Below are positions 1 through 32,000 of a DNA stretch of 32,000 nucleotides, piece by piece (within the stretch, counting starts at the first letter, position 1; every line of letters begins with the position of its first letter). The translations under genes and the position numbers were made by a program. The stretch is taken from contig NZ_JHUX01000009.1 of the NCBI RefSeq assembly GCF_000619845.1, positions 1 through 32,000 on the forward strand, in the 5' to 3' direction. The notes beneath the pieces were generated by a model. It was not told the origin of the DNA. It ran no database searches and worked only from the letters and a program-made list of their open reading frames with translations. The DNA comes from Alkanindiges illinoisensis DSM 15370 (GTDB taxonomy: Bacteria; Pseudomonadota; Gammaproteobacteria; Pseudomonadales; Moraxellaceae).

Positions 1-2
1 AT

Positions 3-341
3 CTTGGGCATTTCGGGGTATCTCTGGTGGCACAAACAGGTTTGCAGTTTGACCTTTCCACATCTCAGGGAAAGCTCATGGCTTCTGTGATGTCTGCATT
101 AGCAGAGTTTGAGGGAGATTTACTACGTGAACGTGTGCGCTCTGGTGTAGCAGCGGCACAAGCGCGGGGCGTTGTGTTTGGTCGTCGTCCTGGTCAACGT
201 ACCAAGTCAGATCGTCTGGCACCTAAAGTGTTGGAGTTGGTGTCTGCTGGACACTCTTATCGACAAGTCGGTCGGCTGGTCAATCTAAGCAAAAATACCG
301 TGTTGGATATCGTTAAAAGAAGTCGGAGTGAAAATCCTTAG
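3..341 (+). CDS. Serine recombinase / resolvase, C-terminal part (5' end lies outside the window)
   Basis: The frame is open from the window edge (LGHFGVSLVAQTG...). GKLMASVMSALAEFEGDLLRERVRSGVAAAQARG matches the end of the resolvase catalytic domain plus E-helix. A C-terminal HTH follows (SYRQVGRLVNLSKNTVLDIV). Confidence 0.8.
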   Translation, partial: LGHFGVSLVAQTGLQFDLSTSQGKLMASVMSALAEFEGDLLRERVRSGVAAAQARGVVFGRRPGQRTKSDRLAPKVLELVSAGHSYRQVGRLVNLSKNTVLDIVKRSRSENP

Positions 342-463
342 CGTGCTATATTTTCCGTTTCCTGAGACGACCCCTTTTACTATCAGCAAAAATACGATAG
401 AAGTTGGCTTAGCAATACTCAACTAAATAGAATTGCTAAAACCAATATCTGAATTTTATTGAT

Positions 464-511
464 ATCAGTACAGTGTAAAGCCAAAATTACTGCCTTAAAC
501 ACTGTACTGAT
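464..511. terminator. Hairpin (13-bp perfect stem ATCAGTACAGTGT / ACACTGTACTGAT, 22-nt loop) between the resolvase and the convergent 82-aa ORF; possible bidirectional terminator
   Basis: The inverted repeat was read directly. It sits 8 nt downstream of the minus-strand ORF stop codon (520-522). The T-tract is weak (TTT on the plus side) and the loop is large. Confidence 0.35.
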
Positions 512-519
512 TTAAAAAA

Positions 520-768
520 TTATCGCTCTTTATTGGCCTGCGCTAAGACAGAGGCTGCTAAAGTTTTTGTTGTATCATTGTACTTGTCACTTTGCAGGAC
601 TCGAGACGCCTTGGATTCCATCTCACTGCCAGTTTGCTTACCTGAATTGGTTTGCGACAAAGCTGACGCCGCTAGCTCCTTCTGGATTGAGGAAGAAGAT
701 GAACTTCTTAAGGTCTGTGACGCCAAGGAACCTACAGCCTTTGATGTTTGTTTGGAATTGTTGGACAT
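520..768 (-). CDS. Small Ser/Ala-rich hypothetical protein (82 aa) with four internal A-x-S-x-L-x-Q-like repeats
   Basis: ATG start preceded by the SD-like AAGGGG 9 nt upstream on the minus strand. The competing plus-strand ORFs start at TTG without an SD. The protein is low-complexity with repeats (GSLASQT / AASALSQT / ASRVLQS / AASVLAQA). Confidence 0.5.
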   Translation of the reverse strand: MSNNSKQTSKAVGSLASQTLRSSSSSSIQKELAASALSQTNSGKQTGSEMESKASRVLQSDKYNDTTKTLAASVLAQANKER

Positions 769-961
769 GATTGATTACCCCTTCTATAAGATTTTTTAAG
801 TATAATCCATGACTTAAACTGGTCAATATTTGAACGACACAGAATGACGCTTGAAGCAAATTATTAGTATTTTTTATGGAAAATATCAGCTAAATTCTTT
901 AAATATAAATAGTTAAGCAACAAAAATGTTTCAGTCACTTCCATTTAAAAGGTAGAAAATA

Positions 962-2134
962 ATGAATCAGGAAGCAAACCAATTTAAAGCTAAGAAAAAA
1001 GGTTCCAAAAGTAGTTATTCAGCCATAAGTTTTGATGCTGTGGTACAGATTGCCAAAAAGTTCAAGCTACCAAGTTATGTAGCAGCTTACCTAACAATTG
1101 CTAGACATACAGATAAAGATGCTCATGGGGAGTTTGGAGAAAATCGGGTTAGCTGTGCAGGTGGTTTGAAAGTGAGTAAAGTGGCTGGGATTAGCCAGAT
1201 TACTGCCAAACAACGTCTAATGCAGCTCGCCAATCATGGGTTTTTGCAAAAAGCACCCAAGGGATTAAAAGTAAAAGGTAAGCAGGCCGAATGGATTATT
1301 CCGGCAACCCATATTCTTGACACAAACTTACCTCATCAACTTTTTGATGAATTTGAAACAGCCCAAGGAATAGGTATTCCACTCAAAAGAATCTTTGATG
1401 ATAAAGATAGAACACCTGAAGTAAAGTTGGCTGCCTTGGTAATGCTGATTTATTTATATAATAAACATGATTTATTGAATCATGGTGGAATCCCTCATAA
1501 CATTTTCTTTCGGGAATTCGAAAAAGATGGTGGAGAAACAGCAACTCTTGATGCAGATGGGTTATATCGCTGGGAATGTATACCTCAGAAAGGAACCTAT
1601 ACCTATGGAAATATTCAAAGTTCATTCTTGCAACTATTAGGTTACGAGTACAAAAAAGAGCTAAACCAAAGCATTTTTTGGCCTGCATATCAAATCCTCG
1701 ATGAATCAGGATTTTTAGTCGAAACTGTAATGTTATATGTAGAACAAAAACCATATTTGGTGATCCGGTTTAATGACTTGCATACCAGTCAGCAACTTAA
1801 AAGCTGGCTTGGTGAGCAGGAGACTGATGGATTAGGCTTTTATTACAATCCCAAATCATCACTAGTTCAGGATAATGAACTCTCAGAGCAATTTTATGTC
1901 AAGCTGCCCACAGATGTTAATCCAATCGAATATATGATGGAGCAACCACCGATTAAACGAGGCCACCCAAAGCCAGCACCTCAACGATTTTTTGAAATGC
2001 GTTATCAGTACTGGCTCCGTTTTAGATGCTCAGACCCTACCACTGGCATGGCCATTGAAAAGTTCAATTCATTACTAGAAAGTCTCAAATCAATGGCCAT
2101 TGATACGGTAAATGAAAATACAGATGACATATAG
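962..2134 (+). CDS. Hypothetical protein, 390 aa, with a probable N-terminal winged-helix/HTH domain
   Basis: Long ORF with an ATG preceded by AAAAGGTAG. The N-terminal segment (VSKVAGISQITAKQRLMQLANHGFLQK) looks like an HTH recognition unit. No family was recognised for the rest of the protein. Confidence 0.6.
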   Translation: MNQEANQFKAKKKGSKSSYSAISFDAVVQIAKKFKLPSYVAAYLTIARHTDKDAHGEFGENRVSCAGGLKVSKVAGISQITAKQRLMQLANHGFLQKAPKGLKVKGKQAEWIIPATHILDTNLPHQLFDEFETAQGIGIPLKRIFDDKDRTPEVKLAALVMLIYLYNKHDLLNHGGIPHNIFFREFEKDGGETATLDADGLYRWECIPQKGTYTYGNIQSSFLQLLGYEYKKELNQSIFWPAYQILDESGFLVETVMLYVEQKPYLVIRFNDLHTSQQLKSWLGEQETDGLGFYYNPKSSLVQDNELSEQFYVKLPTDVNPIEYMMEQPPIKRGHPKPAPQRFFEMRYQYWLRFRCSDPTTGMAIEKFNSLLESLKSMAIDTVNENTDDI

Positions 2135-2470
2135 GTAGTATGAAAATATATAACTATTATGAACTATACCTAAGTATGAAATTTATAGGTTGAGTGAATA
2201 ATATAAATAATATGACTTGAATATATGTGAGAGTGTCGCCCAAAAATAAAGCTTTTCTCATCTCAAGATTTGAAGTCAAGCAACAGTAAATGGCTGATCG
2301 GAAATAACAGTTGGCTTAATAGATTTAACTTCAGATACGGTATTAATCTCTACGCTATTATAGAACTGATTTTACAGCGTATCGTTATTTTGCATTTAAG
2401 ACAAAAAGCGATTGGTTATTACACCAAAACAAGTAACTAACGATTGAAAAATAACCCTAGCTCAAACCTA

Positions 2471-3034
2471 TTAGGCAGTTAAGCCAACTTGTTGACTGCT
2501 CATTAGATTTTCAATCACTGTCCAGCCGTTTAAATAATCCATTGGTTTAAACCTGGCATTGACCAGCATCCCTTCAGCCATATTCACCAGCAAATGCGCC
2601 AAAGTTGCCGGGTCACTGACCTGTAATGCCATCAACAGGTTTTTAACCAGCTCAAGCTTCCAGTGCTTATGCCGGTGAATGATTTTAAAGATGGAGCCAT
2701 ACTCATCATCGCATTCAATGGTCGCCTTATTAAACAGGCAACCCTTAAAATGCGACGAGCTACTAAATTCCACATGCCATTGAAAGAAGGCCTTGAGCTT
2801 TTCCGCATGTCCGGACGCCCGGTTCATGCGGTGGGTTAAGTCATTCTGGATCAGCAGGCTTTCTTCTTTAAGGCAATCCTCAATTAGACTGGTTTTGGAT
2901 GGGAAGTATTTATAAAAAGTCATCTTGGCCACGTTTGAGGTACTGATGATCTTGTCCACCCCGGTACGGCTAAATCCATGCTGGTGAAACAGGGATAAGG
3001 CCGTGCTGAGAATCTGGCTTTGCTTTTGGGTCAT
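2471..3034 (-). CDS. TetR/AcrR-family transcriptional regulator
   Basis: Canonical N-terminal TetR HTH: ILSTALSLFHQHGFSRTGVDKIISTSNVAKMTFYKYFPSKTSLI. At 187 aa the size is typical of the family. Confidence 0.9.
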   Translation of the reverse strand: MTQKQSQILSTALSLFHQHGFSRTGVDKIISTSNVAKMTFYKYFPSKTSLIEDCLKEESLLIQNDLTHRMNRASGHAEKLKAFFQWHVEFSSSSHFKGCLFNKATIECDDEYGSIFKIIHRHKHWKLELVKNLLMALQVSDPATLAHLLVNMAEGMLVNARFKPMDYLNGWTVIENLMSSQQVGLTA

Positions 3035-3105
3035 TGCTCAATCCTTCAGTTTACATAAAGTATCGGGAATACTTGATGGATGATCAAACTTGGTCATAGT
3101 CAGTC

Positions 3106-5346
3106 CTACACCAGATTGCTCGGATCAGGAACCGGATTATAGGAAAAGTTTTTGTCATCCGGTGTCCCTGTAATCACCGGCTTGCCAAGCTTATCCTCAT
3201 AGGATTGTTTGCAGGCTGGATAGCCAGAGCAGCCCCAGAACGCATAAGCCTTCCTGCCTTTCTTGCCGGTACGCCGGATCAGGCCACTGCCGCAGGCCTG
3301 ACACTTAAACTGACTGGATACAGCGGCTTTAGGCTTTGGCTGCCCCGGCTTGCCACCCGCATCCGGCAGGGTGGTTTTACAGCTCTCCCGGTCACTACAG
3401 CCCCAAAAGGCCTGTTTGCCGGGTATGGCAATGCGGTTCATGGGCTTGGCACATTTTGGACATGGAACTGAATCCGCCAATTTGACAGAGCCACTTTGCT
3501 TGACACTATCGACTTCCCGGCCAATATAGGTCATCAGGTTTTGCACAAAGCCAACCACATCCTGTTTGGTCTTTAATGCTTTTTGCTGTTCATGCCAGAT
3601 CGCGGTCATATCAGGATACTTGGCCTGATCCGGCAACGCGTCATACAGTTTTTCCCCAATTGGTGTACTGACAATGCTTTTGCCTTGTTCGGCTAAAAAG
3701 CCACGATCAAACAGGGTTTTAATAATACTGTCACGGGTGGCTGGTGTCCCAATGCCCCCATGCTCGCCCTGCTTGTCCTTATCTTTATCAACCAGGGTTT
3801 TACGCAGTCGCTCATCCTTGACGTACTTGGCCACACGGGTTAAATCGCTTAGCAGCGTGGCTATCGTATACAGTGCGGGTGGCTTGGTTTCCTTCTTTTC
3901 TGCAATGGCCTTGATGCACTGGCCTTGATCATGCTGCTTTAAGGTTCGCAGGTCACAGGCCAGGATATGGTCATCCTGGGCCAAATCCTCATTGTCCTGG
4001 TCATTTTTATATAATACTTTCCAGCCCATCCGGGTTGGCACTTCCGCAGAGGCGGTAAACTGGTGCTTACCCACATTGATGAGGATATCGGTACGGTCAT
4101 AGCAGTAATTGGGGAAAAACTGGGCAATATATGCCCTGGCAATCAGCAAATAGATTTTCTGTTCTGCATCAGTCAATTTATTTAAGTCGGCCGTTGCTTC
4201 AGTGGGAATGATTGCATGGTGCGCTGATACCTTGGCACTGTTAAATGCCCGGCTTTTGATACTTGGATCTGATTTACCAATCAGGTTGGCAAAGATTGGG
4301 GCAGTCTGGCCAATGGCTGCCAAAACACCCGGCACATCCCCATGCTGCTCATCACTTAAATACTCGCAGTCTGACCGGTTATAGGTAATCAGCTTATATT
4401 TCTCGCGCAGGTTCTGGGTAATGGTTTTCACCTGGTCTGGCTTCATGCCAAACTTGCGCGATGCATCAGTTTGCAGTTTAAGCAGGTTATAAGGTAAAGG
4501 TGGCGGGGTTTGTTTGGCTTCAGTTTTAACGCTGGCCAAAATCGCCGTATGGCCAGTAGCATCCTGAGCAATTTGTTTGGCCTGAACTTCATCGGTCAGG
4601 CGTTTTTTTTCGTCCACCGTATCGGACTCTTTGACCAGATAGCGACCGTTGAAGTTTAAACCCTGAATATCAAAATCACCGGTTACGCTATAGTAAAAAC
4701 TTTTCTGGTGACTGGCGTGTAAGCGGCAGCGGCGCACCACCAGTCCCAGGATCGGCGTTTGTACCCGGCCCACGCTTAATACGCCCTGATGACCCTGATT
4801 CTGGGCTTTTAGTGTATAGGCACGGGTCAGGTTATAGCCATAGAGCTGGTCGCCCACTGAACGGGCTTCGGCTGCCGCAGACAACGGGGCAAATTCCTGG
4901 TTATCGCGCAGGTTGGCCAGCGCCTTTTGCACCACTTTTAAATTGTTGTCATTAATCAGTACCCGTTTCACCGGCAGGGTGCATTTGGCAAATTCCAGCA
5001 GCTCATCAATCAAGAGCTGGCCTTCATCATCAGGATCACCGGCATGCACCACTTCCCGCGCCTGCTTGAGCAAGGCCATGATTTTTTTAACCTGGTCTTT
5101 TTTATCACTAGCGACTTTTTTCTTCCAGGGTACATGCGAGAACGGTAAATCGGCCATGTTCCACTTTTTATATTTGGCGTCATAATCTTCAGGATCGCAC
5201 AGTTGCAACATGTGGCCAAAACACCAGGTCACGGCATCCTGTCCACACTGAAAATAGCCATCCTGACTTTTACCACCGCCCAGGCCATCACGGATTGCCT
5301 TGGCGAGATCGGGTTTTTCCGCAATGAATAAGCGTCTAATGGTCAT
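3106..5346 (-). CDS. topB: DNA topoisomerase III (type IA) with C-terminal zinc-ribbon repeats
   Basis: Toprim N-terminus (RLFIAEKPDLAKAI; DPDDEGQLL). Active-site region ITYNRSDCEYLS. C-terminal CxxC...FWGCS...C modules (CPKCAKPM..FWGCS; CQACGSGL..FWGCSGYPACK). Plasmid TopB/TraE-like genes commonly accompany P-type T4SS. Confidence 0.9.
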   Translation of the reverse strand: MTIRRLFIAEKPDLAKAIRDGLGGGKSQDGYFQCGQDAVTWCFGHMLQLCDPEDYDAKYKKWNMADLPFSHVPWKKKVASDKKDQVKKIMALLKQAREVVHAGDPDDEGQLLIDELLEFAKCTLPVKRVLINDNNLKVVQKALANLRDNQEFAPLSAAAEARSVGDQLYGYNLTRAYTLKAQNQGHQGVLSVGRVQTPILGLVVRRCRLHASHQKSFYYSVTGDFDIQGLNFNGRYLVKESDTVDEKKRLTDEVQAKQIAQDATGHTAILASVKTEAKQTPPPLPYNLLKLQTDASRKFGMKPDQVKTITQNLREKYKLITYNRSDCEYLSDEQHGDVPGVLAAIGQTAPIFANLIGKSDPSIKSRAFNSAKVSAHHAIIPTEATADLNKLTDAEQKIYLLIARAYIAQFFPNYCYDRTDILINVGKHQFTASAEVPTRMGWKVLYKNDQDNEDLAQDDHILACDLRTLKQHDQGQCIKAIAEKKETKPPALYTIATLLSDLTRVAKYVKDERLRKTLVDKDKDKQGEHGGIGTPATRDSIIKTLFDRGFLAEQGKSIVSTPIGEKLYDALPDQAKYPDMTAIWHEQQKALKTKQDVVGFVQNLMTYIGREVDSVKQSGSVKLADSVPCPKCAKPMNRIAIPGKQAFWGCSDRESCKTTLPDAGGKPGQPKPKAAVSSQFKCQACGSGLIRRTGKKGRKAYAFWGCSGYPACKQSYEDKLGKPVITGTPDDKNFSYNPVPDPSNLV

Positions 5347-5379
5347 GGTGGTATCCTTGGTTACGCCAAATATTAAAAT

Positions 5380-5763
5380 CTAGTGGTCGTGCAGCACTTT
5401 TCTTAATCGTTCCCCTTCAGCTTTAATCTGCTCACTGTCCAGGGATTTAATCAGTAATGTGGGTAAGTTATGGGCGGCGTCTGCAATCAGTTTAAGCAGG
5501 CCTAAATCTTCCTGTAATAGCTCAGGCGCTTTGTGGCTCATAGATTCAGTATGTACCCGGATTTTAGTCAGGGCATAGTGAATCAAAATTAAGGCGCTGG
5601 CATTGACCTGATGCAATTCATTGACGGCAATCAATGACTTAATCTGGATAAAATCCATATCTGTCATATTAAAATCAGCAGCAGTAACTTTGGATAAGGC
5701 CATTTCCATGACTCGGTGTGCTTGATTGAGTACTTCATCATTATTGATAAAATTATATTGCAT
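5380..5763 (-). CDS. Hypothetical protein (127 aa) between trbI and topB
   Basis: ORF co-oriented with the operon and tightly spaced within it. No recognisable motif. Confidence 0.5.
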   Translation of the reverse strand: MQYNFINNDEVLNQAHRVMEMALSKVTAADFNMTDMDFIQIKSLIAVNELHQVNASALILIHYALTKIRVHTESMSHKAPELLQEDLGLLKLIADAAHNLPTLLIKSLDSEQIKAEGERLRKVLHDH

Positions 5764-5816
5764 GACCCTAAACCTGAATGAAAGCGCTCTTGCCTGTGGA
5801 AGTGAATCACTGAAAT

Positions 5817-5847
5817 CTGGAAGTTAGAAATTTAACTTCCAGTTTTT
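5817..5847. terminator. Hairpin CTGGAAGTTA-(6 nt)-TAACTTCCAG followed by TTTTT on the plus strand, just distal to the trbI stop
   Basis: A perfect 10-bp stem read directly. The T-run is on the plus side only, whereas the flanking genes are on the minus strand. It may attenuate or stabilise the transcript rather than terminate it. Confidence 0.35.
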
Positions 5848-5870
5848 AGGTAACCAGTTAACGACTAAAG

Positions 5871-7370
5871 TTAATGGTAAGGTTTTAGGATCATGTCCTT
5901 TTTAACCATGATATTGAACCGGTAGCCTGGGCGAATCTTCAGGGTTGGTGCAATATTCATATTACGACGCGCCAGCTCCGTACCTAGTTCGCTATATTGC
6001 TGGCCAATTGCCCCAGCAACGGTTTGTCGCTCATTAATATTTTCACCATTGGACGCTTGAGGCTGTGATAACTGAGCACCCGCACTCAACAGGGACAGTA
6101 AGGTCGCTTGGCCAAACAGCTTGACGTAGTGATTATTGACCTTGTCATGAAAACCGGCATAGCCAGCCTGATCATAACCACTCATATTTTCCAGACTGAT
6201 CGAAGCCCCATCAGGATAAATAATTCGTGTCCAAGCAATCAGAATCCGGGTTTGTCCCAGCGTAACCCCATTGTCATACAGGCCTACCAGTTTTGCACCT
6301 TGCGGAATCAGCAAATATTTACCTGTTTTATTGTCATACACATTCTGACTCACCTGTCCTACGATTTGACCTGGTAAATCACTGCTAATCCCACTGACCA
6401 TCACGCCGGGAATTACCGTACCGGCTTTAACCTCATACGGTGACAATGCCGGAACCAGGGCTTTATTTAAGTACACATCTTCAGACTGGTCAGATTTTGC
6501 AAAATCTGCTTTACGCGACTGGCCATTCAGCTCATCCATTGACGGACGGTCATTGCCCCCACTCCGGGATGCTACTGAATCTATATCAGGCGCGGATGAA
6601 CTACCGCCCAAGGCATTCATTAGGCCACCACCCGATGAACCACTTGATGATGATTTTTTCAGATTGCCGTTAATGGTAGTTGATGCTCCTAAAACACTGC
6701 CCAGCATATTCTGTTCATCAGAAATGGCCTGCATCTTGGCACCTTCACGCTGGCGAACAGCTTCAATTCTGGCCTGATTTAAGGCCTGCATGTTCTGGTT
6801 CTGCATTTCCAGACGTTGACGCTCAGCATCCAGTAGCATCAAGCGACGCTTGTTTTGATAATCCTCTAAAGAACCCTCTAAAGGTGCAGTCGCTACAGGC
6901 GTAGTTGCCCCGGACAAATTGCCACAAGCCCGTTGTTGTGGTGAACCATCAGGATTTAATGCAAGCTGGCCATCAGGCCCGATGACATTTTCCAAACACG
7001 GTGCGCTTGTCCCTGCCCCACTTAAACTATAGGCAGGCGCTGGTGCAATAGAGCCATTGGTTGGTGCGTTTTTAAATAATTCTTCAGGGGCTTTATTATC
7101 ACCAGAAGTTTGTGCCCCTGGCGTGGGTTCATCTTCTGCCAGTTGCGCTTCATCATGCTTGGTGCTATTGATCATGGCAAATGCAATCATGGCAATGGAA
7201 ACAATCGCAATGACCAGAATAACAATAAGGGGCGTTTTGGTCAGGCGACGGCCGCCGGTTACCTGTTGACGGTCACCTTCCAAAATATCAGGTGAATCCG
7301 TTGATGCCGGATTGTTTAAATCCAGATCATCGGGCTGTTGTTCATAGTTTGGTTTTTCAGCCATGATCAA
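5871..7370 (-). CDS. trbI: P-type T4SS protein TrbI (VirB10 family)
   Basis: N-terminal TM segment (LIVILVIAIVSIAMIAFAMI), Pro/Gly-rich linker, and a conserved C-terminal beta-barrel region ending RPGYRFNIMVKKDMILKPY. It is the last gene in the trbB..I order. Confidence 0.9.
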   Translation of the reverse strand: MIMAEKPNYEQQPDDLDLNNPASTDSPDILEGDRQQVTGGRRLTKTPLIVILVIAIVSIAMIAFAMINSTKHDEAQLAEDEPTPGAQTSGDNKAPEELFKNAPTNGSIAPAPAYSLSGAGTSAPCLENVIGPDGQLALNPDGSPQQRACGNLSGATTPVATAPLEGSLEDYQNKRRLMLLDAERQRLEMQNQNMQALNQARIEAVRQREGAKMQAISDEQNMLGSVLGASTTINGNLKKSSSSGSSGGGLMNALGGSSSAPDIDSVASRSGGNDRPSMDELNGQSRKADFAKSDQSEDVYLNKALVPALSPYEVKAGTVIPGVMVSGISSDLPGQIVGQVSQNVYDNKTGKYLLIPQGAKLVGLYDNGVTLGQTRILIAWTRIIYPDGASISLENMSGYDQAGYAGFHDKVNNHYVKLFGQATLLSLLSAGAQLSQPQASNGENINERQTVAGAIGQQYSELGTELARRNMNIAPTLKIRPGYRFNIMVKKDMILKPYH

Positions 7371-7804
7371 CCCCCTTTAACTGTATAGCTATTGAGCAAA
7401 GACCATTGTTTTGTCTGAGTGTCCCGGATCAGCATATTCGTCACTTCCTGCCCATTTAACCGGATCACAATGAGCAGGCCATTTTCTAAAGGTGTGACCT
7501 GATACGCCAAAGGAACAGCAGAAGGATTCGGCGCTGTCCCATCAGCAATGCCAAAGCCCCGATTTTTTAAATTGGCCGTCAGTGCAGTGGCCAGCCTGTC
7601 CTTTTGACGCGCTGGAATGACGTTAACAGTGCTATTGGCCGCAGGCAATTTATACGCGACATATCGAGCAATGGCATCAGCCAGAATCTCTGTATTGGCA
7701 GCCGTCACACCCGATGTATAAGAACCCTGGTTAATGGGCTGATTGACACAACCGGTCTGACCCAGGGCAACGATTAAGGCAAGTGCCAGTAATTTTGCTT
7801 TCAT
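7367..7804 (-). CDS. trbH: T4SS lipoprotein, TrbH-like (VirB7-type position)
   Basis: Lipoprotein signal peptide with lipobox (LIVALGQTG-C). It lies between trbG and trbI and overlaps the trbI start by 4 nt. Confidence 0.65.
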   Translation of the reverse strand: MKAKLLALALIVALGQTGCVNQPINQGSYTSGVTAANTEILADAIARYVAYKLPAANSTVNVIPARQKDRLATALTANLKNRGFGIADGTAPNPSAVPLAYQVTPLENGLLIVIRLNGQEVTNMLIRDTQTKQWSLLNSYTVKGG

Positions 7805-7806
7805 GC

Positions 7807-8808
7807 TTATTGCCCCCGTACTATATCCACACGCACTTGCTTACGGCCAATACCACTGACCAGCATGGCACGATCAATCACGCTATCGACCACAAAGCGG
7901 TCATTCACCAAGCGGTAATTAATCAGTTGTTCTTTTTTATCAGCGCCTATGGCCAGTAACGCAGGCAATTCAATATTGGATTTACTCAAGTTTGCCGGAA
8001 ACTGAATATAAGTTTTAGCGCCATCGGTATAAACACGTTCAGGTTTCCAAGCTGGCGAATCACCACGCACTTTAAAATTAAAGTCTAGGCCAGCCACATT
8101 TTGGCCATCACTAAGTACATTGGACGCCTGGTTTTTTTCCTTTGCTGCATTGTATTTTTGCCAAGCGGCAGCCGTATCTTCCGGGTACTGGAATGACACC
8201 AGAGGCATCCAGTCATTAATTCGGCTAATCAGTTTAATCACATACAAGCGGCGGTCAGTGGATACCGCGACATTGGTGGATAAATTACTGTCAGTCGGCT
8301 TAACCACGACCAGAGAGGTTTCATTATCGCCACTACCGACCACTGAAGGCACAACCTTCCAGCGTACATTATCTGCCAGATCAATTTGTGTAATGGTCTC
8401 ACCCGGCTGCAACTTGATCACACAGGTATATAAAGGCGCGCACACCACTGAAGGCAAGCTGGCACCATAAGCAAATACAACCGACCCATCCTGCCCACGA
8501 CCCGGCAAGTCAGGACGCTTGATCCATTCATCAGCAATTCTTGTTCCTGCCTGTTCTTTGGCGTTCAAATTAGGCTGTACCCCTTTAAGCAGGTTTACAG
8601 GGATGGCATTGCCCCCATTCCCCCCTGAGCTTCCCAAACTGCCCACACCTTGCATGGCTTGGCTAAATGCAGGATTCTGTAGCATTTCTGCTTGTTGCGC
8701 CAAGGCATCAGCAGGGCTAATCGCAGGAACCGCAGCATGGGCGACAGTGGTACTCAAGGCAGCAGCAATTAAAGTTGATTTTAAGGTTTTCATAGATTTA
8801 ATTCCCAA
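7807..8808 (-). CDS. trbG: P-type T4SS protein TrbG (VirB9 family)
   Basis: Signal peptide (AAALSTTVAHA) and a size and position typical of TrbG, with VirB9-like C-terminal beta-rich domains. It ends 3 nt before the trbH start. Confidence 0.85.
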   Translation of the reverse strand: MGIKSMKTLKSTLIAAALSTTVAHAAVPAISPADALAQQAEMLQNPAFSQAMQGVGSLGSSGGNGGNAIPVNLLKGVQPNLNAKEQAGTRIADEWIKRPDLPGRGQDGSVVFAYGASLPSVVCAPLYTCVIKLQPGETITQIDLADNVRWKVVPSVVGSGDNETSLVVVKPTDSNLSTNVAVSTDRRLYVIKLISRINDWMPLVSFQYPEDTAAAWQKYNAAKEKNQASNVLSDGQNVAGLDFNFKVRGDSPAWKPERVYTDGAKTYIQFPANLSKSNIELPALLAIGADKKEQLINYRLVNDRFVVDSVIDRAMLVSGIGRKQVRVDIVRGQ

Positions 8809-8820
8809 TAAGTATTTGTT

Positions 8821-9522
8821 TTAAAGCTTGCTTGACCAGTTGAAATCATCAACAAAGACGCCCATTGGATTGACCAGAATATTGGCCTCATCGAGTGGCG
8901 GATTAATACTGACCGTCGTAATTGCAGACATTTCAAACTGGGAAATAATTACACCGGCGCGGTCATACTTGGTTTCCTTCCACTCCGAACGCCAGGTTTT
9001 GTCAGACATTGGAATGACTGAATGCAGCTCAATTCCCACAGTCTCAGATTCAGCCCGTTTAAACGGTGTATTACCGGCATAGAAGTTATTGAGTTTGTTA
9101 TAGGCTGGCGAACCCCGTTTCACCATTGAGTAACAAGTATCAATTAATGATTTTTGCGCCGCAAAATCGGTGTAGACACTTCGGCAGGATTCAATAAATG
9201 ACGCGATTTGTGCTTTAACAATACGGCTATCCGGTGCTGAGGCTACATCTGCCCGTCTTACAGCAACGGCCTGGCCAAGCTTGTCCACTTCTACCATGTA
9301 GGGAACAAGCTTATTTTGGGCACCGATATACGTCATTCCTATCACTGCAATAAGTGCAATGCCCATACAGATAAAGGCAGCCATTCTCCAAGTGTTAGCA
9401 CGTTGAATATAACTACCGTAACGCTCATTCCATTCCCGGTGACCATTGAGATACGGATTATTTGTATTCTCAACGGCTGGATTACTCACTTTAGATTGTT
9501 TGGATTTCATATCGTTTACCAT
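8821..9522 (-). CDS. trbF: P-type T4SS protein TrbF (VirB8 family)
   Basis: N-terminal motif NPYLNGHREWNERYGSYI followed by a single TM segment (AAFICMGIALIAVIG), as in TrbF/VirB8. The position between trbL and trbG also fits. Confidence 0.85.
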   Translation of the reverse strand: MVNDMKSKQSKVSNPAVENTNNPYLNGHREWNERYGSYIQRANTWRMAAFICMGIALIAVIGMTYIGAQNKLVPYMVEVDKLGQAVAVRRADVASAPDSRIVKAQIASFIESCRSVYTDFAAQKSLIDTCYSMVKRGSPAYNKLNNFYAGNTPFKRAESETVGIELHSVIPMSDKTWRSEWKETKYDRAGVIISQFEMSAITTVSINPPLDEANILVNPMGVFVDDFNWSSKL

Positions 9523-9574
9523 ATATTTTTAAGCATAAGCTACGCTTAACTAAAAGGTTTTTTAAAACTTCTAG

Positions 9575-10867
9575 TTAAGAAATTGTGTTGTCTGGTTTGT
9601 CTAAACTGGTGGTCGGATTATTATTCTGTCCGGTGCCTGGATTACCATTAGCAGGGGAATTTTGAGGAACCTGACGATTGGCTTTTAATTCCTGAGCTTG
9701 CCTACTCATGTCACCACTCATGCGCCCACCCATGTTGCCATGTCCATGATTTTGACCGGAAAACCGGCTGCCAATATCCTGCTTTAATGAGCTGCCCAGG
9801 TTTTTGGCCATTGAACCCATCATAAAACCGGCAGTACCCATCTTGGATGTTGGTGCATTACCTGCTGTTTTGGCATCTAAAAGCTGTTCACTGGCTAACT
9901 TGGCTGCACTACCAGTAGCCATACTTGCCCCAACCGCAGCGCCAGCCACTGCCCCTATACCACCACCAACAGCCGCAGCCGCAGCAGTTAAAGCACCACC
10001 ATTACCCACTGAGGCACCATTGATAATCCCTTGTACCAAATCAGGAATGGTTTTAGTTAGTGCTAGTAAGATAATTGCACAGCCAATCATGGTGACAATA
10101 TCAGCATTATTGGCTTCAAATTGAGCAGACCATTTCTCTACCATAGTAATGCCAATACCAGCAATGAGCTGCATAATGAATAATTTTGCCCCTACAGATA
10201 CAGCATATTGCAATGTGCGAATAGCATAGTCTTTAGTCCATCTTGATCCGCCAAAGCCCATGATTAGTACACTGGAAGATACAACGATATACATTTCAAC
10301 TAATGTTAAAACGATAAGAGCAGTAATTAATGCGAAGCAAACAATAATAACGATAGACGCTACAAGCATTCCTACAGAATCAATTGGTGACCAGGCGCTG
10401 ATTGAGTTTAATACCTTATTAACAATTTTCATCCCTTCAACAAAAAAGTCAGAAGGCATCATCAGACTTTTACCACTTGCTTGAGCTGCCGCTTCCCGAA
10501 AGCTATCAATGATATTTTTAGCAAAAGTCGAGGAATTTATAAGTAACCAATAAAAGAAACCAATAAATATAAGTTGATTAACAACTGCTGAAACGAAGTC
10601 AGATATATCTGAGCCACGAAAGGCTAACTCAATCATGGCCCATGCAAATTGAATAAATGCCAATAGCCAAAATAAATTAGTAGCTATAGTTAGCAACTTA
10701 GGTTCCCATGTAGCTGCGGAGTTTTTAAACTCATCAATCATATTATTGACTGATTGCTCACTGACCGCAGCATTAGCATCAACGGAAAATAAGAATAATG
10801 CTAAAATTGCAGTAGCTAAAATAAGCCAACGATAGCTATTTAAATTAACTACAGGCATTAATTTCAT
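9575..10867 (-). CDS. trbL: P-type T4SS protein TrbL (VirB6 family)
   Basis: Polytopic membrane protein with a Gly/Ala-rich C-terminal tail. The preferred start is the ATG at 10867 (MKLMPVV...), 2 nt after the stop of the upstream lipoprotein gene. The track ORF extends to 10900. Confidence 0.85.
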   Translation of the reverse strand: MKLMPVVNLNSYRWLILATAILALFLFSVDANAAVSEQSVNNMIDEFKNSAATWEPKLLTIATNLFWLLAFIQFAWAMIELAFRGSDISDFVSAVVNQLIFIGFFYWLLINSSTFAKNIIDSFREAAAQASGKSLMMPSDFFVEGMKIVNKVLNSISAWSPIDSVGMLVASIVIIVCFALITALIVLTLVEMYIVVSSSVLIMGFGGSRWTKDYAIRTLQYAVSVGAKLFIMQLIAGIGITMVEKWSAQFEANNADIVTMIGCAIILLALTKTIPDLVQGIINGASVGNGGALTAAAAAVGGGIGAVAGAAVGASMATGSAAKLASEQLLDAKTAGNAPTSKMGTAGFMMGSMAKNLGSSLKQDIGSRFSGQNHGHGNMGGRMSGDMSRQAQELKANRQVPQNSPANGNPGTGQNNNPTTSLDKPDNTIS

Positions 10868-10869
10868 GG

Positions 10870-11034
10870 CTAGTACCCCTTGCCTTTTGCACTGTCCCAA
10901 TCACGTTTATCAGTATTTTTTTCTTTCCACTCTTCTTTAGAAACACTTTGACCATCTTCTTTAGAACAAGCAGTCAACGTCAGAGTAGAAATAAAAATGC
11001 ACAAACAAATAGATATAGCTTGTTTTAACATCAT
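10870..11034 (-). CDS. Small lipoprotein (54 aa) in the trbK position; candidate entry-exclusion protein
   Basis: MMLKQAISICLCIFISTLTLTA-C is a lipoprotein signal with a lipobox. The ATG at 11034 lies 1 nt after the trbJ stop. A small lipoprotein between trbJ and trbL matches trbK in trbBCDEJKLFGHI operons. The upstream extension to 11175 in the track overlaps trbJ and is unlikely to be used. Confidence 0.6.
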   Translation of the reverse strand: MMLKQAISICLCIFISTLTLTACSKEDGQSVSKEEWKEKNTDKRDWDSAKGKGY

Positions 11035-11035
11035 A

Positions 11036-11788
11036 TTAATACCCCTTACCCTTTGCACCATCCCAGTTACGGCTATCAACATTGCGTTTTGCCCAGTCGG
11101 CACGCATCGCATCTTTTTCAGCCTGAGCTTGTGCCTGAGCTGTAATCGTTGCACGCTGGGAAGCAGCCATGACACTGTTTAAGTCATTCATTTGCTGAGC
11201 GACTACACCGAGCAACTGATTGGACGACTGAATCTGGGCAACCTGAGAAGCACCAGCACCACCGGCCGATTCATTCAAAATTGAGCTGATTTGCTGGTTA
11301 CGGTCAGCTATATTATTAATAGTAGCTTGTGCCTGCATTGCTGTTTTATTAGCGTCCTGAAGCTGGTTTGACCATTTTGAAAAATTGGCCAGCATCTGAT
11401 CCGGTGTTTGTTTAGTTCCAGCTTGTGAGTACAAAGTCTGAAATTCATTTTGCACTTGTGAAACACTTTGTTTTAGCGTTTTTGAAGCTGCAAGTAGCTG
11501 ATTAACATCACTTGCCTGTTTACTCACCTTTGAAATAACGCCTGAATAGTTACCTAGTCCAAGCTGTTTTAAAGCCTGCTCTGAGAGCGCATTACCACGA
11601 ACCAGGCTATTAATTTGCTGAACCTGATTACTAATTTGTGTGGCTTGATTCACCGCATTTTGAATCATGTTTGCAAAGTTAGCCCCATCAAAAACGGGGA
11701 TACCAGTTGCATTTGCAGTCACTGGTACAACAGAAGCAACAGTGGATACGCTCATTAAGATTGCTAAAGAGATTGCCTTGATTTTCAT
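11036..11788 (-). CDS. trbJ: P-type T4SS protein TrbJ (VirB5-like)
   Basis: Signal peptide (SVSTVASVVPVTANA) followed by a long Q/N/A-rich coiled-coil body typical of TrbJ. The position after trbE also fits. Confidence 0.85.
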   Translation of the reverse strand: MKIKAISLAILMSVSTVASVVPVTANATGIPVFDGANFANMIQNAVNQATQISNQVQQINSLVRGNALSEQALKQLGLGNYSGVISKVSKQASDVNQLLAASKTLKQSVSQVQNEFQTLYSQAGTKQTPDQMLANFSKWSNQLQDANKTAMQAQATINNIADRNQQISSILNESAGGAGASQVAQIQSSNQLLGVVAQQMNDLNSVMAASQRATITAQAQAQAEKDAMRADWAKRNVDSRNWDGAKGKGY

Positions 11789-11810
11789 AATTCACCTCAG
11801 ATAGAAAAAT

Positions 11811-11824
11811 TTTCGTTAACGAAA
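11811..11824. promoter_or_regulatory. Palindrome TTTCGTTAACGAAA (perfect copy 1), inside the trb operon between the trbM-like gene and trbJ
   Basis: Exact 14-bp palindrome read directly. Confidence 0.6.
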
Positions 11825-11842
11825 GTTTTAACTGGTCATTGC

Positions 11843-12259
11843 TTACCAGTTAATTTCACGTACTACATCGCTACCATCTTCCGCAGCGCCCTTGATTGTT
11901 AAAATCATGGCCTGACAACGGAAGCCCTTACCGCTTTTCCACTGGCCTCGCGTTTCACCGTCAGGACAAACATTGTTGTTTTTGCCGAGCCAACGGGTAA
12001 AAACGCCTGAAGTGTTGTAGTCGCCTGGATTACTTCCACCAGGGGAAACAAAGCTACAATGTGGGAATCCCTTTCCCTTGGCCAAATCACGAGTAACTTG
12101 ACGGATGGTCGATGCACACTCAGCAACGCCCTTACCACCGGCAAAGCATAAAAGCGCCTGACAACCATAGTTATCATCAGCTAATGCCACGCTACTGGAG
12201 AGTGCTGCCACGCTAAAAACCATAGGCAACAACGCCTGATTAATGAGTTTTGATTTCAA
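11843..12259 (-). CDS. Cys-rich periplasmic protein, TrbM-like
   Basis: Signal peptide KSKLINQALLPMVFSVAALSSSVALA-DD, then GCQALLCFAGGKG, which resembles the C-x-A-x-LC motif of TrbM-type proteins. The preferred start is the TTG at 12259, with AAGGAA 7 nt upstream. The track ATG at 12307 lies inside trbE. Confidence 0.55.
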   Translation of the reverse strand: MKSKLINQALLPMVFSVAALSSSVALADDNYGCQALLCFAGGKGVAECASTIRQVTRDLAKGKGFPHCSFVSPGGSNPGDYNTSGVFTRWLGKNNNVCPDGETRGQWKSGKGFRCQAMILTIKGAAEDGSDVVREINW

Positions 12260-14717
12260 AATTGATTCCTTTATGTTCCAGCCATTTGAAAGGCCATCCC
12301 TGGCCATCTACTTCCATAAACTCACGGATAAGCTTGTGATTATCCTTGTAATTCACTGCTACAAAGTTTAAGGCAACGCTGTCCAGACCCAGGGTAAACA
12401 TGCGTTTGCCTTCCGCACTGGTAAAATAATAGTCGCGCTTGCGGGTTGCATTCTTGAGCATATTAATTTCAGTGCTGTTTAACCCCATGATGGTATAAAG
12501 GTCATTTGGCCCTGGCACTTCAGCAGTACCGGCTTTATCCGCTTCTGGATTAGGCAACAGAATTTTGGTTGGGCATGATTCAATGAGGACATCAAAAATG
12601 CCTGAAGACACCGCATCGGTGAGTGATTGTGTGGCCATGCACACCAGACAATTGGCTTTACGCAAAACCTTTAACCATTCACGGATTTTTGCCCTGAACG
12701 CTGGGTGACCCAGCATTAACCAGGCCTCATCCAGAATCAGCATGGTTGGCCGACCATTTAAGGATTTTTCAATACGGCGGAACAGGTATAACAATACCGG
12801 CAATAAATTCGCCTCACCCATTTCCATAAGGTGTTCAATTTCAAAAACTGTCCAGTGTTCATTGCCGGTGATCAGGCCATCATGCCGGGCATCAAGCAAT
12901 GACCCTAAAATGCCGTCAATCGAATAATGCTTTAAGGCACTACGCACATCTTCATCCTGAACGGTCAGCAAGAAGTCGGTAATGGAGCGTTCCCCAGGTA
13001 CTTTTTCTTCCCGTAACAGTTTCATGGCACGGGTAACTTCGCTTTTTTGTTTTGGCGTTAACATCTGATTGGTTTGCAAATGGTAGCAAGTGCCGATCCA
13101 CTCAATTGCCCAGTTCAAGTCCACATCAGTGTCAATGGCTGATAAAGGCGCAAATGACAGGACATTTTCCTCGCCCCCGATGTCGTAGTGTTTACCACCG
13201 CAGGCCAATGATGCAGCCCAGGCAGAATTACCCTTATCAAAGGCAAATATCTGGGCATCCTTATAGCGCAGGAACTGGACGGCCAGGGTATTGAGCAATA
13301 CGGACTTACCAGCACCAGTTGGCCCAAAAATCAGGGTATGGCCAAGATCATCAACATGCAGGTTTATCCGAAACGGCGTTGCTCCATTGGTTGAGCCATA
13401 CATGAGTGGTGGCGATTGTGGGGGATAGTAAGGGCATGGGCATTCAGTACGGCCTGCCCAGATATTGCTTAATGGCAGTAAATCCGACTGATTTAGAGTA
13501 TGAATCAGGGGACGACGGACATTGGGCATCGCATGACCCGGCAGTGTCCCTAACCACGCTTCCAAGGAATTAATCGTTTCAATGCGGCAGGCAAAGCCCA
13601 GTCGTTGGATTTCCCGGACAACAAAGCGAGACTGTTCATGGACTTCCTCAAGGTTTTCACCCTGAATGACCACAATGCTGGTGAAATAACCAAAAGTGAC
13701 CAAACCGCTAGAGGCCTCGGTAATGGCATTGTTCGCATCGACCGACATTAACAAGGCATCTTCATTAATCTGGGCATTCTGGGTTTTAAAGGTCTGGGCA
13801 AAAAAGCCCCGGACTTTTTGTTTCCATTTGCGCTTGACCTTGTTCAGCTCGCTTAATGCTTCATGCTGATCCAGATAGATCATGCGACTTGACCAGCGAT
13901 AGGACAGCGGCAGCGCTTCTAATACAGCAAGAATGTTGGGATAGCTTTCAGGCGGATAGCCTTCAATGGCCACTGGGCAAATGTAGTTACTACCGACTTT
14001 TGGGGTATCGCCTGTGACCAGGACATGACCACCCAGATAGGTGTCCATGTAAGCCCCATAGGGCGGGATATTCAACTCAATGAAACGACCAGTGAGGCAA
14101 TACATCAGGTAATTGACCAGTTCATCACGCAGATGCTCACGGCCAAACTGATCAGTGACGGTATAGCCTTTCATGCGCTGCAAGGCGATAGTGCCGCCGA
14201 GTAAATCTTCAAAAGTGGCAAGCTGCTTATTAAAATAATCGAGTATCTGGTCTTGAACTGACTTCTTGGGCGTATTGGCATCATCACGCCAGATTAAGTC
14301 GTTGACTTTGGATGAAACACGCAATGGCGGCATATAGCTAATGACCATTACATATTCGGTGACATAATGGCCACCTTCCTGCTGAAAACCCTGACGGCGA
14401 TGATCGTCAATTAATTTAGAAACCGGATCAGGGAAATAGTTTCTGTTTTCTTCAGGATAATAGTTATCAGCAATTCGTGCTGCATCGTGCCAGCTCACCC
14501 AGCCATTACCAAAACGGGATAACGCAGCATTCACCCGGTTGGTAATGTAGTTACGCTCATCATTGGTGGCGCTACCAATATCATCACCACGATAAAAATA
14601 GCCCACCATGATGCTGCCGTCTTTATTCATGACAACGCCACTATCGACCAGGGCGGCATAATTTAAAATGTCCGGCAGACCTTTGGCCTTTTTCCGATAT
14701 GTTTCTAATGCGAGCAT
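12240..14717 (-). CDS. trbE: P-type T4SS ATPase TrbE (VirB4 family)
   Basis: 825 aa with Walker A (LIFGPTGAGKSVLLNTL) and Walker B (PTMLILDEAWLML). Size and position are typical. Confidence 0.95.
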   Translation of the reverse strand: MLALETYRKKAKGLPDILNYAALVDSGVVMNKDGSIMVGYFYRGDDIGSATNDERNYITNRVNAALSRFGNGWVSWHDAARIADNYYPEENRNYFPDPVSKLIDDHRRQGFQQEGGHYVTEYVMVISYMPPLRVSSKVNDLIWRDDANTPKKSVQDQILDYFNKQLATFEDLLGGTIALQRMKGYTVTDQFGREHLRDELVNYLMYCLTGRFIELNIPPYGAYMDTYLGGHVLVTGDTPKVGSNYICPVAIEGYPPESYPNILAVLEALPLSYRWSSRMIYLDQHEALSELNKVKRKWKQKVRGFFAQTFKTQNAQINEDALLMSVDANNAITEASSGLVTFGYFTSIVVIQGENLEEVHEQSRFVVREIQRLGFACRIETINSLEAWLGTLPGHAMPNVRRPLIHTLNQSDLLPLSNIWAGRTECPCPYYPPQSPPLMYGSTNGATPFRINLHVDDLGHTLIFGPTGAGKSVLLNTLAVQFLRYKDAQIFAFDKGNSAWAASLACGGKHYDIGGEENVLSFAPLSAIDTDVDLNWAIEWIGTCYHLQTNQMLTPKQKSEVTRAMKLLREEKVPGERSITDFLLTVQDEDVRSALKHYSIDGILGSLLDARHDGLITGNEHWTVFEIEHLMEMGEANLLPVLLYLFRRIEKSLNGRPTMLILDEAWLMLGHPAFRAKIREWLKVLRKANCLVCMATQSLTDAVSSGIFDVLIESCPTKILLPNPEADKAGTAEVPGPNDLYTIMGLNSTEINMLKNATRKRDYYFTSAEGKRMFTLGLDSVALNFVAVNYKDNHKLIREFMEVDGQGWPFKWLEHKGINFEIKTH

Positions 14718-14728
14718 TTTATTACCTA

Positions 14729-15025
14729 TTATTCTGTACGAAATGGCGTAGAACGAGCCAGGTAAATATCTTGGTTCTTGAATTGGCGTAAATACACCTT
14801 TGACGCTAGCGGATCAGCCGAGGCAATGCGTCTTAATAAAATTAGAGCAACGACCCATATTCCGACACCAAACAGGATTGATGACCAGGTTTTAAGCGCA
14901 AAGATCATAATTGCTGCAATAAGGCCAGCCATTAAAATCAATTCCCGTTCACACCCCAGCAATAAGCTTGGCCGTGTTAAGGCACGATTAATGGTTGAAC
15001 GTCGTAATGGAGTTTCGTTGCTCAT
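14729..15025 (-). CDS. trbD: P-type T4SS protein TrbD (VirB3 family)
   Basis: 98-aa protein with two TM segments and an N-terminal motif (LRRSTINRALTRPSLLLGCEREL) typical of TrbD/VirB3. It sits between trbC and trbE. Confidence 0.85.
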   Translation of the reverse strand: MSNETPLRRSTINRALTRPSLLLGCERELILMAGLIAAIMIFALKTWSSILFGVGIWVVALILLRRIASADPLASKVYLRQFKNQDIYLARSTPFRTE

Positions 15026-15037
15026 GAAATTACCTAC

Positions 15038-15451
15038 TTACTGATTTGAACAAGTCACTGCTGCTTGTGTATTTTCACAAGTTGGAATGGTTGCTGACTT
15101 ACCAGTCAGGTTAGTCAATACTTGGGCTGCAAATACGATGATGGAAACCACTAAAACAACCATGATCATTTTGCGGGTGAACTCATTCATTTCACCGCCA
15201 AAGATCAATGTCATACCAGTTGCAGCAATGGCCAGAATGGCCACACCAATCGCAACAGGCCCGGTCACACTATCCTTGAACTTTGTCAGTGGGTCTTCCC
15301 AAGGCATGCTGCTACTGGTGGTTGCTGCATGGGCAAAGTCAGGCATCAGTACCAGAACAGCTATAACTGCAATGGCCAATACCCAATATAAAAAGGTACG
15401 GGACTGCATAAACTGCAAATTTAATGTTGGTAGTGTAGGATTCATTGTCAT
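15038..15451 (-). CDS. trbC: T4SS pilin precursor TrbC (VirB2 family)
   Basis: Long signal peptide ending FAHA-A, two hydrophobic helices (PVAIGVAILAIAATGMTLIF; MIMVVLVVSIIVFAAQVL) and a short C-terminal extension. This is the architecture of a P-type propilin. Confidence 0.85.
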   Translation of the reverse strand: MTMNPTLPTLNLQFMQSRTFLYWVLAIAVIAVLVLMPDFAHAATTSSSMPWEDPLTKFKDSVTGPVAIGVAILAIAATGMTLIFGGEMNEFTRKMIMVVLVVSIIVFAAQVLTNLTGKSATIPTCENTQAAVTCSNQ

Positions 15452-15464
15452 AGCTCTCTTACGA

Positions 15465-16403
15465 TTAATTAATCGTGGTCAGTTGATAATCATTATTTCT
15501 GTAGCCATCGACAGAAATAATTTCTTTTACTTTGCGGCCCCCTTCGGATTTGACGATGCAAATAACGACATCAACCGCCTCAGCAATAAGTTGTTGTTGT
15601 GGAGCTGGAGTTGCTTCACTTATGAGTTGTTCCATGCGGATCAAACCGGCGCGTGCATCATTGGCATGAACTGTTGCCACACCACCAGGATGTCCAGTGT
15701 TCCAGGCTTTTAACAGGGCAAGTGCTTCCTCGCCCCGCACCTCACCCACTAAAATCCGGTCTGGCCGCAAACGCATGGTTGCCTTTAATAGTCGCAACAT
15801 GGACACATGCTCAGTCGAACGCATAATGACCACGTTTTTGGAACTACATTGGATCTCGCCGGTATCTTCGATAATGGCCAAACGATGGTCTGGCGTATAA
15901 GTTGAAATTGCTTCGATAATCGCGTTGGTTAAGGTAGTTTTTCCTGTACCTGTACCGCCAACGACCAGAATATTTTTGCGGCTTTTAACCGAAGTAATAA
16001 TCATTTCCCTCTGATAAGACGACATTATCCCGTCATTGACATAATCATCGAGGGTAAAAATCTTGTAGGCTTTCTTACGGATCGTGAACGTCGGTGCACT
16101 AACAATAGGGGGGATCAATGCCTCAAAACGGCTACCATCAATGGGAAGCTCACATTCTAAAATCGGTTTTTCACTAGTAATTGTTGTATTGATCGTGGAT
16201 GCAACAGTGGCCATTAATGATTCTGCCTGAGAAGCAACCATTTCACCGACCGGTTGCATTTCTTGTCCCAGGCGCTCAACCCATAATTTGCCATCTGGAT
16301 TGAGCATAATTTCCACTACATCTTTTTCGGTTAAAAGCTGTGTAATGGTTTGACCCAATTCACGTTGGAGCTTTTCCTTCACCCGAAGAAACTTGTCGTT
16401 CAT
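15465..16403 (-). CDS. trbB: T4SS ATPase TrbB (VirB11 family)
   Basis: Walker A (VVGGTGTGKTTLTNAI), Asp box (AIIEDTGEI), Walker B/His box (RPDRILVGEVRGEEA...NTGHPG). Confidence 0.95.
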   Translation of the reverse strand: MNDKFLRVKEKLQRELGQTITQLLTEKDVVEIMLNPDGKLWVERLGQEMQPVGEMVASQAESLMATVASTINTTITSEKPILECELPIDGSRFEALIPPIVSAPTFTIRKKAYKIFTLDDYVNDGIMSSYQREMIITSVKSRKNILVVGGTGTGKTTLTNAIIEAISTYTPDHRLAIIEDTGEIQCSSKNVVIMRSTEHVSMLRLLKATMRLRPDRILVGEVRGEEALALLKAWNTGHPGGVATVHANDARAGLIRMEQLISEATPAPQQQLIAEAVDVVICIVKSEGGRKVKEIISVDGYRNNDYQLTTIN

Positions 16404-16725
16404 TAACGTCAGTATCCTTAAAAAACACAGTGAGATACTTCACCGCATTGTATTTAGTCTCAATATGCGAATAGAGCCTGTCTAAACTTGACCATACTCG
16501 CGGTTGTTTCTTGGTATTAACCAGCAGTAATTCTTCATCTTTCCACGATAACGTCACATAAATGTGAAAGCCTTTACCTTCAGGCGTTGGCGCAATCTTG
16601 ATTTGTTTAACTGCATTAGCTCTTGCGTTATCGACAAGGGTTGATTCTTGGATGGTGTTCATGTCCGTTAATTCTTCCGCTGGAACTGGATAAGTCGGAC
16701 ATACTAAATGTTTCAAGATCGCCAT
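16360..16725 (-). CDS. Hypothetical protein (up to 121 aa), first ORF of the trb transcription unit; start uncertain
   Basis: The ORF overlaps the trbB start by 44 nt. Neither the ATG at 16725 nor the internal ATG at 16662 (MNTIQEST...) has a convincing SD. No family was recognised. Confidence 0.4.
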   Translation of the reverse strand: MAILKHLVCPTYPVPAEELTDMNTIQESTLVDNARANAVKQIKIAPTPEGKGFHIYVTLSWKDEELLLVNTKKQPRVWSSLDRLYSHIETKYNAVKYLTVFFKDTDVNERQVSSGEGKAPT

Positions 16726-16813
16726 GCTAATAGTTAAATATCTCTATAACGAATTATAGAATATCATCTAAACGTAGTATAGCAAGTCGATTTTATGAAT
16801 TTATATATAACGA

Positions 16814-16840
16814 GTTAACGAAATAGTATATTTCGTTAAT
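16814..16840. promoter_or_regulatory. Rearranged palindrome: GTTAACGAAAT-(5-6 nt)-ATTTCGTTAA (half-sites in swapped order) in the region upstream of the trb operon
   Basis: Read directly. The arms TTAACGAAAT and ATTTCGTTAA are inverted repeats built from the same half-site as TTTCGTTAACGAAA. Confidence 0.45.
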
Positions 16841-17051
16841 TGAAGGCAATAAAATAGATAGGGATGAATATTTTTAAGCATTTAAAACAATACCTTATTA
16901 AAAAAAACGAACGATAAAGTTCTTTATCTGAAGTAAACCTAAGAAATTATTAACTGAATAGACAGAATGTTCTGTCCAATAATTCTAAAACAGAAAAATT
17001 ACAGGGTCGATACCCTAATTGATAAAATTTGTCATTTAAGTTATTTTTTTG

Positions 17052-17297
17052 TCACAGGAACATGTCGGAAATTGTCTTTTTTAATGCGAATGTGACCAGT
17101 GCCATCTTTTCAAAGCTAATGTTTACACGACCGTTTTCAATGGCTGATATTTGTGGTTGCGTTTGGCCAGTTTTTTGACCTAGCTCTAATTGGGATAAGG
17201 AAGCGTTTTTGCGGTAGCGTTTGACGTTTAGACCAAATTGGACTTTTAAAAGTTGCACCGCCTTCTGGCTTTCAGGTAGCATCGCATTTTTACTCAT
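17052..17297 (-). CDS. XRE-family HTH transcriptional regulator (81 aa)
   Basis: LNVKRYRKNASLSQLELGQKTGQTQPQISAIENGRVNISFEKM is a canonical Cro/CI-type HTH. Confidence 0.85.
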   Translation of the reverse strand: MSKNAMLPESQKAVQLLKVQFGLNVKRYRKNASLSQLELGQKTGQTQPQISAIENGRVNISFEKMALVTFALKKTISDMFL

Positions 17298-17329
17298 CTT
17301 TTATCCGCATTCCCTCGTACTGCATACTT

Positions 17330-17791
17330 ATGAATTATACGCCTTATCATGCCATTGGTAGATTATTTGCCATAGAAGAATTAGCCAATCCGATCCTGGC
17401 GGCCAACAAGGACAATCAGACCTTTAGCACCCCGATTGACCAAACCAAGCTACACAATACCATTACGGCAATCCATACCTCGGCCAGCACAATGGTGCAA
17501 AACCGGCTGAAGCAACTGGAAAATGACACCAAAACAAAAATGGATGATCAAAGGCTGGATACTTTTTTAAATCTGGACAGTAATCAGCTTGCCTTACTGC
17601 AACAGGCCTATATTAATGAACGTACTGCCATTAAGCGTTGTAATGTCTTTAAGACGATTCGTCTACGGAAAAATTTGAGTATTGATGAGGCTGCTGAAGG
17701 CTTGAAACTCAATCGTCGTAACCTTCAGGCATGGGAAGCACATAAAAAAAACTGCCCAATTGATGCCATTAAACGACTTGAGCAGTTATAA
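17330..17791 (+). CDS. Hypothetical protein (153 aa) with a C-terminal HTH-like segment, divergent from the XRE gene
   Basis: The C-terminal IRLRKNLSIDEAAEGLKLNRRNLQAWEAHKK resembles an XRE-type HTH. The N-terminal two thirds are unrecognised. Confidence 0.55.
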   Translation: MNYTPYHAIGRLFAIEELANPILAANKDNQTFSTPIDQTKLHNTITAIHTSASTMVQNRLKQLENDTKTKMDDQRLDTFLNLDSNQLALLQQAYINERTAIKRCNVFKTIRLRKNLSIDEAAEGLKLNRRNLQAWEAHKKNCPIDAIKRLEQL

Positions 17792-17803
17792 GATAAAAAT
17801 CAA

Positions 17804-18082
17804 TTAAAACAGGTCAGCATGTGATCCGCACCGGGCTAAAATCAATTCCTGATTGTCCCAATCCACGTCCCAGATCAGTAAGAAATCCGGTTGCACATGG
17901 CATTCCATGTGGGGCTTCCAGTTCCCAACTAAGGGATGTGGCTTATATTCATCCGGGACAGTTCCTGTTTTCACTAAATGCTCATCAATAAGCTGTAGTA
18001 GTAAATCTGTATCCTTTTTAGGATCATTTAATGCCCGTTTTAAATCTTTTTTAAACTGCTTTTTAATCCTGATTATCAGCAT
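17804..18082 (-). CDS. yafQ: Type II toxin, YafQ/RelE family mRNA interferase
   Basis: KKQFKKDLKRA...YKPHPLVGNWKPHMECHVQPDFLLIWDVD...LARCGSHADLF matches the YafQ signature (H-P-L-x-G-x-W-x-x-x-x-E-C-H-x-x-P-D-x-L-L-I...G-[ST]-H-x-[DA]-L-F). It overlaps the upstream antitoxin gene by 20 nt. Confidence 0.9.
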   Translation of the reverse strand: MLIIRIKKQFKKDLKRALNDPKKDTDLLLQLIDEHLVKTGTVPDEYKPHPLVGNWKPHMECHVQPDFLLIWDVDWDNQELILARCGSHADLF

Positions 18083-18332
18083 TATCTAACTCAACAAATA
18101 GTGCTTTTGCTGTTGGGTAGGTCTGCGGCTCAACAGGTGCTTTCATGGCAGCGAGTGTCACAGCGTTCGGAACTCTAAGTTCAAGCGGAAACTCCTGACG
18201 GACTATCACCTGATGCAAAAAAATCCTGATTGCGTCAGACATGCTTAAACCTATTGAGCCTAACACCACTTCGGCCTTCTGTTTGATATCACCGTCAACC
18301 CTTGCCCTAACTACATCGGCTTTAGTGTTCAT
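18063..18332 (-). CDS. dinJ: Type II antitoxin, DinJ/RelB family
   Basis: N-terminal RHH region VRARVDGDIKQKAEVVLGSIGLSMSDAIRIFLHQVI, typical of RelB/DinJ. It sits upstream of the toxin and overlaps it. Confidence 0.9.
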   Translation of the reverse strand: MNTKADVVRARVDGDIKQKAEVVLGSIGLSMSDAIRIFLHQVIVRQEFPLELRVPNAVTLAAMKAPVEPQTYPTAKALFVELDNADNQD

Positions 18333-18359
18333 GGTATTTACTCCTGTCTTGGTAAGTTT

Positions 18360-18383
18360 ATTGTAGCACTTTTGAGCTACAAT
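18360..18383. promoter_or_regulatory. Inverted repeat ATTGTAGC-(8 nt)-GCTACAAT, 28 bp upstream of dinJ; candidate TA autoregulation operator
   Basis: Perfect 8-bp arms read directly. The position is typical of RHH antitoxin operators. Confidence 0.5.
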
Positions 18384-18410
18384 GCAAATTCAGCTATTAG
18401 AAGATAAAAA

Positions 18411-18424
18411 TTTCGTTAACGAAA
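18411..18424. promoter_or_regulatory. Palindrome TTTCGTTAACGAAA (perfect copy 2) in the dinJ / parA divergent control region
   Basis: Exact 14-bp palindrome. It lies 52 bp upstream of the -35 of the putative parA promoter. Confidence 0.6.
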
Positions 18425-18462
18425 ATTTCATCTTTGGCGTCATAACAAAAAGTATTGAATTA

Positions 18463-18505
18463 ATGTAAAGTGTTATTGACAACACACTATATTTTTTAAG
18501 ATACT
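18463..18505 (+). promoter_or_regulatory. Putative parA-operon promoter: conserved box ATGTAAAGTGTTATTG overlapping the -35 TTGACA (18476-18481), with -10 GATACT (18500-18505, 18-bp spacer)
   Basis: Consensus -35 but a moderate -10. The 16-bp box recurs at 23630-23645 in front of a second promoter. Confidence 0.5.
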
Positions 18506-18562
18506 GAAATTGTTCACTAGAACTTTTTATTGATGTGTGGCTAACGCTACGAAGGAGTTAAG

Positions 18563-18646
18563 ATGAGTAACCCAGTCATAGGCGATGTGTTTTATTCCCT
18601 ATTTGGTGCTACATTGGGCGCAATTTTTATAAATTTTGGCGGTTAA
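18563..18646 (+). CDS. Short hydrophobic ORF (27 aa, MSNPVIGDVFYSLFGATLGAIFINFGG) upstream of parA
   Basis: Strong SD GAAGGAG (18551-18557) 5 nt before the ATG. The stop is 16 nt before the parA ATG. The same SD cassette drives a real gene at 23740. Translation is not proven. Confidence 0.35.
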   Translation: MSNPVIGDVFYSLFGATLGAIFINFGG

Positions 18647-18662
18647 GGGGCAAGGACATTTT

Positions 18663-19403
18663 ATGAAAATAATTACGATTGCAAATCAAAAAGGCGGCGT
18701 CGGAAAAAGTGCGCTGAGCCTGCATATTGCTTTTTACCTGCATGAGCTGGGTAAAAAAGTGGTGTTCATTGATCTTGACCCACAAGGTAACAGCTCAAGC
18801 GTACTGGGTAAGACTGACTTTCAGGCGGTGGCTTCGGCCAGCAGTTTATTTCAGGACAACTTTAGCCTGGATATGCCCCTACCCCATGCTGTTTTATTGA
18901 AAGGTGATGCCAGCCTGGTCAATAACCTGGATATAAAGTTGTTTGTGCAGAACATGAATCAACTCATCAAGTCTATTGATGATGACACCATTTGCATTGT
19001 CGATACCGCCCCAACCGCTAGTGCCTTACAGATTGCCCCGCTTATTGTCAGTGATAGCGTGGTATCCCCGATTGAGCTTGAAAGTTTTTCCATAGCCGGG
19101 ATTGCCAGTATCCTCAACACCCTAAACAACATTAAGGAACAATATAACCCTCGGCTGAATTTTTTAGGGATTGTTCCTAACCGGGTTAAAGGGGTCAGTC
19201 ATCGCCAGCTCACCCTGTTGGAACAGCTAAAGACGTCCTACTCACAATACCTGCTCGACCCTGAATTTAAGATTAATGAGCGTCAGGCCATACCAGAGGC
19301 CTTGGATCAGGGCATCCCGGTATGGCGGCTTGGCAAGACCTCTGCCCGTGATGTGGGCAAGGAAATGAAAGCTGTCGTTTCTAAAATATATCAATCAATT
19401 TAG
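18663..19403 (+). CDS. parA: Partition ATPase ParA (IncC-like, deviant Walker A)
   Basis: MKIITIANQKGGVGKSALSLHIA is a KGGxGKS deviant Walker A, and VVFIDLDPQGN follows. The preferred start is the ATG at 18663, with AAGGA 6 nt upstream. The track TTG at 18636 is less likely. Confidence 0.9.
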   Translation: MKIITIANQKGGVGKSALSLHIAFYLHELGKKVVFIDLDPQGNSSSVLGKTDFQAVASASSLFQDNFSLDMPLPHAVLLKGDASLVNNLDIKLFVQNMNQLIKSIDDDTICIVDTAPTASALQIAPLIVSDSVVSPIELESFSIAGIASILNTLNNIKEQYNPRLNFLGIVPNRVKGVSHRQLTLLEQLKTSYSQYLLDPEFKINERQAIPEALDQGIPVWRLGKTSARDVGKEMKAVVSKIYQSI

Positions 19404-19410
19404 GACAATA

Positions 19411-20427
19411 ATGATGAATTTGGATGCACTCAATAACTTAAATATCGGTTCCCTGGTTGGCAAGCCAAGCCGTACCCAGAATACCAAGGATCAACTGCAT
19501 ATTGACCTTGCCTTGATTGAAGAAGACCCGTTAAACGTCCGTCTGGTGTTCGATGAAGACAAATTACAGGCACTGGCGGATACCATTCGGGAAAATGGGG
19601 TATTGACCCCTATTTCAATTCGCCCCAATCCTGACAAGTCCGGGCATTTTATTATTAATAACGGTGCTCGACGTTTTAGGGCATCTACCCTGCTTGGCTT
19701 AAAATCCATTCCGGCGTTTATTGATGAGCAGCATGATGAAATCAATCAAATGATTGATAATCTGGAGCGTGAGGATTTAACACCGCTTGAGATTGCTCAG
19801 AAGATTTATAAGCTGGCCAATCATGAAGATAAGGCCAAGCGCCTTAAAAAAGAAGACATTGCAAAACGGCTTGGTGCAAAACCGGCATGGGTATCCAAGC
19901 ATTTAAAACTGCTTGAAATGCCTGAAAAACTCAAGTTCCTGTATGACATGAAACGCTGCAACGACCTTGAAGCCTTATATGCCATTAGCTCGGCCTATAA
20001 GAAATATCCTCATCAAATTGACAAATGGCTGGATTCCTTTAAGGACAGTTCTGACATTATTACCCAGCAGGCCGCCAATGCGTTTTTAAACAAGTTAAAG
20101 GAAAAGGATAAGCCCAAAGCGGCTAGCCCTATCGCTGAGCAGGATGAAGCTTCTGTAGACCGTGCTAGTCGGCCTGATAATACTGAGTATGAAGCTGCTG
20201 AAGCCGGTGAAAATTTTGATAGTAATGACAATGCAGGGACTAAAGACCGGTCAATTGGCCAGCAGTCTTCCAATGAGTCATTCAAGTCAGGCCATGATCT
20301 CAAGTTTATCAGTATTTCTTTGGTCGGCAGTGATGAGCAGCATCAACAGATTACCCAGCAGCTCCAAGAATTTTTAAAACAAATCGAGCAGCAGTATCCA
20401 ACCGCCCAGCTTGAGCTGCAAAGTTGA
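19411..20427 (+). CDS. parB: ParB/KorB-family partition and DNA-binding protein
   Basis: N-terminal ParB box (ENGVLTPISIRPN...FIINNGARRFRASTLLG), a central HTH region (LTPLEIAQKI...KEDIAKRLGAKPAWVSKHLKLL) and an acidic, low-complexity C-terminal half. It lies directly downstream of parA. Confidence 0.85.
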   Translation: MMNLDALNNLNIGSLVGKPSRTQNTKDQLHIDLALIEEDPLNVRLVFDEDKLQALADTIRENGVLTPISIRPNPDKSGHFIINNGARRFRASTLLGLKSIPAFIDEQHDEINQMIDNLEREDLTPLEIAQKIYKLANHEDKAKRLKKEDIAKRLGAKPAWVSKHLKLLEMPEKLKFLYDMKRCNDLEALYAISSAYKKYPHQIDKWLDSFKDSSDIITQQAANAFLNKLKEKDKPKAASPIAEQDEASVDRASRPDNTEYEAAEAGENFDSNDNAGTKDRSIGQQSSNESFKSGHDLKFISISLVGSDEQHQQITQQLQEFLKQIEQQYPTAQLELQS

Positions 20428-20436
20428 TCAGACATA

Positions 20437-20462
20437 CAGAACTTTCGTTAACGAAAGTTCTG
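20437..20462. promoter_or_regulatory. 26-bp perfect palindrome CAGAACTTTCGTTAACGAAAGTTCTG (contains perfect copy 3) between parB and the korA-like gene
   Basis: Read directly. The core is at 20443-20456. Confidence 0.6.
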
Positions 20463-20482
20463 CCCATGATGGAATCATTATC

Positions 20483-20821
20483 ATGATGAAAAAATCAGGC
20501 TACCAGGGCATTCTGACACAAGAACAATATGATGCACTACTGCCCACTTTGGCAAACTTTTCAGAAGAACGTAAACAGGCCTGCTACCTGGTCATGGTCA
20601 AAGGCATGCCAGCCACCGAAGTTGCCAATCAGTTCAGCAAAACCCGGCAGTGGCTAAATGATGCGCTAATCAAGGTTTATGACAAATATGTTCAGGTCAA
20701 TTACCCGAGTGATTGGCAAACCATTACCGTCCGGGTTCCCCCACATCTTGCCGTTATCATCAGAGGCATGGAACAAAAGGCACTGGACTTGCTAAAGCAA
20801 CAGATTAGAAAGTTAAAATAA
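20483..20821 (+). CDS. korA: KorA/TrfB-family transcriptional repressor (about 112 aa)
   Basis: The layout parallels RK2 KorA as I recall it. LTQEQYDAL.. matches LTESQFQEA.. at the N-terminus. A central HTH follows (ATEVANQFSKTRQWLNDALIKV). The C-terminal ..WQTITVRVPPHLAVIIRGMEQKA matches ..YARVTAVLPEHQAYIVRKWEADA. The start is placed at ATG 20483 because the track start at 20411 would read through the palindrome. Confidence 0.6.
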   Translation: MMKKSGYQGILTQEQYDALLPTLANFSEERKQACYLVMVKGMPATEVANQFSKTRQWLNDALIKVYDKYVQVNYPSDWQTITVRVPPHLAVIIRGMEQKALDLLKQQIRKLK

Positions 20822-20998
20822 TCGGTAGCCATTATTAATATTTTCTATTAAACCAGTTAAATCTAATCAACATCGTTTATATAAATTTACTATTCAGACA
20901 TACTGAGTAAATCATTCAGTACATGACTATAAATATATCGCCATATTGACCACGCTATAAACGGCTTTCCAATACCCTACTCCCCAGAGGTAAAGTGA

Positions 20999-21262
20999 AT
21001 GAAAGCGTACTTCCTTGGTTGTACAGTGGCCTTACTTGCATCAACGCAGGCGATGGCAGCAACCGTTGCCGCAGAAGCCTTCAGTCGTGGTAATTGCAGG
21101 GCTTATATTCCTGGTTACGGCTATGGCTGGTATAACGAATCCATATCTTATGATGCGTTATCCGGGACACACTATAATTTGTATGCCAAGACTTCCCAGA
21201 CCAACCGTAGAGGGTTCCAGCTCGATCCAATCAAAGCACCAACCCTGCTGGTTACCGGGTAA
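20999..21262 (+). CDS. Secreted hypothetical protein (87 aa as read); possibly the 5' part of a frameshifted gene of about 135 codons ending at 21405
   Basis: Signal peptide MKAYFLGCTVALLASTQAMA-A with SD GAGG upstream. A second frame is open from 21211 to 21405 and fills the otherwise empty gap before the next gene. Confidence 0.5.
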   Translation: MKAYFLGCTVALLASTQAMAATVAAEAFSRGNCRAYIPGYGYGWYNESISYDALSGTHYNLYAKTSQTNRRGFQLDPIKAPTLLVTG

Positions 21263-21417
21263 GAGCTGGCTATGTTGATCCAATTAGTGATCCTACCTTT
21301 TGGTATATCACAGGCGCGCACCGGGAAACCCTCGATTCTGGCCGTATCGTGTCTTTTAACACATCAGCCACAGATTGCAATTTACACCCTGGCCAATTCC
21401 TCTAATGCAGACAGCGC

Positions 21418-22266
21418 ATGAATATTAAAAAAGTATTGTTAATTGCCCTACTGGCCATTGCCCTGGTAGGGCTTGTTTTCATCTTTATCAAATCGCAAGA
21501 GGTGAAGCAAACCACTGTGATTGGTAATGGCATAGGCCCAGATCAGCAGCTACAGGGTAGTGCTAAACCCCTATCCTCTTCATCCATGAATAACCCGACA
21601 ACGGTACAGCAAAACCCAGCTTCATTATTGGACATTAATTCTAGTCCCGTAACCGATGATCCATCCATGCCCGATTTAAAAGGCCGCCGTGACAAAAACC
21701 CGGATGGGGTGATTTATACCACCTTAAATAACACCACCTTGGATAAAAACGAAAAACAGTTTCTTGAAAAGCGTTTAAACAACCTACAGCGTTATGGCAG
21801 TTTTAGTGGCGGCAAAAAAACCGATGAGTTTAGCCATCTGGATAAAAAACACGCCATGTTAAAACAAGATAAGCCTTTAAGCTTTAAACCTACTGAGATT
21901 GCCACCCTTATCCCTGATTTAACGCTTACTGGCAAATGGTATTCCGGCGGTGCCAGTGCAGGCGGCTATTCATCATTGTACCGCCTGTATGAAAGCCCAC
22001 AGAGTAATCAGAAGTTTGAAATTACCGAAATGTACTTAGACCCTAAGAGTAATGCAACCGTAGAAGTACTCAAGGAAAGCCTGAACTACAACATTAATAA
22101 TGTTCCGATGACCTTGGAAACCATTAAGGATGATAACGGCAACGAAATATACAACGTGCATTATGTGGTGAACCAGCGCTATTACTCGCTATCTAGCCAG
22201 AATATGTCGAAGACTGAACTTGATAAAATTCTACAAACCTTGGCTAGGCCTTCTTATACACAGTGA
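21418..22266 (+). CDS. Membrane-anchored or exported hypothetical protein (282 aa)
   Basis: N-terminal TM/signal anchor (VLLIALLAIALVGLVFIFI), then a Ser/Pro/Asn-rich linker and a globular C-terminal domain. No family was recognised. Confidence 0.6.
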   Translation: MNIKKVLLIALLAIALVGLVFIFIKSQEVKQTTVIGNGIGPDQQLQGSAKPLSSSSMNNPTTVQQNPASLLDINSSPVTDDPSMPDLKGRRDKNPDGVIYTTLNNTTLDKNEKQFLEKRLNNLQRYGSFSGGKKTDEFSHLDKKHAMLKQDKPLSFKPTEIATLIPDLTLTGKWYSGGASAGGYSSLYRLYESPQSNQKFEITEMYLDPKSNATVEVLKESLNYNINNVPMTLETIKDDNGNEIYNVHYVVNQRYYSLSSQNMSKTELDKILQTLARPSYTQ

Positions 22267-22277
22267 GCTGAAAAATG

Positions 22278-22309
22278 GTTATAAACTTTCGTTAAAGAAA
22301 ATTTATAAC
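22278..22309. promoter_or_regulatory. 32-bp near-palindrome GTTATAAACTTTCGTTAAAGAAAATTTATAAC (variant copy, core 13/14) between convergent genes
   Basis: Read directly. The core TTTCGTTAAAGAAA (22287-22300) has one mismatch. The outer arms GTTATAAA/TTTATAAC are perfect. Confidence 0.5.
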
Positions 22310-22346
22310 ATGCGTGGAATTCCCTAACCACAGCCTAATAGACTTT

Positions 22347-23306
22347 TTAAGACAAAATTTCCAAGTATGGATTTTTGTCTATAATGGCCGCATGTGATTT
22401 CTTTCGTAGTAGTTCTAACAAATCACCTTGACGTTGTAATAGCATGACAAATTCTTGCAAAGAACATAGAAACAAAGTTTTCTGGGTTAGTGCATTTCTA
22501 CACTCAGAAATAACTGATGCTGCATAACCATTTGTTGCAATAAAAATTCCATGAGCATTTGCACGCATGAATAATCGGCTTAAGTGAGGCGAAAACTCAC
22601 CTATTCCTACTGGTATATTAAGCCACTTCATTTCTACAAGATGGATTTGTCCATTTAATTCAATTACACCGTCTATTTGTTCAACAATGACTGAACTATC
22701 AGGGTCTCTACGGCGGAAATCTTCCTGAACATAAATTCCATAAGCACGAAATAAATCATTTAAAACCTTTTCCAATAATTTTCCTCGCTCCTGTGGCTTA
22801 TCATCCATTTTAAATAACGCCAAAAGACACTGGTTAACATGTTCAATCTTTGCGCGTTTTTCTGCAGCTGCATTACGTTCTGACTGTTGTTTAGCTATTC
22901 GAGAATTCCGTTCAGCATCTCGTTCCTGTTTCATTCGAGTAAAAGCATCCTTTTTATTTACGGCTTCCCTAATACTGGCAACCAATCCTTTAGCCTTATA
23001 TTGGTCATTTGGCCAGCAAGTTTCAAAGCTTTCAAAATCCACTACACGCCTTAAAATTTCGCGACGGGCACGAAGTCCGTTATCGCCCCGTTGATTTACC
23101 TTTGTCAAAACATTTCGAACAATATCAAATTTATTAATTGCTTCAGGTGTTGCATTTACTAAGTGTTGTACTTCATGGATATCTTCCGGAGCTACACCAG
23201 CACCCTGAAAAAATAGCACAACATCTCGTTTGCTACGACAAAGCAGAGGAATGGTATCAACAAGTAAACTCAATACCTCTGGTGGATAATGATATGCATC
23301 TACCAT
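22347..23306 (-). CDS. Restriction-endonuclease-like (Mrr-cat, PD-(D/E)xK) domain protein with an unknown N-terminal domain and a coiled-coil linker
   Basis: The C-terminal region ERGKLLEKVLNDLFRAYGI...EQIDGVIELNGQIHLVEMKWLN...GIFIATNGY fits the Mrr-type nuclease core (D ... E-x-K). The preferred start is the ATG at 23306, preceded by GGGGAG. The track start at 23318 is a GTG lying inside that SD. Confidence 0.7.
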   Translation of the reverse strand: MVDAYHYPPEVLSLLVDTIPLLCRSKRDVVLFFQGAGVAPEDIHEVQHLVNATPEAINKFDIVRNVLTKVNQRGDNGLRARREILRRVVDFESFETCWPNDQYKAKGLVASIREAVNKKDAFTRMKQERDAERNSRIAKQQSERNAAAEKRAKIEHVNQCLLALFKMDDKPQERGKLLEKVLNDLFRAYGIYVQEDFRRRDPDSSVIVEQIDGVIELNGQIHLVEMKWLNIPVGIGEFSPHLSRLFMRANAHGIFIATNGYAASVISECRNALTQKTLFLCSLQEFVMLLQRQGDLLELLRKKSHAAIIDKNPYLEILS

Positions 23307-23565
23307 GTTACTCCCCACATTTCATAAATTTCAGTATATTAGAACAATATTATATCTATTGCTTAACGTATATATAGGGTCAGTTACTGAACTATTTCTA
23401 GTGATCTAACGAGCTTTAGGTTTAGCTAGAATTCAAAATTGATAAAAATATAAAAAAACACAAGTTTTTTATGTTCAAGAAGGATCAGTTCTCATTACCA
23501 CCCCAATCATAGGATATGGCAATGAACAACTTGGCTTTGACTTCCAGCTTTAAGCTATTTAGAAG

Positions 23566-23581
23566 CTTTCGTTAACGAAAG
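23566..23581. promoter_or_regulatory. 16-bp perfect palindrome CTTTCGTTAACGAAAG (perfect copy 4) in the divergent region between the nuclease gene and orf117
   Basis: Read directly. It lies 62 bp upstream of the -35 of the orf117 promoter. Confidence 0.6.
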
Positions 23582-23629
23582 TTTCCAACACTATCATGCC
23601 CTGAGCACTTCATTTAAAATTGATATATT

Positions 23630-23671
23630 ATGTAAAGTGTTATTGTAAATTTCATGCTTATTTAATATAAT
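23630..23671 (+). promoter_or_regulatory. Promoter of orf117: conserved box ATGTAAAGTGTTATTG overlapping -35 TTGTAA (23643-23648), 17-bp spacer, -10 TATAAT (23666-23671)
   Basis: Perfect -10 at optimal spacing. The upstream box is identical to that at 18463-18478. Confidence 0.65.
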
Positions 23672-23739
23672 ACAATCATCGGCAGCAACAACCCGATACT
23701 TTCATTTTCATGTGTGGCCAAGGCCGCGAAGGAGTAAAA

Positions 23740-24093
23740 ATGTCTACTGCAACTGAATTAAAATTACCACTTAAATCAAACCTGACCCCGGAAGAACAAC
23801 AGCTCAATACTCAACTTTTGGCATTTAATCTCATCAATGTTGATTTTGTAGACTGGAATGATGGTTACACGCGAGAATATTGGTATGAAGATTTTGATGT
23901 TTATATCATCAAGTTATTGCCTAACGAAACAATCAACGCGCTATTAAATCGACACTCACTGGATTCAATTCCCGGTTACAGGCATGGCGATCAGGCCATC
24001 ATAGATGCTCAAGAAATTTTTGAAAGAACCCGCAATTTTTATACCGGTACTGCAAAACTGCTTATGCTGATTAGACGCTATGCTGGGGAATAA
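23740..24093 (+). CDS. Hypothetical protein (117 aa)
   Basis: ATG preceded by GAAGGAG at 5-nt spacing and followed by a strong intrinsic terminator. No family was recognised. The in-frame upstream ATG at 23710 lies inside the conserved 5'-UTR hairpin and is unlikely to be used. Confidence 0.65.
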   Translation: MSTATELKLPLKSNLTPEEQQLNTQLLAFNLINVDFVDWNDGYTREYWYEDFDVYIIKLLPNETINALLNRHSLDSIPGYRHGDQAIIDAQEIFERTRNFYTGTAKLLMLIRRYAGE

Positions 24094-24105
24094 AATTTAA
24101 CCGTG

Positions 24106-24140
24106 AAAAGCAGCAGCTCATGCTGCTTTTTTTATTTTTG
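24106..24140 (+). terminator. Rho-independent terminator after orf117
   Basis: AAAAGCAGCAGCTCATGCTGCTTTTTTTATTTTTG: a GC-containing stem (AAAAGCAGCA/TGCTGCTTTT) followed by a long T-tract. Confidence 0.85.
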
Positions 24141-24351
24141 AAATACAAAATCAACAATATGATAAAAGCTCACCATTTGCGTTTTAAGCGATTATAAATG
24201 TTATAAGCTAGGGTAACTTGTTTTTTTAGTTAAATGCGCTGGAATCGCTTCCTATCGCATTTTAAAGGTATATGATTAATCGATCTTGGATCAAGTTTTT
24301 AGAAAAATGTAGTTTTAAAAATATTTGTTGACAGGTTTGGAAATATCGTGG

Positions 24352-24477
24352 TAATGATTATCATACTATATAATTAATATTAAATATATATATATTTAGA
24401 GCTTTATAAAAACTTTAAAAGCTTTAAAGCTTTAGGAAAGATTTTTTCAATTATTTATCAATTGCTTATGAAAATTA
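24352..24477. other. AT-rich region of oriV (candidate DNA-unwinding element) with an (AT)n run and four RCTTTA repeats (24401, 24412, 24421, 24429)
   Basis: Very AT-rich sequence directly abutting the iteron array. The repeats GCTTTATAAAAACTTTAAAAGCTTTAAAGCTTTAGG were read directly. Confidence 0.6.
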
Positions 24478-25005
24478 AAAAGGACGTTTTGTCCAGATAG
24501 AAAGGACGCTTTGTCCTTTTAAAAAGGACGTTTTGTCTGATTAAAAGGGACATTTTGTCCATTTAAAAAGGACGTTTTGTCTTAAAAGGGACGTTTTGTC
24601 CAAAAATAACCTAAATTTCAGCTTTTAAAAGGACGTTTTGTCCAAATAATGATTAATAAATGACCATGGAAAGGACGTTTTGTCCGGCCAGCATGTAGGT
24701 TTGATTAAAATATCACCATAGAAAGGACGTTTTGTCCAAAACCAGCTTAATTTTTAATCTTAAAAAGGACGTTTTGTCTTAAAAAGGACGTTTTGTCCTA
24801 AGCTGGACTAAATCTTAGCTATTCATGTCCTTTTTAGATGTAAAGTCAGATTGACTAAATGTTGATTCTCATTTTGAGTATTTGTTATCCAGTCTTTAGA
24901 TGAAATCTTTCAACTTAGGGTCATGTTTTAAGTCGCCTTGTTCTACTTTAGAATCTAAAAAAGGACGCTTTGTCCAAGATAAATCTAAAAAAGGACGTTT
25001 TGTCC
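24478..25005 (+). repeat. oriV iteron array: 13 direct repeats of about AAAGGACGTTTTGTCC
   Basis: Cores start at 24481, 24503, 24525, 24547, 24569 (exact 22-bp phasing), then 24588, 24630, 24672, 24724, 24766, 24785, 24962 and 24992. All are in the same orientation with minor variants (GGGAC, CGCTTT, GTCT). The array is immediately upstream of a Rep_3-type gene. Confidence 0.9.
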
Positions 25006-25091
25006 CGAATTTTACAATTGCCCCTAATATTATAAACTTATGATTTAAAGCATATAATTTATCTAACATTCTATCTCGTATAATTTTTTTC

Positions 25092-25126
25092 AAAAAAGGA
25101 CTTTATAATTCAATTATTCCTTTTTT
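25092..25126. promoter_or_regulatory. Imperfect palindrome AAAAAAGGA...TCCTTTTTT enclosing TATAAT (25104-25109); candidate rep promoter/operator built from the left half of the iteron
   Basis: The 9-bp outer arms are perfect and the inner ATAATT-C-AATTAT is also palindromic. AAAGGAC equals the iteron left half. It lies 44 bp upstream of the rep ATG. Confidence 0.5.
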
Positions 25127-25169
25127 AGGTTTACAATAGTGTTAGTCAAAGAATGAATGGATAAAAATA

Positions 25170-26219
25170 ATGGCGGAAAACAGTAACAGCCAGCTCGCCT
25201 TGTATGTGCAACCGGACGATTTACTGGTTACCAGCAATTTACTCGTAGATACCAATATTGAAGTCACCATTAACGAGATCAAGATCATTTATCTGGCAAT
25301 GGTGGCTGCCAGAAACATGAAAAATTTTGACAGTAATGTCTATGTCAAAGTGCATTCAAAAAACTTTGCCGAGTTAACTGGCCAGAAAGAAGAATCTGCA
25401 AAAAAGGTTATGTTCAGGGCGATTGAAACCCTTAAAGGCAGATCGGTTGAGTTTGAGGAAAAAAACCTAAACAATCCCAAACGTGATTCAATCACTGTGG
25501 TGCCGGTATTAAGTGGCATTCGCTATTATAAGGATGAACATGCTTTAGAGTTGCGCTTTACCCCGGAAGTCATACCGCATTTTACCAAGCTGGTTAACGG
25601 CAATTTTACAGTTAACAAGATTGGTTATCTGATGAAACTCGATAGCCTGTATGCAATGGAGTTTTACCGGTTTTTAAGAAAGGAAAACTTTAAGGATAAA
25701 GTGCTGATCCTGACACTGGAGCAAATCCGTATTTTCTTTAATGTAGTGGGTAAATACGACGATATTAAGGATTTAAAAGCCCGTGTGATTGACATTGCTG
25801 TTGACCAGATCAATGCCCACACAGACATTATGGTCAATTATGAAAATGTCAGAACGGGACGAAAAGTTACCGGCCTGAAATTTGATTTTGCTGAAAAACC
25901 AAAACAGCTCACGCTTGATAAGCCTGCTGGTACTGGAAAAGTGGCTGGAACCAGTCCGAATCAGGAATTGCAGGATTTTATCAACACAGGCATCAACCAA
26001 GCCAATTATAAAATCATCAAGCCGACACTGACGGATTTTGATAACCGTAAAAATCAGGTTGAAGGCTTAAAGTATCTGTATGAAATCGCAAAACGTGCGA
26101 AAGTTTCACCGGATTTATTGATTTACCGGTTATCTTTGGAAGTGACTAAAGATAAAAACGTGATTTTTAATTACAACACGCTGGTTGGCTATGCTTTTAA
26201 TCTTGCCAATGAGCAATAG
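25170..26219 (+). CDS. rep: Replication initiator, Rep_3 (RepB/pi-like, iteron-binding) family
   Basis: Iterons lie upstream. Rep_3-like motifs are present: LDSLYAMEFYRFLRK, LTLEQIRIFF, DIKDLKARVIDIAVDQINAHTDIMVNYENVRTGRKVTGLKFDF. Confidence 0.9.
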   Translation: MAENSNSQLALYVQPDDLLVTSNLLVDTNIEVTINEIKIIYLAMVAARNMKNFDSNVYVKVHSKNFAELTGQKEESAKKVMFRAIETLKGRSVEFEEKNLNNPKRDSITVVPVLSGIRYYKDEHALELRFTPEVIPHFTKLVNGNFTVNKIGYLMKLDSLYAMEFYRFLRKENFKDKVLILTLEQIRIFFNVVGKYDDIKDLKARVIDIAVDQINAHTDIMVNYENVRTGRKVTGLKFDFAEKPKQLTLDKPAGTGKVAGTSPNQELQDFINTGINQANYKIIKPTLTDFDNRKNQVEGLKYLYEIAKRAKVSPDLLIYRLSLEVTKDKNVIFNYNTLVGYAFNLANEQ

Positions 26220-26243
26220 ACTTTCGTTAACGAAAGTCTATTG
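26214..26243. promoter_or_regulatory. 30-bp perfect palindrome CAATAGACTTTCGTTAACGAAAGTCTATTG (contains perfect copy 5) overlapping the rep stop codon, between convergent rep and traM
   Basis: Read directly. The core is at 26222-26235. Confidence 0.6.
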
Positions 26244-26266
26244 GTGAGTTTTACTTCATTTGTCAA

Positions 26267-26698
26267 TCAGATTTTGAAGAAAATTATAATGAGAGCCAAT
26301 AAAATAAGCGCACATAGGCCAATTAGCCCGTATAGCAGTAACGTTACCCTGTCCAGCTCAGGCTTAGGGTTGATAACTTGCTGGGCTTGCTGAACCTGAA
26401 TTGCCTTAATCTGATCGCAGACCTCATCGACAGACTTTTGAAACTGCTGCTTCATGTACTGGCCGCTTTCAGTGATAAGCTGGCTTGCGATTTTTTTTGA
26501 GGCCTCTATGGAATCACTTTGCAGGATTGCTATGGATTGCTCATATTCATCCATTTTAAGCTGAAAATCTGAGATATAGCGTTTCAATAGTAATTCATTG
26601 AGCGTGAGTGTTACTAAAATTGGATCTGATTTATCCAGTAATACATGATGCTTCTTGGCGACTTCAGCGATCAGCTCAGCTATAAAATCCTCATTCAT
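26267..26698 (-). CDS. traM: IncP-type conjugal transfer protein TraM-like (143 aa, C-terminal TM)
   Basis: The N-terminus IAEVAKKHHVLLDKSDPILVTLTLNELLLKR parallels RP4 TraM (..IAAKHGIAVGRDDPILILHTINARL..) as I recall it. There is a C-terminal membrane anchor. It lies downstream of traL. Confidence 0.65.
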   Translation of the reverse strand: MNEDFIAELIAEVAKKHHVLLDKSDPILVTLTLNELLLKRYISDFQLKMDEYEQSIAILQSDSIEASKKIASQLITESGQYMKQQFQKSVDEVCDQIKAIQVQQAQQVINPKPELDRVTLLLYGLIGLCALILLALIIIFFKI

Positions 26699-26705
26699 AG
26701 GTCAC

Positions 26706-27449
26706 CTACATCACAATATCAAGTTGCTCAAACAAGCTTTTCTTGATCATTTTAAGCCGTTGTTTGGCCATCAGTTCAAATTCACTTGATGTAATTGCTT
26801 CATTGAAGGTTAAGCGTTTATCCTGCATAAGCTGAATATCCTGCTCAAACGTCTGGGCAGCCCGTTTAGGGATCGTAATAATACCGGACACTTTATCCTT
26901 GTTATCGGTATAGGCCTTTAGCTTTTCAAAGCTTTTTTCCTGTACCTCTACTTTGCCAAAGTATTCATTGAGCCAGACCACATTTTTCACATAAGGCGGC
27001 GTATTGTTCACCATTTGCGAAAAGCCGTTTAGGGTATCCATCAAGGCTTGGCCACCGGTAATGACGCTATGGATCACGACCTGCTTGCCACAGTCCTTGA
27101 GCATTTCCATTGCATTGTTTTCCACCAGATACCCAAACAATGGAATAAATGAAGCTGCCCCATTATCGACAATCACGTCCTGTGAGCTTTCAATGATCAT
27201 TTCCATCATGCTGTCAAATTGACGGGTATCAATCACATTGTTTTCGCGCATCAGCTCAATGCGATGGGCATTTAATGCTTTATAGCCTAAAAAGGTTGCA
27301 TTCACCGGATCAGTGTCAATGCACAGCGGCGTTTCATTTTTTTCTAAATAATATTGCGCCAGGATTGAGGCGATAAAACTTTTTCCGACACCGCCCTTGC
27401 CTTGCAAGATCAGATTAACTTCAGCCGGTTTATGATTTTCTGTACTCAT
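26706..27449 (-). CDS. traL: IncP-type TraL-like P-loop (ParA/MinD-fold) protein
   Basis: Deviant Walker A LILQGKGGVGKSFIAS plus CIDTDPVN. At 247 aa it matches the RP4 leader operon in size and in its position between traK and traM. Confidence 0.8.
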   Translation of the reverse strand: MSTENHKPAEVNLILQGKGGVGKSFIASILAQYYLEKNETPLCIDTDPVNATFLGYKALNAHRIELMRENNVIDTRQFDSMMEMIIESSQDVIVDNGAASFIPLFGYLVENNAMEMLKDCGKQVVIHSVITGGQALMDTLNGFSQMVNNTPPYVKNVVWLNEYFGKVEVQEKSFEKLKAYTDNKDKVSGIITIPKRAAQTFEQDIQLMQDKRLTFNEAITSSEFELMAKQRLKMIKKSLFEQLDIVM

Positions 27450-27458
27450 TATTTATCC

Positions 27459-27842
27459 TCAGATTAAATTGTCAGGGTTTGGGTTTGGATCAAAGTTAAA
27501 ACTTTTTATGCTGCTATCGTTCCCGGTTTTTTTCTTGAGGGCGGGTGAACTTTCATTATGGGGTACATCAATTTTTGGCAAGCCTTCAGTGGCCACTGGC
27601 AAGTCAGGGGTACTGACCACAGGTGCAATTTTTAGCTGGCTTAATGTCTTGCGCGCAGTCTGGGTATAGCCCTTAGCCGCACTGATTCGTTGAAACTGGC
27701 TATAGGACAAGCCTTCTTTCACGGTTGGCAATTCCTCATAAATATCCAGTAATGAGTATCCCTGAAGGAATAATTCATTAAATTTTTCAAAATTCTGGAG
27801 CCAAAGTTTTAGCCCGGTGTTTCGCCTAGCTCTTTGTTTCAT
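27459..27842 (-). CDS. traK: TraK-like oriT-binding protein (127 aa)
   Basis: First gene diverging from oriT. The N-terminal basic/HTH-like part (LQGYSLLDIYEELPTVKEGLSYSQFQRISAAKGY) and Pro-rich C-terminus resemble RP4 TraK in layout. Confidence 0.6.
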   Translation of the reverse strand: MKQRARRNTGLKLWLQNFEKFNELFLQGYSLLDIYEELPTVKEGLSYSQFQRISAAKGYTQTARKTLSQLKIAPVVSTPDLPVATEGLPKIDVPHNESSPALKKKTGNDSSIKSFNFDPNPNPDNLI

Positions 27843-28226
27843 CTTGACCTTGTTATCAGCGTTTATATGCTTCTATAAGCGATTTTAAGCGTTTATATGC
27901 TCATAAACTATTACATTTTCGTTCTATAAGCGATTTTATGCGTTTATAGGCGATAAATCCCCCTTTTGGTGTTTCTGATCATCCCCTAGGCGATTATAGT
28001 CTATTATAAGCGTTTATAGGCGATTACAGTTTAATATTGGAAGGCAAGATGTGTGTTGTAATATTACATGCAAGCATGTACCATGACAACACCTACACTT
28101 ATTCGCTTTCAGCTCAACGTGTCATCTTGCCCTACGGGGTCGGTTTTACCTGTCGGTAAAACAAAATCTTGCTCATTGAGCAAGATTTATAAAGAATGTG
28201 CGTTTTGGGTTTTTAGGGTTGTCACG
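27843..28226. other. oriT region between divergent traK and traJ: phased repeats, inverted repeats and RP4-like nic motifs
   Basis: It lies between the leader operon and the relaxase operon. It contains about 9 copies of RGCG(A/T)TT at spacings close to multiples of 10 bp (27858-28026), the palindrome TACATGCAAGCATGTA (28065-28080), and ATCTTGCC motifs resembling the RP4 nic sequence ATCCTG/CCC. Confidence 0.75.
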
Positions 28227-28604
28227 ATGGTCGATAGCGAACAGGAAGCGGGGCCGAAAAAGGGCAAGCGGAACCGGGTATCAGTCCCCAGTTATTTTTT
28301 ACCTGAAGAAAAGTTACTGCTTGAGGAAAAGGCCAAACAGTGCAGCTTATCGGTATCAAATTACATTCGGGATGTGAGTTTAGGCTATCAGCCAAAATCC
28401 ACGAGCGATGCCAAAGCCGTGCTTGAGCTGGTCAGGATCAATGCTGACTTAGGACGTTTAGGTGGTTTGTTAAAACTGCTATTAACGGATGAAGGCAAGC
28501 ATCTGGATGCAAAAGCGCACCGGCCACAGATTAATGAGCTGCTGCATCAAATCGGCGAGTTGCAGACGCAACTTAAAATTGAGGTTACGAGAATCAGGAA
28601 ATGA
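28227..28604 (+). CDS. traJ: Relaxosome accessory protein TraJ/MobC-like (RHH)
   Basis: RVSVPSYFLPEEKLLLEEKAKQCSLSVSNYIRDVSLG is a MobC/TraJ-type ribbon-helix-helix. At 125 aa from ATG 28227 the size matches. The stop overlaps the traI start (ATGA). The track start at 28068 would read through oriT repeats. Confidence 0.8.
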   Translation: MVDSEQEAGPKKGKRNRVSVPSYFLPEEKLLLEEKAKQCSLSVSNYIRDVSLGYQPKSTSDAKAVLELVRINADLGRLGGLLKLLLTDEGKHLDAKAHRPQINELLHQIGELQTQLKIEVTRIRK

Positions 28605-30559
28605 TTGCCAAGCGTGCAAAGAAAAGTGCTAGTCGTAGTTTAGTCAAAACTTACTGCTACATTGTGGACGTGAAAAACCGTTCAGCTTTGCAAGGCGTGG
28701 ATGCTGGATCAAAAGTAGGGGATATCCGCTTTACCAATCTGGCCAGTCAGGATTTGGACATGGCTTTAATTGAAATGGAATCCCTGCAAGCTTTAAACAC
28801 CCGTTCCAAATCGGATAAGAATTATCACCTGATTATTTCCTTTCCCATCCATGAAAAGCCTGACGCGCAGATTTTAGAAAATATCGAACATGATTTATGC
28901 GCGGCCATTGGCTTTGACGAACATCAACGGGTATCAGCCACCCATAATGACACTGACCATCTGCATTTACATATCCTGATCAACAAAGTTCACCCGGACA
29001 CCTACAATAATATTGAGCCATTTTATGACTATAAGACCTTAATGGCAGAGTGTGAGGTCATCGAGGCAAAATATGGCCTTACCAAAACCAACCACACCAG
29101 TAAAAATCAAACCCAAGCCAGCAGCCAAGAAATCTTTAATGATGAGCAAAGCCTTATTTCTTTCGTTAACGAAAATTTAAAAGAAAAAATGAAAGAGGCG
29201 ACAAGCTGGCAGGGAATGCACGAGCTATTAGCCGACCATGACTTAATTATTGCCAAGCGTGGGGCAGGGCTTGTGGTTAAAAACAGTGAAGGCATTGCCA
29301 TAAAAGCATCCAGCATTGCCAGGGAATTTTCATTTAGAAAATTAACCGATCATTTAGGTGAGTTTGAGGAGTTTAACCATGAGCACCGAGATAGACCCGC
29401 AGACACCCATGCAAGCCCTGGAAACGATAGAGCCGGTAGAGCCGGTAGAGCCGGAACATTCCCTGGAAACGCTGGAATTTCAGTTACAGGAAATGGTCAT
29501 GGCAGAGCAGGGGGACGTGACGCATTTGGAGCCTTCCGAATGGATGAGCAAGGTCATCGCTCGCTTACCAATGGCCAAGCGTCCCTTGACACTGTGCGTT
29601 CGCTGTCCGGGGGCGATATGGTTCGTCAACAGCCAGGAAGTGAAATGCTTTTGTCGGGTGATGAGATTAGAGACATACAGCAAAAAAGAGCCGAACAATT
29701 TGCAAGATTGCGATGGACTAGAAATCGCATGGGCAGAAATGCAGCAGGCCTAAGCTATCAGAATCATAAACAACCACTGGCCAGTAAACAGGGTAGCCCC
29801 CTATATTCATCATATCTGGTTGACCGCAAAAACCGCCAGATCATGCAGCGCCAGATCAGGGCAACCCTACAAGCTGAAAGTGCAAAATTCTACCAGCAGT
29901 TGCAACACTGGCACGAAGCCCGTAGCCAGATTATCAAAAAATCAAAACTACGCAGTACCGAACGCAAGCTGGAATGGAAAAAGCTGGCTAATGAGCGTCA
30001 GGCATTTATCCAGCAATTCAAGAAAAAACAGGCGCAGCAGCGTGAGGCTATTCCAAAATTACTCGACTGGCCACAATTTCTAAAACAGCAGGCCTTAAAG
30101 GGTGATGAGCTTGCCGTTGAAAGCTTGCGTAAACGGGCTAAGGATAATTTTAAGCTCTATGACAACCAGATTCTAGGCTTGCCGGAAAAGACGTTTATTT
30201 ACCATTCCTTAAAACCAGAAGTGAGAAAAAACGGCTCTATCGTATACCAGCTTCGGGATGGGGGTAGCATTGTTGACCGGGAAGCGGATTTACAGGTCGA
30301 GCAGATTACCCAGCCAGCCGCATTTTTAGCCCTGACAATGGCCAAGGATAAGTTTGGCGCGCGCCCGTTAGAAATTAATGGCAGTGATGATTTTAAAAAT
30401 GCACTGATTGAGGCAGCCGTAGAGCACCGTTTAAATGTCACATTTGCCAATCAGGATATGGAAAAAATACGCACCCGCAAAATGGGTGAGCTTGCCAAAC
30501 AACCGCCACAACAATCAAATCAACAAGATGAAGCAATAAAACGAGGTAAATCAAGATGA
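28601..30559 (+). CDS. traI: MOB-P type relaxase TraI
   Basis: His-triad motif HNDTDHLHLHILINKVHP (RP4 TraI has H-x-D-x-D-x-x-H-x-H). N-terminal Tyr region (SLVKTYCYIV). It lies directly downstream of traJ and its stop overlaps the traG start. Confidence 0.9.
   Translation: MIAKRAKKSASRSLVKTYCYIVDVKNRSALQGVDAGSKVGDIRFTNLASQDLDMALIEMESLQALNTRSKSDKNYHLIISFPIHEKPDAQILENIEHDLCAAIGFDEHQRVSATHNDTDHLHLHILINKVHPDTYNNIEPFYDYKTLMAECEVIEAKYGLTKTNHTSKNQTQASSQEIFNDEQSLISFVNENLKEKMKEATSWQGMHELLADHDLIIAKRGAGLVVKNSEGIAIKASSIAREFSFRKLTDHLGEFEEFNHEHRDRPADTHASPGNDRAGRAGRAGTFPGNAGISVTGNGHGRAGGRDAFGAFRMDEQGHRSLTNGQASLDTVRSLSGGDMVRQQPGSEMLLSGDEIRDIQQKRAEQFARLRWTRNRMGRNAAGLSYQNHKQPLASKQGSPLYSSYLVDRKNRQIMQRQIRATLQAESAKFYQQLQHWHEARSQIIKKSKLRSTERKLEWKKLANERQAFIQQFKKKQAQQREAIPKLLDWPQFLKQQALKGDELAVESLRKRAKDNFKLYDNQILGLPEKTFIYHSLKPEVRKNGSIVYQLRDGGSIVDREADLQVEQITQPAAFLALTMAKDKFGARPLEINGSDDFKNALIEAAVEHRLNVTFANQDMEKIRTRKMGELAKQPPQQSNQQDEAIKRGKSR
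29161..29174. promoter_or_regulatory. Palindrome TTTCGTTAACGAAA (perfect copy 6), intragenic in traI (encodes F-V-N-E)
   Basis: Exact 14-bp palindrome read directly. Confidence 0.5.
29379..29753 (+). CDS. Nested out-of-frame ORF inside traI (124 aa from ATG 29379); TraH-like overprinted gene candidate
   Basis: SD GAGGAG lies 7 nt upstream of ATG 29379. The product has an acidic N-terminus and a Cys-rich C-terminus (CVRCPG...CFCRV) and looks protein-like. The overlapping stretch of TraI is low-complexity (DRAGRAGRAGTFPGNAG...). RP4 traH is likewise encoded within traI in another frame. Confidence 0.5.
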   Translation: MSTEIDPQTPMQALETIEPVEPVEPEHSLETLEFQLQEMVMAEQGDVTHLEPSEWMSKVIARLPMAKRPLTLCVRCPGAIWFVNSQEVKCFCRVMRLETYSKKEPNNLQDCDGLEIAWAEMQQA

Positions 30560-32000
30560 AAGACTTAGAAGGTCAGAATAAGCGTATTTCAGCACCCCTG
30601 GTTTATTTAATGGGTATGCTGTTTTTAATTTTTTCTTTTATGGTGGTTGGTAGTGTGGCCACACAAAAGATGGTGACTATTTTCAATCATCATCCTGCCC
30701 TGGGCAAACCGCTGGTTGGCTCACTGTATGCCCCCTATAGGTTTTTAGTCTGGTATTTACAGTATAACGTCCCCGTTGGTCAGGGTTTACGGCCAAAACT
30801 GGATTTGGTGATCATTTGTGTCCTGATTGCGGAAGGCCTGCTATTTCTGGTTACAGTCTTTACCATTGGCCTGATTACCAAGTCATCACGCAAGAATAAG
30901 GATATTCATGGATCGGCACGCTGGGCTGAGTTTGACGAGCTGCCGGATATGGGCTTATTACCGCAAAAGGGTAAAAAAGGCGAGGGCGTTTATGTTGGCG
31001 CAATCCGCGATAAACAAGGACGTTTGCATTATTTACGGCACAATGGCCCTGAGCATGTGATTGGTATTGCACCAACCCGTTCGGGTAAAGGTGTAGGCCT
31101 TGTGGTTCCAACGACCTTATCCTGGCCGCATTCGATGCTGATCAGTGATATGAAAGGCGAGTTATGGGCAATGACGTCAGGCTGGCGCAGCCAGTATGCC
31201 AATAATATCTGCATTAAGTTTGACCCGGCTGCTGAACATGGCAGTGCCAGTTTTAATCCACTGGCCGAGATTCGCTTGGGGACACCGTATGAAGTCAGTG
31301 ACACACAGAATCTTGTCACGATTCTGGTTGATCCCGAAGGGAAGGGCTTAAATGACCACTGGTCTAAGACCGGTAGCGCCTTACTGGTTGGTGTGATCCT
31401 GTATACCCTGTACCGGGTAAAGGAAGAAACCGGCGGTATTGCGAGCCTTGGTGAAGTGGCCATGACCATTTCAGACCCAAGCCAGCCGATTGATGAGCTT
31501 TGGAATGCCATGCTGTTTAACCAGTATGGTGAAAATGGAGCAGCACATATTAATATTGCGTCACCAGCGCGCGATATGCAGAACACGCCTGAAGAAGAAC
31601 GTGGCTCGATTATTTCAACAGCGAGATCCTTTTTAACCCTCTACCGTGATCCGATTGTTGAGAAAAACACCAAATACAGTGACTTTACCGTTTCAGACCT
31701 GATGGATGCGGATAAACCGGTTTCCTTATACCTTGTAGTACGCCCAGGGGATAAAGACCGGTTAAAACCATTAATTCGCCTGATGCTGACCCAGATTCTA
31801 CGGGTACTGATCCGCGAGGAAATGAAAATAGGTGCTGATGGTGCAGCTAAAGCAGCCCATAAACACCGGCTACTGATGATGCTGGATGAATTCCCAGGCT
31901 TTGGCCGCTTGAAAGTGTTTGAAGATGCACTGCCGTATATTGCTGGTTATGGCATCAAGGCCTACCTGATAGCCCAGGATATTGAACAGTTACGTGCCAG
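30556..32000 (+). CDS. traG: Type IV coupling protein TraG (VirD4 family), 3' end beyond the window
   Basis: My own translation of the open frame from ATG 30556, which overlaps the traI stop. It has two N-terminal TM helices, Walker A (GIAPTRSGKGVGLVVPT) and Walker B (HRLLMMLDEFPGFG). The frame is still open at the window end. Confidence 0.9.
   Translation, partial: MKDLEGQNKRISAPLVYLMGMLFLIFSFMVVGSVATQKMVTIFNHHPALGKPLVGSLYAPYRFLVWYLQYNVPVGQGLRPKLDLVIICVLIAEGLLFLVTVFTIGLITKSSRKNKDIHGSARWAEFDELPDMGLLPQKGKKGEGVYVGAIRDKQGRLHYLRHNGPEHVIGIAPTRSGKGVGLVVPTTLSWPHSMLISDMKGELWAMTSGWRSQYANNICIKFDPAAEHGSASFNPLAEIRLGTPYEVSDTQNLVTILVDPEGKGLNDHWSKTGSALLVGVILYTLYRVKEETGGIASLGEVAMTISDPSQPIDELWNAMLFNQYGENGAAHINIASPARDMQNTPEEERGSIISTARSFLTLYRDPIVEKNTKYSDFTVSDLMDADKPVSLYLVVRPGDKDRLKPLIRLMLTQILRVLIREEMKIGADGAAKAAHKHRLLMMLDEFPGFGRLKVFEDALPYIAGYGIKAYLIAQDIEQLRA

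Follow-up and report, generated by a model that had tools for sequence, protein, structure and literature searches.

Repeated copies of the 14-bp palindrome TTTCGTTAACGAAA in the backbone of a conjugative plasmid probably form a network of KorB loading sites that serves as both operators and centromere, and that would work in the manner of IncP-1 and IncU KorB. The window, meaning the whole 32-kb stretch of DNA analysed here, is from a conjugative plasmid of Moraxellaceae, probably of Alkanindiges, in which a Rep_3 replicon accompanies IncP-like trb/tra modules and the genes parA, korB and korA form a cluster (Table 1). Sequence comparison indicates that the plasmid's own KorB, a ParB family protein, very probably docks at the 14-mer.

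Palindrome copies and partition proteins of the window

Six perfect copies and a 13/14 variant, the seventh copy, were recovered at the coordinates given by an earlier sequence-only reading of this DNA, and the gene map agrees with the placements it described (trb operon, parB/korA gap, convergent gene pairs, traI, upstream of promoters). Dinucleotide-preserving shuffles yielded a chance mean of 0.18 matches at ≤2 mismatches, with none of 100 reaching seven, while ≤3 mismatches added just two sites (16623 and 16831) against a chance expectation of 1.9. The window has no 14-mer in its first 11.8 kb. Only 15% of the region with the copies is intergenic, yet this fraction holds six of the seven (binomial P = 7e-5); the palindrome is somewhat favoured in intergenic DNA here because such DNA is more AT-rich (31% vs 44% GC). 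The spacing between site end and -35 hexamer, put earlier at 52-62 bp, measures 52 bp and 63 bp for consensus-like promoters at 18476 and 23643, which have a common 16-bp box and whose 11-bp difference in site distance amounts to one helical turn. Every backbone promoter lies at most about 1.6 kb from some palindrome, and no window site falls 4–10 bp upstream of a promoter, the promoter-proximal spot of some RK2 promoters. Canonical IncP OB and OA are both missing from the window, and no second palindrome family able to serve as a KorA operator was found in it.

Table 1. Palindrome sites, predicted promoters and partition genes of the window
Feature	Position	Strand	Context or annotation
Palindrome copy 1, perfect	11811..11824	.	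inside trb operon, intergenic between a 154-aa ORF (after trbE) and trbJ (VirB5-like)
Everted half-sites TTAACGAAATA-GTA-TATTTCGTTAA	16815..16839	.	perfect 11-bp inverted repeat, 3-nt spacer
relBE promoter TTTGCA-17-TACAAT	18388-18360	-	promoter prediction
Palindrome copy 2, perfect	18411..18424	.	between divergent relBE and parA-korB promoters (relB minus, parA plus)
parA-korB promoter TTGACA-18-GATACT	18476-18505	+	promoter prediction
parA, incC-like partition ATPase	18663..19403	+	Pfam AAA_31, CbiA, MipZ
korB, ParB family	19411..20427	+	Pfam PF02195, PF08535 (E=3e-16), PF17762
Palindrome copy 3, perfect	20443..20456	.	core of 26-bp perfect palindrome 20437-20462
korA, TrfB/KorA-family small repressor	20483..20821	+	Pfam PF16509, E=2e-10
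13/14 copy TTTCGTTAAAGAAA	22287..22300	.	part of an extended near-palindrome; flanking genes convergent, functions unknown
Palindrome copy 4, perfect	23567..23580	.	ends 63 bp 5' of -35 hexamer of the promoter of a 117-aa ORF (ATG 23740)
Palindrome copy 5, perfect	26222..26235	.	core of 30-bp perfect palindrome 26214-26243, rep stop codon included
Palindrome copy 6, perfect	29161..29174	.	within traI coding sequence, encodes FVNE

The proposed KorB-like ParB and KorA-like repressor are both borne out by their Pfam matches. KorB also matches the RK2 KorB structure 8QA8 (E=7e-44) and the chromosomal-type CTP-binding ParB fold 6SDK (E=4e-20). It combines a CTPase-type ParB_N domain, which contains GARRFRAS, with a KorB DNA-binding domain, and the AlphaFold2 model shows a disordered linker and a short C-terminus with one helix; Pfam gave no match in it to KorB_C (PF06613), the RK2-type dimerisation domain. 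KorA matches KorA-domain proteins in the PDB (E=1e-6) and RK2 KorA (E=4e-4). The RK2 latch residues KorB F249 and KorA Y84 align with K and V, respectively, in the window proteins, so KorA cooperativity cannot be assumed. ParA, for which TTG at 18636 is an alternative start, is 40–44% identical to the ParA of pLS488-type plasmids.

Conservation in related plasmids

Megablast with the window DNA returned no related plasmid. The pLS488-type Acinetobacter conjugative plasmids (pLS488, pALWED2.2, pYH16056-2, pBDT2091-6 and pIHIT7853-like, some with OXA-23) encode KorBs only 44–55% identical to that of the window. Counting the motif in related plasmids, a check proposed by the sequence-only reading, gave five to six perfect copies each in pYH16056-2, pLS488, pALWED2.2, pBDT2091-6 and three more contigs, most of them with one 13/14 copy in addition. 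The 100-bp flanks are 45–60% identical between the window and these plasmids (61–81% between pYH16056-2 and pLS488), whereas the core is 14/14 everywhere. Such perfect retention, at positions that are shared although the DNA of the plasmids is otherwise unalignable, supports the KorB operator or centromere interpretation. We found no published description of the 14-mer in pLS488-type plasmids.

Three positions are common to the window and the pLS488-type plasmids: one just after the korB stop codon, one in the trb operon 5' of trbJ, and one that adjoins or falls inside the parA/korB operon. The post-korB copy, which in the window starts 16 bp past the end of korB and has its own end 27 bp from the korA ATG, occurs directly 3' of korB/parB in all motif-bearing relatives (L001 2969, L003 18196, L004 38199, L008 11217, L133 20293, L137 9102, L139 11301, L007 11033), although korA is located elsewhere there, being upstream of parA in pLS488-type plasmids and downstream of korB in the window. 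Of all copies, copy 3 is in our view the strongest candidate for a primary centromere. The copy 1 position is also occupied in pLS488 (L003 9330), pYH16056-2 (L001 11844), L004, L008, L133 and L139, with flanks merely 50–60% identical to those in the window. Intragenic copies in lepB and a recombinase gene stand at the same codon offsets in pYH16056-2 and pLS488.

In the near-relative L007, other genes replace the segment around 22287 and carry a perfect copy of their own (L007 13876), and the counterpart of copy 4 has an 8-bp palindromic extension on both sides. Copy 5, between convergent rep and traM, is terminator-like by prediction (RNA hairpin -18.7 kcal/mol) and may have a double role as terminator. 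Relatives' TraI reads HFLKEN or NFVSEN, without the palindrome, at the position of copy 6, and by this comparison the traI copy is lineage-specific.

The rearranged half-site pair reported earlier near 16814-16840 is real: AACGAAA-N7-TTTCGTT at 16817-16837 lies inside the 11-bp inverted repeat of Table 1, a repeat that overlaps the -35 hexamer of a minus-strand promoter (16818-16790) putatively serving the trb operon. Its retention in L007 says little because the region is 96% identical, it is missing from the pLS488-type plasmids, and its part in the KorB network is uncertain.

Co-variation of the palindrome with KorB

The IncP OB TTTAGCSGCTAAA is an experimentally known KorB operator and served as positive control: the same palindrome count finds eight copies of it in pMNBM077 and seven in Xylella pSal1. 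Applied to pHH1107, the count returns a different 14-mer, TTAGTCATGACTAA, ten times. At the positions aligned to T211 and R240 of RK2 KorB, which Khare et al. are said to have identified in 2004 as base-contacting, canonical-OB plasmids have T/R, pHH1107 K/R and the motif clade E/Q. That other palindromes occur where these DNA-contact residues differ further supports KorB as the reader of the site. The DNA-contact segments AW(V/I)SKHL, C-x-DLEA and TQ are invariant across 22 motif-clade KorBs, whereas L002, the nearest motif-less plasmid, has NTWVSKHL, ITSLDA and SQ. Neither the 14-mer nor an alternative palindrome was found in the backbone-related L002.

KorB of the window is 50–53% identical to that of motif-bearing plasmids and 42% identical to that of L002. 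The order is reversed for KorA (35–36% vs 39%), ParA (40% vs 43%), topoisomerase (57–58% vs 61%), the TraM-like protein (32% vs 43%), TraJ (35–37% vs 50%) and TraI (35–36% vs 42%). Among backbone proteins, at the level of sequence, the similarity pattern matches the motif for KorB only and not for KorA, a comparison in which the independent lineages are few, namely two clades with the motif and a single close outgroup. The predicted recognition helix of KorA reads KTRQWLNDALIKV in one motif-sharing clade and LQRQVVNKSVSKV in the other, a difference at roughly half of the positions. These patterns make KorB more likely than KorA to bind the palindrome.

By analogy with RK2 and RA3 KorB, a KorB dimer would recognise the 14-bp core via its central helical DNA-binding domain, bind CTP in the conserved GxRRxR N-terminal domain, close as a clamp and spread or slide from the site. 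KorB-DNA complexes together with ParA would constitute the partition centromere, the post-korB copy being the likeliest primary one, and KorB would repress backbone promoters (parA-korB, relBE, the 117-aa ORF, rep, trb and traJ/traK) over distances of 50 bp to about 1.6 kb, possibly aided by KorA. All of these activities, from DNA binding and CTP-dependent clamping to partition, repression and any part played by KorA, are inferred.

Alternative explanations

It is conceivable, though unlikely, that the palindromes are multiple parS sites for KorB-mediated partition with no global role in transcription. Chromosomal ParB proteins have dispersed, often intragenic parS sites, and the sole universally kept position here is directly after korB, several copies are intragenic or between convergent genes with promoters far off, no site is promoter-proximal, no KorA operator was found in the window and the latch residues are not conserved. 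Against this stand the KorB-type DNA-binding domain, the adjoining korA gene and the helically phased sites 5' of two promoters with a common box; moreover, both KorB systems compared, RK2 and RA3, combine centromere binding with global repression (PMC11790492, PMC7414963).

It is improbable that KorA or some other regulator encoded by the plasmid, and not KorB, has the palindrome as its operator. One site lies just upstream of korA, and a half-site sequence is common to the KorA and KorB operators of IncP-1; the everted half-sites at the putative trb promoter suggest that related sequences could be read by more than one protein, here two. The divergent KorA recognition helices, however, accompany an identical 14-mer, window KorA is nearer to that of motif-less L002, and where gene order changes the site stays with korB and not korA. 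RK2 KorA operators overlap promoters, and placement within genes or between convergent genes is atypical for them. As for other regulators, an 81-aa HTH_3 protein has no homologue in pLS488-type plasmids. We regard it as very unlikely that the palindromes work as hairpins in RNA or DNA (bidirectional terminators, cruciforms) and not as protein recognition sites. The core by itself folds at just -1.7 kcal/mol, palindromic extensions are 0–2 bp at most copies in the window and all Acinetobacter relatives, and 14/14 identity across unalignable plasmids is unneeded for a structural element; in pLS488 and pYH16056-2 a conventional terminator hairpin, distinct from the post-parB copy, comes after it. 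Hairpins would account for the extended palindromes at 20443 and 26222, whose unlike flanks resemble compensatory change (RNA folds of -16.0 kcal/mol at 20443, and the terminator-like fold at 26222), and for the three sites at gene ends. Least probable of all is a host-wide or mobile repeat (uptake-type sequence, transposon end or restriction-related context) unlinked to maintenance genes. The palindrome core does contain GTTAAC, the HpaI recognition site, and at least 120 metagenomic contigs contain the 14-mer, 50 of them in an unrelated repeat family with the end CAGTGTGAT-TTTCGTTAACGAAAACGAAAA, but these matches are single copies with unlike flanks and none of the contigs encodes a KorB homologue. 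Plasmid copies, by contrast, lie in backbone DNA at shared positions, and the 14-mer is missing from L002, from the window's first 11.8 kb and from 62 kb of other Moraxellaceae/proteobacterial DNA with distant KorB relatives (L009–L011).

Comparison with known systems

Interpreted as a KorB network, the window resembles IncP-1 plasmids (RK2/RP4, R751) in a KorB with ParB_N and KorB DNA-binding domains, a parA (incC) adjoining korB, a KorA/TrfB homologue and a short AT-flanked palindrome (TTT...AAA) dispersed in promoter-distal positions, between genes and within genes. Its 52–63 bp promoter spacing lies within the RK2 'OB distal' range, which begins at 45 bp from the promoter and reaches beyond 1,000 bp, and the limit of about 1.6 kb between sites and backbone promoters accords with the 1.5-kb sliding range of RK2 KorB (PMC11790492). 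It is unlike IncP-1 in its operator (14 bp and even, against the 13-bp core of IncP), in having korA downstream of korB where IncP-1 has it upstream of incC, in showing no recognisable KorA operator, and in a Rep_3 replicon with iterons in place of TrfA; compared with RK2, its KorB has E and Q at the T211/R240 positions and lacks KorB_C, and the KorA Y84 and KorB F249 latch is not conserved.

The single invariant site directly after korB recalls IncU RA3 (korA-incC-korB-orf11-parS), in which KorB has its centromere at a parS downstream of the korB operon and is also a global repressor; RA3 is reported to have this one parS plus three operators, which stand apart from it in the stability and transfer modules (PMC7414963). 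The window differs in gene order, in accessory genes (korC, kfrA, kfrC) and in carrying seven copies over its 32 kb, of which several are intragenic or between convergent genes. Chromosomal ParB (Spo0J, 16-bp parS) has in common with window KorB the CTP-binding fold and, as proposed for the window, several identical palindromes, some intragenic, as loading sites, whereas window KorB is plasmid-borne, with a KorB-type DNA-binding domain, a KorA partner and an expected transcriptional role.

The pLS488-type plasmids have the identical 14-mer at shared positions and a KorB of the same subfamily, alike in recognition helix and C-x-DLEA/TQ segments and in lacking KorB_C. They differ in their korA-parA-parB order, in their replication genes (a RepB-primase-type protein is annotated) and in the preferred base flanking the palindrome (T/A, against C/G in the window). 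A combined partition and gene-control network is of a kind already known; its recognition sequence here is new and is common to a family of Acinetobacter resistance plasmids.

Palindrome copies and backbone context

Pfam scans revealed that the window carries a conjugative plasmid backbone (see table), and the regulators that a sequence-only reading had assigned to it were all recovered, namely a KorB-type ParB, a ParA/IncC ATPase and a KorA/TrfB-family homologue. The copies of the 14-bp palindrome TTTCGTTAACGAAA that it had listed, six perfect and one matching at 13/14 positions, are likewise present, as is their dispersal over the backbone, with several identical palindromes of which some lie far from promoters. 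Chance expectation is 0.18 matches at ≤2 mismatches, and 7 matches were reached in 0/100 dinucleotide-preserving shuffles; allowing 3 mismatches adds just two sites, as expected by chance. Six of the seven copies are intergenic, within the 15% intergenic share of the 11–30.6 kb region (P=7e-5), where intergenic DNA is more AT-rich and thus somewhat favours the motif. The first 11.8 kb (1–11800) lack any copy; it comprises the distal trb genes, a 390-aa ORF, and genes for topoisomerase III and a TetR-family protein.

Features of the window, with their positions and supporting matches
Feature	Position	Strand	Evidence or remark
TetR-family gene	2471-3034		
TTTCGTTAACGAAA, perfect copies	11811, 18411, 20443, 23567, 26222, 29161		
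TTTCGTTAACGAAA, 13/14 copy	22287		
trbB-to-trbI type IV secretion operon	about 16403 down to 5871	minus	Pfam; topoisomerase III gene then follows
Everted half-sites	16815-16839		TTAACGAAATA-GTA-TATTTCGTTAA
Small HTH protein	17052-17297		
YafQ/RelB toxin-antitoxin pair			Pfam
parA promoter and 5'UTR cassette	18463-18556		
27-aa ORF	18563-18646		MSNPVIGDVFYSLFGATLGAIFINFGG
parA	18663-19403		PF13614 + PF01656
ParB with KorB DNA-binding domain (korB)	19411-20427		Pfam
KorA/TrfB homologue (korA)	20483-20821		PF16509 at E=2e-10; PDB KorA proteins match
117-aa-ORF promoter and 5'UTR cassette	23630-23733		
Iterons	24475-25004		consensus AAAGGACGTTTTGTCC
Rep_3 initiator gene	25170-26219		Pfam
traM, traL, traK-like genes		minus	IncP-like transfer origin region
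Direct repeats	27853-28038		TATAAGCGATTTTAAGCGTTTATAKGC + shorter 19-nt form
NikA-like gene, then traI relaxase		plus	IncP-like transfer origin region

The gap between the end of a palindrome and the downstream -35 hexamer is 52 bp at the parA promoter and 63 bp at the 117-aa-ORF promoter, differing by 11 bp or one helical turn. On the opposite strand, the site at 18411 also precedes the -35 hexamer of a relBE promoter by 22 bp, and the putative trb, rep and traJ/traK promoters each lie at most about 1.6 kb from a palindrome. The copy within traI encodes FVNE and is lineage-specific, the TraI proteins of relatives reading HFLKEN or NFVSEN at this position.

Conservation among related plasmids

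A near-identity search of PLSDB with the window returned no close plasmid, only two matches of 43–97 bp. A contig of Alkanindiges illinoisensis NFYY 23406 (L007) is 92–96% identical to the window at the DNA level over three segments, which makes Alkanindiges, or some other Moraxellaceae member, the probable host. A tblastn search with the window's KorB identified a group of Acinetobacter plasmids at 51–56% identity. The identical 14-mer occurs 5–6 times in each relative counted (pYH16056-2, pLS488, pALWED2.2, pBDT2091-6, the Acinetobacter genome contig L008 and contigs L137 and L139), most having one 13/14 copy in addition. DNA flanking shared sites is 45–60% identical between the window and the Acinetobacter plasmids, near the level of unrelated AT-rich sequence, and the flanks of pYH16056-2 and pLS488 match each other at 61–81%; every core is 14/14.

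Positions common to the window and its relatives are immediately 3' of the korB/parB stop codon, between trbJ and the small ORF that follows trbE, and within or adjoining the parA and korB operon. The korA gene lies upstream of parA in the Acinetobacter plasmids but downstream of korB in the window, and the palindrome stays with korB. Both pYH16056-2 and pLS488 carry copies inside lepB and inside a recombinase gene, which encode FVNE and occupy matching codon offsets in the two plasmids. In L007, different genes that include a perfect copy take the place of the segment bearing the window's 13/14 copy.

The closest backbone relative without the motif is NZ_CP113937 of Acinetobacter sp. ESL0695 (L002). 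A search there for an alternative palindrome network yielded iteron arrays and long coding repeats only and no candidate KorB palindrome, so the co-variation argument has no matched "other operator" for its closest outgroup. The arrays in L002 comprise about 17 copies of the 21-bp iteron TTTGAAAAAATCCTTCTCGCT downstream of parB (1228–1945) and a 2-kb array of 84/105-bp repeats that spans the 3' end of an annotated ORF and the unannotated sequence beyond it (20368–22487). The contig of P0034 (L136), a homologue that has both KorB_C and similar contact residues, is too short at 3.4 kb and contains no repeated palindrome.

Candidate reader of the palindrome

As a positive control, the same simple palindrome count was applied to other KorB plasmids. 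The top dispersed palindrome was TTTAGCSGCTAAA, the experimentally known IncP OB, in both pMNBM077 (L134; 8 copies, KorB 40% identical to the window's) and Xylella pSal1 (L135; 7 copies, KorB 34% identical). In pHH1107 (L005; FJ012881, 11409–29942), whose KorB is 35% identical, it was the 14-bp palindrome TTAGTCATGACTAA with 10 copies, one of them after korB. A further palindrome of pHH1107, GTCCACAGGTGGAC, has five copies, four at 28–29 bp from a TTAGTCATGACTAA copy, and the two look like an OB/OA-type pair for the LowGC-type plasmid family.

Khare et al. reportedly found in 2004 that base-specific contacts of RK2 KorB are made by T211 and R240, which lie outside the helix-turn-helix. We mapped these residues onto the window's KorB through alignment with PDB 1R71. 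The aligned residues are T/R in plasmids with canonical OB, K/R in pHH1107, and E/Q in the window (E187 and Q219) and all plasmids sharing its motif. The recognition helix AW(V/I)SKHL and the segments C-x-DLEA and TQ are invariant in 22 KorBs of the motif-bearing clade, the L002 protein reading NTWVSKHL, ITSLDA and SQ. The window's KorB is closer to those of motif-bearing plasmids (50–53%) than to that of L002 (42%), whereas KorA, ParA, TraI, TraJ, the TraM-like protein and topoisomerase show the reverse order. The predicted recognition helix of KorA differs between the two motif-sharing clades (KTRQWLNDALIKV vs LQRQVVNKSVSKV), that of the window being nearer to the L002 helix, and a homologue of the small HTH protein was sought in the Acinetobacter plasmids and none found. 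Taken together, the contact residues, the similarity that tracks the motif, the differing KorA helices and the missing HTH homologue favour KorB as the best candidate for the palindrome's binder and make KorA an unlikely one.

KorB architecture and the KorA latch

The window's KorB, whose exact sequence was found in a single 2.9-kb contig by database look-up, has an N-terminal ParB/CTPase domain (PF02195, E=8e-16) with the GxRRxR motif, where the clade-invariant NNGARRFRAS aligns with RK2 INHGARRYRGS. The KorB DNA-binding domain follows (PF08535, E=3e-16, profile positions 3–88 of 89), and the protein matches both the KorB operator-binding domain 1R71 (E=9e-26) and the CTP-bound RK2 KorB structure 8QA8 (E=7e-44). 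The SH3-like beta-barrel dimerisation domain KorB_C (PF06613), which is present in many more distant homologues, gave no Pfam match at E≤0.01, and the C-terminus is unalignable with the RK2-type tail. In an AlphaFold2 model (mean pLDDT 67), residues 30–233, including the DNA-binding part (125–233), are modelled with confidence and are followed by a disordered linker (237–296) and a single C-terminal helix (308–328). E187 and Q219 combined with the missing canonical OB point to a different specificity rather than a different mechanism.

KorA Y84 of RK2 aligns with V and KorB F249 with K, in sequences so distant that the alignment may be shifted; the F249 region has a conserved F three residues earlier. 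We sought a KorA operator or second palindrome family in the window's intergenic regions and found none. The shared promoter box and 5'UTR box described below were considered as KorA operators and rejected, neither being palindromic, and the word CAATGGCCA (n=10), mainly coding and unorganised, was dismissed.

Alternative roles of the palindrome

A purely structural role as terminator or cruciform is unlikely, as the core alone folds at just -1.7 kcal/mol. Strong hairpins are confined to the copies at 20443 (-16.0) and 26222 (-18.7), owing to flanks that lengthen the palindrome to 26 and 30 bp, and these two may have a secondary role as terminator or roadblock. A serious possibility is that the palindromes serve only as a centromere.

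The motif could also be a host-wide or mobile repeat, since an exact-motif scan of metagenome contigs gave at least 120 matches, 50 of which belong to an unrelated repeat ending CAGTGTGAT-TTTCGTTAACGAAAACGAAAA. We consider this unlikely, as all but two of the matches listed are single-copy, none has a KorB homologue nearby, and no new family members were among them. It follows that the motif alone is not diagnostic. The 50-contig repeat has the shared context CAGTGTGAT-TTTCGTTAACGAAAACGAAAA(N)GAAAAATAACG, which frequently falls at the ends of contigs (among loci L013–L132, for example L015 at 2261, L022 at 2496 and L060 at 1741), and it resembles a terminal repeat belonging to an abundant but unrelated mobile or repetitive element. 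One metagenomic contig with the 14-mer near a parA gene (L098) was examined and is unrelated.

Other sequence elements of the backbone

The rearranged half-sites previously noted are present as two half-sites in everted order, forming a perfect inverted repeat whose 11-bp arms flank a 3-nt spacer (half-sites AACGAAA-N7-TTTCGTT). The repeat overlaps the -35 hexamer of the putative minus-strand trb-operon promoter. They can alternatively be parsed as two degenerate palindrome copies (10/14 and 11/14) with centres 21 bp apart. The everted repeat is not present in pLS488-type plasmids.

The parA and 117-aa-ORF promoters share a box, ATGTAAAGTGTTATTG, that overlaps the -35 hexamer. Both cassettes also contain the 5'UTR box TGTGTGGCyaasGCyrCGAAGGA, which lies some 30 nt after the -10 hexamer in the parA cassette and some 40 nt after it in that of the 117-aa ORF, ends 5–8 nt before the ATG and can fold a small hairpin, GUGGC-N4-GCyrC, just 5' of the Shine-Dalgarno sequence, with a varying loop and preserved stem pairing. 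Because of this box, apparent MCGQG... ORFs probably start at the next ATG. Five copies of it precede different genes in L007 (9123, 13319, 13905, 14306, 15332), and the cassette could act in translation or regulation and have been spread by recombination. Between the 5'UTR box and parA, a 27-aa ORF conserved in L007 could encode a leader peptide or small membrane peptide.

At least 13 iterons with 19–61 bp spacing occupy a region of 30% GC that probably marks oriV, and two additional iterons of the same type lie directly upstream of the Rep_3 gene. Direct repeats in 3–4 copies between the traK-like and NikA-like genes are probably sites for relaxosome accessory proteins at oriT.

Proposed function and comparison with known systems

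We posit that KorB loads at the palindromes and that these serve two purposes. With KorB and ParA they would form a centromere, primarily at the copy after korB, and they would deliver KorB to backbone promoters. This proposal is drawn from the 8QA8 match, the RK2 and RA3 precedents and the site-promoter distances; the motif tracks KorB, and from there we infer KorB binding, CTP clamping, promoter repression and centromere activity from sequence comparison. The clade may further differ from RK2 in three respects: its KorB may have a different dimerisation tail, with a KorA unable to use the RK2 Y84-F249 latch; some loading sites, built into perfect palindromes of 26–30 bp, may double as terminators or roadblocks; and at the trb promoter the same half-site, in everted orientation, may be recognised by a second regulator. 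That all three hold, giving a mechanistically distinct KorB silencer with long-palindrome terminators or roadblocks and an everted-site second regulator, seems to us improbable. A distinct silencer, if real, would achieve long-range silencing independently of the KorA clamp-lock known from RK2.

We found no description of this 14-mer in the searchable literature. It provides a precise candidate operator/centromere sequence for a conjugative plasmid family of the Moraxellaceae, in which pLS488 and pBDT2091-6 are among the carriers of the carbapenemase gene OXA-23. As an invariant sequence it is a simple marker for this backbone in assemblies, and it could serve as a target for incompatibility-based plasmid curing. 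The family also offers a second, sequence-divergent KorB system with another DNA specificity, C-terminal domain and korA position, on which the generality of the 2025 RK2 model of CTP clamp and KorA latch could be probed.

RK2 KorB loads at OB, closes a CTP-dependent clamp and slides up to about 1.5 kb, KorA latching it at promoters; OB sites precede target promoters by either 4–10 bp or a distance of 45 bp to >1,000 bp (PMC11790492). RA3 KorB binds parS after the korB operon and three operators (PMC7414963). As had been claimed from the sequence, the window's motif differs from the IncP operators, canonical OB and OA being absent from the window: it is an even palindrome of 14 bp, in contrast to the 13-bp OB, with the outer TTT/AAA blocks one base further apart. 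Unlike RK2 KorB, the window's protein has no KorB_C beta-barrel domain. Taken with the divergent operator, the apparent latch mismatch and the lack of any recognised KorA operator, this weakens the case for strict membership in RK2's KorB family as well as the model's KorA component; these differences do not weaken the claim of a KorB/ParB-like site network. Such systems are already well known from IncP-1 and IncU plasmids and the palindrome network reveals no new principle; what is new is the operator sequence, the variant KorB architecture, and the perfect conservation of the operator across two Moraxellaceae plasmid lineages, some with OXA-23.

Follow-up and report, generated by a model that had tools for sequence, protein, structure and literature searches.

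The KorB/KorA (and TrbA) global regulon of the IncP-1 plasmid RK2 comprises 12 OB operators, together with OA operators located at core promoters (PMC11790492, PMC13584720, PMC13768133). KorA of this system is a dimer that binds palindromes, positioned over the -10 element (PMC11790492). A second kind of repeated control element is represented by the CUP (conserved upstream) elements of the IncN plasmids pKM101/R46, which, as summarized in PMC6289460, are bound by ArdK (Delver & Belogurov 1997).

Judging from its gene content, the window, meaning the whole 32-kb stretch of DNA analysed here, is best explained as backbone DNA of a conjugative, IncP-1-like plasmid. Genes for Trb mating-pair formation and for TraJ, TraI, and TraL lie within it, together with a parA-korB-korA central control operon, an iteron oriV, and a Rep_3 initiator gene. 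It belongs to contig C8, a 107-kb plasmid contig of a 3.3-Mb genome, the remaining 3.19 Mb of which is distributed over ten other contigs. The genes relevant to the control regions are the following:

18563 to 18646, + strand: hydrophobic leader ORF of 27 codons, served by the hairpin and Shine-Dalgarno sequence (SD) described below; its stop lies 16 nt ahead of parA
18663 to 19403, + strand: parA/incC-type ATPase gene (Pfam AAA_31, CbiA, ParA)
19411 to 20427, + strand: korB, with ParB_N and KorB domains and a GARRFRA CTP-box motif
20486 to 20821, + strand: korA/trfB-type repressor gene, final gene of the control operon (PF16509, PDB 7bbq, 2w7n)
23740 to 24093, + strand: orf117, a lineage-restricted orphan gene with a strong terminator downstream (24105-24131)
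25170 to 26219: Rep_3 gene, downstream of the third copy of the box, with iteron clusters present (oriV)

The korB product matches the Pfam families KorB (3.1e-16) and ParB_N (8.3e-16), and the plasmid thus encodes a ParB-CTPase with a KorB domain. In the alignment to RK2 KorB (8qa8, E = 7e-44), IINNGARRFRA falls opposite IINHGARRYRG, with the GARRxRA box kept. The KorA/TrfB homologue is recognized by PF16509 (4.1e-10) and by PDB entries 7bbq (1.1e-6) and 2w7n (4.8e-4). The 27-codon leader ORF is kept, with few amino-acid changes, in relatives whose KorB is 91-94% identical. The product of orf117 belongs to no Pfam or NCBIfam family, has homologues only at 85-94% identity, and shows no similarity to the genes that follow equivalent cassettes in relatives.

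A megablast search with 18000-24200 against PLSDB returned no match. A distant blastn search with the cassette gave a single 39-nt match, which led to NZ_CP113937, a plasmid whose KorB is 43% identical to that of C8 (helix NTWVSKHL versus PAWVSKHL). Scans of sequence collections by KorB alignment yielded four loci in genome contigs and four in metagenome contigs. The Acinetobacter relatives belong to PLSDB rep_cluster_327, a small group of 8 records, and a provisional label of 'pNDM-BJ01-like' was dropped in favor of this assignment. Literature searches for KorB/KorA with Acinetobacter, or for pNDM-BJ01 with KorB, returned nothing relevant.

Two regions, one ahead of the parA operon and one ahead of orf117, contain the same modules in the same order, as the initial annotation had proposed; these modules are real, occur far above chance, and are conserved in relatives. 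We consider it fairly probable that the two regions are promoters of a Kor-type global network, in which a predicted KorB palindrome, an operator box, and an mRNA hairpin constitute three separable layers. The palindrome occurs at seven places in the window:

11811 to 11824: copy just upstream of trbJ, a position kept in the Acinetobacter relatives
18411 to 18424: TTTCGTTAACGAAA, predicted OB-like operator for KorB, some 94 bp 5' of the inferred parA-operon transcript start
20443 to 20456: copy at the korB/korA junction
22287 to 22300: copy with a 13/14 match, between convergent genes
23567 to 23580: second copy of TTTCGTTAACGAAA, about 105 bp 5' of the inferred orf117 transcript start
26222 to 26235: copy immediately 3' of the rep stop codon
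29161 to 29174: copy within the traI relaxase gene

Nine exact copies and one near copy of TTTCGTTAACGAAA are present in the genome, all on contig C8; the other 3.19 Mb (ten contigs) is free of them. Within the window, the seven matches with at most two mismatches compare with 0.18 expected by chance. The same 14-mer also occurs 6-7 times in the Acinetobacter rep_cluster_327 plasmids at equivalent positions, namely 5' of trbJ, 5' of the control operon, and 3' of parB. Because the palindrome is confined to the plasmid and the operon encodes ParA, a KorB-family ParB, and KorA/TrfB, TTTCGTTAACGAAA is best read as a predicted KorB operator, within a system of known kind (RK2). NZ_CP113937 has TTTCTGATCCGAAA in its place, and the KorB helix and the palindrome sequence covary between lineages. 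The spacing from palindrome to box ranges from 11 to 68 bp, a variation more readily reconciled with a sliding clamp than with fixed contacts (model in PMC11790492). We postulate that KorB, as a ParB-type CTP-dependent clamp, would bind or load at TTTCGTTAACGAAA, roughly 95-105 bp 5' of the starts, and at eight other sites on the plasmid. The string TTTCGTTAACGAAA was found in no paper in our literature search. The transcriptional half of the arrangement had initially not been recognized as a described element, a view that we revise, as its architecture is that of the IncP-1 KorB/KorA global regulon (PMC11790492).

The second layer is a box that is fused to the -35 hexamer:

18463 to 18481, + strand: box ATGTAAAGTGTTATTG (18463-18478) fused to the -35 TTGACA (18476-18481), predicted promoter-proximal operator
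18500 to 18505, + strand: -10 hexamer GATACT after an 18-nt spacer, a consensus match only, with the transcript start inferred
23630 to 23648, + strand: second copy of the box (23630-23645) fused to the -35 TTGTAA (23643-23648)
23666 to 23671, + strand: -10 hexamer TATAAT after a 17-nt spacer, from the consensus scan
24839 to 24853, + strand: third copy, TGTAAAGTCAGATTG followed by ACT, between oriV iteron clusters and 5' of the Rep_3 gene, without a hairpin

The identity of the 16-mers at 18463-18478 and 23630-23645 is confirmed, and across the whole 3.3-Mb genome the exact sequence ATGTAAAGTGTTATTG is found on C8 only. It generalizes to TGTAAAG-N4-ATTG, with three copies on C8 and none elsewhere in the genome. 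Both associated promoters, TTGACA-18-GATACT (18476-18505) and TTGTAA-17-TATAAT (23643-23671), rank among the top three of a consensus scan of 18300-25200. NZ_CP113937 carries six exact copies of the box at six promoters, with TTGACA at each and, in the flanks displayed, a -10-like hexamer (TATAAT or a variant) 16-18 nt downstream. All korA-driving promoters in all three lineages are preceded by the box. Its sequence follows the KorA recognition helix, RQWL occurring with TGTAAAG-N4-ATTG and RQVV with TGTAATACTYTATTG, a covariation that spans three lineages only.

The box is probably a promoter-proximal operator, and from these sequence correspondences we infer that KorA is the best candidate to bind it. 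Being non-palindromic and overlying the -35, it differs from the 12-bp palindrome over the -10 that defines OA; since RK2 KorA dimers bind palindromes over the -10, KorA might here bind something else. In our proposal, a regulator encoded by the plasmid would use TGTAAAG-N4-ATTG as a second operator, the most likely such regulator being the KorA/TrfB homologue. Placed on the core promoter, such a regulator would occlude RNA polymerase and, by analogy with RK2, could capture KorB sliding from the distal palindrome. The expected outcome would be cooperative autorepression of parA-korB-korA, of orf117, and of the oriV/rep promoter.

The box might instead be an activator site or an UP-like element, yielding promoters that are strong or that depend on a plasmid or host activator. 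Its location at about -52 to -33, where a class II activator or a UP-proximal contact would be placed, is compatible with this, as are its non-palindromic form and the direct repeat TGTAATACT with 13-bp spacing that makes up the rep_cluster_327 box. However, most box promoters are near consensus (ESL0695, TTGACA-17-TATAAT; C8, 10/12 matches), and with consensus or near-consensus hexamers activation should be unneeded. The box is absent from the 3.19-Mb host chromosome and is therefore not a host promoter feature, and in related systems the central control operons repress their own transcription (PMC11790492). We thus regard activation as an unlikely role for the box.

Pairwise alignment of the two regions gives a mosaic of identical blocks and unrelated spacers of unequal length, a pattern that argues for selection on the modules and not for recent duplication. 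The full arrangement is present only twice in the plasmid, as might be expected of chance similarity or of a functionless, neutral leftover of such a duplication. This explanation is nevertheless extremely improbable, given the sharp edges of the conserved blocks, the near identity of both cassettes over the whole stretch between palindrome and ATG in relatives with unalignable flanks upstream, and the conservation of the modules in plasmids with 43-53% KorB identity.

The initial annotation had further described the arrangement as a portable module. Cassettes have indeed been copied ahead of unrelated genes, but the notion of a single indivisible unit does not hold, because the modules also occur apart. 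A cassette of palindrome, box, -10, hairpin, and SD that moves as a unit, coupling transcriptional to post-transcriptional control, would explain the identical module order at both loci, the additional complete cassette before another unrelated gene in a close relative, and the extra sequence that the orf117 and orf168 leaders have in common. Repeated promoter cassettes, the IncN CUP elements, provide a precedent in the account of PMC6289460. Against this stand the eight palindromes, among 10 sites, that lack box and hairpin; the box without hairpin at 24839 (C8) and at the ESL0695 korA promoter; and the hairpin-SD without box at the ESL0695 rep gene (an iteron promoter) and at L033 17116 (an intercistronic junction). 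The spacers between modules, unrelated and unequal in length, likewise speak against joint movement, to which we assign a low probability. The control region is composed of three separable layers, not of an indivisible cassette.

The third layer is a short hairpin that adjoins the SD:

18533 to 18558: conserved leader block ATGTGTGGCTAACGCTACGAAGGAGT
18537 to 18550, + strand: 5-bp hairpin GUGGC-UAAC-GCUAC in the predicted 5' UTR, adjoining the SD
18551 to 18557, + strand: Shine-Dalgarno GAAGGAG, 5 nt ahead of the ATG at 18563
23710 to 23735: conserved leader block ATGTGTGGCCAAGGCCGCGAAGGAGT
23714 to 23727, + strand: 5-bp hairpin GUGGC-CAAG-GCCGC, adjoining the SD
23728 to 23734, + strand: Shine-Dalgarno GAAGGAG, 5 nt ahead of the ATG at 23740

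Both hairpins, and GAAGGAG exactly 5 nt 5' of each ATG, are located as originally reported. The conserved block around them is present too, but the dotted pattern by which it had been written implied a 2-nt loop; it reads GGC-N4-GC, with a loop of 4 nt. The leader block has two matches in the window (0.00 expected) and is found in the whole genome on contig C8 only. Across three plasmid lineages, the hairpin abuts the SD at 29 aligned gene starts. When orthologous positions are read without a pairing filter, every lineage retrieved has it 5' of orf151, of parA, and of the ORF that follows parB. A relative with 94% identical KorB carries five hairpin-SD blocks and one more full cassette. Searches of the full plasmid and its relatives for the 16-mer and the hairpin-SD block show that box and hairpin are both conserved in related plasmids.

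SD-adjacent hairpins are not enriched in the host chromosome, where 5.8% are fully paired, equal to the chance level. A generic scan of KorB plasmids at 30-40% identity (pMOV1, pHH1107, family genomes) detected none. Neither the 107-kb contig nor KorB plasmids at greater distance yielded further copies under covariance model R1, whose single marginal match was not adjacent to an SD (L020 34903, E = 0.04). Rfam covariance models run on 18000-25300 returned four chance-level matches (E 0.1-0.96), none of them at the cassettes. Literature searches directed at the palindrome and the Kor system produced no description of an SD-adjacent hairpin. The hairpin-SD element, conserved in a plasmid family of Acinetobacter type, is undescribed as far as those searches reach.

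All 145 of the 145 pair cells in the 29 instances are paired; with paralogues or orthologues accounting for many of the copies, there were fewer independent events than such counts of cells suggest. Two stem pairs covary (AU/GU/GC), with a covariation score that was reached by none of 500 shuffles. The substitutions noted at the outset (T-A to T.G, G.T to G-C) were correctly described, but two sequences were too thin a basis for covariation; the argument holds only with the relatives included, and with them the hairpin does behave as a conserved RNA structure.

A competing interpretation treats the hairpin as a 14-bp palindromic DNA operator (RTRGC-N4-GCYAY), at which a dimeric repressor such as KorA/TrfB would form a roadblock downstream of the promoter. 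KorA-type dimers bind palindromes (PMC11790492; PDB 2w7n). The stem sequence is nearly uniform inside each plasmid and different between lineages, as an operator might be, and none of the 29 copies departs from the two inner G-C pairs; the same pattern would be expected of a dimer that binds DNA sequence-specifically. In the C8 lineage the half-sites are conserved and the 4-bp center varies (TAAC, AATC, CAAG, CTTG), while a TGGC core is common to C8 and ESL0695, both of which have the KorA RQWL helix. One promoter-less hairpin copy, moreover, lies 18 bp from a KorB palindrome. Several properties nonetheless point to RNA. The position is fixed to the SD, with 0-6 nt between helix end and SD-like purine run, and not to the promoter, as the distance from the helix to the -10 varies between about 10 and 85 nt. 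All 16 non-Watson-Crick cells are G·U on the sense strand, with no A·C cell, and orthologous stem sites show a path from A-U through G·U to G-C. The copy GUGGC-GAAA-GCUGU has an intact RNA helix, whereas as DNA it is symmetric at only 2/5 positions. In the rep_cluster_327 lineage every copy displayed has a GNRA loop on the sense strand (GAAA, GAGA, GCAA, GUAA); loops are non-GNRA in C8 (UAAC, CAAG) and ESL0695 (AAUA, AUUA). Finally, the ESL0695 korA promoter has the box without such a palindrome. A DNA operator at this position is, in our view, improbable. Under that interpretation, the box would either be bound by some other factor or be no more than part of the promoter.

The hairpin is most likely an mRNA-level element. 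Placed 5' of the SD, it would be separate from the other two layers, traveling with the ribosome-binding site and not with the promoter, and its function would most likely be to set translation initiation or leader stability. Its helix could, for example, stack beside the SD/anti-SD duplex, or it could shield the AU-rich leader from 5'-end-dependent attack by RNase E; it may also be the target of a dedicated RNA-binding factor. Whole-leader folds are no more stable than those of shuffled sequences (z -1.9 to +0.7), and only the 5-6-bp hairpin is consistently present in their centroids.

Several specific mechanisms were considered and set aside. The SD lies outside the conserved helix and its modelled accessibility is the same with or without the hairpin: in a partition-function model of 20 leaders, values were 0.47 for native, 0.47 for stem-disrupted, and 0.48 for compensatory sequences (Wilcoxon p = 0.57). 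The proposal that the hairpin keeps the SD unpaired was rejected on this basis, and the simplest 'SD insulator' mechanism is unsupported by the model. An SD-sequestering riboswitch or RNA thermometer does not fit, as the SD is no part of the conserved helix. An intrinsic terminator or attenuator does not fit either, since GAAGGAG, and no U run, follows the hairpin, which is also absent from the terminator scan.

As a more far-reaching idea, the hairpin may serve as operator in a post-transcriptional regulon that spans the plasmid and runs parallel to KorA/KorB, through a plasmid-encoded RNA-binding factor co-evolving with the stem sequence or through a dedicated ribosome-docking function. We put this forward tentatively and consider it unlikely. 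If true, it would add a second, RNA-level arm to a Kor-type circuit, with partition, replication, and cargo genes under translational control, in a plasmid family that includes Acinetobacter OXA-23 carbapenemase plasmids.

With the transcriptional layer, the KorB/KorA paradigm known from RK2 would also cover a plasmid family of the Moraxellaceae that has another operator, another gene order, and a non-palindromic -35 element, making this family a natural test of the generality of the 'sliding clamp locked at promoter' model. The hairpin-SD is a candidate new cis-regulatory leader motif, marked by orthologous positions in three lineages, compensatory changes, and strand-specific wobbles. It is found ahead of partition genes in all three lineages, of the replication gene in one relative, and of cargo genes in others. 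Should it set translation or mRNA stability, plasmid maintenance would be affected, including that of blaOXA-23-carrying relatives, and the element could serve as a compact, portable expression-control part for Acinetobacter-type hosts.

As in RK2, a ParA/IncC protein, a KorB-family ParB-CTPase, and a KORA-domain repressor are encoded in one operon, the autoregulation of which is here predicted. Also shared are a short palindrome with copies scattered over promoters, gene ends, and gene interiors of the plasmid, the pairing of a distal palindrome with another conserved element at the core promoter, and the (here predicted) targeting of the replication-initiator region. The operator TTTCGTTAACGAAA, in contrast to the RK2 OB TTTAGCSGCTAAA, indicates a relative with its own specificity and not an RK2-type OB. 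The gene order is parA-korB-korA instead of korA-incC-korB, the promoter-proximal element is non-palindromic and on the -35 where that of RK2 is on the -10, and the replicon is Rep_3 with iterons in place of TrfA. In the RK2 literature on KorB/KorA covered here, nothing resembling the SD-adjacent hairpin came up. With the IncN CUP elements, as they are described in the source cited above, the locus shares a conserved promoter-containing sequence repeated before unrelated plasmid genes, a replication gene among the targets, and (here predicted) control by a plasmid-encoded repressor, a likeness of description. Unlike CUP, which is described as one DNA element bound by ArdK, the modules here are separable and one of them apparently acts in RNA.

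At the RNA level, the T4 gene 43 and MS2 replicase operators are short hairpins beside or overlapping the ribosome-binding site, which serve single-gene autoregulation and have conserved protein-contacting loops. The element described here resembles them as a stem-loop of about 5 bp and conserved sequence at the ribosome-binding site, but it is multi-copy over the plasmid and its loops are variable in two lineages. Further parallels are the 5' stem-loop mRNA stabilizers of the ompA type and obstacles to RNase E scanning. Like them, the hairpin is small, stable, and placed in an AU-rich leader 5' of the ribosome-binding site. Classical stabilizers are located at the extreme 5' end, however, and here the helix keeps its place relative to the SD, between +10 and +85 by prediction.

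The two regions, region 1 (18411-18565) upstream of the parA operon and region 2 (23567-23742) upstream of orf117, carry all the modules proposed in the initial annotation, in the same order and at the same positions:

18411-18424 (region 1) and 23567-23580 (region 2): palindrome TTTCGTTAACGAAA
18463-18478 and 23630-23645: identical 16-mer ATGTAAAGTGTTATTG, whose 3' end is the TTG of the -35 hexamer
18476-18505: region 1 promoter TTGACA-18-GATACT, from the promoter scan
23643-23671: region 2 promoter TTGTAA-17-TATAAT, from the promoter scan
18533-18558 and 23710-23735: leader block ATGTGTGGC-N4-GCYRCGAAGGAGT, containing a 5-bp/4-nt hairpin
GAAGGAG, confirmed in both regions at exactly 5 nt 5' of the ATG

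Both promoters rank in the top three of an independent promoter scan. Pairwise alignment of the regions reveals a mosaic of identical blocks and unrelated spacers that differ by 11-12 nt in length. Chance does not explain the shared modules, because the palindrome has seven matches (≤2 mismatches) against 0.18 expected, the leader block has two against 0.00, and a search of the whole 3.3-Mb assembly confines the exact 16-mer and the leader block to contig C8. In close relatives, both cassettes are nearly unchanged from the palindrome through the ATG, and the sequence 5' of the palindrome is unalignable with C8.

Contig C8 (107 kb, 43.5% GC), whose first 32 kb form the window, belongs to an 11-contig genome, and the backbone in the window is IncP-1-like, with a Trb mating-pair block on the minus strand (assigned by synteny with annotated relatives) and TraL, TraJ and a MobP TraI relaxase downstream of rep. 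Orf117, driven by region 2, is a lineage-restricted orphan followed by a strong terminator. The region 1 operon consists of the first four of the following features:

18563-18646: 27-codon ORF
18663-19403: parA
19411-20427: KorB-family ParB (Pfam KorB and ParB_N; RK2 KorB 8qa8, E = 7e-44; GARRFRA motif)
20486-20821: KORA/TrfB-domain protein
24470-25020: oriV iterons AAAGGACGTTTTGTCC, at least 11 copies in two clusters, upstream of rep
25170-26219: Rep_3 initiator gene, 3' of oriV

The strong hairpin-SD of region 1 serves the 27-codon hydrophobic ORF (MSNPVIGDVFYSLFGATLGAIFINFGG), which ends 16 nt before parA. Relatives with 91-94% identical KorB retain this ORF, though most of its substitutions are non-synonymous (D8 to Y/N, F to I, G to D); in Acinetobacter relatives, the hairpin-SD immediately precedes parA.

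The palindrome occurs across the plasmid and is best read as a predicted KorB operator. Nine exact copies and one 13/14 copy lie on C8, with none on the other ten contigs, and the majority have neither box nor hairpin. Sites include those upstream of trbJ, at the korB/korA junction, after rep and inside traI. The Acinetobacter plasmids IHIT7853-OXA-23, pYH16056-2 and pMsp65 of the PLSDB group rep_cluster_327, whose KorB is ~53% identical to that of C8, carry 6-7 copies of this exact 14-mer in corresponding positions, namely before the trbJ homologue, ahead of the control operon and immediately 3' of parB. In the Acinetobacter sp. ESL0695 plasmid (NZ_CP113937), where KorB is only 43% identical (helix-turn-helix NTWVSKHL versus PAWVSKHL), the equivalent positions hold TTTCTGATCCGAAA. 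This OB-like site (NZ_CP113937 4332, 4965, 16803, 26834, 47371) is an imperfect palindrome; its copies before box promoters have uniform orientation, with no more than 11-17 bp between site and box. A literature search found the palindrome string in no paper.

Gene-end palindromes (20437-20462, 22278-22309, 26214-26243) sit within longer self-complementary flanks, e.g. GAAC-TTTCGTTAACGAAA-GTTC, and could at the same time act as bidirectional terminators. Genes for RelB and a YafQ-type toxin adjoin region 1; their divergent promoter (18333-18400) has its own palindrome, TTGTAGC...GCTACAA, immediately before the KorB-type one. Relatives have other sequence to the left of the KorB-type palindrome, yet the TTGTAGC...GCTA motif persists.

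The 16-mer belongs to a conserved type of box linked to the -35. When its variable centre is relaxed to TGTAAAG-N4-ATTG, three copies are found on C8 and none in the remaining 3.19 Mb. The third (24839-24853) lies between the iteron clusters upstream of rep, which suggests that the same regulator may control rep or oriV transcription, a likeness to RK2, where trfA is under KorA/KorB control. The ESL0695 plasmid has six exact boxes, upstream of korA, parA, trbF and three unrelated ORFs, each continued by ACA (TTGACA); in the flanking sequence displayed, a -10-like hexamer lies 16-18 nt downstream. In rep_cluster_327, a variant box, TGTAATACTYTATTG, occupies the equivalent place, sometimes as a 9-bp direct repeat with 13-bp spacing.

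As binder of the box we favour KorA, because a box precedes every korA-driving promoter in all three lineages, because the recognition helix tracks box type ((T/S)RQWL in both lineages sharing the box, QRQVV in the variant-box lineage), and because palindrome-to-box spacing varies from 11 to 68 bp. These observations would fit the RK2 model, in which KorB, once loaded at a distal operator (OB), slides along the DNA and KorA bound at the core promoter locks it in place (PMC11790492). The RK2 KorA operator (OA), however, is a palindrome over the -10, whereas the C8 box is non-palindromic and overlies the -35. Because of this imperfect fit, we hold the prediction of a KorA operator tentatively, with slightly more doubt than confidence; an activator or UP-like element is a possible alternative.

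The initial annotation had regarded the cassette as a portable unit. The shared order at both loci stands, but box, hairpin and palindrome each also occur apart and are separable modules. No hairpin accompanies the box at C8 rep/oriV or the ESL0695 korA promoter, and the ESL0695 rep gene has a hairpin behind an iteron promoter without a box. Five hairpin-SD blocks are present in L033, a metagenome relative whose KorB is 94% identical; the block at 17116 sits at an intercistronic junction 18 nt past a palindrome.

The korA-to-orf117 segment of L033 (11921-18924) is a variable cargo region encoding an MmeI-like type IIL enzyme, a second N6 methyltransferase and small ORFs, where C8 has other genes. 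Its cargo genes orf168, orf88 and orf279 each have their own ATGTGTGGC-N4-GCTACGAAGGA block. At L033 17440-17545 (hairpin-SD at 17518), a terminator-like hairpin, AGGTATGTTAG...CTAACATACCT followed by T7, lies between a box-like promoter and the hairpin-SD and could be a leader attenuator.

The hairpin-SD block is conserved, covarying and linked to the SD. The proposed search of the plasmid and its relatives bore this out: relatives yielded copies in a regex scan, and in a scan without a pairing requirement, all GC-N4-GC plus SD sites at true gene starts were fully paired, against 5.8% on the host chromosome, the level expected by chance. To guard against circularity, four further lineages were fetched by KorB alone, and the hairpin was present at every orthologous region read (45 nt upstream of three genes). 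In an alignment of 29 sequences, many of them paralogues or orthologues whose counts are not independent events, 145/145 pair cells are paired. Pair 1 (GC 12, AU 10, GU 7) and pair 3 (AU 16, GU 7, GC 6) covary, and the inner G-C and C-G pairs are invariant. None of 500 shuffles matched the covariation score or the number of double changes, and shifting the 3' arm lowered pairing to 11-39%.

The uniformity of stems within each plasmid could also mean that a sequence-specific factor recognises the stem, as DNA or as RNA. Five features point to RNA rather than to a palindrome in DNA: the 16 non-Watson-Crick cells are sense-strand G.U without exception, with no A.C; a GUGGC-GAAA-GCUGU copy with three wobble pairs has DNA symmetry at only 2/5 positions; orthologous sites form a series A-U, G.U, G-C; rep_cluster_327 loops are all GNRA (GAAA, GAGA, GCAA, GUAA), in every case when read on the sense strand; and everywhere only 0-6 nt separate the helix from an SD-like purine run, with about 10 to about 85 nt between helix and -10. 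The hairpin-SD is an element in its own right, present across the plasmid family, and its behaviour is that of RNA.

A covariance model yielded one marginal match in the rep_cluster_327-type locus L020 (34903-34935, minus strand; 20 bits, E = 0.04). This match, ATAGC-AACTT-GCTAT, has the family stem with a 5-nt loop and lies ~45 nt before a recombinase gene, with no SD beside it. Upstream of korA in this group (L020 15800-15850; L025 about 1595-1640; equivalents in L041, L042 and L019), the 5-bp SD hairpin is missing, and a longer hairpin is found instead, positioned 12-15 nt before the SD. Its sequence is wholly different between lineages with pairing kept (e.g. TGGGCCAG-TTAA-GCTGGCCCA versus GGGCTGGC-TATTT-GTCAGCCC), and it may serve as a terminator or stabiliser between cistrons.

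We infer that the hairpin acts in mRNA, where it would affect either the initiation of translation or the stability of the leader. Its helix might stack beside the SD/anti-SD duplex, keep RNase E from entering by way of the AU-rich leader, or offer a binding site to a plasmid-encoded factor. The simplest idea, a hairpin that keeps the SD unpaired, gains no support from folding models (SD accessibility 0.47 versus 0.47); a terminator was rejected, there being no U tract after the hairpin, as was an SD-sequestering switch.

The cassette had been described as unrecognised. This holds for the hairpin-SD, which matched no Rfam family and to which nothing similar came up in literature searches aimed at the palindrome and the Kor system; of the layers, this is the one that merits further work. 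Repeated promoter cassettes have precedent in the IncN CUP elements (PMC6289460). The transcriptional layer resembles a known system and is, on sequence grounds, a variant of KorB/KorA, from whose RK2 form C8 differs in operator sequence, gene order and promoter-proximal element.
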